From the NCBI GenBank assembly GCA_045638205.1, contig JAZUAY010000171.1, positions 1-26,357 of the forward strand: a DNA stretch of 26,357 nucleotides, written 5' to 3'. Positions 1 through 26,357 of this stretch are shown one piece after another. The notes under the pieces were generated by a model that saw only the letters and a list, made by a program, of their open reading frames with translations, was not told the origin of the DNA and did no database searches. Source of the DNA: Bacilli bacterium. GTDB lineage: Bacteria > Bacillota_I > Bacilli_A > RF39 > UBA660. Numbering within the stretch: the stretch's first letter is position 1; every line of letters starts with the position of its first letter. The position numbers and the translations under genes were made by a program.

Positions 1-392
1 TAGTGATGATACTATATTAACTATAGCAATATTAAAGGCTATAATGAATGATTTTGATTATGATAAATATATAAGAAATTATATAAAAGAATATAATAAT
101 TATAAACCAAAATTTAAACCATATTTTAAATCATCCTTTTACCAAATTTAATACAATATGTGCTGAGACTATAGATAATTGTTTATATAGTTTATATATA
201 TCAAATAGTTTTGAAGATGCAATAAGAAAAACTTTATTAATGGGAGGAGATACTGATACTAATTGTGCAATAGTTGGTGGTATGGCTGAAGCATTATATG
301 TAATAGATGATGATAAAATAAAAGTAGTGGATGAAAAAATTTCTAAGAAGTTTGTTAAAATCTTACATGAGAGTAAAAATTATAAAATATAG
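1..392 (+). pseudogene. ADP-ribosylglycohydrolase (ARH/DraG family), 5'-partial, internally deleted and frameshifted
   Basis: Frame from 2 reads SDDTILTIAI... and stops at ~150. A second frame from ~141 reads ...FEDAIRKTLLMGGDTDTNCAIVGGMAEALY...* (TAG 390-392). SDDT and GGDTDT..AI.G.MAEA are ARH motifs. The central part of the family sequence is missing at ~140. Confidence 0.8.
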
Positions 393-407
393 AAATGAGG
401 AAAATTT

Positions 408-1136
408 ATGAATTTTTATAAAGAGTTAGAAAGAGAATTTAAAAATGCAGGATTGCAAGGTAGAATAATTGAAGTTTCTGATGAATTAAAACCAACATCC
501 AAAGATTATAAAGAATTAGAAAAAAGGATTTATATAAAAACAGAAGAAAATAGAAATATGATGTATCTAAGTGGAATTTATGCATCAAATGGTATGCTAT
601 GTGGTAATATGGAAGAAAAATATATTAAAAACGAACCTAATATAATTTTTGGAACAGGAAATTATTATAATGTAAAAAAAGGAAATACTGTTTCTATAAC
701 AGGAGATGGTGGAAATGCTTGGGGTTATTTTGGACCTGCATATAAAAAATTAGCACCTAGGTTAGAAACTTATACACCTTATGCTGAAAAGTTAGAAGAA
801 TTGCAAAAATTAAAAAAAGATTTAAATAAAGTTAAAGAATATTTAGAAATTAGGAAACAAATAGAAGATAAATATATAAAAAGTTATTATGATATAAGGT
901 TAAAAGATTTAGATGTAAATGAATTATTATATACTTTAAATGAAAAATATGGTAATAATATAATATTATTATGTCATGAACCAGTAGATGAATTTTGTCA
1001 TAGAAGATTGGTTGCAGATTACATTGAACTTATAACAGGTAAATATATTCCAGAAGTAAGTATTGATGATTATGGAAATGTAAAGAAACTCATTCCACTA
1101 AGATATAAAAATAGATTAAAAAAAATAATGAGATGA
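408..1136 (+). CDS. DUF488-like protein with N-terminal extension
   Basis: 242-aa ORF with RBS (gaggaa). The C-terminal LLCHEPVDEFCHRRLVADYIE matches the DUF488 LLC.E...CHR..A motif. Confidence 0.6.
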   Translation: MNFYKELEREFKNAGLQGRIIEVSDELKPTSKDYKELEKRIYIKTEENRNMMYLSGIYASNGMLCGNMEEKYIKNEPNIIFGTGNYYNVKKGNTVSITGDGGNAWGYFGPAYKKLAPRLETYTPYAEKLEELQKLKKDLNKVKEYLEIRKQIEDKYIKSYYDIRLKDLDVNELLYTLNEKYGNNIILLCHEPVDEFCHRRLVADYIELITGKYIPEVSIDDYGNVKKLIPLRYKNRLKKIMR

Positions 1137-1139
1137 TTT

Positions 1140-1228
1140 TAAATAAAAATATATAATAATGCTAAAAACAATTAAAAAAGTGCCAAAAATAGCATAGTAT
1201 TTAATACTTGATATTGACGGTCAAAGTA
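1140..1228 (+). repeat. Truncated type-A cassette leader ending in an S2 site (TTGATATTGACGGTCAAAGTATT)
   Basis: Aligns by eye with 3215-3303 and 14495-14582 (aaaaatagcatagtatttaatacttgatattgacggtcaaa). The upstream INW/S1 part is absent. Confidence 0.8.
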
Positions 1229-1250
1229 TTGATGAAAGTAGTGATATAAA

Positions 1251-1766
1251 ATGCAAACTATAATTATAAATGAAACAAATTTACATGATGAAGATATTCA
1301 AAAGATTGGAAATAAAGCAAGAGCAATCTTATTATCAGATGATAAAATATTGGTATCACATTATGGTGGAGTTGTTTTATTGCCAGGTGGTTCTATTGAT
1401 AAGGGCGAAACTGAAAGTGAAGCAATTATCAGAGAACTAAAAGAAGAAACCGGAGTTGTTTATGATATAAATAGTTTAAAAGAATTATTACTTCTCGAAT
1501 ACTACCAACCTAATTATCCAACTCGAAGGGATGAGGTTATTAATAGATTAATAAGAACTAAATTTTATCTTGCTCAGTACAAAGGTATTAATTTGGAGAG
1601 TATTAATAGAACTGAAAATGAAGTTAAAGATAATTTTCGTTTAGAATTAATGAAATTAGATGAATTCATTGAATCAGTGAATTTATTATCCAATAATCCT
1701 AGAAAAAAGTATTTTGATAGGGAAAATCAAGAAGTAGTAAAAGTATTAAAAAAGATTAAAAATTAA
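1251..1766 (+). CDS. NUDIX hydrolase
   Basis: Nudix box GGSIDKGETESEAIIRELKEETG. Confidence 0.9.
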   Translation: MQTIIINETNLHDEDIQKIGNKARAILLSDDKILVSHYGGVVLLPGGSIDKGETESEAIIRELKEETGVVYDINSLKELLLLEYYQPNYPTRRDEVINRLIRTKFYLAQYKGINLESINRTENEVKDNFRLELMKLDEFIESVNLLSNNPRKKYFDRENQEVVKVLKKIKN

Positions 1767-1895
1767 GGAAGAAATTTCTATATGTTGCCAGGTGGAAGAA
1801 TAGAAGAATTGGAAGAAAGTATAGATACAATAAAAAGAGAAATAAAAGAAGAAATTAGATGGGATAATGTAACTTATAAAAAAAGAGGTGTGTGA
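1767..1895 (+). pseudogene. Remnant of a second NUDIX gene
   Basis: Directly after the NUDIX stop, the same frame reads GRNFYMLPGGRIEELEESIDTIKREIKEEIRW, a Nudix box without its N-terminus. Confidence 0.65.
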
Positions 1896-1897
1896 TT

Positions 1898-2684
1898 ATG
1901 AATGAATCAAATAATTTATTGATATATAAAAATGATAATGGTGATGTTATTGTTGATGCCATATATAAAGACGAAACTTTATGGCTTACACAAAAAGGAA
2001 TGTCAAAAGTTTTTGATGTTGGTGTACCAGCTATATCTAAACATCTAAAGAACATTTTTGAAGAAGAGGAATTAATAAGAGATTCAGTTGTTTCCAAAAT
2101 GGAAATAACTGCAGAAGATGGTAAAAATTACAATAATGTCTTATCAAAAAATTACCGATTTATTCATTGCTACATCAACTGATTATAATCCTAAGTCAGA
2201 AGAGGCTTATACATTCTTTAAAATAGTTCAAAATAAACTTCATTATGCAATAAGTGGACATACTGCTGCAGAACTTATATATAGTAGAGCAGATTCAAAT
2301 AAAGAACATATGGGACTTACTAATTGGAAAAATTCTCCTGATGGGTTAATATATAAATATGATGTGAGTGTTGCTAAAAATTATTTAAATGAAGAAGAAT
2401 TAACTAAACTAAATGATTTAACTAATATATTTTTAGTCTTTGCAGAAGATGAAGCTAAAGAAAGACATGTTATGACTATGCAAGATTGGATTGATGCAAC
2501 CGATGATTTATTAAAATTTAGAAGAAAAAAAGTATTAGATAATTCAGGTAATATTTCACATAAACAAGCAGTAGAAAAAGCTGAAAGTGAATATGAAAAG
2601 TATAGAGTAATCCAAGATCAAAAATATATTTCTTTTATGGATGAATTTTATAATAAATATTTAGAGGAAAATAATAAAAATTAG
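1898..2684 (+). pseudogene. RhuM-family (virulence RhuM / DNA-binding) protein, internal deletion with frameshift at ~2135
   Basis: The N-part (DETLWLTQKGMSKVFDVGVPAISKHLKNIFEEEEL...EDGKNYN) and C-part (MSYQKITDLF...FFKIVQNKLHYAISGHTAAELIY...MGLTNWKNSPDG) are RhuM-like. They lie in different frames and the usual central YNLDAII..GYRV segment is missing. Confidence 0.8.
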
Positions 2685-2718
2685 AAGAAAGTATAATATA
2701 TTAAAAAGAGGCGATAAA

Positions 2719-3057
2719 ATGAAACATGAAATGAAATTAAATAATGGACCATTTATGAATATAAAAAATGGAACAAAAACAATTGAATTAAGATTAAATG
2801 ATGAAAAAAGACAATTACTAAAAATAAAAGACTTAATTGAATTTACTAATGGAGAAACCTTAGAACAAATGTTAGTTGAAATTGAAAATCTATATCATTA
2901 TTCATCTTTTGATGAGTTATATAAGCATTTTGATAAAGTATCTATGGGATATAAGGAAGATGAGATTGCTGATCCAAAAGATATGGAAGAATATTATTCT
3001 AAAGAAGAACAAAAAAAATACGGGGTGTTAGGAATAGAAGTTAGAAAATTAAAATAG
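2719..3057 (+). CDS. ASCH/PUA-like domain protein (copy 1)
   Basis: MKHEMKL...FMNIKNGTKTIELRLNDEKR...IKDLIEF is the ASCH signature. RBS agaggc. Confidence 0.85.
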   Translation: MKHEMKLNNGPFMNIKNGTKTIELRLNDEKRQLLKIKDLIEFTNGETLEQMLVEIENLYHYSSFDELYKHFDKVSMGYKEDEIADPKDMEEYYSKEEQKKYGVLGIEVRKLK

Positions 3058-3080
3058 TTTAGTTTTTAATTATTTATAGA

Positions 3081-3303
3081 AGGAGTAGATATAAATGAAT
3101 AATAATGAAAATGTTGCTAAAACCAATATCAACTGGTTGATATTGATTTAGTCTAAGTTTCATTCAAACTCCTATAAAATAAAGAAAAAACAAGTATATG
3201 CTTGTTACATAATTTAATAAAAATATATAGAAATAATTATAAAAATAACTAAAAAAGCATCAAAAATGGCATAGTATTTGATACTTGGTATTGACGGTTA
3301 AAG
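3081..3303 (+). repeat. Junction J1: rbgA 5' remnant (MNNNENVAKTNINW) + S1 + type-A leader + S2
   Basis: RBS aggag 3081, ATG 3095, TGG 3134-3136. S1 TTGATATTGATTTAGTCTAAG at 3137, S2 TTGGTATTGACGGTTAAAG at 3285. Confidence 0.9.
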
Positions 3304-3365
3304 AGGTGTAAGTATGAAAATATATGGTATAATATTAATTGTCAGATAAATGAAAGGATGATATT

Positions 3366-3614
3366 ATGAAGAGTGCTGAAGAATTTATGAATGAGTTTAT
3401 GAGTACTTTACATAACATGAAAAAGTATCAGCGAATAGACATTACTAGACCAGAAACATATTCCGGAGATTTTGATAAAGTTCATGATGCATTTGATATT
3501 GAAAAAAATGTAGTTGCTACAGTTAAAGCTGAAGAAATATCTAATGTTGTTGCAGATTCACCTAAATTATTAAGACTTACCAATAAAAAAAATAATTTAT
3601 CAATTGAATCGTAA
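3366..3614 (+). CDS. Hypothetical 82-aa protein (copy 1)
   Basis: ORF with RBS aaagga and upstream TGgTATAAT. Near-identical copy at 6273-6521 (2 aa differences). Confidence 0.7.
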   Translation: MKSAEEFMNEFMSTLHNMKKYQRIDITRPETYSGDFDKVHDAFDIEKNVVATVKAEEISNVVADSPKLLRLTNKKNNLSIES

Positions 3615-3633
3615 GATTAAGATATTGCGCTTT
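3606..3633. repeat. 28-bp 11-6-11 imperfect palindromic site (family 2)
   Basis: GAATCGTAAGA-TTAAGA-TATTGCGCTTT. It overlaps the stop codon of the 82-aa gene. Confidence 0.75.
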
Positions 3634-3747
3634 GCCATATTACCAGGCAATTCTTATGGCTAGCTTGTTGTTTATTTAGTCTAAGGTAAATAATTAATAT
3701 AAAATGGGACGAAACTATACTAAATTTCGCCTTTTTTATGCTATAAT
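3634..3747 (+). repeat. Cassette tail: inverted rbgA PGHMA half-site (X) + S3 + extended -10 promoter
   Basis: GCCATATTACCAGG at 3634 (reverse complement CCT GGT AAT ATG GC). S3 TTGTTGTTTATTTAGTCTAAG at 3665. GCCTTTTTTATGCTATAAT at 3729-3747. Confidence 0.85.
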
Positions 3748-3757
3748 TGAATAGAAA

Positions 3758-3975
3758 TGGAGTGATTCCTATGAATAATAAAACTAATATAAATTGCTTG
3801 AGCATGATTTATCTAACCCCTTTAACAAATCCTTATAAAATAAGGGAAAATTGATAATTTGATCTTACATCTTTTATATAAAAAGTAAGTAAAAATGTAC
3901 AAAAAACACCAAAAATCATTAAAAATGGAGCTTTTTTTATATATTTTTGATAAGGTGATGTTTCCCGCTAACCCC
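3758..3975 (+). repeat. Junction J2: rbgA 5' remnant (MNNKTNINC) + S1 + type-B leader + S2
   Basis: ATG 3771, TGC 3795-3797. S1 TTGAGCATGATTTATCTAACCCC at 3798, CCTTATAAAATAAGG box, S2 GTGATGTTTCCCGCTAACCCC at 3955. Confidence 0.9.
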
Positions 3976-4007
3976 ACCATAAAATAGGGATTTATAAAAT
4001 TATAAGT

Positions 4008-4035
4008 AAATCGTAAAATAGTAATATTACGATCT
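4008..4035. repeat. 28-bp 11-6-11 palindromic site (family 2) upstream of the ABC-F gene
   Basis: AAATCGTAAAA-TAGTAA-TATTACGATCT. The arms are 9/11 complementary. Confidence 0.75.
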
Positions 4036-4210
4036 TTTGTCAATATAAAAAATATAGTATAATATATATGACATATAAGTGCACAATTAATAATTCTACA
4101 TATAATTAAAGAAAGAGAAAAGTCAGTGAATTATATTTTTTAGCAATTGACAAATATTGAAAAATTTAAAATTTAATGATAGTATAAAAAACTAAATAAG
4201 AGGTGATAGC

Positions 4211-5704
4211 ATGTCAACAATAAGTGTAAGCAATCTTACATTTGGTTACGACGGGGGATACACTAACATCTTTGAAAACGTTTCATTTAATATAGATTCT
4301 AATTGGAAATTAGGATTTGTTGGAAGAAATGGTAGAGGTAAAACAACTTTTTTAAATTTATTACTAGGTAAATATGAATATCAAGGAACAATTAAATCGG
4401 ATTTGATATTTGATTATTTTCCATTTGAAATAAAAGATAAATCAAAAAATTCTTATGAAATAGCAGAAGAAATAGTACCGTATTTTGAAACTTGGAAATT
4501 AAATTGTGAGATTTCTCAATTAGGAATGGACTTAAGCATATTAGAAAGATCATTTGAAAATCTAAGTAAAGGAGAACAAACACGAGTTTTACTTGGATTG
4601 ATGTTTTCTAAAGATAATAACTTTTTACTTATAGATGAACCTACTAATCACTTAGATATTGAGGCAAGAAAAATTGTCGCTGATTATTTAAATAGTAAAA
4701 AAGGGTTTATTTTAGTTTCTCATGATAGGCGCTTTTTGGATAATTGCATAGATCATGTTTTATCCATTAATAAAACTAATATTGAAGTTCAAAAAGGGAA
4801 TTTTAGTTCATGGTGGGAGAATAAGCAAAGACAAGATAATTTTGAGTTAAATCAAAATGAAAAATTAAAAGGTGAAATATCTAGATTAGAAAAATCTGCT
4901 AGACAAACAGCAAATTGGTCTGATAAAGTAGAAAAAAGTAAATATAATATTAAACAAGGTGTTGTACCAGATAAAGGTTATATTGGACATAAAGCTGCTA
5001 AAATGATGAAAAGATCTTTAGTTGCACGCAATCATAAAGAAAAAGCAATTGAGGAAAAATCAAAATTATTAAAAAATATAGAAACAATGGAAGAACTAAA
5101 AATTAGTCCAACAATTTATAGGAGTAATAAACTGTTGGAAGTATCAAATCTTAGTGTTAATTATGGAGATAGAGATTTATTTGATAAAATTAGTTTTTCA
5201 GTAAATAGGGGAGATAGAATTGAACTAAAAGGAAAAAATGGTTCTGGAAAATCTAGTTTAATCAAATTGCTTTTAGGGCAAAAAATAAAGTACAATGGTG
5301 AACTGTATTTACCCAATGATTTAAAAATTTCATATGTTTCACAAGATACGTCTTATTTAAAAGGAAATTTAAAAGATTTTATAATGGATAATAATATAGA
5401 TGCCACATTATTTATGTCAATATTAAGAAAATTAGATTTTGATAGAAAAGAATTTGATAGAAATATTGAAAGTTATAGTGAAGGCCAAAAAAAGAAAGTA
5501 TTATTAGCTAAGAGCTTATCTGAACAGGCTGATTTATATGTATGGGATGAACCGTTAAATTATATAGATATTTATTCAAGACTACAGATTGAAAATTTAA
5601 TTTTAGATTATAATCCTACGATGATATTTGTGGAACATGATGAAACATTCTCAGATAAGATTGCAACAGATAAAATAGAGATAAAAAACACATCGCAATA
5701 TTAA
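4211..5704 (+). CDS. lsa: Lsa-family ABC-F ribosomal protection ATPase
   Basis: Two ABC domains (GRNGRGKTT, GKNGSGKSS; LLIDEPTNHLD, YVWDEPLNYID). The N-terminus (NIFENVSFNIDSNWKLGFVGRNGRGKTTFLNLLLGKY) and linker (DKGYIGHKAAKMMKR) closely resemble Lsa(E)/Lsa(B) as recalled. The allele cannot be assigned without a search. Confidence 0.8.
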   Translation: MSTISVSNLTFGYDGGYTNIFENVSFNIDSNWKLGFVGRNGRGKTTFLNLLLGKYEYQGTIKSDLIFDYFPFEIKDKSKNSYEIAEEIVPYFETWKLNCEISQLGMDLSILERSFENLSKGEQTRVLLGLMFSKDNNFLLIDEPTNHLDIEARKIVADYLNSKKGFILVSHDRRFLDNCIDHVLSINKTNIEVQKGNFSSWWENKQRQDNFELNQNEKLKGEISRLEKSARQTANWSDKVEKSKYNIKQGVVPDKGYIGHKAAKMMKRSLVARNHKEKAIEEKSKLLKNIETMEELKISPTIYRSNKLLEVSNLSVNYGDRDLFDKISFSVNRGDRIELKGKNGSGKSSLIKLLLGQKIKYNGELYLPNDLKISYVSQDTSYLKGNLKDFIMDNNIDATLFMSILRKLDFDRKEFDRNIESYSEGQKKKVLLAKSLSEQADLYVWDEPLNYIDIYSRLQIENLILDYNPTMIFVEHDETFSDKIATDKIEIKNTSQY

Positions 5705-5753
5705 GATATTAGGAATTGAGAAATCAGTTCCTTTTTTAGTAATCTTACGATGT
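5690..5753. repeat. 64-bp composite: family-2 half-sites in inverted orientation around a terminator-like hairpin
   Basis: ACATCGCAATA-TTAAGA...AGGAATTGA-GAAA-TCAGTTCCT-TTTTT...TAGTAA-TCTTACGATGT. It overlaps the ABC-F stop codon. Confidence 0.8.
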
Positions 5754-5801
5754 ATTAAAAAATAATAAAGTATGATATAATACCAATAGGTTGGTGATAT
5801 T

Positions 5802-6140
5802 ATGAAACATGAAATGAAATTAAATAATGGTCCTTTTATGAATATTAAAAATGGTACTAAGACAATTGAGTTAAGATTAAATGATGAGAAAAGGAAATTG
5901 TTAAAAATAAAAGATTTAATTGAATTTACTAATAGGGAAACATTGGAACAATTGTTAGTAGAAATAGAAAATCTATATCATTATCCTTCATTTGAAGAAT
6001 TATATAAACACTTTGATAAAGTTGCTATGGGATATAAGGAAGATGAAGAAGCTGATCCAAAAGACATGGAAGAATATTATTCAAAAGAAGAACAAGAAAA
6101 ATATGGAGTTTTAGGAATTGAAATAAAAAAAGTGAGATAA
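5802..6140 (+). CDS. ASCH/PUA-like domain protein (copy 2)
   Basis: 100/112 aa identical to 2719-3057 (counted by eye). Confidence 0.85.
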   Translation: MKHEMKLNNGPFMNIKNGTKTIELRLNDEKRKLLKIKDLIEFTNRETLEQLLVEIENLYHYPSFEELYKHFDKVAMGYKEDEEADPKDMEEYYSKEEQEKYGVLGIEIKKVR

Positions 6141-6211
6141 TCGTAAGATTAAGATATTCCAGTACATTAAGATGAGAAATTATCTCATCTTTTTTAGTAA
6201 TATTGCGATGT
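6138..6211. repeat. 74-bp composite: family-2 half-sites in inverted orientation around a terminator-like hairpin
   Basis: TAATCGTAAGA-TTAAGA...AAGATGAGA-AATTA-TCTCATCTT-TTT...TAGTAA-TATTGCGATGT. Confidence 0.8.
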
Positions 6212-6272
6212 AATTAAATAATGAAAATATATGGTATAATATTAATTGTCAGATAAATGAAAGGATGATATT

Positions 6273-6521
6273 ATGAAGAGTGCTGAAGAATTTATGAATG
6301 AGTTTATGAGTACTTTAGATAACATGAAAAAGTATCAGGGAATAGACATTACTAGACCAGAAACATATTCTGGAGATTTTGATAAAGTTCATGATGCATT
6401 TGACATTGAAAAAAATGTAGTTGCTACAGTTAAAGCTGAAGAAATATCTAATGTTGTTGCAGATTCACCTAAATTATTAAGACTTACCAATAAAAAAAAT
6501 AATTTATCAATTGAATCGTAA
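6273..6521 (+). CDS. Hypothetical 82-aa protein (copy 2)
   Basis: Part of a duplication of ~3315-3800 at ~6222-6707. Confidence 0.7.
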   Translation: MKSAEEFMNEFMSTLDNMKKYQGIDITRPETYSGDFDKVHDAFDIEKNVVATVKAEEISNVVADSPKLLRLTNKKNNLSIES

Positions 6522-6540
6522 GATTAAGATATTGCGATTT
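6513..6540. repeat. 28-bp 11-6-11 palindromic site (family 2)
   Basis: GAATCGTAAGA-TTAAGA-TATTGCGATTT, directly abutting X at 6541. Confidence 0.75.
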
Positions 6541-6654
6541 GCCATATGACCATGCAATTCTTATGGCTAGCTTGGTGTTTATTTAGTCTAAGGTAAATAA
6601 TTAATATAAAATGGGAGGAAACTATATAAAATTTCGTCTTTTTTATGCTATAAT
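6541..6654 (+). repeat. Cassette tail: X + S3 + extended -10 promoter
   Basis: GCCATATGACCATG at 6541. S3 TTGGTGTTTATTTAGTCTAAG at 6572. TGcTATAAT ending at 6654. Confidence 0.85.
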
Positions 6655-6664
6655 TGAATAGAAA

Positions 6665-6885
6665 TGGAGTGATTACTATGGATAATAAAACCAATATTAA
6701 CTGGTTGATTTCAATTTAATTAAGAGCACTCCTAAAACCATATAATATAAGGGAAAATGTAAAAATACATCTTACATGTTTTTAATAAAAATAGTTAAAA
6801 AATACTAAAAAATAGCAAAATAAGTTAAAAATAAGTAAATTTTTACTAAGAAGTTGCAAGGTGATTACAAAAGTTAAGAACATAT
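6665..6885 (+). repeat. Junction J3: rbgA 5' remnant (MDNKTNINW) + S1 + type-B leader + S2
   Basis: ATG 6678, TGG 6702-6704. S1 TTGATTTCAATTTAATTAAGAGCA at 6705, S2 GTGATTACAAAAGTTAAGAACA at 6861. Confidence 0.9.
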
Positions 6886-6902
6886 AAAGAAGAGGTGAAT
6901 TT

Positions 6903-7580
6903 ATGAAATATATAATGCAAAATAATGAATCAAATTATAATGAAGTAATAGCTAATATTATTAATAATAGAAAAAAAGAAATATTTTCTTTTTTTAACAG
7001 TAAGGAAATTGATTTACCAGTTACTATATATGTTTATAATAGCATTGAAGAATTAGTTAATGGAATGAGAAAAAGAGGATACAAAAATGATCCTGACTAT
7101 ATGTGTGCATGCCAAAAAGATGAAGATAATTCTTTAAATTATTTTGAACCTAGGGATAATCCAGGTGAAAAGGAATGGTCAAAAGAAGAGTATAAGAATG
7201 TAATATTTCATGAATTAATTCATTGTATACAATTTAATCTATTTGGAACTACTCTTGAATGGATAAATGAAGGAATAGCTAAATATTTAGATGGTACATA
7301 TTCAAAAGGAATTAAATGGTTATTAGATAATTATATAAATAATAATCCGATTCCTAATCAAGATGAGATAGAGAATGAATTTGGTATGCATGAATATGAT
7401 AGTTATGATTATGCATATTTAATGGTAAGTTATATAATTGATTATTATGGTAAAGATACATTGATTGATTTATTGAAAAATAAAGAAAAATATGAAACTA
7501 TAAAAAAAGATTTATTAATAAAATCAATTGATTATTATAATATGAAATATAATGAAGAAAGTTTTTTTAAAAGTATATAA
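6903..7580 (+). CDS. Putative zinc metallopeptidase (HExxH, gluzincin/peptidase MA-like)
   Basis: IFHELIHCIQ followed by WINEGIAKYL. Confidence 0.7.
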   Translation: MKYIMQNNESNYNEVIANIINNRKKEIFSFFNSKEIDLPVTIYVYNSIEELVNGMRKRGYKNDPDYMCACQKDEDNSLNYFEPRDNPGEKEWSKEEYKNVIFHELIHCIQFNLFGTTLEWINEGIAKYLDGTYSKGIKWLLDNYINNNPIPNQDEIENEFGMHEYDSYDYAYLMVSYIIDYYGKDTLIDLLKNKEKYETIKKDLLIKSIDYYNMKYNEESFFKSI

Positions 7581-7607
7581 AACTTTCTTTTTATTTATAA
7601 TTATTAA

Positions 7608-7723
7608 TTGGCCATATGACCTGGTGAGAATTTTAAAATAACTGATTACGCAATATTTAAGAACATATAAATGACATAAATTTAGACAAATTAGTACAAA
7701 ATCTGCCTTTTTTATGCTATAAT
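7608..7723 (+). repeat. Cassette tail: X + S3 + extended -10 promoter
   Basis: The reverse complement of 7608-7624 is CCAGGTCATATGGCCAA, a 16/17 match to rbgA 17654-17670. S3 TGATTACGCAATATTTAAGAACA at 7643. GCCTTTTTTATGCTATAAT at 7705-7723. Confidence 0.9.
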
Positions 7724-7756
7724 TTTAATGATTTTAAATCGAGAAAGTGATGTTAC

Positions 7757-8191
7757 ATGGAATTAAATGAATATATGAATCAAGATGTTTTTAATCCAAA
7801 ATATTTATTTCACGGAACAGCTCATGAAATAGATAAATTAGAATTAAGACAATCAACTGATAATGAAAATAAAGATAATGAAGACAATGCAATATTTTTA
7901 ACTAGTTCAATCTATACTGCAGCGGCTTATGCTTTTAGTAGACGATTGAAAGAACAAAATGAGAATTATTCATTTTCTATGAATAATAATGGAGAATTAC
8001 CAGCAATGGTATTTGAAGTAGAAAATTTACCAGATGATTTATGTGGTTATATTTATATTTTTGAAAAAAGTGAAGATATGATTAAAGATAATCACGAGTT
8101 CACAACTCAATATAGATGCTATCATGATTTAACACCACAAAAAGTTATTAAAGTTAATTATAGAGATTTTGAAGAATTTTTCAGCAGATAA
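7757..8191 (+). CDS. Hypothetical protein, possible ADP-ribosyltransferase-like fold
   Basis: YLFHGT...AIFLTSSIYTAAAYA resembles the H-G-T / Y(F)-x-T strands of ART-fold proteins. This is motif-level evidence only. Confidence 0.45.
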   Translation: MELNEYMNQDVFNPKYLFHGTAHEIDKLELRQSTDNENKDNEDNAIFLTSSIYTAAAYAFSRRLKEQNENYSFSMNNNGELPAMVFEVENLPDDLCGYIYIFEKSEDMIKDNHEFTTQYRCYHDLTPQKVIKVNYRDFEEFFSR

Positions 8192-8217
8192 AATTAAACT
8201 AAAAAAATATAGATTTA

Positions 8218-8385
8218 AAGGAGTTGATTCAAATGAATGAAAATAAAACTAATATAAACTGGTTGTAGTGATTAACATCTTTCATGTTATGATAAAATAT
8301 AGTTAAATTTAATAAAAAAAGATCAAAAATGATTAAAATATGTTAAATATTATGTAGGAATTAAGGTATTGATTACGATACAGTA
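8218..8385 (+). repeat. Junction J4: rbgA 5' remnant (MNENKTNINW) + shortened leader + S2
   Basis: AAGGAGTTGATTCAA-ATG 8233, TGG 8260-8262. The leader lacks ~50 bp including the CCTTAT box. S2 TTGATTACGATAC at 8369. Confidence 0.85.
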
Positions 8386-8412
8386 ACTAATTCGTGATGG
8401 GAGGAAATTATA

Positions 8413-8583
8413 GTGAATATAGTTGAAAAAGTGCAGTTTTTAAAGAATTATAAGAAAAATTTAGAAACAACTGCAAAACTTGTTGAAAGATTTAAATTAA
8501 AGGGCGATTTAACTCGTAGTATTGATGATACTATAGGGTATTTAGAAAAAGAAAAAATAAAAATTAAATATAAAGTAAAGTGA
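8413..8583 (+). CDS. Small hypothetical protein, 56 aa (MNIVEKVQFLKNYKKNLETTAKLVERFKLKGDLTRSIDDTIGYLEKEKIKIKYKVK)
   Basis: GTG start with GGAGG RBS. It fills the cargo slot between J4 and J5 and is below the ORF-track cutoff. Confidence 0.6.
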   Translation: MNIVEKVQFLKNYKKNLETTAKLVERFKLKGDLTRSIDDTIGYLEKEKIKIKYKVK

Positions 8584-8587
8584 AATT

Positions 8588-8811
8588 AAGGAGTTGATTC
8601 AAATGAATGAAAATAAAACTAATATAAATTGCTTGATTACGATTTATTTAACCCCTTTAAGAACTTCTTTATTTACAAGGCTTTGTGAGAATTAGCATCT
8701 TGCATGTTTTATATAAAAATATGTTAAATAGATAAAAATTAGTAAAAGATGACTATTTTTAGTTAAAAATGTTGTAGGAATTAATGAGGTGATTACACCT
8801 TTTAACCCCTA
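8588..8811 (+). repeat. Junction J5: rbgA 5' remnant (MNENKTNINC) + S1 + type-B leader + S2
   Basis: ATG 8603, TGC 8630-8632. S1 TTGATTACGATTTATTTAACCCCT at 8633, S2 GTGATTACACCTTTTAACCCCT at 8789. Confidence 0.9.
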
Positions 8812-8832
8812 GATAAAAATGAGGTGAAGTGT

Positions 8833-9405
8833 ATGTCCAAAATATCTAAAAATATTAAAATGCTAGATATATTATCATCTGGGAAAATATATAGTTGTAA
8901 GAAACTAGCAGAAATGTTAGAAGTTAGTCCAAGAACAGTTAGACAATATAAAGATGAATTAGAAAAAGAAGGATTATATATTGAAAACATAATGGGTAAA
9001 AATGGTGGATATAGACTTTGCTCTAAAGTTGAAATACCTTCTATTTTGTTTAATAAAAATGATATAGATAAAATTAATTCAATAATAGATAAATTATCCG
9101 ATGATGATAAAAATAAATTAGAGAATATTAAAGAAAAAATTAATACTTACTGTAGATTAGTAAGTGATAGAGATAACATAAATATTGAAGATAAAAATAA
9201 AATAGATATAATACAAAATGCAATTAATAATAAGAAAAAAATTACTATAGAATACTATAGTAAAGGAATTAAAAAATCAAGAGATATATTGCCAATTCAA
9301 ATATATGTATATGAAAATATGATTATGGTAGTTGTTCATTATTCGGATGATCCAAGTGACATAAGACATTTAAATTTAAAAAGAATCGAAAAAATAATTA
9401 TATAG
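8833..9405 (+). CDS. HTH (wHTH) + WYL domain transcriptional regulator, short form
   Basis: N-terminal LAEMLEVSPRTVRQYKDELEKEG...GKNGGYRL (YafY/PafB-type HTH). C-terminal AINNKKKITIEYYS...RDILP...IRHLNLKRIEKI (WYL). RBS gaggtg before ATG 8833. Confidence 0.8.
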   Translation: MSKISKNIKMLDILSSGKIYSCKKLAEMLEVSPRTVRQYKDELEKEGLYIENIMGKNGGYRLCSKVEIPSILFNKNDIDKINSIIDKLSDDDKNKLENIKEKINTYCRLVSDRDNINIEDKNKIDIIQNAINNKKKITIEYYSKGIKKSRDILPIQIYVYENMIMVVVHYSDDPSDIRHLNLKRIEKIII

Positions 9406-9551
9406 CAAAAGTACTTCCTACATTAGTGTTTATAATGAGTATAGAACATCTGGTAAAAGTCAATAGGTAATCGGCAGTTTTTTTGGAATAGTTTACTGCC
9501 TTATCAACAAAATTATTGCACACTAAAACGATTTTAGTATAAACTAAAATT

Positions 9552-9583
9552 ATTGATTCGCTATTTATAAATAGCGAATCAAT
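9552..9583. terminator. Perfect 32-bp palindrome at the transposase stop
   Basis: ATTGATTCGCTATTTA|TAAATAGCGAATCAAT. Confidence 0.65.
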
Positions 9584-10859
9584 CGTTCTTTGAATTTTGA
9601 ACCGAGTCAATTGGTTTGTAATATTGATTTTTTCGCAGCAATCCAAAAATCAATCTTGCAAGTTTACGAGCAGATAAAACGAGTGCACGTTTATGTTGAT
9701 GTTTAGAAACTTCCTTAAATTTAAGATCATAATAATCTTTAATAAAAGGAAAGTTTTGTCTAACACAAGAAGCAGTAGCTTCAACTAAATAATATCGTAA
9801 ATATTTATTAGACTTTTTAGAAGATTTCTTATCCTGAGAATCGAATTCTCCAGACTGATTTCTTTTCCAATAAAGTCCAGAATATTTAGCAATTTTTGAG
9901 TTATGAGGAAATCTTTCAATATTACCAATTTCAGCCATAATACCAGCAGCATAGACTTTACCAATACCACGAATAGAAAGTAAGATATTATAGGTATTGG
10001 AATCAAGTCCTAAAGCAGTTGATAAAATAGCTTTATCAATATTCTTAAGTTGTTTTTGATAAAATTTAATAGTATTTAAAGAAGAAGCAATGGCAATATT
10101 GATTGGTTCATAAGCAGTTTGATCTAATCTGTAAGAAGCATGCATGGCTTTATTTAAAGTAGTAATCTTATCATCTACATTAGAAATATGATTTTTACTT
10201 TTTTCAGAAATAAAGTTAATTAAATCTTCTACAGATGAAGATGCAATAACATCTGGAGATACAAATTCTTCTAGAAAAGCGGAAGATGTAGCACCAAATA
10301 GGTCAGAAAAAGGTATATCATTTTTGTTACAAGAAACTAATCCAGAAAAAGATAAATATAAATTAGTTAAAATATAAGTCTTTTCTTTTATTAAGTTTTT
10401 ACAAATATGATATCTTTGTCTAGTAAGACGTTGAAGTGCAATGTATTGAGAACCTTTAAATGGATATAAAGCTTTAGTTCTGCCGACTCTTCCATAGTCA
10501 GCAAGAATATAAGCATCAATACCATCTTCTTTTTCTAAATCATGAAAACTTTTCTTATATTTATCAAAATCACAAGCATTGATTTGATAAACTTCAGTAT
10601 GAAAATTATTTAAATATTCATTAGAAGAAAGATAACAAGCAGGATGAAAAGAATACATGCCAGTAGATTCCATAACAATGATAATTTTATCAAAGAATAA
10701 TGTATCTTCAATATCTTTAATTTTATTAATAACCATATCGTTTCCTTCTGGATTATTGGGAAACTTAAGGTTAAAATAAATATGTTGATCAAAATTCATA
10801 ACGCAAAACTGATTACCTTTAAGACCTACATCAACACCAATGAACAAAGAGTTTTGCAT
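9579..10859 (-). CDS. IS110-family (DEDD) transposase/recombinase
   Basis: N-terminal FIGVDVG and VMESTGMY (RuvC-like DEDD), KEDGIDA..LA. C-terminal SIRGIGKVYAAGIMAEIGNIERF...YSGL...QSG...SNKYLRYYLVEA. ATG 10859 has RBS aggtgg. Confidence 0.95.
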   Translation of the reverse strand: MQNSLFIGVDVGLKGNQFCVMNFDQHIYFNLKFPNNPEGNDMVINKIKDIEDTLFFDKIIIVMESTGMYSFHPACYLSSNEYLNNFHTEVYQINACDFDKYKKSFHDLEKEDGIDAYILADYGRVGRTKALYPFKGSQYIALQRLTRQRYHICKNLIKEKTYILTNLYLSFSGLVSCNKNDIPFSDLFGATSSAFLEEFVSPDVIASSSVEDLINFISEKSKNHISNVDDKITTLNKAMHASYRLDQTAYEPINIAIASSLNTIKFYQKQLKNIDKAILSTALGLDSNTYNILLSIRGIGKVYAAGIMAEIGNIERFPHNSKIAKYSGLYWKRNQSGEFDSQDKKSSKKSNKYLRYYLVEATASCVRQNFPFIKDYYDLKFKEVSKHQHKRALVLSARKLARLIFGLLRKNQYYKPIDSVQNSKND

Positions 10860-11250
10860 AAGTATCACCACCTTTCGATAAAATATTTTGTGAAACATAA
10901 TAAACTACAGATACCCTTGCTTAAAAGTTTGACAACAACCTCGTTATAAGAATACATCTTTTGTTTAAGGATAATGTGCTGCGATTAAACTTAAAAAGAG
11001 AAACATCATCTGAGTTAGAAGGATGATAACTCATAAGTAGGGAAACATTCTAAACTAGTAAACATCATAAAGAGTTACAGGAGGGTTAAGAATAGATCCT
11101 AGTTATTATATTTCAATAAAATATAATAACACAAGGGTAAAAATAATCCATAGTTTTTACTATTTTTACTTATAAAAATAGAATAAATAAAAATAGTTAA
11201 TATAAGTGAAAAAATCACTTACAAAAACTATTATACGAGGAGGTATTTTT

Positions 11251-11601
11251 ATGTTAGATTTAGATCATATTGCAATTACCGTAAAAGATTTGAATGAATC
11301 TATTGTTTTTTATAAAAAACTGGGTTATGAATTATTAGAAAGATTTAGTGATGATGAATATAATTGGGCTACATTAAAGTTAAATAACCATTCATTAGAA
11401 TTATTTCAAATAACAAATGATAAGGAAAAACCAATTAATCATATTGCATATAGCTATGATAGTGATGAAGAAGTACTAGATTTAATTAAGCAATTAGGTT
11501 ATAAGAAAGAAAACATAGATATATTTTATGGTGATTTAAATAGAAAGAGTTTCTTTATTGAAGATAAAAATGGTAAATCAATTCAATTAATAAAGAAGTA
11601 G
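11251..11601 (+). CDS. VOC/glyoxalase family protein
   Basis: LDHIAITVKDLNESIVFYKKLG...LELFQ...INHIAY...FFIEDKNGKSIQL. RBS gaggagg before ATG 11251. Confidence 0.85.
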   Translation: MLDLDHIAITVKDLNESIVFYKKLGYELLERFSDDEYNWATLKLNNHSLELFQITNDKEKPINHIAYSYDSDEEVLDLIKQLGYKKENIDIFYGDLNRKSFFIEDKNGKSIQLIKK

Positions 11602-11713
11602 CCATATGGCCAGGTAATGTTATGATAAAAATTGATTACACTTAATTTAACCTATAATAAATGACATAAATTTAGACAGATTAGTACAAAATCTGCCTTT
11701 TTTATGCTATAAT
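11600..11713 (+). repeat. Cassette tail: X + S3 + extended -10 promoter
   Basis: The reverse complement of 11600-11614 is CCT GGC CAT ATG GCT (PGHMA, fully synonymous with rbgA). S3 TGATTACACTTAATTTAACC at 11633. GCCTTTTTTATGCTATAAT at 11695-11713. Confidence 0.9.
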
Positions 11714-11729
11714 TTTATTAATTTTATAA

Positions 11730-11895
11730 AAGGAGTTGAGTGGGATGAACGAAAATAAAACAAATATCAATTGGTTGGCTTGTATTTATGACGCACATCA
11801 CTTAAACCCATATAAAATGGGAACTTTTAAGAAATGAGATCTTGCAAGTTTTAATAAAAAAAGTAGTAAAAAATGAAAAAATAGATTAAAAATTA
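11730..11895 (+). repeat. Junction J6: rbgA 5' remnant (MNENKTNINW) + S1 + leader truncated before S2
   Basis: ATG 11745, TGG 11772-11774, CCCATATAAAATGGG box, GATCTTGCAAG box. The leader then runs into a BRO fragment. Confidence 0.85.
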
Positions 11896-11901
11896 CTCAT
11901 T

Positions 11902-12171
11902 GAAATAAGAAGTATTTGGAATTCTGAAAAAGAAGAATATTATTTTAGTGTAGTTGATGTTATTGCTGCATTAACTGATAATGATTATGATAAATCTAGA
12001 AATTATTGGAAATGGTTAAAAACTAGACTAAAAGATGAAGGCAGTGAATTGGTTAGTGATACTAACCAGTTGAAAATGAAAGCTAAAGATGGAAAAATGA
12101 GAGAGACAGATACTCTTGATACAGAAGGAATATTTAGATTAATAGAATCTGTTCCATCCAGTAAAGCGGAA
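11902..12171 (+). pseudogene. BRO-N domain fragment lacking a start
   Basis: EIRSIWNSEKEEYYFSVVDVIAALTD...RNYWKWLKTRLKDEGSE...LKMKAKDGKMRETD...RLIESVPSSKAE. Homologous to the N-half of 19507-20205. Confidence 0.85.
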
Positions 12172-12473
12172 GTGTTTTGTATAAAATGACATTGAATAAA
12201 AATATACAAGATATACTTTATTTTAAAGGAATTGTTGATTTTTATAAAGATTATGTAAAACTAGATATTACTGATAAAAAAGATAATCAAAACAATTGGA
12301 ATGTTATAGTATCAGTTTTAAGATAATCAAAGTGTCGTGTTCTTGTAATCATATAATTCGATAAATAAGTATGATTGTAAAAGTAAAAATATTAATTTTG
12401 ATTAGTTGCAACGTAAGGTATGTTTAATTACATATCTTTTTTTGTTGTGTAAAAAAGAAAGGAGAAATGATAT

Positions 12474-12821
12474 ATGGAATTAAATTATGCAATATTTAGA
12501 AGTGAACCTATTATGACTATACCTGATTTAGCACAAATAGGATCACATAATAAAAGGGAAAAGAAAGTGTATCAATCAAATAAAGATATTAAAATAGAAT
12601 TAAGTAAAAACAACATAGAACTTGTTCCTTTAAATGTTAAATATGTAAAAGGTTTTGATGAACTAACTAAAGAATATAAAAAAGAACACGAAGAAAGAAT
12701 GAAAACTGAACGAGCTGATAGAAAGAAAAGATACCATGAAATGTTAAATAGTTCTAAAAATGTTGTTGCTGATGAATTAGTTATGACTGCTTCACATAAT
12801 TTCTTGCTAGGTGAAATTTGA
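12474..12821 (+). pseudogene. Truncated MobV/Pre (Mob_Pre) relaxase N-terminus
   Basis: YAIFR...SHNKR...SNKDIKIELSKNNIELV...VVADELVMTAS resembles MOBV motifs I and II. It ends before the HxDExxPHxH motif. Confidence 0.65.
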
Positions 12822-12846
12822 CATTCATGCCTTTTTATGCTAGAAT
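12818..12846 (+). promoter_or_regulatory. Sigma70-type promoter related to the cassette-tail promoter
   Basis: TTGACA-17 bp-TAGAAT with a TG extension. The spacer GCCTTTTTATGC resembles the tail promoter. Confidence 0.6.
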
Positions 12847-12909
12847 ATAAGCCAATTTCAGCGAGAAGTATGTATTACTTAAATTATTATTTTCAATAAA
12901 TTATGGGGG

Positions 12910-13650
12910 TTGATTATAATGAAAAAGAATAAAAATATTGAAATGCGTATATATGAATTATTAGGGGTTAAAGTTTTTAGAAAAATGGCATTTGGTTTGC
13001 GTGATATATTAGCATTTCCATTAACTATTAGAATGAGTAAAGAAGAGAGACATAACTTTCTATATAATAGAGAAGGTAATTATAATTTAGGAAAAGTAAA
13101 AAGTTTAGAGGACGTTAAAAAATTTAAAAAACAATTGTTTATAAATTCAGGTATTCATGTATGGGCATTATCAGTTTGCCTTCCTAACTTTTTAAAAGTA
13201 ATTGGTGGTACTGCATCTTTATCTACAGCTATAATAACTTTAACTTGTATAGGTATAAATCTATACTGTATTATGCTACAAAGATATAATGGTATTAGAA
13301 TTACTCAACTTATTGAAAAAATGACTCCAAGATATGAAAGACAAAAAGATGCAATTAAAGAAGAACTAAGAAAAGAAGATTCATTACTTTTAGAACATAC
13401 ATATAAAATTGTAGATAAAAAAGAAAGAGAAACTAGTATAACTTTTGATGATTTAATTGCTAATGCTAATATTGAGCAACTTAAACAATATCGTGAGTAT
13501 TTAGCACATTTTCAAAATATTAATCAATTAATACAAGAAAATGATATCTCTGCTGAACATCAAGTAGTTGTAAGTATGCCAATGGAAAAACATAAAACAC
13601 TTAAATTGGAATTAAAACCTAATAAACATAACAACGGTGCTATTAATTAG
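12910..13650 (+). CDS. Membrane protein, possibly CrtO-like (glycosyl-4,4'-diaponeurosporenoate acyltransferase family)
   Basis: YELLGVKVFRKM...IHVWAL, a hydrophobic segment, then INLYCIMLQRYNGIRI. Motif recall only; the start codon is uncertain. Confidence 0.45.
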   Translation: MIIMKKNKNIEMRIYELLGVKVFRKMAFGLRDILAFPLTIRMSKEERHNFLYNREGNYNLGKVKSLEDVKKFKKQLFINSGIHVWALSVCLPNFLKVIGGTASLSTAIITLTCIGINLYCIMLQRYNGIRITQLIEKMTPRYERQKDAIKEELRKEDSLLLEHTYKIVDKKERETSITFDDLIANANIEQLKQYREYLAHFQNINQLIQENDISAEHQVVVSMPMEKHKTLKLELKPNKHNNGAIN

Positions 13651-13726
13651 CACTTTTGTTTTATAAAAAACTTATTTGATGACAAATAAGTAACACACTA
13701 CCAAGTCGGCATTTTGCCAACTAGGA

Positions 13727-14287
13727 TTGTGTGCCAAAGGAGAGCCTTTTAAGATGTGGTTAGCATCATTAGGTAAAGAAAGAATTGATGAGGTATTTGA
13801 TCCTGAAATAGCAGTTAATAGGGCTGTAGAATATTATCGCAAAAGAGGTTATGATGATAAATGGATTAAATCAAGATTAACTGGGATAGTTGATAGATTT
13901 AAATTAACTGATGTATGGAAAGAATCTGGAATTACAAAAGATTATGAATATGGAATTTTAACTAATGAAATATATAAATCATGGTCAGGAATGAAGGCAA
14001 GTGAATATAAAGCATACAAAGGTCTTAGAAAAGAATCATTAAGAGATAATATGACAGATATTGAAGTTGCATTAACGGATTTGGGTGAAATAGCAACAAG
14101 AGAACTAGCAAAAGAACATAAACCATATGGATTAGAACAAAATAAAAGAATAGCACGACGAGGTGGTAATATAGCAAAAATAACTAGAGATAATTTAGAA
14201 AAAGAATTAGGTAGAACTGTAATCAGTAATAAGAATTCATTAAATTATGAATATATAGATGAAAAATTATTAGAAGAAAAGAATTAG
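13727..14287 (+). pseudogene. BRO-family gene, C-terminal half
   Basis: KGEPFKMWLASLGKERIDEVFDPEIAV...KESLRDNMTDIEVALTDLGEIATRELAK. Homologous to the C-half of 19507-20357. The N-half is absent here. Confidence 0.85.
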
Positions 14288-14289
14288 AT

Positions 14290-14344
14290 AAATAACATAA
14301 ATTTAGACAGATTAGTACAAAATCTGCCTTTTTTATGCTATAAT
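14290..14344 (+). repeat. Partial cassette tail (promoter part only; no X or S3)
   Basis: AAATAACATAAATTTAGACAGATTAGTACAAAATCTGCCTTTTTTATGCTATAAT matches the tails at 7670-7723 and 11660-11713. Confidence 0.85.
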
Positions 14345-14359
14345 TTTAATGATTTTAAA

Positions 14360-14582
14360 AAGGAGTTGATCCAAATGAACGAAGAAAAAGGGTTAAATAA
14401 AACCGTAATCAACTGGTTGGTATTGATTTAGTCAAAGTATTTGAGAAGCTCCTATAAAATAAGGATTAAACAAGTATAAGCTTGTTACATAATATAATAA
14501 AAATATATAAAATAATGATAAAAATAGCTAAAAAAGTATCAAAAATAACATACTATTTGATACTTGGTATTGACGGTTAAAC
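14360..14582 (+). repeat. Junction J7: rbgA 5' remnant (MNEEKGLNKTVINW) + S1 + type-A leader + S2
   Basis: ATG 14375, TGG 14414-14416. S1 TTGGTATTGATTTAGTCAAAG at 14417, S2 TTGGTATTGACGGTTAAAC at 14564. Confidence 0.9.
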
Positions 14583-14605
14583 TTTTAAAAAACGAGGTGA
14601 TTTAT

Positions 14606-15184
14606 ATGAGTAAGATAGCAATTGATATTGATAATACAATTTGTAATACAAGTGATTTCTTTGGACCAATCGCAGAGAACTATGATAGAAATGTATTGCA
14701 TAAAAATAATGATATTAATTATGATAAAACAGTTCCTAGAAGTGATAATTGGACAAAAGAAGAACTTGCTTATTTTGTAGAAAACTATTTTAATAAAGAA
14801 GCTATAAATATTCCTATTAAAAAAGATGCTGTTATTTACATTAACAAACTTAAAGAATTAGGATTTGAAATAGTATTCATTACAAATAGAGGAATTAAAG
14901 AAGATGATCATTCTGATTTAATAGTTCCTGAATATTTAGAAAAAAATAATATTCCTTATGATAGTATAATTACTAAATCAAATGATAAATATATGTATTT
15001 AGAGGACTGTGCTTATTTTATAGATGATGCAATTCGTAATTGCGAACAAGCATTAGAAAAATCAAATGTTAAAGTAATCATGATGAGAACAAATAAAACA
15101 AAGAATTATGTTAATGAAGATATTTTAATAGTTAATAGCTGGGAAGAAATATATAACTATATAAAGCAATATAAAAGGAGGTAA
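14606..15184 (+). CDS. HAD-superfamily hydrolase (5'-nucleotidase-like)
   Basis: IAIDIDNTI (DxDxT), FITNRG, FIDDA. RBS gaggtg before ATG 14606. Confidence 0.8.
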   Translation: MSKIAIDIDNTICNTSDFFGPIAENYDRNVLHKNNDINYDKTVPRSDNWTKEELAYFVENYFNKEAINIPIKKDAVIYINKLKELGFEIVFITNRGIKEDDHSDLIVPEYLEKNNIPYDSIITKSNDKYMYLEDCAYFIDDAIRNCEQALEKSNVKVIMMRTNKTKNYVNEDILIVNSWEEIYNYIKQYKRR

Positions 15185-15245
15185 TAATCATGAACGATAA
15201 TAAAACTAGTATAAACTGGTTGATTATGACAGTTAAGAACATTGT
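15177..15245 (+). repeat. Junction J8: rbgA 5' remnant (MNDNKTSINW) with collapsed leader (S1/S2 hybrid)
   Basis: ATG 15190, TGG 15217-15219, then TTGATTATGACAGTTAAGAACATT running straight into the cargo RBS. Confidence 0.85.
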
Positions 15246-15263
15246 AAAAATGAGGTGGTCATA

Positions 15264-15806
15264 ATGGAAAATCTTGGTTTAGAAAGAGGATATTTAGAAT
15301 TACATGATTATAGAAAAGATTATCCTTCGATTTATGAAAAGGCAAAAGAAGAATTGTTAGATATTTATAAAGATAGAATTAAATATATTGACCATGTTGG
15401 GAGTACTAGTATAAAAGGAATTAAATCTAAACCTATTATTGATATCAATATTCAAACAGATGATTTAGATGATTTTAAAGAGTATACTGAATCTACTGTT
15501 GAGGGTGACATTTATACTGTAAAAAAAGAACCAACTTTAGGTGGAGATTATTTAATTAGAAAAGAAGAAGATGGAAAAGTAAAAGCATTTATACATGTCT
15601 ATAAAACTGGTGATATGAATGGCATAACTTCGATTATGTTTAGGGATTATATGAATTCACATGAAGATGAAGCGAAAAGATATGAAGCTTTAAAAATGGA
15701 ATTATATGATAAGTATAAGGATAACAGAAAAGAATATACACATGGAAAAGATAAGTATATTAAAGAAATAATAGCATTAGCCATGAAAGAAAAAAATAAA
15801 ATTTAG
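15264..15806 (+). CDS. GrpB-family nucleotidyltransferase-fold protein
   Basis: IDHVGSTSIKGIKSKPIIDINI...FRDYMNSH...YEALKMEL...YTHGKDKYI. Confidence 0.85.
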   Translation: MENLGLERGYLELHDYRKDYPSIYEKAKEELLDIYKDRIKYIDHVGSTSIKGIKSKPIIDINIQTDDLDDFKEYTESTVEGDIYTVKKEPTLGGDYLIRKEEDGKVKAFIHVYKTGDMNGITSIMFRDYMNSHEDEAKRYEALKMELYDKYKDNRKEYTHGKDKYIKEIIALAMKEKNKI

Positions 15807-15834
15807 GACATTGTAATTCTTTACTACTATATTT

Positions 15835-15948
15835 AGCCATATGACCATGCAACTAATTTAAAAAATTTGATTACATAATATTTAAGAACATATAATTGTT
15901 ATAAAATTAGACAGATTAGTACAAAAACTGCCTTTTTTATGCTATAAT
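15835..15948 (+). repeat. Cassette tail: X + S3 + extended -10 promoter
   Basis: GCCATATGACCATG at 15836. S3 TGATTACATAATATTTAAGAACA at 15868. GCCTTTTTTATGCTATAAT at 15930-15948. Confidence 0.9.
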
Positions 15949-15964
15949 TTTAATGATTTTAAAA

Positions 15965-16187
15965 AAGAGTTGATCCAAATGAATGAAAATAAAACAAATA
16001 TAAATTGGTTGATAACAATTTAGTCAAGACTACTCCTAAATCCTTATAAAATAAGGGGAAACTGAAAAATAGGTCTTGCATGTTTATGTCAAAATATATT
16101 AAAAATTGATGAAAATAAGTTAAAAAAGAGTAATTTTAAGTAAAAATTGCCTAGGAATTAATATAGTGAGAACTGATAGTCAAGACC
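15965..16187 (+). repeat. Junction J9: rbgA 5' remnant (MNENKTNINW) + S1 + type-B leader + S2
   Basis: ATG 15979, TGG 16006-16008. S1 TTGATAACAATTTAGTCAAGAC at 16009, S2 GTGAGAACTGATAGTCAAGAC at 16166. Confidence 0.9.
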
Positions 16188-16209
16188 AGCAAAAAAAGAG
16201 GTGATTATT

Positions 16210-16668
16210 TTGAAACGTAGTGCAGGTATTTTAGTTTATAAAATTGAGAAAAATGATATAAAAGTCTTACTTTGTCATTTTGGTGGACCATATTGGGAAA
16301 ATACTGATATTGGTGGATGGACTCTTTCAAAAGGTGAGGTTAGTAAAGGCGAAAAAGTATTAGAAACTGCGAAGAGAGAATTTATAGAGGAAACAAATTT
16401 AAATTTAACTGCTCCGATTGATTATCTTGGAACAAAGAAAATTAGTAGAAAAAAGTTAGCAATAATGTTTTATACTAATTCTGATTTTGAACTTTCTAAT
16501 TGTAAAAGTAATACTTTTGAACTTGAATTTCCAAAAGGTTCTGGTAATATAAAGTCATTTCCTGAAATGGATAAATATGAATGGATGAATCTTAATGATG
16601 CTAAGAAAAAAATAATAAAAAATCAGTTGTATTTTTTAAATAAATTAGAAGAAAAAATAGCCAGGTAA
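16210..16668 (+). CDS. NUDIX hydrolase
   Basis: SAGILVYK...HFGGPYW...GGWTLSKGEVSKGEKVLETAKREFIEETN. TTG start at 16210 after RBS agaggtg. Confidence 0.85.
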   Translation: MKRSAGILVYKIEKNDIKVLLCHFGGPYWENTDIGGWTLSKGEVSKGEKVLETAKREFIEETNLNLTAPIDYLGTKKISRKKLAIMFYTNSDFELSNCKSNTFELEFPKGSGNIKSFPEMDKYEWMNLNDAKKKIIKNQLYFLNKLEEKIAR

Positions 16669-16876
16669 TACTCATGAATGAAAATAAAACTAATATAAAC
16701 TGGTTGATTACGATTTATCCAAGAATAGTAGAAAACCTATATAAAATAAGGAATTGTGAGATATAACATCTTGCACGTTTTATATAAAAATATGTTAAAA
16801 CACGCAAAAATTAGTAAAAAATGGACATTTTTGATGTAAAAAGTGGTAGGAATTATGAAGGTGATTTCGCCACCTA
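16660..16876 (+). repeat. Junction J10: rbgA 5' remnant (MNENKTNINW) + S1 + type-B leader + S2
   Basis: ATG 16674, TGG 16701-16703. S1 TTGATTACGATTTATCCAAG at 16704, S2 GTGATTTCG at 16861. Confidence 0.9.
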
Positions 16877-16911
16877 ATAATAAGAAATAATTTGAATACG
16901 GAGGTGATACT

Positions 16912-17634
16912 ATGATTAATAAACCCATTATAGGAGTGGTAAGTAAACCAAATATTTTTTGCAGTGATAAATTATTTACCTCACAATTTGTTTATGATGG
17001 TGTTAGAAATGCAGTATTAAAAAATGGAGCACTTGTTATAGGAATACTACCAACAAAAATATCTACTGTATTTTGTGATTCAGATGAAGTAGTAAATAAG
17101 TCTGATTTTTCACAATCTGAATTAGAGGATTTATATTCATTAATTGATAGATGCGATGGTATAATAATTCAAGGTGGTTTATCTAGTGATGCTTATGAAA
17201 TAAAAGCAGCTAAGTATGCTATAGATAATGATATACCAATACTTGGAATATGTGCAGGATTTAATAATATTATTAGAGCAATGGGTGGTGAAGTTTTTTG
17301 TATTAATAATACAATTCATAATACTGAAGATGGTTCAATAGTTCACAAAAATATAGTTAAAGAAAATACTTTGTTATATGATATTTTAAAAAAGAAAGAA
17401 GTAGATGTTAATAGTATTCACACAATGTTTGCTAATGAAGAAAATATTAAAAATATGATTATTTCAGCGTATTCTGATGATGGCTATGTTGAAGCAGTAG
17501 AAATAAAAGATAAAAAGTTTTGTTTGGGTGTTAAATGGCATCCGGAATTAATGTTAGAAAATGAACAAATGAATAATATATTTAAATATTTTATTGATGT
17601 ATGCAAAGGAGTTGATCCAAATGAACGAAAATAA
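16912..17634 (+). CDS. Gamma-glutamyl-gamma-aminobutyrate hydrolase family (peptidase C26, class I glutamine amidotransferase-like)
   Basis: CDGIIIQGG, PILGICAGFN (nucleophile Cys), VNSIH, GVKWHPE. Confidence 0.9.
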   Translation: MINKPIIGVVSKPNIFCSDKLFTSQFVYDGVRNAVLKNGALVIGILPTKISTVFCDSDEVVNKSDFSQSELEDLYSLIDRCDGIIIQGGLSSDAYEIKAAKYAIDNDIPILGICAGFNNIIRAMGGEVFCINNTIHNTEDGSIVHKNIVKENTLLYDILKKKEVDVNSIHTMFANEENIKNMIISAYSDDGYVEAVEIKDKKFCLGVKWHPELMLENEQMNNIFKYFIDVCKGVDPNERK

Positions 17635-18493
17635 AACTAAGATAAATTGGTATCCAGGGCATATGGCCAAAACTAAAAGAGAAATAAAAGAAAGATTAAA
17701 TTTAATAGATGTTGTTTATGAAGTAATAGATGCTAGAATGCCTATATCTTCAAAAATAGTAGATATAGATGATTTATTAAAAAACAAAAAGAAGATTTTA
17801 ATTTTATCAAAGTATGATTTATGTGACAAAACTGAGACTGATAAATTCATAAAATATTATGAAGCTAAAGGTTATATTGTAATTCCAAGTGATCTTATTA
17901 ATGGTAATATTACAAAAATTCTTGATACTACTGAAAATTTAATGAAAGAAGAATTTGAAAAACGCGAAGCTAAAGGTCTTAATAAGAGAAATATTAGAGT
18001 ATTAGTAATAGGCGTACCTAATGCTGGTAAGTCAACCTTAATTAATAGACTTGTTGGTAAGAAAAGTGCAGGTGTAGGTGCCCGTCCTGGCTTTACTAAA
18101 CAACTTTCTTGGATAAGAGTTGGTAAAAATATTGAACTTTTAGACTCTCCTGGTATTTTATGGCCTAAATTTGAAAATCAAGAACATGCTAAAAACCTAG
18201 CAAGCTTGGCATCTATAAAACAAGAAGTTATTAATGAACTTGATTTAAGTGCATATATATTAAGGAAAATGGATATATTATACCAAGATAATTTATATAA
18301 TAGATATGGTATAAAAAATCTAAGTGAAGATTTAATAAAAGAATTAGATATAATTGCATCTAAAAGAGGAGCTTTAAGAAAAGGTGGTATTGCAGATTAT
18401 GATAAAGTAAGTAAACTCATTATAAAAGATTTACAAGATGGATATTTAGGTAAAATTACTTTTGATAGAATTAAAGAGGTAAAAGATGAATAA
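17621..18493 (+). CDS. rbgA: Ribosome biogenesis GTPase RbgA/YlqF
   Basis: [56 protein letters not shown] 17621 has RBS aaggag. Confidence 0.97.
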
Positions 18494-19481
18494 ACAGGAT
18501 ATTTTAACAGAATTAGAAAAATTTATTCTTCCTAAAGATGATTATATAGTAATAAGTGGAGCCTCACTTGTTTTACAAGATATTATAGATGAAACTACAG
18601 ACATTGACTTATCTTGCACAAAAGACATCTATGACAAACTAAATTTACCTATAAAAATAGGAGCTTTTGGAATAGAAGTTAAATATACTAATAACATTGA
18701 AATAAGTTATAATTTATATTATAAAGATAATATAGTAGATTATAATGGTTATAAATTAATGGATTTAGAAAAATGTTTAGAAGTAAAACAAGAATTAAAT
18801 AGAAAAAAAGATAAAAATATAATAAATAAATTAGAATTAATATTATGTAGTAAAGATAGCTATAGATACGAAAGAAAATTAAGAGAAAAAGGGGTAAATT
18901 ATATAGCAGGAGTAGATGAAGTAGGTCGTGGACCACTTGTTGGACCAGTAGTAGCAGCATGCGTTGTTTTACCCGAGCATTTTAATCTAGATGGCTTAAC
19001 AGATTCAAAAAAATTAAGTGGGAAAAAAAGAGAATATTTTTATGATTTAATAAAAGAAGAGGCTCTAGGTATTGGTGTAGGTATAATAAATGAGAAAAAA
19101 ATAGATGAAGTAAATATCTATGAAGCAACTAAGCTTGCTATGAAAGAAGCTATTAAAAATTGTAAGAAAGAGACAAAAATTGAGCATATCTTAATAGATG
19201 CTATGCCACTTAATGTAGATGTACCAACCACATCAATTATAAAAGGTGATTTAAAAAGCATAACAATAAGTGCTGCTAGTGTGATAGCAAAAGTAACAAG
19301 AGATAGAATGTTAGATGATTTAGATAAAATATATCCTATGTATGATTTTAAAAAGAATAAAGGTTATCCTACTAAAAAACATTTAGAAGCAATAAAAAAA
19401 TATGGAATAATAAAAGAACATCGTAAAAGTTATGGACCAGTAAAAGATTATTTACAGAAAAATGATAAAATTAAAATTTAG
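18486..19481 (+). CDS. rnhB: Ribonuclease HII with ~120-aa N-terminal nucleotidyltransferase-like extension
   Basis: [59 protein letters not shown]. The N-terminus contains SGASLVLQ...TTDIDL. Confidence 0.93.
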
Positions 19482-19506
19482 TTAATATATTATAGGAGGG
19501 GGATTT

Positions 19507-20357
19507 ATGAACGATAAAGTAAAAACAATATCAAATTTATTTGAAGGAAACGAAATTAGAAGTATTTGGGATAGTGAATTGGGAGAATATTATTATAGTG
19601 TCGTAGATGTTATCGGCGCATTAACAGATAGTAAAAATCCCAGAAAATATTGGTCAGTATTAAAAACAAGATTAAAAAAAGAAGGTAGTGAAGTGACTAC
19701 AAATTGTAGTCAGTTGAAAATGCTTGCTCCAGACGGAAAATTAAGAAAAAGAGATGCAATGGTTACTAAAGATATTTTAAGACTTATAGAGTCTATCCCA
19801 TCAAGAAAAGCCGAACCATTTAAATTGTGGTTAGCATCATTAGGTAAAGAAAGAATTGATGAAGTATTTGATCCAGAAATAGCAATTAATCGAGCAGTTG
19901 ATTATTATAGGAAAAGAGGATACGATGATAAATGGATTAAAGCAAGACTTAATGGAATAGTTGATAGATTTAAACTTACTGATGTTTGGAAAGAATCAGG
20001 AATTAATAAAGGTTATGAATATGGCATACTTACAAATGAAATTTATAAAACTTGGTCTGGAATGAAAGCAAGTGAATACAAAACATATAAAGGACTTAGA
20101 AAAGAATCTTTAAGAGATAATATGACAGACATTGAAGTAGCCTTAACTGATTTATCTGAAATTACTACTAGAGAACTAGCAAAAGTTCATAAACCTTATG
20201 ATTAGAACAGAATAAAAAAATTGCAAAAATGGGTGGAAGTGCTGCAAAAGCTGCAAGAGATAATATAGAAAAGAATTTAGGAAGAACAGTTATCAGTAAT
20301 AAGAACAAATTGAATTATAAATACATAGATGAAAAATTTCTAGAAGATAAGAAGTAA
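19507..20357 (+). pseudogene. BRO-N family protein with a 1-nt deletion near the 3' end
   Basis: ORF 19507-20205 ends at KPYD*. The homolog at 13727 reads KPYGLEQNK (tatggatta), whereas this copy has tatgatta. The tail LEQNKKIAKMGG...DEKFLEDKK continues in another frame to TAA 20355-20357. Confidence 0.8.
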
Positions 20358-20413
20358 GTATATTTTTTATTTACAGGAAAATAACAAAATTATTGTTTAA
20401 TTGAAAATCATTA

Positions 20414-20442
20414 TTGACAAAATAAAATATAAATAGTATAAA
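20414..20442 (+). promoter_or_regulatory. Sigma70-type promoter of topA
   Basis: TTGACA-17 bp-TATAAA. Confidence 0.7.
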
Positions 20443-20467
20443 TAAATAGGTGAAGGAGAAAAAGACT

Positions 20468-22507
20468 ATGGGAAAAAAACTAGTTATCGTGGAAAGTCCA
20501 AGTAAAAGTAAAACAATTGAAAAATACTTAGGTAATGACTACAAAGTAGTAGCTAGTGTTGGACATATTAGAGATTTAGCAACAAGTGGTAAATTTGGAC
20601 TTGGAGTAGATGTTGAAAATGATTTTAATCCCACATATAAAAATGTAAAAGGGAAATCAAAACTTATTAAAGAGTTAAAAAAAGATGTTGATGAATCTGA
20701 TTTAGTATATCTTGCAACCGACCCTGATCGTGAAGGAGAAGCAATTTCATGGCATTTAAAGGATACTTTAAATATAAAGGATGAAAACTATAAAAGAGTT
20801 TTATTTCACGAAATTACAAAAAATAAAGTAATAGAAGCTATTAAAAATCCAACAGTAATAGATGATGATTTAGTAAGAAGTCAAGAAACAAGAAGAATTC
20901 TTGATAGAATTATAGGATTTAGATTAAGCAAATTATTACAAAGTAAAATTGGTGCTAAAAGTGCCGGACGTGTTCAAAGTGTAGCCTTAAAACTAATTGT
21001 AGATAGAGAACGTGAGATAGAAGCATTTAAACAAGAAGAATACTGGACAATAACAGCCCAATTTGAGAAATTACAAGATATGGAATCAGATCTATATAAA
21101 TATAAAGATAAAGATATTGAACTAAAGAGTGAGGCTGATGCTGATAAAGTATTAAACAGTTTAAATAAAGAGTTTTTAGTAGAAAGTATTACTAAAAAAG
21201 AAGGTAAGAAAAAGTCACGTCTACCATATACAACGTCAACTATGCAGCAAGATGCTTCAAATAAACTTAATTTTCCTGCAAAAAAGACCATGTCAATTGC
21301 ACAAAAACTATATGAAGGTATGAATGTAGGAGAGGAAACTACAGGTTTAATTACATACATGAGAACTGATTCTGTAAGACTTTCTGATGAATATATAAAA
21401 AGTACATATAAATATATAAATGATACTTATGGAAAAGAGTATGTTGGCTATGTCAAAAAAGGTAAGGCAAAAGATAATATTCAAGATGCACATGAAGCAA
21501 TAAGGCCAACAAGTGTTTTTAGAACACCAGAAAGCATAAAAAAATATCTAAGTTCTGATGAATACAAGTTATATAGTATGATTTATTATAGAGCTTTAGC
21601 ATCTCTAATGGCAGATAGCATAGTAGATAAAACAACAGTAATTCTTGATAATAATGATTATAAATTCAAAACAACAGGACAAGTATTAAAATTTGATGGT
21701 TATTTAAAAGTTTATGCTAAATATGAAAATAGTGAGGATAAGATCCTACCAGAGTTAAAAGAAAAAGAGACTATTACATCAAGTGATATTTTGAAAGAAC
21801 AACATTTCACTAAACCACCAGCAAGATATACAGAAGCAAAACTTATAAAAGAAATGGAAGAATTAGGTATAGGTAGACCATCTACATATGCAAAAACAAT
21901 GGATACATTAAAACAAAGAAATTATGTAACTGTAGAAGAAAAGAAATTTATCCCAACAGAAATAGGTATAGAAACAACAGATAAATTACAAGCTTTCTTT
22001 GCAGATTTAATAAATGTTAAATATACAGCAGATATGGAAGATGATTTAGATAAAATTGCGGACGGAAAACTTGTATGGAATAAGGTTTTACGTGAATTTT
22101 ATGATTTATTTGAACCACGTGTAGAAAAAGCCTTTGACGATATGGAGAAGAAAGAACCAGTAGAAACTGGAGAAACTTGTCCAGAATGTGGTCATCCATT
22201 AGTCATAAGAAAAGGAAGATTTGGAGATTTCACTGCATGTTCAAACTTCCCTGAATGTAAATATATAAAAAAGGAAGAAAAAAAAGTAATAGAAATAATG
22301 GATTGTCCAGAGTGTAAGAAAGGGAAAATAATAGAAAAACCTACAAGGCGTGGCAAAATATTCTATGGTTGTTCAAATTATCCTAAATGTAAATTTGCAA
22401 CATGGGACAAACCAATTAATGAAAAATGTCCAAAATGTGAGAGCATTTTAGTAGAAAAAGGCAAAAAAATTAAATGTAGCAATAAGACTTGCGATTATGA
22501 AAAATAA
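20468..22507 (+). CDS. topA: DNA topoisomerase I
   Basis: LVIVESPSK, ATDPDREGE, SAGRVQS, GLITYMRTDS, LGIGRPSTY, C-terminal C4 zinc ribbons. ATG 20468 follows aaggag. Confidence 0.97.
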   Translation: MGKKLVIVESPSKSKTIEKYLGNDYKVVASVGHIRDLATSGKFGLGVDVENDFNPTYKNVKGKSKLIKELKKDVDESDLVYLATDPDREGEAISWHLKDTLNIKDENYKRVLFHEITKNKVIEAIKNPTVIDDDLVRSQETRRILDRIIGFRLSKLLQSKIGAKSAGRVQSVALKLIVDREREIEAFKQEEYWTITAQFEKLQDMESDLYKYKDKDIELKSEADADKVLNSLNKEFLVESITKKEGKKKSRLPYTTSTMQQDASNKLNFPAKKTMSIAQKLYEGMNVGEETTGLITYMRTDSVRLSDEYIKSTYKYINDTYGKEYVGYVKKGKAKDNIQDAHEAIRPTSVFRTPESIKKYLSSDEYKLYSMIYYRALASLMADSIVDKTTVILDNNDYKFKTTGQVLKFDGYLKVYAKYENSEDKILPELKEKETITSSDILKEQHFTKPPARYTEAKLIKEMEELGIGRPSTYAKTMDTLKQRNYVTVEEKKFIPTEIGIETTDKLQAFFADLINVKYTADMEDDLDKIADGKLVWNKVLREFYDLFEPRVEKAFDDMEKKEPVETGETCPECGHPLVIRKGRFGDFTACSNFPECKYIKKEEKKVIEIMDCPECKKGKIIEKPTRRGKIFYGCSNYPKCKFATWDKPINEKCPKCESILVEKGKKIKCSNKTCDYEK

Positions 22508-22637
22508 GGAATTTTATATAAAAAATACATAAAAAATTACATTTTTATGCATTTTTTTATGCTTTTTTCAGAAAAACACTTGATTTTTTTTTAAAATATG
22601 GTATAATATGTAACCAATTGAAGGGGGCTTCTTTAAA

Positions 22638-24020
22638 ATGGAAGAAATTGATTTAAAAGAATTTTTTAAGATTTTATTAAGTAAAATCTGGTTAATATTA
22701 TTAGTAGGAGTAATATTTGGAGCTTCAGTATACTCATATTCGAAGTTCATTAAAGTACCTTTATATGAGGCTACAACTACATTAGTATTAACTAAAACAA
22801 CTGGAGATCAAACAACAATTAACCAAAATGATATTACAGTAAACCAAAAGTTAGTATATACTTATAGTGAGTTAGTTAAAAGTGAAAAGATACTATCTAC
22901 TGTAATCAAAAATTTAGAGTTAGATTATACAACAAATGAACTTGCAAAAGAAATTACAGTACAAACTGTAGATAACACAGAGATTTTAAAAATCATCGTA
23001 AGAGATAAAGATAGAGAAGAATCAAGTATAATTGCAAATGAAACAGCTAAAGTATTTAAAAATGAAATAAATACAGTTTATGAAATTAATAACATCAGTA
23101 TAATTGATACAGCTAAAGTACCTAAAGATGTATGTAATAATACAACAACAAGAGATACAATACTCGGAACATTATTAGGAATGTTTATAGTAATAGTAAT
23201 CATTTTAATAATATTCTATTTTGATGACACTATTAAATATAGTGAAAATTTAGAAGAAGACATTAAATTACCTATCATTGGTAAGATAATGCTTGAAAGA
23301 AAAAAAGATAGAATAGAGTTAGTAGTTAAGAATAAACCAAAAGATGTAATTAGTGAAGAGATTAAAACAATAAGAACCAACTTAGCATTCTCAAGTGTAG
23401 ATAAAGATCTTAGAACAATTCTTATTACATCAACAGAATCAGGTGAAGGTAAATCATATATAAGTGCCAACCTTGCTACAGCATTCTCACAATCTGGTAA
23501 AAATGTATTACTTGTAGACTGTGATATGCGTAAAGGTAGACAAAATAAAATATTTGGTGTACCTAATGATTTAGGTTTATCAAACTTAGCCGTAGCAAAT
23601 ATAGAAAACTTTAGCAAATATATAAGACCAATTAAAGTAAAAAGATTATCACTATTAACATGTGGTACAGTGCCACCTAATCCAAGTGAAATCTTAGAGT
23701 CAAATAAAACAAAAGAATTAATTGAGAAATTAAAAGAAATATATGACATTATTATTTTTGATGGTCCACCAGTATCAGGACTACCAGATTCAGTTATTAT
23801 GTCAACATTAGTTGATAAGGCAATAATTGTAACAAGTGAAAGAAAAACACAAAAAGAAGCGTTAAAATCAGTTAGAAAGTCACTACAATCAGTAGGTGCT
23901 GAAATTGCAGGTGTAATCGTAAATAAAGTTCATATGACTGGACTAGATTATTATAGAGATAAGTATTATTATGGGGAGAAGAAAAAAAATGGTAGACATC
24001 CATTCTCACGTAATAAATAA
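22638..24020 (+). CDS. Fused Wzz chain-length regulator / tyrosine autokinase (CpsC-CpsD, Wzc-like)
   Basis: EEIDLKEFFKILL plus two TM segments. Then TSTESGEGKSYISANLA, LLVDCDMRK, GTVPPNPSEIL, IIFDGPPV and a C-terminal YYRDKYYY tyrosine cluster. Confidence 0.9.
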   Translation: MEEIDLKEFFKILLSKIWLILLVGVIFGASVYSYSKFIKVPLYEATTTLVLTKTTGDQTTINQNDITVNQKLVYTYSELVKSEKILSTVIKNLELDYTTNELAKEITVQTVDNTEILKIIVRDKDREESSIIANETAKVFKNEINTVYEINNISIIDTAKVPKDVCNNTTTRDTILGTLLGMFIVIVIILIIFYFDDTIKYSENLEEDIKLPIIGKIMLERKKDRIELVVKNKPKDVISEEIKTIRTNLAFSSVDKDLRTILITSTESGEGKSYISANLATAFSQSGKNVLLVDCDMRKGRQNKIFGVPNDLGLSNLAVANIENFSKYIRPIKVKRLSLLTCGTVPPNPSEILESNKTKELIEKLKEIYDIIIFDGPPVSGLPDSVIMSTLVDKAIIVTSERKTQKEALKSVRKSLQSVGAEIAGVIVNKVHMTGLDYYRDKYYYGEKKKNGRHPFSRNK

Positions 24021-24723
24021 TATTGATGATGGATCAAAGTCAATTGAAGATTCTATAGAAATGCTAAAGAATCTAAGTGAAGCAGGTATTACAGATATCA
24101 TCTTCACTCCACACTATATAGTTGACACGGACTATCAACAAACTTTTGCTAAAAGAAATAAAGCTTATAACAATTTAGTAAATAAAATAAAAGAAGAAAA
24201 AATTAAAATAAATACTTATCTAGCAAACGAAATCTTTATTGATGTAGATATAAAAAAATACATAAAAAAAGATAAATTAACAATTAATGGAGGAGACTAT
24301 ATTTTATTAGAGTTTCCAATGACAGGAAGATATAATAATAGTTATGGTATCATAGCAGGATTAATAGATGAAGGTTATAAAGTAATTCTAGCACATCCTG
24401 AGAGATATCATACAGTGCAAAAAGACATTCATGTATTAGACGAATTAAAAGAATTAGGGGTTATGTTTCAATCAAATATTGGTAGTTTATATGGAGCATA
24501 TGGTTCTAAACCTAAAAAAGCATTCAAGAAGTTAATAAAAAATAAATATATAGACTTTTTAGCAACAGATATTCATAGACCTAGTTATAAATATAGTAAT
24601 ATAGTAAAACTAGAGAAGAAGTTAAAAAGATATTGTGATAGTGAATATTTTGAAAAAATAACTTATAAGAATGCCAAATATAAATTACTTAGAAAGAAAC
24701 GTAAAACTAAAAAGAATAAGTAA
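23989..24723 (+). CDS. CpsB/CapC-type PHP-family tyrosine phosphatase
   Basis: MVDIHSHVI..IDDGS, FTPHY, LAHPERY, ATDIH. Confidence 0.9.
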   Translation: MVDIHSHVINNIDDGSKSIEDSIEMLKNLSEAGITDIIFTPHYIVDTDYQQTFAKRNKAYNNLVNKIKEEKIKINTYLANEIFIDVDIKKYIKKDKLTINGGDYILLEFPMTGRYNNSYGIIAGLIDEGYKVILAHPERYHTVQKDIHVLDELKELGVMFQSNIGSLYGAYGSKPKKAFKKLIKNKYIDFLATDIHRPSYKYSNIVKLEKKLKRYCDSEYFEKITYKNAKYKLLRKKRKTKKNK

Positions 24724-24755
24724 GGGTCAAAATATTTTCAGGGTGGTAAGGTATT

Positions 24756-25451
24756 ATGAATGAAGAGAGTATAAAAGACCTAAATGAAGTAGGTAACATA
24801 AGAATAATAGAAATAAAAGAACATCCTATAAAAGATTATTTATATTTAATAATCAAAAGATTATTTGATATTACATGTGCTTTAATTGGATTAATATTTC
24901 TATTACCAATAATGATAATAGTAAAAATAATGAATTTAATATCAGGTGATAAAGAAAGTATATTCTATACACAAAATAGAATTGGTAAAAACGGTAAAGA
25001 GTTTAAATTATATAAGTTTAGAAGTATGGTACCAAATGCTGATGAGATTTTAGAAAAGACATTAGAAAATCCGGTGTACAGAAAAGAATGGGAAGAAAAT
25101 CAAAAATTAACTAATGATCCTAGAATAACTAAAGCAGGTAAAATACTTAGAAAAACATCTATTGATGAACTACCACAACTTCTAAATATCTTAAATAATG
25201 ATATGAGTTTTATAGGACCAAGACCATTAGTTAAAGGAGAATTAGATTCACATTTAGGAAATCATGAAGTTTATGAAGCAGTAAAACCAGGTATTACTGG
25301 ATGGTGGGCTTGTAACGGAAGAAGTGCTTTAGAATATACTGAAAGATTACAATTAGAGTACTATTATGTAAATAATAGAAGTGTATTATTAGATATTAAA
25401 TGTATATTTAAAACAATAATAATTGTCTTTAAAAAGACAGGTGCTAAATAA
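24756..25451 (+). CDS. Priming sugar transferase (Bac_transf; WbaP/CpsE C-terminal type)
   Basis: IKRLFDI, FKLYKFRSM, DPRITKAGKILRKTSIDELPQLLN, MSFIGPRP, KPGITGWW. Confidence 0.92.
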   Translation: MNEESIKDLNEVGNIRIIEIKEHPIKDYLYLIIKRLFDITCALIGLIFLLPIMIIVKIMNLISGDKESIFYTQNRIGKNGKEFKLYKFRSMVPNADEILEKTLENPVYRKEWEENQKLTNDPRITKAGKILRKTSIDELPQLLNILNNDMSFIGPRPLVKGELDSHLGNHEVYEAVKPGITGWWACNGRSALEYTERLQLEYYYVNNRSVLLDIKCIFKTIIIVFKKTGAK

Positions 25452-25470
25452 AAAGGGGAAACAAATAAAT

Positions 25471-25507
25471 AGAGACTACAAGAGAACCTTTGTGGTCTCT
25501 ATTTTTG
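25471..25507 (+). terminator. Possible intrinsic terminator/attenuator hairpin
   Basis: AGAGACTACAA...TTGTGGTCTCT followed by ATTTTTG. Confidence 0.45.
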
Positions 25508-25526
25508 AAAAAGTGAGTGATATAAC

Positions 25527-26324
25527 ATGGATAATATAATGATTTCAATAATCACACCATTATATAATAGTTCCAAATTTCTAAAAGATACAATAGATTG
25601 TGTTATAAATCAAACGTATAAAAATTGGGAATTAATATTGGTAGATGATTGTTCAACGGATGATTCATATGAAATAGCAAAAGAATATAGACAAAAAGAT
25701 AATCGTATAAAAGTATATAGGTTGAAAGAAAATAGCGGGGCTGCTCAAGCAAGAAATTATGCATTAAAAAAATCAAAAGGTAGATTTGTTGCATATTTAG
25801 ATAGTGATGATTTATGGAAAAAAAATAAACTAAAAATACAATTAGACTATATGATAAAACATAACTATGCTTTTAGTTGTACAGATTATGAAAAAATTAA
25901 AGAGAATGGAAATACCTTAAACAAAATAGTAAAGATACCTAAAAAAGTTAATTATAATTTATTTTTGAGAAATACAATAATTCAAACAGTAGGTGTTATG
26001 GTGGATACAAAAAAAACAGGTAAGGCCATATTAAAAATGCCAAATATTAGAAGAAGACAAGATGCTGCAACATGGTGCCAAATATTAAAACAAGGTTATA
26101 ATTGTTATGAAGTACCTTTCAATTTGTCATATTATAGAGTTGTTAGTAATTCACTTTCTAGTAATAAACTAAAAGCAATTAAAACAAATTGGTATTGGTA
26201 TAGAAAAATAGAAAAACTACCACTAACAAAAACCATATATTGTTTTATTGGATATGCTATAAATGCAGTAAAAAAAAGATTATATATAGAAAGGATATTA
26301 AATAATGAATCAATATTTAAATAA
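25527..26324 (+). CDS. Glycosyltransferase family 2
   Basis: ISIITPLYNS, LILVDDCSTD, GAAQARN, AYLDSDDLW. Confidence 0.92.
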   Translation: MDNIMISIITPLYNSSKFLKDTIDCVINQTYKNWELILVDDCSTDDSYEIAKEYRQKDNRIKVYRLKENSGAAQARNYALKKSKGRFVAYLDSDDLWKKNKLKIQLDYMIKHNYAFSCTDYEKIKENGNTLNKIVKIPKKVNYNLFLRNTIIQTVGVMVDTKKTGKAILKMPNIRRRQDAATWCQILKQGYNCYEVPFNLSYYRVVSNSLSSNKLKAIKTNWYWYRKIEKLPLTKTIYCFIGYAINAVKKRLYIERILNNESIFK

Positions 26325-26357
26325 ACTACTTTTAAAATTATATATAGATAAAATAAG
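26305..26357 (+). CDS. Start of the next capsule-locus gene (3'-partial)
   Basis: ATG 26305 after aaggat, open to the window end (MNQYLNKLLLKLYIDKI), overlapping the GT2 stop. Confidence 0.4.
   Translation, partial: MNQYLNKLLLKLYIDKI

Follow-up and report, generated by a model that had tools for sequence, protein, structure and literature searches.

The region upstream of rbgA in the window (the whole stretch of 26,357 nucleotides of Bacilli DNA that was analysed) is, in our judgement, probably a stack of small integrative units that were inserted at a single site in the start of this gene and were served, most likely, by a distinct clade of serine recombinases. Ten truncated copies of the rbgA 5' end lie upstream of the intact gene, and their ATGs (3095, 3771, 6678, 8233, 8603, 11745, 14375, 15190, 15979 and 16674; copies 1 to 10) are all where the first-pass annotation had placed them. 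Each copy consists of an RBS followed by an N-terminus of the MN(E/N/D)NKTNINW type, with longer variants at 3095 (MNNNENVAKTNINW) and 14375 (MNEEKGLNKTVINW). All ten read AAYTG(G/C)TTG where rbgA reads AATTGGTAT, and in every one of them homology to rbgA is lost after AAYTG(G/C)T, which bears out the earlier claim of one fixed breakpoint. A 30-mer of the rbgA start found 5 matches at ≤3 mismatches as against 0 in 100 shuffles, and the junction motif was absent from every other contig of the 1.24 Mb genome.

The ten-copy array had been taken to start at 3081; the array itself stands, and its true extent is larger, running leftward as far as the contig edge. A leader profile HMM matched part of a unit leader at 1137..1246 (E 1e-8), where the rbgA 5' copy is not preserved; this leader is followed by a NUDIX gene (1251-1766) and by older cargo at 1892..3057 (PADLOC PDC-S05), which comprises a frameshifted RhuM gene (1892-2684), a type recurrent in the arrays of relatives, and an ASCH gene (2719-3057). 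These genes, identified with Pfam and all on the plus strand, represent eroded units to the left of copy 1 (3095..3137, plus strand, with the TG of its Trp codon at 3134-3135).

The ten units that follow are on the plus strand, and each ends in the next rbgA 5' end. Unit 1 (3136..3797) consists of a leader, an 82-aa ORF (3366-3614), a long 3' module (3623-3769) and copy 2, a TGC variant. Unit 2 (3797..6704) has a leader, an Lsa-family ABC-F gene (4211-5704), an ASCH gene (5802-6140), an 82-aa ORF (6273-6521), a 3' module (6530-6674) and copy 3. In unit 3 (6704..8262) the leader precedes a gene for an MA-type peptidase (6903-7580; Pfam) and a 3' module (7605-7743) that here drives a 144-aa ORF (7757-8191), before copy 4. 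Unit 4 (8262..8632) is empty, its 370 nt being made up of an internally deleted leader and copy 5, again a TGC variant. The cargo of unit 5 (8632..11774) comprises genes for a WYL-HTH regulator (8824-9405) and a VOC/glyoxalase protein (11206-11601; both by Pfam), set between its leader and a 3' module (11596-11742) with copy 6. This unit has also received an IS110-family element, whose transposase gene (9579-10898) is on the minus strand; we rejected this transposase as the array recombinase, as it is a single reverse-strand insertion absent from other arrays. Unit 6 (11774..14416) contains a leader, a 115-aa ORF, genes for a CrtO-like acyltransferase (12910-13650) and a truncated Bro-N protein (13727-14287), a 3' module (14220-14372) and copy 7. 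Unit 7 (14416..15219) has a leader, a HAD-like hydrolase gene (14564-15184) and copy 8, while unit 8 (15219..16008) has a leader of ~40 nt (right half-site plus RBS), a GrpB gene (15255-15806), a 3' module (15825-15976) and copy 9. Unit 9 (16008..16703) comprises a leader, a NUDIX hydrolase gene (16201-16668) and copy 10. Unit 10 (16703..17650), which adjoins rbgA, has a leader and a gene for a class-I glutamine amidotransferase/peptidase C26 (16912-17634), and from its 3' end the functional rbgA (17621..18493, plus strand) takes its RBS and its first 10 codons; rbgA encodes a ribosome-biogenesis GTPase. Codons 1-9 of the intact gene are unit-derived and its conserved chromosomal part runs from ...GTATCCAGGGCATATGG (WYPGHM); the crossover would lie at the TG of Trp10 (17648-17649).

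The earlier description of these units as a conserved leader with usually one cargo gene was right as to the leader, and approximate as to the gene: a leader of ~170-200 nt follows 8 of the 10 junctions (that after the copy at 8233 is internally deleted and that after the copy at 15190 has ~40 nt), and a single ORF is found in five of the ten units, none in one, and two or three in four. Leaders are 75-95% identical across genera, with unrelated cargo, and they had neither an Rfam match nor a consensus fold as RNA elements. The 3' module consists of a hairpin with compensatory changes, a T6 run and an extended -10 box. Some units possess a terminator-promoter module of their own, and most have the 170-200-nt leader; at the end of a unit the module would insulate rbgA and re-drive its expression. 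A general promoter scan of this AT-rich DNA (27% GC) gave 149 sites against 152 expected. No whole unit in the window was shared at the DNA level with other genomes, leaders and 3' modules alone being in common. A 300-nt block is 99% identical between 3314-3613 and 6221-6520 of this MAG contig, and a local assembly chimera is conceivable at this repeat; for the array as a whole an artefact is ruled out because the same architecture recurs in dozens of independent assemblies.

In relatives the insertion site lies between lepB and rbgA. One genome (G015) has rplS and lepB 40 nt from an rbgA with its native start, and so represents the empty site, whereas in four others (G018, G021, G005 and G020) these anchors lie 3-17.6 kb from rbgA, the site containing 3-18 kb of DNA. 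The search for the junction that had been recommended in the first-pass annotation found the motif in 79 of 401 sampled genomes and 68 of 214 genera of this family of uncultured gut Bacilli, with content differing between genomes; a reversed-motif control gave 9 hits, and the true junction hits were clustered and co-oriented. The 86 distinct units gathered from these arrays range from 0.16 to 6.3 kb (median 1275 nt). Their cargo is diverse and co-oriented, as had been proposed: 157 of 163 ORFs (96%) point along rbgA and of the 99 cargo clusters 78 have a single member. A single ORF is present in 44 of the 86 units, and about half of all units are of this single-ORF kind, ~0.7-1.3 kb long with complete left and right arms; empty units measure 157-370 nt. 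The proposal that discrete units were inserted at one fixed position, each bringing a replacement RBS and N-terminus that regenerates the target and so permits stacking, is supported. Across species the outcomes that the first-pass annotation would have taken as a refutation are not seen, since there are empty sites, the content varies and, as described below, a recombinase family co-occurs.

The RbgA of the window species is unique in the protein collection searched (next best 78% identical), and no public run contains more than 14% of the sampled words, the best being from ruminant gut metagenomes. A related species that lacks the recombinase showed no array polymorphism, the array being identical in at least 10 samples; the initial test was biased in needing the same unit-derived N-terminus, and a further one anchored on RNase HII gave the same result. 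Given this identity, array turnover can be slow.

The TG dinucleotide is invariant in 99 junctions, which form ~40-bp imperfect dyads around it. Dyad symmetry is highest when centred on the TG (0.59 versus 0.18-0.46), and the base following it (G/C) co-varies with the subtype of the right arm, marking it as part of the cassette arm. Because of this symmetry and the cassette-linked G/C polymorphism we place the putative crossover within the Trp codon, at its TG, and the size, dyad and invariant TG of the junctions are those of a serine-integrase att site. Four pairs of near-identical loci differ exactly at the junction. L065 and L066 are 99.9% identical over 6068 nt, with the identity ending at ...AATTGGT, and L068 and L095 behave in the same way, their units being mosaics with only the 3' 1.1 kb in common. 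L110 and L114 share a recombinase unit, 97.5% identical over 2.58 kb and bounded by TG...TG, in unrelated flanks, and L067 and L077 have one unit in common with differing left neighbours. A whole recombinase-less unit at high identity in two contexts was not found among the loci, where only 3' parts and leaders are shared.

The recurrent enzyme of the arrays in relatives is a 411-aa large serine recombinase with Resolvase, Recombinase and Zn ribbon domains. It lies directly upstream of rbgA in two genomes (G005 and G004), and every public locus that has it shows an rbgA 5' copy after it, intact or stranded; in several relatives its stop codon is 90-100 nt from the Trp codon. In both score and length this previously undescribed clade stands apart from generic serine recombinases; its scores against CcrA/B/C models, whose cut-offs are 700-900, are 55-103 bits, and it has no close homologue in phage or plasmid records (best ~40% identical). 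It occurs in ~14 of 401 genomes, and in at least 11 of these 14 it lies no more than 2.5 kb upstream of an rbgA 5' end, though such co-occurrence counts across family genomes are not phylogenetically independent. Only 8 of the 79 motif-positive genomes encode a member, most arrays being without one, and recombinase-bearing and recombinase-less units have the same junctions in relatives. This clade is most likely the inserting enzyme, with a predicted activity on the junction sites. As first reported, the window has no recombinase of its own: tblastn recovered no remnant of the serine clade anywhere in it, and no tyrosine recombinase was seen among its ORFs. No clade member was detected in the whole genome (94% complete) either, because of which the array is probably frozen at present.

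We propose that all units share one attachment site, the TG dinucleotide in the conserved Trp codon at the rbgA start. A circular unit would carry an attP-like site of ~40 bp, with a left arm that imitates the rbgA RBS and N-terminus and a right arm (GTTGAT-N5-ATTTA) that forms the start of its leader. Integration would strand the old rbgA 5' end upstream and fuse the replacement start to the remainder of rbgA; each such event would regenerate the target for the next unit, so that the newest units should adjoin rbgA. Some units encode the recombinase, its gene being placed just upstream of their rbgA 5' copy. Those that lack it, including all ten in the window, could have lost the gene, or could be non-autonomous cassettes moved in trans in the manner of ccr-less SCC-like cassettes, which Ccr recombinases mobilize.

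If loss were the whole story, all units would have arrived as autonomous elements with their own serine recombinase that was later deleted, without trans-mobilization or any cassette-type biology. Recombinase pseudogenes or remnants in the arrays of G012, G010, G252, G333 and G246 point in this direction, as do the static arrays seen within a species and the truncated Bro-N gene retained in unit 6, since Bro-N genes are frequent partners of the recombinase in intact units. However, the window holds no recombinase remnant by tblastn, the single-ORF (~0.7-1.3 kb) and empty (157-370 nt) units with complete arms are hard to obtain by repeated clean deletions, and leaders are far better conserved across genera than the unrelated cargo they precede; we consider such wholesale decay rather unlikely. 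Growth mainly through homologous recombination or gene conversion, with the repeated leaders and rbgA 5' ends as substrates, is suggested by the 99% identical block in units 1 and 2, beside which the ASCH genes are 87% identical, and by the mosaic units of L068 and L095, but leaves unexplained a breakpoint at one dinucleotide in 99 junctions, the empty site, and TG-to-TG units with unrelated flanks. As the main source of growth it is very improbable, and it probably reshuffles the arrays secondarily.

The first-pass annotation had described an integron-like array and, by its comparison with Tn5253-type ICEs and CIME accretion, had implied a tyrosine integrase. Streptococcal ICEs that have such integrases do use the rbgA 5' end as a proven attB (PMC4701971, PMC6079316), and five tyrosine recombinase genes (PF00589) are present in the genome of the window. 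All five are on other contigs; PF00589 had no hit on the window contig or among its ORFs, and no tyrosine recombinase was found in any array examined or among the recurrent cargo of the 86 units, in which the serine type is the only recurrent recombinase. Moreover, the site, with its short dyad centred on a dinucleotide, is neither a long arm-type attP nor a hairpin like attC, and Pfam searches revealed no Xis and no conjugation genes among the window ORFs. An Xer/dif-type mechanism likewise had no supporting gene or site. We therefore regard a tyrosine mechanism as hardly credible, and favour the serine recombinase clade.

To our knowledge, serine-recombinase elements stacked in tandem at one end of a housekeeping gene are known essentially from staphylococcal SCC, and the rbgA stack looks like an independent version, which differs in its miniature single-gene units stacked ten or more deep, in its use of the 5' end of an essential gene and in its spread over at least 68 genera. 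If the recombinase works as proposed, it would add a second route, different in mechanism, by which genes are captured in integron-like fashion, explain the hypervariable RbgA N-termini of this family, and supply an integrase of compact size (411 aa) whose ~40-bp site is defined. As the arrays carry an Lsa-family ABC-F gene, a candidate ribosomal-protection resistance gene, along with candidate anti-phage genes, they represent a store of accessory functions for bacteria of the animal gut.

The integron resembles these arrays in having mostly single, co-oriented and highly diverse cargo genes at one site, with the newest adjoining it, and empty units. The likeness is one of function only: the rbgA arrays have no IntI and, because the recombinase is itself a unit, no fixed platform; their sites are double-strand-type dyads around TG rather than folded attC hairpins; and most units have their own leader and some their own promoter. 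By the rules of serine integrases internal units should not excise independently. We tentatively entertain the possibility of a family-wide serine counterpart of the integron, in which stranded junctions would all be attP-like and the rbgA junction the sole attB-like site, the forward reaction alone pushing units and popping blocks last in, first out, with single-gene cassettes moved in trans and each event swapping the promoter and N-terminus of rbgA.

Tn5253-type ICEs likewise use the rbgA 5' end and restore its start, with a tyrosine Int plus Xis and repeats of 83-84 bp (PMC6079316, PMC4701971), the repeat covering the first 20 nt of the rbgA CDS (PMC6079316) and ending at most a few bases from this Trp codon, whereas identity here ends 1 nt after that codon. 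They are single large conjugative elements that leave the rbgA N-terminus unchanged, with no stacking of mini-units described. CIME/IME accretion and tycheposon-type islands also place non-autonomous att-flanked elements in tandem at the site of an autonomous relative, but do so with tyrosine recombinases, chiefly at tRNA genes or at the 3' ends of genes, and with few units per site, of kilobases to tens of kilobases. Of the general features of large-serine-recombinase elements, the short att site with an imperfect dyad around a putative 2-bp crossover is seen here (TG), and a recombinase next to the att site is seen in relatives, not in the window.

The closest counterpart is the composite SCC/SCCmec island rather than the integron. 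In staphylococci the large serine recombinases CcrAB/CcrC mobilize ccr-less SCC-like cassettes in trans (PMC11470126). Both systems have a large serine recombinase on some units, a conserved housekeeping gene end that serves as the site and is regenerated, and tandem stacking in which many recombinase-less units have the same bounding repeats, with resistance and defence candidates as cargo. They differ in that SCC uses the 3' end of rlmH (orfX), while here it is the 5' end of rbgA, so that an essential protein has its promoter, RBS and N-terminus replaced. Furthermore, the rbgA units are very small, with a median of 1.3 kb and in many cases one gene, and are stacked 10 or more deep, their enzyme belongs to a clade of short (411-aa) proteins that score far under the cut-offs of the Ccr family, and their hosts are uncultured gut Bacilli with small genomes.

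The window makes up one entire contig (C171) of a 1.24 Mb MAG with 199 contigs, a GC content of 26.6% and 94% completeness. All ten truncated rbgA starts reported in the first-pass annotation are present upstream of the intact gene (ATG 17621), with their ATGs at 3095, 3771, 6678, 8233, 8603, 11745, 14375, 15190, 15979 and 16674, a common RBS and an N-terminus of the MN(E/N/D)NKTNINW type. The single point of departure from rbgA claimed for them is equally clear, as every copy reads AAYTG(G/C)TTG where the intact gene has AATTGGTATCCAGGGCATATGG; this fixed breakpoint, at the rbgA Trp codon, is hereafter the junction. A 30-mer from the rbgA start found five matches at three or fewer mismatches, against none in 100 shuffles, and the junction motif was absent from all other contigs of the MAG. 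The conserved leader attributed to the units between successive copies extends over 170–200 nt after 8 junctions, but has an internal deletion after the copy at 8233 and is reduced to only about 40 nt after that at 15190. A partial leader at 1137–1246, matched by the leader profile, and NUDIX, RhuM and ASCH genes to the left of 3095 indicate that the array runs to the contig edge with its junctions eroded. The sole recombinase found in the window belongs to an IS110 insertion, in keeping with the earlier observation that it holds no integrase.

The rbgA gene was detected in 40 of 40 relatives searched, with rplS and lepB as its conserved upstream neighbours. In one relative (G015) the distance from lepB to rbgA is 40 nt, representing an empty site, and from the same anchor it amounts to about 3 kb, 8.8 kb, 9.7 kb and 17.6 kb in four others (G018, G021, G005 and G020, respectively). 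A search of related genomes, as the first-pass annotation had advised, recovered the junction (TGGT followed by TGATTACGATTTA...) 5' of rbgA both in congeneric species and in further genera. The strict junction pattern occurred in 79 of the 401 sampled family genomes and 68 of 214 genera, a reversed-pattern control giving nine hits, and its matches were clustered and co-oriented within each genome (for example, 8 in G395, 11 in G066 and 8 in the window's genome). The hosts are uncultured gut Bacilli, Candidatus Onthousia being one named relative. Among close relatives the RbgA N-termini preceding the conserved INW/YPGHM are hypervariable (MNENKTN-, MDNRQNSTN-, MANEEKSFQKTS- and MSENQDKVFGKTS-), as is expected if insertions swap them. 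The array of units at rbgA is real, extensive and family-wide.

We delimited 86 distinct units from about 40 genomes; their lengths run from 157 to 6320 nt (median 1275 nt). A single ORF is found in 44 of them and none in 3, and 157 of the 163 ORFs of at least 70 aa are co-oriented with rbgA. Their cargo falls into 99 clusters, 78 of which are singletons, and units of different genomes share 75–95% identity in leaders and 3' ends but hold unrelated cargo between them.

Four pairs of loci with at least 95% identity diverge exactly at the junction. L065 and L066 share 6068 nt at 99.9% identity, as far as ...ATCAATTGGT, after which L066 continues into rbgA and L065 into a new unit; likewise, L068 and L095 have in common a unit end that leads into rbgA in one of the two genomes but is stranded in the second. 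L110 and L114 have in common a 2.58 kb recombinase unit (97.5% identity), with identity beginning at the left TG and stopping at the right ...AACTG, the outer sequence being unrelated on both sides; this unit adjoins rbgA in one genome and is internal in the other. A recombinase unit is also common to L067 and L077, with different left neighbours. No conspecific of the window's species was found in the databases. In a related species lacking the recombinase, the array lepB, 110 aa, RhuM, UDG, Ham1p, rbgA was constant in at least 10 samples, gene decay aside, so arrays can be long-lived and static.

Three lines of evidence agree in placing the putative crossover at the TG. This dinucleotide is invariant in 99 distinct stranded junctions, where it is flanked by the consensus AAAACtAATATaAAc on the left and GTTGATtaCgATTTAt on the right, and dyad symmetry across these junctions peaks at 0.59 when centred on it, versus 0.18–0.46 at eleven other centres; no such symmetry was found around the TG of intact rbgA sites. 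The following base in stranded copies is G, C or A and is tied to the right-arm subtype, indicating that it belongs to the cassette side, and units with a minimal leader show that the stretch always retained on the right of TG is limited to about 25 nt. This junction anatomy is that of a predicted serine-integrase att site. Since the left arms are all homologous, the stranded junctions would be attP-like and the rbgA junction attB-like, in which case the forward reaction alone could remove blocks adjoining rbgA.

A second junction type, TGGT followed by ATATACCGACTT... or by AAAGTACGACTTATATAAAC, was encountered at the same breakpoint in loci L049 (G003), L046 (G010) and L108 (G325); this suggests a second attP family at the same crossover, and perhaps a second recombinase specificity. 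Separately, a 35%-complete viral contig from IMG/VR (L136) carries phage tail genes (Dit and a dockerin-bearing tail protein) and an APH-family phosphotransferase gene; an rbgA 5' copy bearing the standard junction (site 7362–7381) comes next, some 200 nt short of where the retrieved locus ends. No recombinase was seen in its assembled part. Prophage-sized units may use the same rbgA site.

The tyrosine-integrase mechanism implied in the first-pass annotation is not supported; the recombinase beside rbgA in relatives is of the serine type. In G005 and G004 the gene directly 5' of rbgA encodes a 411-aa protein with Resolvase, Recombinase and zinc ribbon domains, and G012 and G010 have degraded copies of this gene 5' of rbgA. 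In public genomes, at every locus that encodes this protein at 38% identity or more, the gene precedes an rbgA 5' copy bearing a characteristic N-terminus. Some of these copies run on into intact rbgA and others are stranded at the junction, with more units downstream, so the recombinase rides in the same kind of unit and is no fixed platform gene. In profile searches of the 401 family genomes the 411-aa clade (at least 437 bits, frames of about 410 aa) separated cleanly from generic serine recombinases (402 bits or less, frames of 520–550 aa) and was found in about 14 genomes, with at least 11 of 14 members located no more than 2.5 kb upstream of an rbgA 5' end. The strict junction motif is present in 8 of the approximately 14 clade-positive genomes versus 71 of 387 others, counts that are not phylogenetically independent. 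The protein shows only remote kinship to TnpX, SPbeta SprA, XisF and CcrB, far under curated cut-offs, and no close homologue was found in phage and plasmid records. The predicted co-occurrence of a recombinase with arrays is borne out in relatives but not in the window's own genome, a 94% complete MAG in which the clade is absent (best match 30% identity); most arrays, including that of the window, have no recombinase in their assembly.

Six units of the window and units of four other genomes end in a 3' module of about 150 nt. In it, a hairpin that carries compensatory changes from one copy to the next leads to a T6 run with an overlapping extended -10 box (TTTTTTATGCTATAAT); the RBS and the replacement start come after these. 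We infer that the module would act as a terminator and then a promoter, insulating and re-driving rbgA. The module opens with 17 nt that repeat, in inverted orientation, the stretch of rbgA just to the right of the crossover (for example, at 7607–7623, 11597–11613 and 15832–15848 in the window and at about 9652–9668 in locus L100). In 10 of 11 modules this inverted copy matches at 13–16 of its 17 positions, against a background maximum of 11 outside module sites. In G397, where intact rbgA directly follows such a module, folding predictions have the inverted copy base-paired with rbgA codons 6–10 (z = -2.6), and such pairing is predicted for read-through RNA.

Cargo was identified with Pfam, NCBIfam and PADLOC. 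An Lsa-family ABC-F gene (4211–5704) scores 727 bits, the family cut-off being 750, and passes the general ribosomal-protection ABC-F model, making it a candidate unit-borne gene for lincosamide/streptogramin A/pleuromutilin resistance. The remaining cargo includes ASCH, an 82-aa ORF in two copies, an MA-type peptidase, VOC, a CrtO-like acyltransferase, a truncated Bro-N protein (13727–14287), a HAD-like hydrolase, GrpB, NUDIX, and a class-I glutamine amidotransferase whose 3' end overlaps the rbgA start. A WYL regulator gene, missing about 40 C-terminal profile positions, is interrupted by an IS110-family (DEDD) transposase element inside unit 5 (9579–10898, minus strand; hairpin 9552–9583); two other IS110-family copies lie on contigs C14 and C178. 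Sequence words in common with public runs point to ruminant gut, and what the window shares with those metagenomes (share 0.14 or less) is probably the element in unit 5. The ASCH and 82-aa pair occurs twice, at 2710–3800, where it is split by a complete junction and leader, and at 5793–6707, where it is joined within one unit; the 82-aa blocks are 99% and the ASCH blocks 87% identical, which points to recent conversion, fusion of two units or a local assembly chimera. Palindromic elements of about 60–80 nt (5692–5752 and 6150–6218; left arms only at 3608–3634 and 6515–6541) contain an intrinsic terminator (ATCG.AA...hairpin and T-run...TAGTAAT.TT.CGAT) directly after cargo stop codons. Outside the array, 3' of rnhB, a Bro-N-domain gene (19507–20205) is 70–75% identical to recurrent array cargo of relatives (G005, G002, G004 and G021) and to the truncated copy at 13727–14287. 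The RNase HII (18486–19481) has 331 aa with its domain restricted to residues 141–315; in a related species the RNase HII is 211 aa long and is separated from rbgA by a distinct ORF of 264 aa.

No published work was found that connects rbgA/ylqF with a serine recombinase or with cassette arrays. Streptococcal ICEs with tyrosine integrases are proven to use the rbgA 5' end as attB, and the Tn5253 repeat spans 63 nt upstream and the first 20 nt of the CDS (PMC4701971, PMC6079316), thus ending only a few bases from this Trp codon; unrelated enzymes have converged on one conserved target. The label "integron-like" in the first-pass annotation is apt for the outcome, but the mechanism resembles a serine-recombinase system, a mechanism that we regard as probable for the rbgA array. 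The nearest precedent in mechanism is the SCC/SCCmec composite island, in which tandem ccr-less cassettes are also mobilised by Ccr serine recombinases (PMC11470126), and the rbgA array represents a new form of site-specific tandem accretion.

Follow-up and report, generated by a model that had tools for sequence, protein, structure and literature searches.

The ten junctions in the window (the whole stretch of DNA analysed, 26,357 nt) mark where about ten small mobile gene cassettes, piled up at codon 10 of rbgA, an essential gene, adjoin one another. We propose, at a probability of about three in four, that a large serine recombinase (LSR) inserts circular gene cassettes at this codon, the junctions being its attachment sites of the attL type. 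The basis for the proposal is the anatomy of the junctions, a switch in linkage between positions −6 and +1, a dyad around a TG dinucleotide, and LSR genes located at the site in related genomes, which point to an LSR as the likely acting enzyme. All ten junctions and the live rbgA start have in common ATH-AAY-TG (Ile-Asn-Trp codons). The source genome is a metagenome-assembled genome (MAG; 94% complete, 199 contigs), and the array extends past the start of the contig.

The rbgA gene (ribosome biogenesis GTPase A, 290 aa; 17621–18493, forward strand) takes its RBS and first 10 codons from the last cassette, and its live attachment site (17642–17664, forward strand) reads ATAAAT-TG-GTATCCAGG (Ile-Asn-Trp-Tyr-Pro-Gly). 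Each junction has a copy of the rbgA RBS and 10 codons on its left and a conserved head on its right. A representative cassette tail (15830–16007, forward strand) contains a conserved 134-nt block with ..TTTTTATGCTATAAT (a −10-like box), together with an RBS and a duplicate of rbgA codons 1–10 that finishes with TG. A representative leader (16703–16911, forward strand) opens with the right half-site, followed by a short hairpin-like CCTATATAAAATAAGG, and also holds a promoter-like box, TTGCAC, and a second half-site-like copy reading GGTGATT. The units are 0.4–3 kb in length and mostly hold a single cargo gene; no conjugation or int/xis genes were found in the units of the window. The accessory cargo in the window includes an Lsa-like ABC-F gene.

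Junction coordinates given here cover positions −8 to +15 about the TG, where +1 is the final base of the Trp codon, and all junctions lie on the forward strand. J1 (3128–3150) reads ATCAAC-TG-GTTGAT, J3 (6696–6718) ATTAAC-TG-GTTGAT, J6 (11766–11788) ATCAAT-TG-GTTGGC, of the TTGGCTTGTATTTA class, and J7 (14408–14430) ATCAAC-TG-GTTGGT, with the same leader class as J1. J2 (3789–3811) and J5 (8624–8646) are TGC variants (TGC at 3795–3797 and 8630–8632, respectively), with J2 leading into the TTGAGCATGATTTA + tctaacccc class of leader (class D). The right half of J4 (8254–8276) is degenerate and without leader; J4 and J5 are 370 nt apart with no gene between them, and we label the J4 unit as empty or decayed. 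J8 (15211–15233) is without the ~155-nt leader, and on its right side it looks like the second copy of the half-site (S2). The last two junctions before rbgA are J9 (16000–16022) and J10 (16695–16717), the latter with the consensus right half TTGATTACGATTTA.

The leader that opens each cassette (150–200 nt, conserved, non-coding and possibly structured), and the presence of an IS110-family DEDD transposase gene within the array (9579–10898, reverse strand, inside the J5–J6 unit), raise the alternative that a transposase of this bridge/seeker RNA kind, or another transposase, moves the cassettes, with the leader as its guide-bearing end. IS110/IS1111 elements are known to be sequence specific. 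We consider this alternative highly improbable: the gene runs opposite to the array within a single unit and there is no sign of array building, the three IS110-family genes of the genome are not adjacent to junctions, and no IS110 match was found in three of five array-bearing relatives. An Rfam scan of the whole window (E ≤ 1) matched no RNA family in the leaders, and the functional replacement of the start of the target gene on the cassettes is typical of integrase att sites.

The point of exchange was located by a discordant-pair test, which compares same-base fractions in junction pairs with similar right flanks, similar left flanks, or both flanks different. Positions −12 to −6 are inherited with the upstream cassette and positions +1 to +16 with the downstream cassette. 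The respective fractions are 0.31, 1.00, and 0.39 at −10, 0.33, 0.70, and 0.34 at −6, and 0.93, 0.64, and 0.69 at +1; from +6 to +10 they are 0.84–0.95 in right-similar and 0.42–0.67 in left-similar pairs. The switch in linkage thus falls between −6 and +1, in support of the claim of an earlier note on this DNA that exchange occurs at TG, on the boundary of the left arm and the spacer of the proposed site. Position −3 is linked equally to both flanks (0.60 and 0.64 versus 0.47), so the exchange interval is −5 to −1, and is not proven to be exactly TG. Earlier pairwise and nearest-neighbor linkage tests were underpowered at +1 (p = 0.31 and 0.047) and were confounded by junctions inherited whole; the discordant-pair test and a scan of class D junctions were used instead.

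The sharpness of this breakpoint also bears on whether any dedicated site-specific recombination need be invoked, as opposed to duplication, homologous recombination between copies of the rbgA start, or metagenome mis-assembly. The contig does derive from a fragmented MAG, and a pair of 300-nt repeats with 99% identity (3314–3613 and 6221–6520) could mislead an assembler. However, a base-identical junction joins unrelated cargo in independent MAGs that number in the dozens and stem from different studies, and the left and right flanks assort independently (flank-identity correlation 0.02), making an origin of this type very hard to credit.

The core A-T-H-A-A-Y-T-G is present in 83 of 85 junctions detected by leader alone. 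Of the pattern-scan matches, about half of those in genome contigs and 115 of 120 in metagenomes had arisen by chance in unrelated DNA of higher GC content, and were discarded by context. In the 83 junctions the base at +1 is G in 69, C in six, A in four, and T in four, while +2 to +15 are conserved. C replaces the G of the Trp TGG in J2 and J5, as had been noted, and the proposal that this C came from the incoming DNA is borne out by its recurrence with one downstream class behind different upstream partners: C at +1 accompanies the TTGAGCATGATTTA head of class D in six of seven cases, versus 4/81 other junctions (p = 2.6e-6), and there sits behind at least five different left alleles. For J5, the nearest right-hand relatives in other genomes carry G, not C. 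Of 401 family genomes, 306 have an intact rbgA with TGG and one has a non-G base there, so that non-G at +1 occurs in 14/83 stranded junctions versus 1/307 genomes with intact rbgA (p = 1.9e-9). The single exception is a TGT allele in genome G133, apparently intact and encoding Ile-Asn-Cys, at about 1 in 300; at this frequency the argument for the exchange point stands. Because C tracks the downstream class and intact rbgA is nearly always TGG, base three of this codon can be assigned to the incoming DNA. The 2-bp TG is found at nearly all sites (83/85 leader-detected junctions, 10/10 window junctions, and the live rbgA), and homology past it is dispensable, in agreement with the view that almost no spacer homology is needed. 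We infer that the DNA is cut at TG with a 2-bp stagger.

The symmetry of the junctions had been described in the earlier note as an inverted pair of 7-bp arms around an 8-bp spacer (7-8-7). The sequences that it quoted for J5 and J10 are present at 8624–8647 and 16695–16718; J9, at 16001–16022, is TAAATTG-GTTGATAA-CAATTTA, with 0 mismatches (7/7), and is the sole perfect 7-8-7 in the window. In the live rbgA the left arm is kept, followed by GTATCCAG, and the right arm is absent (1/7), also as described. The arrangement is nevertheless not general: the 7-8-7 complementarity from J1 to J10 is 3, 5, 5, 2, 6, 4, 3, 0, 7, and 5 of 7 (mean 4.0/7), the three quoted junctions ranking among the best of the ten, and loose 7-8-7 arrangements (≤3 mismatches) are not enriched window-wide (19 found versus 15.0 expected, sd 4.2). 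Over the 83 junctions of the larger set, which come from MAGs of related gut Bacilli and were detected via the downstream leader and not via the core, the mean is 4.64/7, and two are perfect. Arm symmetry is weaker in the larger alignment, yet it persists.

Comparison of 1560 arm/spacer arrangements gave 7-8-7 a score of 0.66 against a background of 0.29 (sd 0.11) and placed it sixth. The top arrangement is 6-2-6, pairing positions −8 to −3 with +1 to +6 around TG (score 0.77); the dyad ATCAAC-TG-GTTGAT is perfect in 15 of the 83 junctions, and also in J1. The symmetry is confined to the inner 6 bp of the half-sites, and the surrounding DNA is AT rich. An LSR site was taken to have half-sites imperfectly symmetric around the crossover dinucleotide, as is seen for 6-2-6, and the location of the dyad center on TG fits a 2-bp serine-recombinase crossover rather than the edge of an 8-bp spacer.

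Sites of tyrosine recombinases have two inverted arms and a 6–8-bp overlap, with cleavage at the boundaries at a 6–8-nt stagger through a 3′-phosphotyrosine. The reading of the junctions as a tyrosine-recombinase core envisages inverted 7–8-bp arms around an 8-bp spacer, with productive exchange at the left arm/spacer boundary only, and with spacer homology unneeded, as in integron IntI or Tn916/Tn5252-type integrases. We regard it as unlikely. It is consistent with the elevation of 7-8-7 well over background and its perfection in J9, with an inferred exchange point at the left boundary of 7-8-7, with the mixed linkage at −3, and with the half-site direct repeats within the leader, which are readable as arm-type sites. 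Against it are the sixth rank of 7-8-7 and the scores of 0–3 of 7 in J1, J4, J7, and J8. Moreover, the left arm is a codon string, ATH-AAY-TGG, which varies at synonymous positions, and at −3 C is commoner than T, a drift away from 7-8-7 complementarity.

The recombinase genes near the site also argue for a serine enzyme. Among 110 large ORFs (≥240 aa) from 40 junction-selected array loci, in a tally of families with at least two members, matches were found to Recombinase (5), Resolvase (4), and Zn_ribbon_recom (4), and no Phage_integrase was detected; nor was any detected in the 26 genes examined that lie immediately before rbgA. The window contains no tyrosine recombinase gene, and the five PF00589 matches in its own genome, two of them Xer sized, are all on other contigs. 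One relative (G011) has an array, yet its only tyrosine recombinases are two Xer-sized enzymes (300–308 aa) on other contigs. XerCD/dif-type capture, considered in view of an Xer-like gene near topA in relatives, was rejected since the position of that gene reflects conserved Bacillota gene order; the junction also does not appear to resemble dif sequences.

By contrast with the tyrosine enzymes, serine recombinases recur at the site. Genome G005 encodes a protein of 411 aa that combines Resolvase, Recombinase, and Zn_ribbon_recom domains; its gene lies inside a unit that opens with a standard junction and ends 44 nt before rbgA, and seven of its best 10 homologs in 151 family genomes adjoin rbgA or a junction. 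At least 11 distinct TnpX-like LSRs in related loci are so placed, 37–162 nt ahead of the Trp codon in rbgA, 93–98 nt upstream of a junction, or ~390 nt downstream of one. The array LSR keeps the YxRLSRD serine motif and is nearest to TnpX/TP901-1/SprA-type LSRs, the closest solved structure to its catalytic domain being TnpX of Tn4451 (2mhc, E 1.9e-28). An LSR is much more likely to be the enzyme than a tyrosine recombinase, and the tyrosine class assigned in the earlier note is probably wrong. No LSR of the array clade was found in the window or in the assembled part of its genome, which gave only a weak LSR match (E 8e-22), and a further genome (G031) has a junction and no serine recombinase match. 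Close LSR homologs occur in about one-tenth of the family genomes searched and leader matches in about half; since the LSR is rarer than the leaders, most arrays would need an enzyme that is supplied in trans or has now been lost.

In the mechanism that we propose, the attP of a cassette circle would comprise a tail part (promoter, RBS, and the duplicate of rbgA codons 1–10, with ATH-AAY-TG at its end) and a head part (N-TTGATTACGATTTA plus leader). From what is known of the family, the enzyme would cut attP and the chromosomal ATH-AAY-TG-GTATCCAGG at their common TG and swap the halves, such that the old rbgA start would be stranded ahead of the new cassette and the copy on the cassette would become the working rbgA start. 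As a match would be needed at the 2-bp TG only, the next base at the stranded junction would come from the incoming cassette; its +1 would be free to be C, A, or T, with the working gene retaining its own G. Because attP and attB have similar left halves, the stranded junction would resemble attP and the live junction attB, and the integrase alone should be able to delete or re-insert cassettes.

The rbgA 5′ end is also the target of Tn5253/Tn5252-type ICEs in Streptococcus and Enterococcus, which insert after nucleotide 20 of the coding sequence at a conserved 11-bp core; in Tn5253 the polarity is attL = attB and attR = attTn (PMC8571831; PMC6079316). In both cases the position is just past the Trp codon and the element restores the gene start, and the whole repeat stays on the left, with exchange at its right end (PMC8571831; PMC6079316). 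This shared site and polarity favor a tyrosine enzyme, as Tn5253, a 64.5-kb conjugative element with int and xis, is listed as having a tyrosine integrase (PMC4701971; PMC9652813). Tn5253, however, inserts singly, whereas the array consists of stacked tiny cassettes, with no tyrosine integrase detected and serine recombinases at the site.

The LSR reading, which we prefer, finds its closest enzymatic parallel in TnpX. Clostridial TnpX (Tn4451/Tn4453) is an LSR that acts through a small circular intermediate with a 2-bp crossover at a GA dinucleotide. The likeness lies in the excision and insertion of small elements, as well as in the catalytic domain; TnpX differs in moving its own transposon to loosely defined targets, as opposed to many recombinase-less cassettes at one fixed site. 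In staphylococci, composite SCC/SCCmec islands are inserted at the 3′ end of rlmH by the large serine recombinases CcrAB/CcrC. They share with the array a large serine recombinase (the probable enzyme here), the use of one attachment site, located at an end of a conserved housekeeping gene, growth by tandem accretion, repeated attachment sequences between units, and many units without their own recombinase. Unlike SCC, the target here is the 5′ end of rbgA (codon 10), so each unit must supply a promoter, RBS, and first codons; the units, of 0.4–3 kb, mostly hold one gene behind a conserved leader that bears a promoter; the candidate recombinase, compact at 411 aa, resembles TnpX and is not a Ccr; and the hosts are uncultured small-genome gut Bacilli. 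The resemblance to SCC is one of mechanism, not of membership.

In integrons, the tyrosine recombinase IntI acts on folded single-stranded attC, the imperfect palindrome at the cassette end (R″-L″...L′-R′), which has extrahelical bases when folded. Integrons, including sedentary chromosomal ones and CALINs, resemble the array in having promoter-proximal, mostly single-gene cassettes at one site with the newest beside it, many arrays without a nearby recombinase, accessory, defense-like or resistance-like cargo, and little crossover homology. In contrast, the cassette tails here read as a promoter, RBS, and rbgA-start copy rather than an attC-like long palindrome, and an essential gene's 5′ end serves as the platform, with a promoter leader on each cassette and a likely serine enzyme.

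No description of such a system was found in the literature searched, and it appears to be widespread in small-genome gut and rumen Bacilli. Whether it amounts to a serine-recombinase counterpart of the integron, a gene-capture platform in the first codons of an essential gene, is in our estimate evenly poised. With a replacement gene start on every cassette, a stranded junction would serve as an attP and the live junction as an attB. A single compact integrase could then bring in single-gene cassettes with their own promoters, remove them, and change their order, all with no directionality factor and with only TG having to match. The value of the analysis is mainly corrective, in that the crossover had been placed rightly, the enzyme family was probably wrong, and a better symmetry axis is now available. 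The exact exchange point and likely enzyme class allow the repeat array, until now only described, to be tested as a recombination system, with predictions as to which 2 bp must match, how half-sites and partners are assigned, and why the essential gene survives insertions. If the serine-recombinase reading is true, the integrase, being compact (411 aa) and having a natural attB/attP pair that is defined, could be a useful tool, and the arrays would represent a second, independent route to integron-like capture of accessory genes in bacteria of the ruminant gut.

The window spans the entire contig C171 of a 1.24 Mb MAG (26.6% G+C, 94% complete) whose relatives are uncultured Bacilli of the gut and rumen. 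Upstream of rbgA (17621–18493), which is followed by rnhB, a Bro-N gene, topA, and capsule genes, small units are stacked head to tail at least from 3.1 kb to 17.6 kb. Each unit opens with a head (N-TTGATTACGATTTA) and, in most cases, a conserved leader of 150–200 nt. One or a few cargo genes come next, and the tail contains a TATAAT-type box, an RBS, and a repeat of rbgA codons 1–10 that ends in ATH-AAY-TG. The ten stranded junctions, J1–J10, have the T of TG at 3134, 3795, 6702, 8260, 8630, 11772, 14414, 15217, 16006, and 16701; in the live site, within the working rbgA start, it lies at 17648.

The cargo in the window includes, among others, NUDIX, ASCH, Lsa-like ABC-F, peptidase, WYL, glyoxalase, GrpB, and GATase genes. 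The J2 unit carries the intact double-ABC ABC-F gene (497 aa, 4211–5704), which is a candidate for conferring resistance by ribosome protection on this commensal of the ruminant gut. The ASCH gene and an 82-aa ORF are present twice (2719–3614 and 5802–6521), the former copies being 87% identical and the latter 99% over 300 nt; either the pair duplicated recently or it may be a hazard to the assembly. The gene-free 370 nt between J4 and J5 (8260–8630), where the right half of J4 is degenerate, have the appearance of a cassette that is empty or has decayed. A second copy of the Bro-N gene that follows rnhB (19507–20205) lies within the array (81–85% identical; 11902–11980 and 13727–14293), interrupted by ~1.75 kb encoding a 115-aa ORF and a CrtO-like acyltransferase, which suggests a second type of insertion inside a cassette. 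One unit contains an IS110-family DEDD transposase gene (9579–10898, minus strand) flanked by WYL/HTH and glyoxalase genes; two additional genes of this family, differing from it in type, are found on contigs C14 and C178. A short way upstream of its single stranded junction, the relative G031 encodes a 796-aa protein with TIR and WD40/beta-propeller regions (L041 11351–13741, minus strand), which has the look of defence cargo at this hot spot.

An unbiased junction set was assembled by searching all fetched low-GC loci with a leader-only profile (+18 to +170) and reading the core upstream of each match, yielding 85 distinct junctions, 83 of them with the ATH-AAY-TG anchor. Positions are numbered with TG at −2/−1, negative values on the left (upstream) cassette side, and +1 at the third base of the Trp codon. 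Comparison of junction pairs having similar right and different left flanks with the converse revealed that −12 to −6 travel with the left cassette (same-base fractions of 0.60–1.00 in left-similar versus 0.30–0.39, equal to background, in right-similar pairs), and +1 to +16 with the right (downstream) cassette; at +1 the fractions are 0.93 for right-similar and 0.64 for left-similar pairs, with a background of 0.69. Linkage at −3 is ambiguous between the flanks, and −5, −4, −2, and −1 are invariant. These patterns support an exchange interval between −6 and +1, with TG as the last shared pair.

J2 and J5 do carry TGC in place of TGG, and an earlier note proposed that this C came from the incoming DNA, with crossover at the end of the left arm. 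The head class after J2 (TTGAGCATGATTTA followed by tctaacccc) has C at +1 in six of the seven independent instances, drawn from the window, one MAG, and metagenome contigs and standing behind at least five different rbgA-start alleles, versus 4/81 in other junctions (p = 2.6e-6). A second head class (TTGATACCGATTTA) shows TGC in both of its occurrences, with different left alleles; the C of J5, which its nearest right-hand relatives do not have, is uninformative. Intact rbgA has TGG in 306 of 401 family genomes and a non-G base in one, whereas 14 of the 83 stranded junctions are non-G (p = 1.9e-9). The +1 linkage, the association of C with head class, and the near uniformity of TGG in intact rbgA thus bear out the proposal: the third base of the Trp codon is that of the incoming cassette head. 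The accompanying expectation that intact alleles keep TGG held with one exception, the sole rbgA of a related MAG (L178:3143–4021, G133:C21; full length at 292 aa and sharing 47% identity with the window rbgA), which reads INCYPGHM with a TGT Cys codon, either a tolerated allele or a consensus error. Two tandem large serine recombinase (LSR) genes lie directly upstream of it.

The sequences quoted in support of inverted 7-bp arms around an 8-bp spacer (7-8-7) were all found in the window: J5 and J10 match the quotation, J9 is perfect, and the rbgA site has the left arm without the right. The three junctions displayed are among the best-scoring of the ten, complementarity in J1–J10 being 3, 5, 5, 2, 6, 4, 3, 0, 7, and 5 of 7. 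Across the 83 anchored junctions 7-8-7 averages 4.64/7, is perfect in two, and ranks sixth among 1560 arm/spacer arrangements (0.66; background 0.29, sd 0.11), above background but not general. The top arrangement is a 6-bp dyad directly flanking TG (6-2-6; ATCAAC-TG-GTTGAT, score 0.77), perfect in 15/83 junctions and also in J1. The left arm corresponds to Ile-Asn-Trp codons, whose synonymous positions vary (−6, A39/C31/T12; −3, C54/T27). Judged from the aligned cores, the 6-2-6 dyad is the better symmetry axis and replaces 7-8-7.

Each leader closes with the head half-site repeated in direct orientation (GGTGATTACGACATTTAA-like; 16855–16875 in the window, 12150–12180 and 14140–14165 on the minus strand of L039, a locus from a relative), and this repeat overlaps a Shine-Dalgarno-like AGGTGAT. 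Since leaderless junctions such as J8 (15217) start with the second type, the two copies may be the points between which a leader is acquired or dropped. Nearly all leaders have a short inverted repeat (CCTTATAAATAAAGG type) +25 to +40 past the junction (e.g. 16731–16746), whose stem differs by leader class (CCCAT...ATGGG, CCTTT...AAGG), hinting at a conserved hairpin.

The window encodes no tyrosine or serine recombinase, only the IS110-type gene on the opposite strand. In G005, a genome of the same genus, a 411-aa LSR (Resolvase, Recombinase, and Zn_ribbon_recom domains) is encoded by the last gene of a unit opening with a standard junction and leader, and this gene stops 44 nt short of rbgA. 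Seven of its best 10 homologues in 151 family genomes adjoin rbgA or a junction; the weaker ones, ordinary phage/ICE integrases, are located elsewhere. In total, eleven distinct LSRs each occupy one of three positions: 37–162 nt upstream of the rbgA Trp codon, 93–98 nt upstream of a junction, or ~390 nt downstream of a junction as single-gene cassettes. A recombinase-independent tally of 110 ORFs of ≥240 aa, from 40 loci picked by junction motif alone, gave five Recombinase, four Resolvase, and four Zn-ribbon matches, with Phage_integrase not among the families having at least two members. Phage_integrase is likewise absent from the 26 genes directly upstream of rbgA, six of which are serine recombinases, a count biased by several loci having been fetched via the recombinase. 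For the catalytic domain of the array LSR, which retains the serine motif, the nearest match is TnpX of Tn4451 (E 1.9e-28). Enzymes of this family recombine at a 2-bp crossover flanked by half-sites in dyad symmetry about it, in agreement both with the linkage data and with the top-ranked symmetry axis. A serine recombinase, which would act at TG, is the probable enzyme.

The earlier assignment of the junctions to a tyrosine recombinase now appears improbable, though still a rival: the sampled arrays yielded no such gene, and four of the ten window junctions score low for the 7-8-7 dyad, although the site itself is usable by tyrosine integrases, given that streptococcal Tn5253 integrates after nucleotide 20 of rbgA, the same spot (PMC8571831, PMC6079316), with excision requiring its own int-xis pair (PMC6079316), and that elements integrating in rbgA are classed as tyrosine-integrase elements (PMC4701971, PMC9652813).

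No prior description of an rbgA cassette system was found in the literature searched. The system, for which serine recombination is preferred, belongs neither to the SCC composite islands, which it resembles in working (an LSR, one housekeeping-gene site, tandem accretion), nor to the integrons, which it resembles in appearance (single-gene cassettes, the newest adjoining the site). Weighing against the serine reading, only about one in ten family genomes has a close LSR homologue, while leaders are present in about half; no close homologue was found in the assembled 94% of the window's own genome, and G031 keeps one junction with no serine recombinase found in its genome. Since the homologues are thus rarer than the leaders, most arrays would be recombinase-less, comparable to CALINs or ccr-less SCC elements.

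Follow-up and report, generated by a model that had tools for sequence, protein, structure and literature searches.

The value of large serine recombinases for genome engineering comes from their short sites, which need nothing else. To our knowledge, accessory docking sites for the recombinase are not known among these enzymes. The arm sites of the lambda family are unlike the core sites in sequence and are read by a separate N-terminal domain, and site II of the Sin resolvase is made of direct-repeat half-sites. In serine integrases, the C-terminal part of the protein contacts all 25 bp in a half-site of attP, with the zinc-ribbon motif covering 9 bp and the linker permitting different spacings between the motifs (PMC3783163).

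The locus described here is a stretch of 26,357 nucleotides (“the window”; contig JAZUAY010000171.1 of the Bacilli assembly GCA_045638205.1), in which small gene cassettes are stacked in tandem in front of the essential gene rbgA. Each cassette carries up to three same-direction copies, called S1, S2 and S3, of a 24-base sequence adjoining the recombination point.

The cassette array

The units have a median length of 934 bp and mostly contain one gene. Cargo types include NUDIX, glyoxalase, ASCH and GNAT-like proteins, and an ABC-F resistance-type gene is also among the cargo of this gene-capture system. The newest cassette is the one adjoining rbgA. A larger set of 213 distinct cassette heads came from about 80 gut and rumen Bacilli assemblies. 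In public sequencing runs, at most 24% of the sampled sequence words were present.

Linkage to the S type changes across a TG dinucleotide alone. Position −3 is uninformative on the downstream S type and position 0 is informative, while the tail allele of a cassette is linked to the S type of that same cassette. These two polymorphic positions bracket the exchange point, and the only sequence both common to the two sides and unlinked is TG. By linkage mapping, the unit boundary thus lies within TG, and the cassette start abuts a putative 2-bp crossover, as a half-site of a large serine recombinase does. In their sequence, the junctions behave like large-serine-recombinase sites.

S1 starts 2 nt past the junction with a type-specific block of 7 nt, followed by an A/T-rich middle (ATTTA) and then by a type-specific block of 9–10 nt that ends about 26 nt from TG. 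S2 and S3 repeat, in the same orientation, the two S1 blocks only, and the parts of S1 that are constant over all types (TTG, ATTTA) are precisely those missing from S2 and S3. S1 is followed in the cassette head by a small hairpin, a promoter-like leader and S2, which lies just 5′ of the ribosome-binding site (RBS) of the cargo. The optional tail contains an inverted rbgA-body motif, S3, a terminator, an extended −10 promoter, an RBS and the rbgA start, in that order.

The placement and spacing of S1, S2 and S3 had been given in the preliminary description of the window and hold there, with four exceptions (11776, 8264, 15221 and 6573; Table 1). The S3 copy at 6573 matches the cassette after J1 and not its own S1, because 6221–6520 is a 99% copy of 3314–3613. 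The S3 at 7643 is followed by another gene and no junction; the terminator and TGCTATAAT promoter downstream of it here drive another ORF (7757–8191). The S1-to-S2 spacings given earlier, 156–157 and 147–148, were reproduced (in window order, 148, 157, 156, 156, 147, 157 and 157 nt), and the distance from S3 to the next junction, given as 129–139 nt, was found to be 132 or 141–142 nt, a difference due to the choice of anchor only.

Table 1. Junctions, S copies and rbgA in the window. S2 distances run from start of S1 to start of S2, and S3 distances from start of S3 to the end of the next TGG/TGC.
Feature	Position	Strand	Sequence	Remarks
Junctions, end of TGG/TGC	3136, 3797, 6704, 8262, 8632, 11774, 14416, 15219, 16008, 16703			then rbgA itself at 17650
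S1, cassette after junction 3136	3138–3161	+	TGATATTGATTTAGTCTAAG...	family A type
S2, cassette after junction 3136	3286–3303	+		148 nt after S1; directly 5′ of RBS of 82-aa ORF
S3, cassette after junction 3136	3666–3689	+		31 nt past inverted rbgA-body motif (3631–3650); 132 nt before next junction
S1, composite cassette 3799–6705	3799–3822	+	TGAGCATG...CTAACCCC type	preceding codon TGC in place of TGG
S2, composite cassette 3799–6705	3956–3977	+	TGATGTTTCCCGCTAACCCC	157 nt after S1
S3-type copy, composite cassette 3799–6705	6573–6596	+		part of duplicated 82-aa-ORF module; type of the J1 cassette; 132 nt before next junction
S1	6706–6729	+	TGATTTCAATTTAATTAAGAGCAC	
S2	6862–6883	+	TGATTACAAAAGTTAAGAACAT	156 nt after S1 at 6706
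S3	7643–7666	+	TGATTACGCAATATTTAAGAACAT	31 nt after CCATATG at 7612
S2-type site, short unit 8264–8633	8370–8391	+	TGATTACGATACAGTAACTAAT	S1 of unit broken
S1	8634–8657	+	TGATTACGATTTATTTAACCCCTT	
S2	8790–8811	+	TGATTACACCTTTTAACCCCTA	156 nt after S1 at 8634; 16/17 block positions identical
S3	11633–11656	+	TGATTACACTTAATTTAACCTATA	142 nt before next junction
S1	11776–11799	+	TGGCTTGTATTTATGACGCACATC	family C type; cassette without S2 or S3
S1	14418–14441	+		family A; after junction with divergent rbgA start copy
S2	14565–14586	+	TGGTATTGACGGTTAAACTTTT	147 nt after S1 at 14418
Single hybrid S with S2-type middle	15221–15244	+		directly 5′ of GrpB RBS; leader missing
S3, GrpB cassette	15868–15893	+	TGATTACATAATATTTAAGAACAT	141 nt before next junction
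S1	16010–16033	+	TGATAACAATTTAGTCAAGACTAC	
S2	16167–16189	+	TGAGAACTGATAGTCAAGACCAG	157 nt after S1 at 16010
S1	16705–16728	+	TGATTACGATTTATCCAAGAATAG	
S2	16862–16883	+	TGATTTCGCCACCTAATAATAA	157 nt after S1 at 16705
rbgA	17621–18493	+		putative exchange dinucleotide: TG of Trp codon 10, 17648–17649

Covariation and constraint

The covariation of S1, S2 and S3 within each cassette, first noticed in the window, was borne out in the 213 heads, where S2 and S3 are closest to their own S1. A cassette's own S1 scores above the S1 of other types against its S2 region, for the 5′ block and the 3′ block each separately (permutation p ≤ 5e-5, with one random representative for each of the 43 S1 types), although such p-values overstate independence because the cassettes are related by descent. 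The covariation signal is carried by about 15–20 clearly different S types. S3, which was located independently of S1 as the sequence 31 nt after the CCATATG motif, also matches its own S1 better than the S1 of other cassettes (n = 22, permutation p ≤ 5e-5). Among 93 aligned heads, the strongest covariation between columns is that of S1 with S2, including one pair with a normalised mutual information of 1.0. The possibility that S2 and S3 are no closer to their own S1 and that the spacing is not conserved was checked on this larger set and did not occur, and the permutation tests rule out a chance origin of the likeness. In leader family A, S2 is almost constant while the 3′ block of S1 varies.

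The S1-to-S2 distance peaks at 156–157 (75/127 scored heads) and 145–147 (22/127). The spacing classes are about 10 nt apart on both sides, at 147 or 157 nt from S1 to S2 and 133 or 143 nt from S3 to S1. Within types, the S2 blocks have a diversity of 0.05–0.07, about fourfold lower than the spacer of S2 (0.23) and the leader (0.25), a comparison that is partly biased because the S2 sites were chosen by block similarity. Judging from these comparisons, the S repeats are under constraint. The gap between the blocks is 7 nt in S1 and S3 and 5–6 nt in S2, and the shorter gap of S2 speaks against selected contiguous homology and in favour of a reader with two parts.

The same cargo (90–99% identical at the protein level) is found behind different heads, with homology beginning at the RBS just past S2. 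S2 is therefore part of the backbone and not of the cargo. Leaderless heads make up 19/213, the tail is missing in about 86% of complete cassettes, and tailless minimal cassettes with just one S are common, so S2 and S3 are dispensable for persistence in arrays.

At no locus was a leader end found joined to an S1-type site and a second leader, as nested insertion at S2 would produce, and S2 as a secondary insertion site was rejected. By this comparison of loci, S2 and S3 are not points of crossover or insertion. The left flank of S2 does not read as a degenerate rbgA arm either, with 7–8/19 matches, no better than expected from A/T richness. None of the 93 aligned heads has a leader segment, guide-like or as a complementary partner, that co-varies with S, so RNA pairing inside the leader is unlikely; there was also no Rfam match to an RNA family at E ≤ 1.

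The recombinases

Five related assemblies have genes for large serine recombinases directly upstream of rbgA. These genes encode proteins of 411–566 aa with Resolvase, Recombinase and Zn_ribbon_recom domains, and in two cases (G041 and G045) they form a tandem pair (566 + 522 aa). The recombinases at the rbgA end (G005, L102, and the G041 and G045 pairs) occupy the right end of elements starting with S1, leader and S2, and the copies in L069, L167 and L171 are internal. At the rbgA end of elements only large serine recombinases were found, and at no array examined was there a tyrosine integrase. The window itself contains no recombinase of either class, serine or tyrosine, and its 94%-complete assembly has no close homologue of the rbgA-targeting enzymes, the best matches being 25–30% identical and located on other contigs. 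Leader-like DNA outside the window contig is negligible.

Three recombinase lineages pair with three groups of 3′ blocks. However, two elements with identical S1, leader and S2 encode recombinases whose DNA-binding regions are just 47% identical, and two recombinases with 95% identical DNA-binding regions sit behind different 5′ blocks. A link between S type and recombinase lineage at the clade level, with these counter-examples, is suggestive on sequence grounds. In the five full-length examples, too small a sample to decide, S1 and the recombinase DNA-binding region do not correlate (Mantel r = −0.2, p = 0.59). The idea that the S types reflect several cognate recombinase specificities thus finds weak support in the three lineages, against which stand the counter-examples and the single arrays in which at least eight S types occur alongside no more than one recombinase locus at rbgA.

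Two other sources of mobility were considered. A pair of scans of viral contigs for a phage origin of the recombinase-bearing elements gave chance matches only. An IS110-family transposase (9579–10898) was rejected as the mobiliser of the cassettes, as it occurs once, inserted within one cassette, and is missing from arrays elsewhere.

What the repeats may be

The explanation that fits best, to which we give a probability of about 40%, is that S2 and S3 provide the recombinase with accessory binding sites and are not arm sites of the lambda type. The array would be built by large serine recombinases, with DNA exchange at TG in codon 10 (Trp) of rbgA, and each cassette would begin with S1 and end with its own RBS and the first ten rbgA codons. 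S1 would be the element-side (P′) half of the recombination site, extending about 25 nt from TG, and its size and layout fit those expected if one recombinase subunit reads it with recombinase domain, linker and zinc-ribbon domain. Tail and head would join in the excised circle into one non-coding backbone of ~300 bp with the crossover midway, bounded by S3 at about −133/−143 and S2 at about +147/+157, and the cargo between S2 and S3 would be the swappable part. S2 and S3 would dock the same DNA-binding domains that read S1. They would lie on both sides of the crossover in the circle only, integration splitting them between the left and right junctions, and so might bias the reaction or help cassettes without an integrase to capture a recombinase made elsewhere. 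Such a bias would matter because substrate and product are alike at the core sites: the cassette has the rbgA arm as its left arm, and integration recreates the same two site types.

Several observations sit poorly with accessory sites. Canonical serine integrases need no auxiliary DNA (PMC3783163), TTG and ATTTA are absent from S2 and S3 despite being constant in S1, cassettes persist in arrays without S2 and S3, the match between S type and DNA-binding region breaks down in both directions (47% and 95% identity), and this genome lacks a close homologue of the rbgA-targeting recombinases. A more far-reaching version is rather unlikely as a whole. It would have large serine recombinases with accessory copies of the P′ half-site, about one extra helical turn apart according to backbone family, forming an arm-like complex by which direction or efficiency is set and no directionality factor is needed, with a recognition code between variants of the DNA-binding domain and the two S blocks, and with many cassette families, orthogonal to one another, able to share a single site on the chromosome within an essential gene.

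It is also possible, if somewhat unlikely, that the S copies have no binding role and are repeats at module boundaries. In that case leader and tail would be former “promoter units” or mobile ones, each made up of S, hairpin or terminator, promoter and RBS, that joined cargo through recombination at S or duplication of S, with short-homology events deleting or restoring modules, and S1, S2 and S3 would be alike because they are copies of one site. Leader and tail indeed read as built in parallel, the end of the leader (AGGAATTGAT or AGTATTTGATAC) resembling the RBS of the tail (AGGAGTTGATCC) as if the junction had lost the rbgA mini-ORF. There are leaderless versions of the same cassette, with the joint in the 3′ block (L054 compared with L093) or in the 5′ block (15221 in the window), and true S1/S2 hybrids in 4/123 leadered heads. 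However, one-time copies would diverge; instead, both blocks are kept while the spacer drifts, and the gap of S2 is consistently 1–2 nt shorter than that of S1 over many types, two features that also led us to reject a transposable module with target-site duplication. Wholly different block pairs, changed jointly in S1 and S2, occur with leader cores that are up to 90% identical, no recombinase-type insertion is seen at S2, and the same architecture would need a separate origin in at least 15 types.

Cis-regulation of the cargo, with S1, S2 and S3 as targets of one type-specific regulator or antisense RNA, appears improbable. S2 does lie at a fixed place, 8–12 nt before the RBS in what would be the 5′ untranslated region, and S3 follows the stop codon. 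A conserved extended −10-like TGTTAAAAT can be read in the leaders about 65 nt upstream of S2, and the family A leaders contain a promoter-like site on the minus strand (3263–3236 and 14542–14515), although, as read, a transcript from the latter would stop at the hairpin short of S1. The one-gene cassettes encode no regulator, S2 moves with the backbone and not with the cargo that it would regulate, and the lack of a co-varying complementary segment and of an Rfam match speaks against an RNA. Far less credible still is a literal lambda-like complex attP, with true arm-type sites and a tyrosine integrase as their reader. The repeats do lie on both sides of the core at 130–160 bp, and streptococcal conjugative elements with tyrosine integrases target the 5′ end of rbgA (PMC4701971). 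However, the arrays examined have serine recombinases and no tyrosine integrase, linkage shifts over 2 nt and not over a 6–8 bp overlap, and S2 and S3 resemble the core-adjacent sequence, as arm sites do not. Of the complex attP put forward in the preliminary description, the flanking geometry in the circle and its splitting upon integration are retained, while the analogy to arm-type sites falls with the serine enzymes, the change of linkage across TG alone and the copying of the core half-site by S2 and S3.

If S2 and S3 are accessory sites, a site framed by extra copies of its half-site would be a new layer of control for large serine recombinases, especially where the core sites cannot separate integration from excision, and the system could be a source of recombinases and sites in orthogonal pairs. 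The repeats mark the limits of a swappable backbone in a widespread, undescribed gene-capture system of gut and rumen Bacilli, and even as mere scars of modules they show how heads, cargo and tails get reshuffled.

Comparison with known systems

S1 resembles the P′ half-site in the attP of canonical large serine integrases (A118/LI, Bxb1, phiC31) in extending ~25 bp from a 2-bp crossover and in its two-part motif around an A/T-rich linker region (PMC3783163). However, a canonical attP is 40–50 bp long without auxiliary sequences, whereas the rbgA system has the conserved half-site copies S2 and S3. In the rbgA cassettes, moreover, the element and bacterial sites have the same left arm, and the target is therefore restored by integration.

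Like the arm-type sites of lambda, the predicted binding sites of the rbgA cassettes would flank the core at about 100–150 bp and be split between attL and attR upon integration, giving directionality. The enzymes belong to the tyrosine class in lambda, and in the rbgA cassettes S2 and S3 contain both blocks of the core-adjacent S1. The res accessory sites II and III of the Tn3, gamma-delta and Sin resolvases are extra copies of the binding motif near the crossover that build a regulatory complex, a role to which S2 and S3 can be compared by sequence likeness. However, these are dimer sites for small resolvases with a C-terminal helix-turn-helix, within about 90–120 bp and on one side, whereas the rbgA cassettes have large enzymes (411–566 aa, Recombinase and zinc-ribbon domains) and single half-site-like motifs 133–157 bp away on both sides.

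Integrons (attC × attI, IntI) likewise form arrays in one orientation of mostly promoterless single-gene cassettes at a fixed site, with similar types of cargo. Unlike them, the rbgA arrays have no attC hairpin or tyrosine IntI, their repeats are direct and not inverted, and the newest cassette lies beside rbgA. The large tyrosine-integrase elements at rbgA have in common with the cassettes the targeted gene end, the preservation of the protein N-terminus and accretion, but they have direct repeats of 12–54 bp, no miniature cassette arrays and no S1/S2/S3 architecture.

The SCC, SCCmec and pseudo-SCC islands at rlmH, moved by the Ccr large serine recombinases, differ in using the 3′ end of their target gene rather than the 5′ end, and the rbgA units are mostly of one gene, with a median of 934 bp. 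We know of no description of internal extra copies of the element-side half-site in SCC. Both systems stack in tandem at one conserved gene end, with many units lacking a recombinase, and both have large serine recombinases, sometimes as a tandem pair (in the rbgA system, G041 and G045). In both, direct repeats mark every junction because each element brings a copy of the gene end.

The cassette array upstream of rbgA

The window, an entire 26.4-kb contig of a fragmented 1.24-Mb metagenome-assembled genome with 25% G+C, repeats the first ten codons of rbgA and the preceding ribosome-binding site (RBS) at least ten times upstream of rbgA, with every copy on the + strand. The copies are separated by cassettes of one or a few genes, whose cargo includes NUDIX, ASCH, ABC-F, peptidase, WYL regulator, glyoxalase, HAD, GrpB and glutamine amidotransferase proteins. 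The ABC-F protein, in a composite cassette, is a two-domain ATPase of the ribosome-protection resistance kind. The window cassettes contain no recombinase gene except an IS110-family transposase (DEDD_Tnp_IS110 plus Transposase_20), inserted between genes for a WYL-domain regulator and a glyoxalase, with a perfect palindrome (14-bp stem) at its 3' side. An ASCH gene and an 82-aa ORF are each present twice (87% and 99% identity). The second copy lacks the intergenic junction, S1 repeat and leader and has in their place a short segment containing 20-nt repeats, AATCGTAAGATTAAGATATT. A Bro-N-domain gene lies downstream of rnhB, and fragments of it recur in two parts within a cassette at 77–85% identity.

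One genome per species was scanned with a sequence pattern; 118 stretches resulted, and 80 loci were retrieved, from uncultured gut and rumen Bacilli variously labelled Erysipelotrichaceae, Acholeplasmatales or Mycoplasmatota. Many carry arrays, with up to 17 junctions per contig. They yielded 213 distinct cassette heads, a sample of repeat types narrowed by the requirement for TTGA or TTGG after the junction and drawn from metagenome assemblies, where repeats favor mis-joins.

Recombinases and the point of exchange

Several related elements at rbgA encode large serine recombinases. At locus G005, the gene immediately upstream of rbgA encodes a 411-aa protein with Resolvase, Recombinase and zinc-ribbon domains; it stands at the right end of a 6-kb element opening with S1, leader and S2. 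L102 is arranged in the same way, and similar elements lie inside arrays at L069, L167 and L171. At G041 and G045, tandem large serine recombinases (566 and 522 aa) adjoin rbgA and end an element of about 38 kb; the left end of this element has an S1 type of its own and closes off the cassette array. At L102 and L092, N-terminal pieces of the 411-aa enzyme occur just before junctions carrying an rbgA-start allele (...KVF.K..INW) that is seen beside intact recombinases, so some cassettes may have arisen by decay of elements with a recombinase. The genome of the window lacks close homologues of these enzymes, and its array is either served in trans or at present immobile.

Polymorphisms at the junctions delimit the unit. 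The last base of the Asn codon, position -3 (entropy 0.96), shows no linkage to the S type that follows; position 0, the third base at the Trp codon position (G or C), is linked to it. A cassette's S type is also weakly linked to the rbgA-start allele that the cassette carries at its own end. The cassette thus runs from just after one TG through the next, and the exchangeable common stretch is 2 nt, as expected of a serine recombinase.

Three co-varying repeats

With a few exceptions, each junction in the window is followed immediately by an intact repeat, S1. Cassettes with a leader have a second copy, S2, at 147–148 or 156–157 nt, and those with a promoter-bearing tail have a third, S3, 132 or 141–142 nt ahead of the next junction. 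The preliminary description, whose quoted repeat sequences are all present in the window, had proposed that the three co-vary within each cassette at fixed distances. The larger set bears this out. Among the 213 heads, the distance from S1 to the best S2 of its own type peaks at 156–157 and 145–147 nt. The S2 region fits its own S1 better than that of other types (p <= 5e-5 by permutation, each of 43 S1 types being represented by one randomly drawn head), as do the 7-nt 5' block and the 10-nt 3' block when each is scored alone. S3 was located independently of S1: in 18 of 19 tails of related loci it lies 31 nt 3' of the sequence CCATATG, and S3 so located also fits its own S1 better than others (n = 22, p <= 5e-5). 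In an alignment of 93 heads, the highest column covariation pairs S1 with S2, and no leader segment other than S2 tracks the S type. The observation is therefore real and general, with an effective sample of 15–20 clearly distinct S types because the cassettes are related.

S1 reaches about 26 nt from the TG and consists of GT or CT, a 7-nt block, an A/T-rich middle and a 9–10-nt block, with ATTTA in the middle kept in all types. Its size and layout agree with the attP half-site of serine integrases, in which the recombinase domain, linker and zinc-ribbon domain contact 25 bp, 9 bp of which form the zinc-ribbon motif (PMC3783163). S2 and S3 are copies of both blocks without the middle. The blocks stand 7 nt apart in S1 and S3, and 5–6 nt apart in S2. 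Within types, the S2 blocks vary by 0.05–0.07 against 0.23 for the S2 spacer and 0.25 for the leader, a comparison somewhat biased by choosing S2 for block similarity. S2 and S3 were rejected as crossover sites: they lack the TG that precedes S1, and no cassette was found inserted at S2 in the loci surveyed.

Modular heads and tails

The same cargo protein (90–99% identical) is found behind heads of another S type, or even another leader family. Because the shared homology starts at the RBS, a few bases after S2, S1, leader and S2 form one module with S2 as its right edge. A leader is missing from 19 of the 213 heads, which contain only one S. In one pair, the same cassette in a form with and a form lacking its leader, the joint falls within the 3' block, and in the GrpB cassette of the window within the 5' block; clear S1/S2 hybrids number four among 123 leadered heads. 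On the minus strand, family A leaders have a good promoter-like sequence (TTGATG or TTGATA, 16 nt, TATAAT or TATCAT); since it faces a hairpin and T run of the same strand, an antisense RNA of about 50 nt is possible.

The tail, found in about one-seventh of cassettes, comprises an inverted copy of a stretch of rbgA, then S3, a hairpin terminator, a promoter of the extended -10 type (TGCTATAAT), an RBS and the rbgA start. The inverted motif copies the rbgA sequence just downstream of the crossover (GCCATATGnCCnGG), and the CCATATG that precedes S3 in related loci is part of it. The hairpin is AGACAGATT...AATCTGCC plus a T run that merges into TGCTATAAT. Terminator and promoter would insulate rbgA from cassette transcription and supply its own promoter. 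In an excised circle, tail and head would be contiguous, with S3 and S2 bounding a non-coding backbone that has the crossover inside and the cargo outside.

Coordinates of features in the window and, where a locus is named, in related assemblies
Feature	Location	Strand	Remark
rbgA	17621-18493		
Inverted rbgA motif	3631-3650, 6538-6557, 7610-7625, 11599-11616, 15833-15852		
Tail terminator hairpin and promoter	11674-11711, 14305-14342, 7684-7722, 15909-15947		
Family A promoter-like site	3263-3236, 14542-14515	-	
IS110-family transposase	9579-10898	-	inside cassette 8634-11775
Palindrome hairpin	9552-9583		
ABC-F ATPase	4211-5704		
ASCH gene and 82-aa ORF	2710-3613, 5793-6520		
20-nt repeats	3607, 6139, 6514		
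Bro-N-domain gene	19507-20205		
Bro-N fragments	11902-11980, 13736-14293		in cassette 11776-14416; match 19552-19630, 19807-20363
Recombinase, L069	1462-2715	-	
Recombinase, L102	6329-7564	+	
Recombinase fragments	L102:1078-1218, L092:3093-3224		

Possible function of S2 and S3

The preliminary description likened the repeats to arm-type sites of a complex attP and took their cassette-specific sequence to imply several cognate recombinase or directionality-factor specificities. At the level of clades, a link between S type and recombinase is suggestive: the 3' block is of the AACCCC kind in each of five elements of the 411-aa clade, AGAAAC or AAGAAC in a second clade (two elements, L051 and L046) and GCAACA in the tandem-pair elements. 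There are counter-examples, however. L102 and L069 have identical S1, leader and S2, yet the DNA-binding regions of their recombinases are 47% identical; L167 and L171 have DNA-binding regions 95% identical and different 5' blocks. The link is loose. The L069 and L102 recombinases share 91% identity in the catalytic domain and 43–51% in the recombinase and zinc-ribbon domains, a mosaic that points to domain swapping.

Our favored reading, to which we give a probability of about 0.4, is that S2 and S3 serve as accessory docking sites for the recombinase DNA-binding domains. They copy both half-site parts that such domains would read, the unequal block gap argues against selection for plain homology, and the offset between spacing classes is close to a helical turn. 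Moreover, the left arm of a cassette is the same as the rbgA arm, so that integration would regenerate both site types and direction could not come from the core alone; S2 and S3, which would flank the crossover in the circle but not after integration, could provide it. Against docking stand the loose link to recombinase lineage, the existence of minimal cassettes without S2 and S3, and the absence from S2 and S3 of the universally conserved parts of S1. Canonical serine integrases also need no auxiliary DNA (PMC3783163).

The main rival, which we consider rather unlikely, regards leader and tail as promoter units joined to cargo units at S; the repeats would then be boundary copies kept through short-homology events and common descent. 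In its favor are the similar construction of leader and tail and the resemblance of the leader end to an RBS. Against it are the constant shortening of S2 and the fact that, where leader cores are nearly identical, S1 and S2 have had both blocks replaced in concert.

Relation to known systems

Streptococcal conjugative elements that target rbgA use tyrosine integrases (PMC4701971). SCC composite islands are stacked elements that lack a recombinase of their own and depend on large serine recombinases. In the literature searched, the S1/S2/S3 build was found for neither. The present analysis adds the co-variation of all three repeats, their two-block structure and the proposed backbone model.

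Follow-up and report, generated by a model that had tools for sequence, protein, structure and literature searches.

Short sites of two classes flank exchanged gene cassettes, one carrying an Lsa-family ABC-F gene, in uncultured Bacilli

The stretch of DNA analysed here, referred to over its whole length of 26,357 nucleotides as the window, comes from a Bacilli bacterium and carries on its plus strand a series of genes set between short conserved sites. An 82-aa gene occurs twice, at 3366-3614, a copy for which no Pfam or NCBIfam match was obtained, and at 6273-6521, and the copies are 99% identical (3314-3613 against 6221-6520). Between them lies lsa (4211-5704), a 497-aa ribosomal-protection gene of the Lsa family of ABC-F proteins, with two Pfam ABC_tran matches and NCBIfam scores of 727.5 bits (ABCF_Lsa_all) and 473.7 bits (ribo_prot_ABC_F). 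Together with its own predicted promoter and leader (4034-4210), this gene makes up the Lsa cassette body (4034-5704). In the ASCH-2 cassette body (5752-6140), a promoter region precedes a 112-aa gene with an ASCH domain (5802-6140); its paralogue ASCH-1 (2719-3057, 87% nucleotide identity) is found without an L or R site. The third cassette body (6210-6521) combines an L-linked predicted promoter, GTAATTAAAT..TGGTATAAT, with the second copy of the 82-aa gene. The segment from the complete L site at 4010 to the complete R site at 6515, which lies within one unit of an rbgA-targeting array, is best explained as a cargo bay holding the lsa, ASCH and 82-aa cassettes.

Seven sites of two classes, four R and three L, are present in the window. 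Those of the R class (ATCGnAAnA-TTAAGA-TATT..) are placed on or at a stop codon, and those of the L class (..TAGTAA-TnTTnCGAT) lie upstream of a promoter. R site 1 (3608-3631) has the inner arm ATCGTAAGA, the spacer TTAAGA and a nearly complete outer arm, TATTGCGCT; the first copy of the 82-aa gene stops inside its inner arm (3612-3614). The three-cassette array starts with a complete L site (4010-4033), composed of the outer arm ATCGTAAAA, the spacer TAGTAA (4019-4024) and the inner arm TATTACGAT (4025-4033). At junction A (5692-5751), R site 2 (5692-5715; arm 5692-5700, spacer 5701-5706) holds the lsa stop codon (5702-5704) within its spacer and is followed by L site 2 (spacer 5737-5742, inner arm 5743-5751). 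At junction B (6140-6209), the arm of R site 3 (6140-6163; arm 6140-6148, spacer 6149-6154, outer arm TATTCCAGTAC) shares the final A of the ASCH-2 TAA codon (6138-6140), and L site 3 (spacer 6195-6200, inner arm 6201-6209) lies downstream. A complete R site (6515-6538; arm ATCGTAAGA, spacer TTAAGA, arm TATTGCGAT) ends the array, with the second copy of the 82-aa gene stopping inside its arm (6519-6521). Both arms are intact in two of the window sites, those at 4010-4033 and 6515-6538, and an rbgA-type cassette tail lies directly 3' of R site 1 and of the complete R site. The sites that the initial annotation had described around the Lsa, ASCH-2 and 82-aa genes are all where it placed them; the 28-bp, 11-6-11 architecture ascribed to them has to be revised to 9-6-9 (24 bp), since the conserved arms measure 9 nt and the two additional bases are, in the sequence logo, only weakly A/T-biased. 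Pattern matches exceeded chance expectation for R (9 vs 0.87), L (10 vs 0.48) and the full 24-mer (5 vs 0.16), and no shuffle equalled these counts. The genome scan that had been proposed found no copy of the motif elsewhere in the 1.24-Mb host genome (G000), where the sites are confined to this window.

The R and L arms (ATCGnAAnA and TnTTnCGAT) are two copies of one consensus, and their symmetry reaches one base into the spacer (ATCGnAAnAT and ATnTTnCGAT). The conserved arms point at the gene from both sides, like inverted sites; in terms of the arm sub-consensus, L and R take the form of direct repeats whose spacers differ, and the two spacers agree at four of six positions when inverted and at two of six in direct orientation. 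The core fits a generic tyrosine-recombinase site, with two inverted arms around a 6-bp spacer that is nearly invariant: TTAAGA occurs in 280 of 353 relaxed matches, any single variant only a few times, and spacers that mix R and L were not observed. At most sites the outer arm is degenerate and a terminator stem takes its place, which is unusual in a two-arm core site.

Between the R and L sites, both junctions contain an intrinsic terminator followed by a T-run (5711-5732 in junction A, 6169-6191 in junction B). The 64- and 74-bp R-hairpin-L units noticed earlier exist, and it is as intrinsic terminators that their hairpins score. Beyond the terminator comes an extended -10 element, TGnTATAAT, taken as a predicted promoter, and the GTAATTAAAT..TGGTATAAT block is conserved downstream of L sites. 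The junction A unit recurs in two other genomes (G001:C17 and G074:C2); junction B is the commonest type elsewhere, with R and L spaced 55-57 nt apart in 19 of the 35 unique junctions. The ends of arrays are complete sites without a hairpin, and their starts adjoin rumA-like, T4CP, Mob, LSR or unknown genes.

Outside this genome, the same sites bound co-oriented cassettes of one to three genes in numerous further genera of the family, every genome being a ruminant-gut MAG. Their distribution is patchy: at least five motif matches were found in 12 of 301 family genomes, and the reversed control pattern never gave more than four. Arrays reach 10-12 co-oriented cassettes (G281, G074, G333, G240 and G027), exact R sites occur on more than 119 genome contigs and exact complete L sites on more than 120 rumen metagenome contigs, and the complete L 24-mer of the window (4010-4033) is found unchanged at cassette starts or joins in G281 and G031. 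A strict polarity is observed, with the longest ORF on the L-to-R strand in 61 of 64 L..R intervals (median length about 800 bp) and an ORF end within -30 to +25 nt of the R arm start at 146 of 211 R sites, with peaks at -4, +1 and +13. The initial annotation had considered that the motif might occur only here beside constant flanking genes, or act as an operator upstream of core genes; it brackets different genes in many other genomes, and it is absent upstream of core genes.

Exchange breakpoints fall inside the sites. Ends of homology blocks lay within 15 nt of a site centre in 158 of 437 cases (36%), compared with 9.0 +/- 3.1 (2%) at random positions, and a block ended near a gene end in 46% of cases with a site and in 4% without one. 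Among R-site pairs, 59 shared only the left flank, 73 only the right flank and 5 both flanks, and 51 of the 59 left-flank-only pairs diverge from site position 18-21; the corresponding single-flank counts for L-site pairs are 50 and 15. The breakpoints lie within the 24-bp core, from arm position 8 to TAT(T), and the crossover is confined to site positions of about 8-17, no finer. Partners in chimeras have only about 12-19 nt in common, the variable bases of the inner arm segregate with the gene rather than with the junction, and junctions with R alone also recombine. The ORF135 cassette is 98.7% identical between G074 and G027 in unrelated flanks, with the break inside GATTAAGATATT.

For the window itself, metagenome contigs break at 4019, and bovine-gut contigs from two studies join 6195 to 4019, placing junction B before lsa as expected of an L x L recombinant. 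An X1 contig spans exactly 4019-5709 at about 97.5% identity, and an X1 contig likewise spans 5737-6158 (the ASCH-2 cassette). In bovine-gut contigs, the Lsa cassette is delimited exactly by L and R and has other neighbours. In G028 and G177, lsa homologues with 93% amino acid identity lack both sites, and their homology to the window runs from just past the L arm to just short of the R arm; on these alignments, the sites do not belong to the lsa gene itself. No circular intermediate was seen in these contigs, which are not reads. Exchange does take place at the sites around lsa, the ASCH gene and the 82-aa gene, which belong to a gene-cassette system that is apparently previously undescribed. 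The earlier suggestion that a system of its own mobilises single genes within the rbgA array is supported by the same sites around different genes elsewhere, by blocks that break inside them and by the Lsa cassette in another context.

We contend, with a probability of roughly 0.7, that R and L are two crossover-site classes for site-specific recombination, with the same arms and non-interchangeable 6-bp spacers, which together delimit self-contained cassettes. A cassette would run from the L inner arm through its own promoter and one to three genes to an R inner arm on the stop codon, and a junction would consist of the R spacer, TAT(T) and the intrinsic terminator, optionally followed by a T-run, the L spacer and the next cassette. 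R would pair with R and L with L; recombination of two direct copies could release an excised circle with one hybrid site, which could enter at any site of the same class, and through coupled R x R and L x L exchanges two elements could trade whole cargo segments, with the enzyme acting in trans. The anatomy, polarity and distribution of the sites and the breakpoints within them are observed directly; how excision and integration proceed, that the spacers are heterospecific and to which class the enzyme belongs are what we infer in this scheme. Junction units measure 45-57 nt and are strongly conserved, and some swaps could therefore be due to homologous recombination.

At about 60 genome and 120 metagenome loci, no recombinase was found that consistently adjoins the sites, and no IntI-like gene lies beside any array. 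The best candidate enzyme, and a weak one, is a 320-aa XerA-like tyrosine recombinase (NF040815, 233 bits against a cut-off of 220) that occurs as a module bounded by R in G027 (copies on two contigs), in G405 and in one metagenome contig. It is present in 4 of the 12 site-rich genomes and in 15 of 401 overall, is missing from most array-bearing MAGs and has no close homologue in G000. The 9-6-9 layout and the near-identical inverted arms would best fit a single-species tyrosine recombinase and not the host XerCD at dif.

Action of the host XerC/XerD at the R and L sites, which would parallel the proposal made for pdif modules on Acinetobacter plasmids, is suggested by the layout of arm, 6-bp spacer and arm, by single-gene modules of which one is a resistance gene, and by the Xer-like genes, which occur in every genome examined and are the sole site-specific recombinases found in all site-bearing genomes examined. 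G281, 93% complete as assembled and bearing a 10-cassette array, shows only two Xer-like tyrosine recombinases, with no serine recombinase and no Resolvase-domain gene. However, the dif-like site of the host, ACTTCCTATAA-n6-TTATGTTAACT, occurs once in G000, and G074 and G333 each have a single exact copy; it is of the canonical Firmicute type and has no arm in common with the R and L sites, so that the dif-module mechanism evoked by the initial annotation is not supported, and because of this canonical, unrelated dif a hijacking of the host Xer system appears unlikely. XerC and XerD arms differ, whereas both arms of the present sites have the same sequence and therefore one binding specificity, and only 12 of 301 genomes are site-rich, although Xer-like genes were present wherever genomes were examined for them. 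Published dif modules, as far as the accounts available to us go (e.g., PMC13141974, PMC6449649), are limited to Acinetobacter and have dif-like sites. All in all, we regard this reading as quite improbable. The same cassettes could instead be served by a serine recombinase at a 10-4-10 site whose central crossover dinucleotide would be AA for R and GT for L, which would likewise make the two classes non-interchangeable. The arm symmetry that extends into the spacer would agree with this, as would six serine-recombinase-like genes in G000 and large serine recombinase (LSR) genes that adjoin sites at several loci: LSR596 stops 4 bp upstream of a complete L site in G001 and in a metagenome contig, and two unrelated LSR genes lie 3' of the same gene and R site in G333 and RUG12046. 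Yet these LSR genes are of several families and have the appearance of cargo or backbone which, like other sequences, has been joined at R, the array of G281 exists in a genome devoid of Resolvase-domain genes, and LSR att sites normally measure about 40-50 bp, with attB and attP differing, which makes a serine recombinase an unlikely agent.

The R-hairpin-L units could also be folded single-strand sites like the attC of an integron-type system, given that the cassettes are co-oriented and mostly single genes with a site at the 3' end, that no integrase neighbours the arrays, a feature shared with CALINs, and that the arms of the 64-nt element pair when it folds (-8.7 kcal/mol, z -3.9). Within junctions, however, R and L arms do not covary (of 35 junctions, 9 are complementary at position 5, with 9.1 expected, and 8 at position 8, with 13.1 expected), and the junctions are for this reason not attC-like. 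The outer arm of the commonest junction type, TATTCCCGTAC, is unable to pair with its partner, and the minimum-energy structure of the 74-nt element is the terminator alone. Recombining R-only junctions, compact 24-bp complete sites and a predicted promoter in each cassette speak against it as well; the attC likeness once seen in the junctions is largely refuted, and we give it hardly any weight. Palindromic terminator repeats of the REP/REPIN kind, or conserved terminator and promoter modules, might alternatively spread alone, with genes swapped by homologous recombination. Junction units do supply terminators and predicted promoters, and in rumen metagenomes they are 10-40 times deeper than genes (depths of 60-77 for junction A and 109-170 for junction B, against 2-20 for lsa). 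Against this stand the breakpoints inside the core, the minimal sequence shared by chimera partners, the hairpin-less complete sites at array ends and the lack of a Y1_Tnp/RAYT gene (PF01797) in five site-rich genomes; moreover, inner arms segregate with genes, and the moving unit is therefore not the junction including both arms. An origin of this kind is very unlikely.

We class the system of R and L sites among cassette and module systems, as an analogue of integrons and of dif modules. With the Acinetobacter pdif modules, thought to be moved by XerC/XerD, it shares modules of one to a few genes, often resistance genes, between short arm-6 bp-arm sites, without a dedicated recombinase gene beside them; in both, modules abut, so that each inter-site segment is a module, and the short R-to-L junctions would correspond to the alternate module class. 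In contrast, the present sites are unrelated to host dif, follow one consensus in both arms, fall into two spacer classes with R on the stop and L before the promoter (61/64 co-oriented) and have outer arms mostly replaced by terminators, and they reside in uncultured Bacilli on chromosomal islands, IMEs or ICEs rather than on Rep_3 plasmids. Integrons (IntI, attI, attC; CALIN) likewise have co-oriented, mostly single-ORF cassette arrays with a site that abuts or overlaps the stop codon, a cargo of NUDIX, GNAT, glyoxalase-type and small unknown genes plus resistance genes, and the same cassette in different arrays of different genera. They differ in having IntI, attI and a common Pc from which promoterless cassettes are expressed, whereas each cassette here brings its own predicted promoter and terminator, and in using one class of folded attC instead of two classes of compact, double-strand-type cores without covariation. 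Recombinase-mediated cassette exchange at heterospecific lox/FRT sites, in which cargo between sites of like arms and incompatible spacers is exchangeable and not excisable by its own pair, is an engineering concept that would here be natural, the absence of hybrid spacers being what suggests that TTAAGA and TAGTAA are incompatible. REP/BIME/REPIN elements, mobilised by RAYT, are also short, high-copy palindromes at gene 3' ends that double as terminators, unlike which the present arms belong to the flanking genes and exchange occurs inside the core.

It can be speculated, tentatively and at odds we consider unfavourable, that this is a third independent bacterial cassette system native to a Bacillota lineage, in which two heterospecific sites delimit the cargo bays of IMEs, of ICEs and of elements that target rbgA, every cassette is a complete transcription unit, a XerA-like recombinase rides as a module between R and L, and new cassettes arise by end capture of ordinary genes. 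As far as sequence comparison can tell, what the system exchanges between uncultured Bacilli of the rumen and gut are self-contained units of a single gene, an antibiotic-resistance gene being one of these. If this is true, the shuffling of short-site cassettes arose independently in uncultured gut and rumen Bacilli with small genomes, and in a design unlike that of integrons, with two site classes and cassettes that have their own promoter and terminator. It would also provide a concrete route for an Lsa-type ABC-F gene, as a 1.7-kb unit moving between elements in livestock microbiomes; judged by family, such genes confer resistance to lincosamides, streptogramin A and pleuromutilins. Two naturally incompatible 24-bp sites could, if the enzyme is found, become a cassette-exchange tool for low-GC Gram-positives. 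The birth of cassettes, a question still open for integrons, may be approachable here through lsa, which is seen both in a naked form and as a cassette whose last codons come from the R site.

The R and L sites belong to a 1.24-Mb genome of 26.6% GC assembled in 199 contigs (G000), in which the window makes up the whole of contig C171. Pattern search recovered every site named in the initial annotation, four of R type (ATCG[Y]AA[K]A-TTAAGA-TATT, starting at 3608, 5692, 6140 and 6515) and three of L type (TAGTAA-T[M]TT[R]CGAT, with spacers at 4019, 5737 and 6195), and both arms are intact at 4010-4033 (spacer TAGTAA) and 6515-6538 (spacer TTAAGA). Compared with dinucleotide-preserving shuffles, R matches numbered 9 against 0.87 expected, L matches 10 against 0.48, and the full 24-mer 5 against 0.16. 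The 28-bp, 11-6-11 architecture first proposed stands in its arm-6-arm layout but not in its arm length, as the conserved arms are 9 nt long and the core is 9-6-9, with only a weak bias in the logo at the bases flanking them. The stops of the 82-aa genes, of lsa (an Lsa-family ABC-F gene) and of ASCH-2 lie inside or on an R site, as had been noticed, and the hairpins between R and L (5711-5732 and 6169-6191) score as intrinsic terminators, of which a scan found five in the region against 0.4 expected. A genome search gave no occurrence of the motif in G000 outside the window region, and window 3000-7000 has no match in Rfam.

The earlier view that these sites are nested as cargo within the rbgA-targeting system is borne out by their placement. 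The units of that array each terminate in a copy of the rbgA 5' end (3119, 3780, 6687 and on to 17633). One unit has the 82-aa gene as its sole cargo, with a nearly complete R site (3608); the next opens with a complete L site (4010) and carries lsa, ASCH-2 and a second 82-aa copy, with an R-terminator-L junction at each of the two boundaries between them (junction A, 5692-5751; junction B, 6140-6209). A complete R site (6515) closes this three-cassette unit immediately ahead of its tail.

Among 301 genomes of the same family, 12 contain at least five site matches, a number to be read against the reversed pattern, which never gave more than four. The motif is neither confined to the window nor tied to constant flanking genes, since elsewhere the sites bound other genes, forming arrays of co-oriented cassettes of one to three genes with the same anatomy as in the window. 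The array on G281:C3 has about 10 cassettes and follows a rumA-like gene, that on G074:C2 has about 12, and further arrays occur in G333, G240, G027, G001 and G031. The hosts are ruminant-gut MAGs, named as 'Bacilli bacterium RGIG...', 'uncultured Erysipelotrichaceae RUG...' and Clostridium sp. CAG:1193, and the exact complete L site is present in more than 120 metagenome contigs among the matches listed. Viral contigs gave three single matches to the sites, as chance would give; junction B had no match in plasmids, where similarity is limited to the body of the lsa gene at 63-67% identity. The cargo is typical accessory material, including XRE-family regulators, GNAT/YoaP acetyltransferases, Fic proteins, a nitroreductase, hydrolases, a radical-SAM protein, ABC transporters, two-component systems and RhuM. 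An empty attB at the 3' end of the rumA-like gene was considered and rejected, given that 30 other genomes have no site there; for the same reason the arrays of G281 and G031 are placed in inserted islands. The gene beyond the G031 array is itself accessory (2 of 121 genomes).

The logo of 211 R sites reads A88 T99 C93 G90 n A96 A98 (G/T) A100, TTAAGA, TATT and a weak nCGAT, with the spacer and the TAT or TGT immediately 3' of it dictated by the search pattern; that of L reads weak TCGnWWWW, TAGTAA and TnTTnCGAT. An ORF of at least 60 codons ends between -30 and +25 nt of the arm start at 146 of the 211 R sites, with sharp peaks at -4, +1 and +13. The intervals from L to R are 218-3507 bp long (median about 800), and in 61 of 64 the longest ORF runs on the L-to-R strand. 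The R spacer and TAT(T) are followed by a terminator hairpin with its T-run. In one form an extended -10 promoter comes next; in the other, TAGTAA leads into the inner arm and a conserved block, GTAATTAAAT..TGGTATAAT. Complete sites are found at array ends and in one long junction type. At three array ends the complete R site (L021, 1333-1380; L023, 6475-6520; L024, about 7440-7485 on the - strand) is followed by a common motif, ATAACCCC(CC)TGTA..TGTAG, which may be the end of another element targeting R sites.

We conclude with high confidence that the R and L sites are exchange points. In a decoy control, 158 of 437 informative homology-block ends were no more than 15 nt from the centre of a site, where random positions gave 9.0 +/- 3.1, and a block end lay within 30 nt of 46% of gene ends with a site versus 4% of 1533 without. 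Individual cassettes give the same picture. The ORF135 cassette is 98.7% identical between G074 and G027 with both flanks different; at its left R site identity begins at the spacer, and its right R site is a three-genome chimera with the switch inside GATTAAGATATT. For the ORF247-295 pair, G074 and G031 diverge directly after TTAAGATATT. When unique R sites were compared in pairs from different loci, the left flank alone was common in 59 pairs, with divergence from site position 18-21 in 51 of them, and the right flank alone in 73, with divergence setting in at variable positions of the arm or immediately beyond it; both flanks were common in only 5. The corresponding counts for L sites are 50 and 15 pairs. 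The variable bases of the inner arm travel with the gene, which puts the switch between arm position 8 and TAT(T) and not where a mobile palindrome would have its outer edge. Spacer variants are rare singletons, too few for fine-mapping of the crossover.

The same gene occurs both naked and as a cassette. The closest lsa homologues in the family (G028 and G177, 93% amino acid identity) have neither L nor R, and their similarity to the window starts where the L inner arm ends and gives out about 15 nt ahead of the stop of the window gene; the last codons of the window gene (T S Q Y stop) come from the R site, and the G028 tail is different. Such homologues argue against reading the motif as a transcription-factor operator or a gene-specific signal. 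ASCH-1 (2719-3057), a paralogue 87% identical to ASCH-2, also has neither site.

Contigs, not reads, of four bovine-gut metagenome runs were aligned to window 3300-6900, and among them no circular intermediate was seen. A 1790-nt contig of run X1 spans 4019-5709 with 42 differences, its limits being the opening base of the L spacer and the TAT after the R spacer, and is unlike the window on both sides beyond these limits; a 547-nt contig spans ASCH-2 (5737-6158). A joint of 6195 to 4019, placing junction B ahead of lsa, occurs in X1 and X3, which come from two studies, and is the product expected of an L x L exchange. Depth reaches 60-77 and 109-170 in the junction bins versus 2-20 in the genes, a 10-40 times excess that makes the junction units high-copy elements of these communities.

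From these observations we infer a scheme in which R and L, as core-type sites, have their arms in common but differ in the overlap region. Recombination of R x R or L x L between direct copies would excise a circle with one hybrid site, which could enter at any same-class site, and paired R x R and L x L events would exchange cargo between elements. That each spacer is nearly invariant and that no hybrid spacers were seen is in keeping with a need for partner sites to be identical in the overlap.

In its working the R/L system resembles integron cassettes and dif modules, and both likenesses had been raised in the initial annotation. The 64-nt junction element can adopt a fold with paired arms (-8.7 kcal/mol, z -3.9), as an attC-like site would; the minimum-energy fold of the 74-nt element is the terminator alone, and in the commonest junction the outer arm TATTCCCGTAC is not complementary to its partner. 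Across 35 unique junctions, variable arm positions were complementary in 9 cases versus 9.1 and in 8 versus 13.1 after shuffling. An attC-like fold was rejected on these folding results and the absent arm covariation. Junctions with R only also act as exchange points. Unlike integrons, the R/L system has no IntI, attI or attC structure. A RAYT/REPIN model was likewise considered and rejected, as five site-rich genomes gave no RAYT gene (PF01797) and the arms segregate with the genes beside them. The dif-module papers found (e.g. PMC13141974 and PMC6449649) are limited to Acinetobacter, on whose plasmids the modules have dif-like sites, whereas R and L are not dif-like and have a single arm consensus. 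Host dif was sought in G000 and five relatives, seeded with the B. subtilis dif, and proved canonical and unrelated to R or L. G000 encodes XerC- and XerD-like genes and has a single Firmicute-type dif-like 28-mer, ACTTCCTATAA TTGATA TTATGTTAACT (G000:C25:2264-2291, - strand), which has no arm in common with R or L. G074 and G333 each have a single exact copy of the 28-mer, in G333 at 1.5 kb from an Xer-like gene, and a variant in the 6-bp spacer occurs once in G074; G281 and G240 have weaker 3-mismatch matches, and a search of G027 found none. The R/L site sequences were not found in the literature searched, and no matching system appeared in that on integron-like systems in Firmicutes or on rumen mobile genetic elements.

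Assignment of the enzyme is of low confidence. None of the candidate recombinases mapped against about 180 loci is consistently adjacent, and a dedicated neighbour was accordingly rejected for the XerA-like 320-aa tyrosine recombinase, an IS91-linked tyrosine recombinase, Tn916-type integrases of 383-531 aa on IMEs/ICEs, three large serine recombinase (LSR) families and an IS110 transposase. Tn916-type integrases with Mob_Pre relaxases (IMEs), ICE genes and the three LSR families are often near arrays, at varying distances and with IME ends elsewhere; the idea that an IME end is an L site was dropped, the Int426/Mob IME ending at CACGTATTTT. Recombinase-bearing segments tend to the R-to-L position and cargo to the L-to-R position, a pattern in keeping with arrays that serve mobile elements as cargo bays. 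The assembly of G281, with its 10-cassette array, shows just two tyrosine recombinases, both Xer-like, and no Resolvase-domain gene.

The best candidate, at about one chance in three, is the XerA-like recombinase (NF040815, 233 bits against a cut-off of 220). Its gene lies in a block with the R outer arm, a terminator and a promoter, which G027:C21, G405:C28 and one metagenome contig share; at R, the block joins a different upstream gene in each of these three loci. In the metagenome contig the recombinase gene is followed by fic, as it is in a second G027 copy (G027:C29), which has an L site after fic. The recombinase is present in 4 of 12 site-rich genomes versus 15 of 401 overall. Its candidacy is held this low because it is absent from most array-bearing MAGs, G000 included, and because distant homologues (55-64% identity) lie between hsdS genes and are probably type I restriction-modification shufflon invertases. 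In L158, L167 and L170 (from G072, G233 and G069), hsdS (Methylase_S) genes flank Xer-like recombinase genes, and these loci are probably phase-variable type I restriction-modification shufflons of this family. In L156 (G069:C19, 1380-1500), where a homologue has 74% identity to the XerA-like recombinase, the variant half-sites TTGAGATTGCGAT and TAATAAGATTGCGAT upstream of its gene hint that diverged enzymes are paired with diverged sites. Between the XerA-like gene and fic, a tandem AAGAATTAAGC repeat (L011, 130-315; L319, 1925-2030) echoes the R core AAGATTAAGA and may be an accessory or degenerate site.

Several further observations concern the rbgA array and its surroundings. In L026 (G333:C19, 11463-12990) a complete R site precedes the gene of a 415-aa LSR with Resolvase, Recombinase and Zn_ribbon_recom domains, after which comes a short ORF start ending in ..CAAATCAACTGG, resembling the window's rbgA 5' repeats. 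The recombinase of the rbgA-targeting array may be an enzyme of this type, of which the only relative in G000, on C117, is 28% identical. A 115-aa ORF at 12474-12821 corresponds to the N-terminal 109 residues of a Mob_Pre relaxase, with 72% identity to the IME relaxase of G031, G074 and G027, and is what remains of an integrative mobilizable element in the array; G000:C178 holds a fuller homologue. An IS110-family transposase gene (9579-10898, - strand) lies behind a WYL/HTH regulator gene (8824-9405) that appears truncated, and another MAG (L034) has a 69%-identical copy of the transposase, with an R site about 1 kb away. The RhuM-family gene at 1892-2684 consists of two overlapping ORFs (1892-2182 and 2118-2684), the second matching only profile positions 95-250, and is probably frameshifted.

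Follow-up and report, generated by a model that had tools for sequence, protein, structure and literature searches.

Why should a cassette that joins the 5′ end of the essential gene rbgA carry, within its own tail, an inverted copy of the rbgA sequence lying just past the insertion point? The question is raised by the window analysed here, a 26,357-nucleotide stretch of DNA from a bacterium of the Bacilli (contig JAZUAY010000171.1), in which an array of cassettes leads into rbgA. At every junction of the array the sequence ..AAYTGG is followed either by S1 or by the YPGHMA codons of rbgA itself, such that the target gene is restored, as in SCC-like arrays. The left end of the array is missing, cut by the contig end; no further array copies were found in this genome, all cassette repeats being confined to this contig. 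Arrays of this type carry resistance-type cargo (here an ABC-F gene at 4211-5704), and one IS110-family gene lies inside the window array. Our literature search found no published description of an rbgA cassette-array system.

The inverted motif and the cassette tail

The inverse-oriented element, hereafter X (GCCATATGNCCNNG on the + strand), is 14 bases long, occurs in five array tails (Table 1) and is the reverse complement of rbgA codons P-G-H-M-A. A sequence-only reading of this DNA had reported PGHMA codons on the minus strand at these five positions, and a search of the window confirms it: the pattern GCCATATGMCCWGG, with up to two mismatches, gave six matches against 0.10 expected from shuffles, none of which reached six. 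Five matches lie on the + strand, and the sixth, on the - strand, is rbgA's own stretch of codons (17654-17667). It remains true that an inverted half of the target is not what simple Campbell integration would produce. X is optional, though: plain tails without it occur in the window (at 15190, 16674, last cassette) and in relatives, and many cassettes do without it. A supposed collapsed copy of X (AGCCAGGTAAT at 16659) is more likely a variant of the ribosome-binding site (RBS), judging from its agreement at 16 of 23 positions with the RBS stretch AGGAGGTAATAATCATG at 15170-15192.

Table 1. Coordinates of the array, the tail elements and the target gene within the window.
Feature	Position	Strand	Remark
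Cassette array	3131..16703	+	
Stub/S1 junctions (AAYTGG/TTG..)	3131, 3792, 6699, 8257, 8627, 11769, 14411, 15214, 16003, 16698		
X copy GCCATATTACCAGG	3634..3647	+	Tail-module family A
X copy GCCATATGACCATG	6541..6554	+	Family A, duplicate of the 3634 module
X copy GCCATATGACCTGG	7611..7624	+	Family B
X copy GCCATATGGCCAGG	11601..11614	+	Family B; overlaps stop codon of glyoxalase-family cargo gene
X copy GCCATATGACCATG	15836..15849	+	Family B
S3, cassette-side half-site copy TGATTACGCAATATTTAAGAACAT	7643..7666	+	18 nt after X
Equivalent S3 starts	3666, 6573, 11633, 15868	+	Window
Hairpin + T-run + TGcTATAAT extended -10	7681..7724	+	Tail module
Same hairpin/-10 element	11671-11714, 15906-15949	+	Tail module
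Same hairpin/-10 element	14302-14345	+	Without X or S3
Hairpin/-10, family A version	3706-3748, 6613-6655	+	
Reported "collapsed X" AGCCAGGTAAT	16659..16669	+	More likely an RBS variant
rbgA	17621..18493	+	Cassette junction after codon 10 (..INW/YPGHMA)
Target-side half-site CCAGGGCATATGGC	17654-17667		In rbgA

The five copies represent two homologous module families rather than five independent events, since X at 3634 and 6541 lies inside a duplicated 82-aa gene plus tail (82-99% identical), and X at 7611, 11601 and 15836 belongs to copies of a single 134-nt module (79-85% identical). X is the outermost part of a tail module of ~170 bp that closes many cassettes of the array type; the module further comprises a variable spacer, S3, a terminator-like hairpin, a TGnTATAAT promoter, an RBS and the rbgA start, the last consisting of the first ten rbgA codons. 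The hairpin/-10 element is a putative terminator and promoter, although a strict scan did not call it. A mini-ORF beginning at the ATG of X is not favoured, as it has no consistent RBS.

We compared 60 unique modules, for which the window was joined by 18 loci from genomes and 64 from metagenomes. Twelve positions of X are 88-100% conserved among them (logo T-N-GCCATATG-D-CC-W-D-G) and the spacers fall into unrelated families; because these positions stay conserved while the spacer diverges, X is under purifying selection. Opposite the second Pro position, just 30% of modules have G, which led us to reject repeated re-copying of X from rbgA. The earlier description of the changes in X as mostly third-position thus needs correction, for third positions do vary, but so does the second Pro base. 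Read in the inverted orientation, every conserved position of X meets an invariant rbgA base, whereas in the direct orientation several meet wobble sites, so the inverted orientation is the better reading. The homology to rbgA ends at X: compared with the reverse complement of the rbgA 5′ region, 0 of 41 spacers scored above shuffles at p<0.05, which rules out X plus spacer as a longer inverted rbgA fragment.

The distance to S3 is nearly fixed. It is 18 nt (offset +32) in all five window copies, although the spacer sequences differ; the 57 modules from other genomes and metagenomes with a measurable spacer have 18 nt in 43 cases and 17 nt in 14, so that a start of S3 at exactly +32 is true of the window and becomes 31 or 32 elsewhere. 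The class of S3 (..AAGAAC, ..AACCCC or ..AAACCCC) agrees with the S1 class of its own cassette (37 pairs, permutation p about 0.001). S3 and S1 each retain their own type-specific differences despite this match, which points to class-specific recognition rather than recent copying. At one locus (L160) an ordinary stub is joined straight to S plus the terminator module, which argues that S is a real junction half-site. One cassette class, on direct reading of the sequence, has TATGRC within its own half-site, roughly as far from the junction as it lies in rbgA. A dif/Xer-like reading of S was dropped, the resemblance being limited to some S3 copies.

A putative accessory site for a serine recombinase

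Large serine recombinase genes, single or paired, stand beside the target, directly upstream of rbgA in many relatives. In G074, a cassette ends with the gene of a 412-aa recombinase (Resolvase + Recombinase + Zn_ribbon; C32, 5779-7017), just before a stub/S1 junction; among 30 loci retrieved for the best homologues of this enzyme, 15 have rbgA immediately downstream on the same strand, and homologues occur in at least four X-bearing loci. Relatives therefore show an enzyme at the element end beside the attachment site, in the manner of large-serine-recombinase integrative elements and SCC-like arrays. No recombinase of the Resolvase + Recombinase + Zn-ribbon type was found in the window or on its contig, and the best match to the 412-aa enzyme in the window's genome, at 28% identity, is not a close homologue.

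Our preferred reading, to which we give slightly less than an even chance, is that X and S3 together form a putative non-crossover recombinase-binding site. X itself would most likely give the serine recombinase responsible for cassette movement one more place to dock, rather than act as a nucleic-acid guide. X would be a mimic of the rbgA-side half-site (B′), turned to read as a left arm, and S3 a copy, matched in class, of the half-site on the cassette side (P′), which follows every stub; recombinase subunits would bind the two as they do B′ and P′ at real crossover sites. X and S3 are separated by 17-18 bp, against about 4 bp in real junctions, and lie ~140 bp from the cassette's real junction. 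The gap between the motifs exceeds that of a real junction by ~13 bp, so the pair would act as an accessory rather than a crossover site, whether architectural, recruiting or regulatory.

Of the explanations offered by the sequence-only reading, a protein-binding mimic of the target's right arm fits best: the rbgA-invariant bases are kept, the distance is fixed, X is under purifying selection and there is a link to a recombinase. The binding itself is putative, and we infer both it and any effect that it may have. That X is optional counts against an accessory site, as does the lack of a near relative of the 412-aa enzyme in this genome, where the contig end cuts off the left end of the array. 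An optional, conserved module joining a copy of the host half-site to one of the cassette half-site would suggest extra control over how cassettes are bound, held or exchanged. If a recombinase binds X, the module would be a case from nature of sites built more elaborately than the plain attP/attB pair that large serine recombinases are assumed to use, and could inform both cassette biology and integrase tool design. We know of no accessory sites described for these enzymes. A bolder claim, and one we hold to be distinctly unlikely, would make X-S3 the first known accessory or secondary recombination site of a large serine recombinase: a mimic of the host's target half-site would be paired with a copy of the element's own, in a role like that of the attC inverse core, within a separate serine-recombinase cassette system. 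Stranger still would be X recognising rbgA through single-stranded DNA or RNA pairing.

Other readings of X

In otherwise identical modules, breakpoints cluster at two places, the left edge of X and the spacer/S3 boundary, which would also fit a site of actual DNA exchange. X-spacer/S3 might then be a working crossover junction, a secondary attachment site at which a promoter-bearing tail or cargo is swapped between cassettes, which we regard as possible, though unlikely. One cargo end (a 97% identical gene) is followed by three spacer/S3 lineages, with homology ending at X+4; identity boundaries gather at the left edge of X (-3 to +1, about 67 pairs) and at spacer/S3 (+28 to +31, 36 pairs); and L160 (stub joined to S plus terminator) and L163 (leader/S2-type sequence joined to the terminator) provide other left partners for S3. 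However, selection alone can give boundaries at the edges of conserved elements. The same terminator module follows 18 of 18 X-S3 pairs found without reference to downstream sequence, and it stands behind an ordinary stub in only 1 of 63 cases, which indicates that it rarely moves alone. No left-arm motif lies directly left of S3, and X, 17-18 bp off, lies beyond the half-sites of known large serine recombinases, which measure roughly 20-25 bp.

Two further readings would detach X from recombination or deprive it of any role. X could be the site of a different DNA-binding protein, such as a regulator of the tail promoter, its likeness to rbgA being unrelated to recombination; it lies ~100 bp upstream of the TGnTATAAT element, and S3 with the TATAAT that follows scores promoter-like. 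We consider this improbable, since it leaves unexplained both why the motif agrees with the rbgA half-site at every one of the 13 constrained positions and why it is tied to a class-matched copy of a recombination half-site. A similarly low probability attaches to X as a functionless relic carried by a young, fast-spreading module. The terminator-promoter part is indeed near-identical across genera, which suggests recent spread, but the spacers adjoining X have diverged into families without relation to one another, X and the 18-nt spacing are retained in the second module family (3634, 6541), whose terminator differs, and the rbgA homology is sharp-edged, without decaying flanks.

Readings in which X acts through base pairing fare worse. 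X follows the cargo stop codon and precedes a hairpin with a T-run, a placement in which it should be transcribed, and where a module abuts rbgA it is complementary to the gene at 12-13 of 14 positions; the 3′ end of a cargo transcript might thus pair with codons 12-16 of rbgA mRNA, in cis by read-through or in trans. This is quite improbable. Position 13 of X is 98% conserved though only 30% of modules have a pairing base at position 12, an odd pattern for a helix; the host wobble bases show no covariation (Pro3 3/5, Gly3 1/5); such pairing would leave the RBS free; a conserved structure is absent; and the majority of X copies do not adjoin rbgA.

That X is a guide recognising rbgA by base pairing, whether a bridge-RNA-like RNA or a folded single strand like the attC inverse core, we judge very improbable. 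The IS110-family gene in the array and the position of X right after the cargo stop, resembling the integron inverse core site, speak for it. However, IS110 homologues are absent from the 89 other X-bearing loci (475 kb), and the link of X to IS110 and bridge RNA was rejected on that ground. Rfam returned no structured RNA at E<=1, and RNAalifold on 43 X-S3 segments gave no consensus structure (single-fold mean z 0.04). S3 is in the sense orientation, unlike a right-donor guide, and X has no partner within the cassette itself. The covariation of X with host rbgA codons that a guide would lead one to expect was not seen in five distinct rbgA-abutting modules, a set of low statistical power; the guide proposed by the sequence-only reading thus finds no support. 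Finally, X and the PGHMA codons are inverted repeats, about 170 bp apart when a module abuts rbgA, but it is hardly credible that they are the ends of an invertible segment, since inversion would separate rbgA from its own start codon, no flipped form occurs among about 90 loci, and the expected crossover offset after X has no conserved base pair.

Comparison with known systems

Overall, the rbgA cassette arrays look like a serine-recombinase-run gene-capture system of uncultured gut and rumen Bacilli. The IS110 family is directed by bridge RNAs, guides borne by the element, and X, too, is carried by its element and complements half of the target. The differences are that no gene for an IS110 (DEDD + Tnp) recombinase lies near the other X copies, that X-S3 shows no structured RNA, and that its orientation does not match the logic of such a guide.

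Tn5253/Tn5252-type integrative and conjugative elements (ICEs) share the gene and region with the rbgA cassettes, as they integrate in the 5′ end of rbgA, within the first 17-20 nt of coding sequence, and restore that sequence through a duplicated attachment sequence (PMC8571831, PMC4701971). They differ in being large conjugative elements of streptococci and enterococci with tyrosine integrases, and neither cassette arrays nor an X-like element are reported for them. Neither a tyrosine integrase nor a conjugation module was found among the window ORFs.

Integrons have an inverse core site (R″) in attC and ORF-less promoter cassettes (PMC6557892). The likeness lies in a short inverted copy of crossover-side sequence right after the cargo stop, in promoter-fed cassette arrays and in an rbgA-cassette tail that behaves, in L160, like a cargo-less promoter cassette. 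However, no IntI-type tyrosine recombinase lies next to the array, whose left end is missing: no window ORF has a Phage_integrase domain, and the five tyrosine recombinase hits of the genome are all on other contigs. Moreover, X complements the host target rather than the cassette's own end, and the foldable hairpin of attC, formed by imperfect inverted repeats in single strands, is missing from the 43 X-S3 segments.

Small serine resolvases have accessory sites, res sites II and III of Tn3/gamma-delta. There, as may be the case for X-S3, half-site motifs of the crossover site recur nearby at another spacing, where cutting is not expected. Whereas res sites serve small resolvases and comprise two like half-sites, the enzymes at rbgA arrays are large serine recombinases and X-S3 comprises one target-type and one element-type half-site.

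SCC/SCCmec-type islands are moved by the Ccr large serine recombinases. The rbgA cassettes differ from them in being one-gene sized and in using the 5′ end of the target, so that each unit must bring a promoter, an RBS and a start; nor has an inverted half of the target, coupled inside the element to a second cassette half-site, been described for SCC. What the two have in common is that units with and without a recombinase accumulate at a single point within the terminal part of a conserved housekeeping gene, with repeated junctions, a restored gene and large serine recombinase genes beside the target.

The X motif in the window and its tail module

Scanning the window with the pattern GCCATATGMCCWGG at up to two mismatches, we obtained six matches where shuffling predicts 0.10. 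Five plus-strand matches are copies of X, a 14-nt cassette-tail motif that is an inverted copy of rbgA codons past the insertion point; the minus-strand match was to rbgA's own codons. The sequence-only reading had reported X at precisely these five positions with S3, a copy of the cassette-side half-site, starting 32 nt past the start of X, and this observation holds for all five copies, with corrections. The copies are real but they are not five independent cases, as the family A pair belongs to a duplicated gene with its tail and the family B trio represents one 134-nt module. The "collapsed" form proposed at 16659 instead resembles an RBS variant (15170-15192; 16/23 positions).

These motifs belong to a head-to-tail array of at least ten cassettes upstream of rbgA; the window spans a 26.4-kb contig from end to end, part of a 1.24-Mb MAG (G+C 25%). 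At each junction an RBS precedes a stub made of rbgA's first ten codons, and S1, the cassette-side sequence (TTGATTAC..), comes next. A leader of about 156 nt, the element S2 and the cargo follow, the last including NUDIX, ASCH, ABC-F, peptidase, glyoxalase, GrpB and glutamine amidotransferase (GATase) genes. The tail module opens with X, which an 18-nt spacer separates from S3; beyond a short A/T-rich linker come a hairpin with T-run and the TGcTATAAT element, and the RBS and rbgA stub close the module. We infer that the hairpin and T-run form a terminator and TGcTATAAT a promoter, features that a strict scan did not call in the module. The module is optional: two tails in the window and that of the last cassette pass directly from stop codon to RBS and stub, as do several relatives' cassettes, and one position carries the terminator-promoter part alone. 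Palindromic sites of a second family (ATCGTAAGATTA..TAATATTGCGAT) adjoin X through their right arm, both in the window and in roughly 9 of 60 modules from other loci (e.g., L136, L162, L183).

Features of the window by position
Feature	Position	Strand	Remarks
X, family A	3634; 6541	+	
X, family B	7611; 11601; 15836	+	
ATCGTAAGATTA..TAATATTGCGAT sites	3608-3633; 6515-6540; 5692-5753; 6140-6205		between genes inside cassettes; compact, or split around terminator-like hairpin
ABC-F type ATPase	4211-5704		cassette cargo; two ABC_tran domains
Tail promoter	7681-7724		next is the 144-aa ORF, not an rbgA stub; stub only later, at 8233
144-aa ORF	7757-8191		weak ART-PolyVal and DUF3990 matches
HTH-WYL gene	8824-9405		short; in the cassette of the IS110-family gene
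IS110-family transposase gene	9579-10898	-	DEDD_Tnp_IS110 + Transposase_20; non-coding DNA extends from it to about 11190
Cassette ORF	13727-14287		77-85% DNA identity to 3' half of Bro-N gene
Terminator-promoter part alone	14302		
Tails without module	15190; 16674		
S3 (TTGATT) + TATAAT	15867-15896		TATAAT 18 nt downstream; 10/12 as sigma-70-type promoter, directly before hairpin; may be chance in A/T-rich DNA
True rbgA	start 17621		ten codons, then YPGHMAKT after junction
RNase HII gene	18486-19481		331 aa; about 140 residues precede RNase_HII domain (141-315)
Bro-N gene	19507-20205		downstream of rnhB, outside array

Conservation of X and its relation to rbgA

Pattern searching across 185,579 species genomes yielded 18 X-S3 loci, and BLAST located the module in six of 400 family genomes; it adjoins rbgA in G121, G395 and G065. 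Many of the family genomes listed have a second match, CCCATATGTCCTGG, which hints at another, PGHMG-motif gene, perhaps for a paralogous GTPase. Public records with the same module are labelled uncultured gut/rumen Bacilli, Erysipelotrichaceae or Mycoplasmatota. When metagenomes were scanned with the terminator as sole anchor (64 loci), X and S3 were present in about 53 of the 63 copies with sufficient flank. An X logo built from 60 unique modules reads T-N-GCCATATG-D-CC-W-D-G, with 88-100% conservation at twelve positions; 43 modules have an 18-nt spacer and 14 a 17-nt one. Judged by this conservation, X and its distance to S3 are under purifying selection beyond module youth alone, since X is retained while the spacers diverge into several unrelated families, and family A keeps both X and the spacing with a different terminator.

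Three readings of X had been offered, among which a protein-binding site appears best supported. In inverted orientation each conserved X position coincides with an invariant rbgA base (C..GG.CATATGGC.A), and similarity to rbgA stops at the boundary of X. The exception is the second Pro base, opposite which X is free to vary, and this counts against both repeated copying from rbgA and a simple helix. A base-pairing guide is not supported: in modules adjoining rbgA, X mismatches the host at 1-3 of 14 positions, mostly variable ones, and agrees with the host wobble base in 3/5 distinct cases at Pro3 and 1/5 at Gly3, which provides no sign of covariation, albeit at the low power of five cases. 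We looked for a structured RNA over X-S3 and found none, nor was guide logic detected. That X marks one end of an invertible segment appears unlikely.

Candidate recombinases and a possible non-crossover site

The only recombinase gene in the window is of the IS110 family, and it is incidental, as 89 other X-bearing loci contain no homologue. Its insertion may have truncated the HTH-WYL gene; contigs C14 and C178 carry two further, distinct IS110 genes. In G074, the last gene of one cassette, directly before a stub|S1 junction and 1.7 kb upstream of an X module, encodes a 412-aa Resolvase + Recombinase + Zn-ribbon protein. For its best homologues in the 400 family genomes we retrieved 30 loci; in 15, rbgA follows immediately in the same orientation and receives its N-terminus from the element. 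Several of these loci encode paired large serine recombinases of about 574 and 534 aa; in L224 (G255:C17), L227 (G249:C21), L223 and L225 such pairs adjoin rbgA upstream on the same strand, each giving it a new N-terminus. Six serine recombinase genes are present in the genome of the window, none of them coding for a close homologue of the 412-aa protein; the array there is cut off on the left by the contig end.

The arms found here measure about 18-20 bp towards rbgA and about 24 bp towards the cassette, in keeping with the half-site sizes of large serine recombinases. X plus S3 would represent one target-type arm, in left-arm orientation, joined to one cassette-type arm. Because the two lie about 13 bp further apart than the arms of a real junction, we regard the pair as a candidate non-crossover recombinase-binding site, roughly 140 bp away from the actual cassette junction. 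Such a site might bring in the recombinase, help to form the synapse, retain the cassette or affect the promoter between X-S3 and rbgA.

Mosaic tails and known systems

The class of S3 agrees with the S1 class of its own cassette (37 unique pairs; permutation p about 0.001), and since each retains type-specific differences within a class, the match points to shared specificity rather than recent conversion. In L160 (about 1340-1468) an S + terminator module is joined straight to an ordinary rbgA stub, so the S3-onward part looks like a cargo-less promoter cassette; in L163 (about 1600-1800, minus strand) the same module is fused behind leader/S2-type sequence. The left partner is a stub in only 1 of 63 modules; X-spacer and S3-promoter therefore normally move jointly. 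One cargo gene (97% identical) occurs with different tails, homology stopping four bases past X, and pairwise identity boundaries concentrate at X's left border and where the spacer meets S3. Selection preserving a backbone that surrounds variable cargo would fit this clustering, and so would true exchange at those points.

The literature searched contained no description of rbgA cassette arrays, and X would be a new detail of this system, with a candidate role only, of interest to recombination specialists. Tn5253-type ICEs, which encode tyrosine integrases, use the 5' end of rbgA as an attachment site (PMC8571831, PMC4701971). The 574/534-aa gene pairs upstream of rbgA recall CcrA/CcrB, and the S3-to-stub part of L160 and L163 may be likened to the ORF-less promoter cassettes of integrons.
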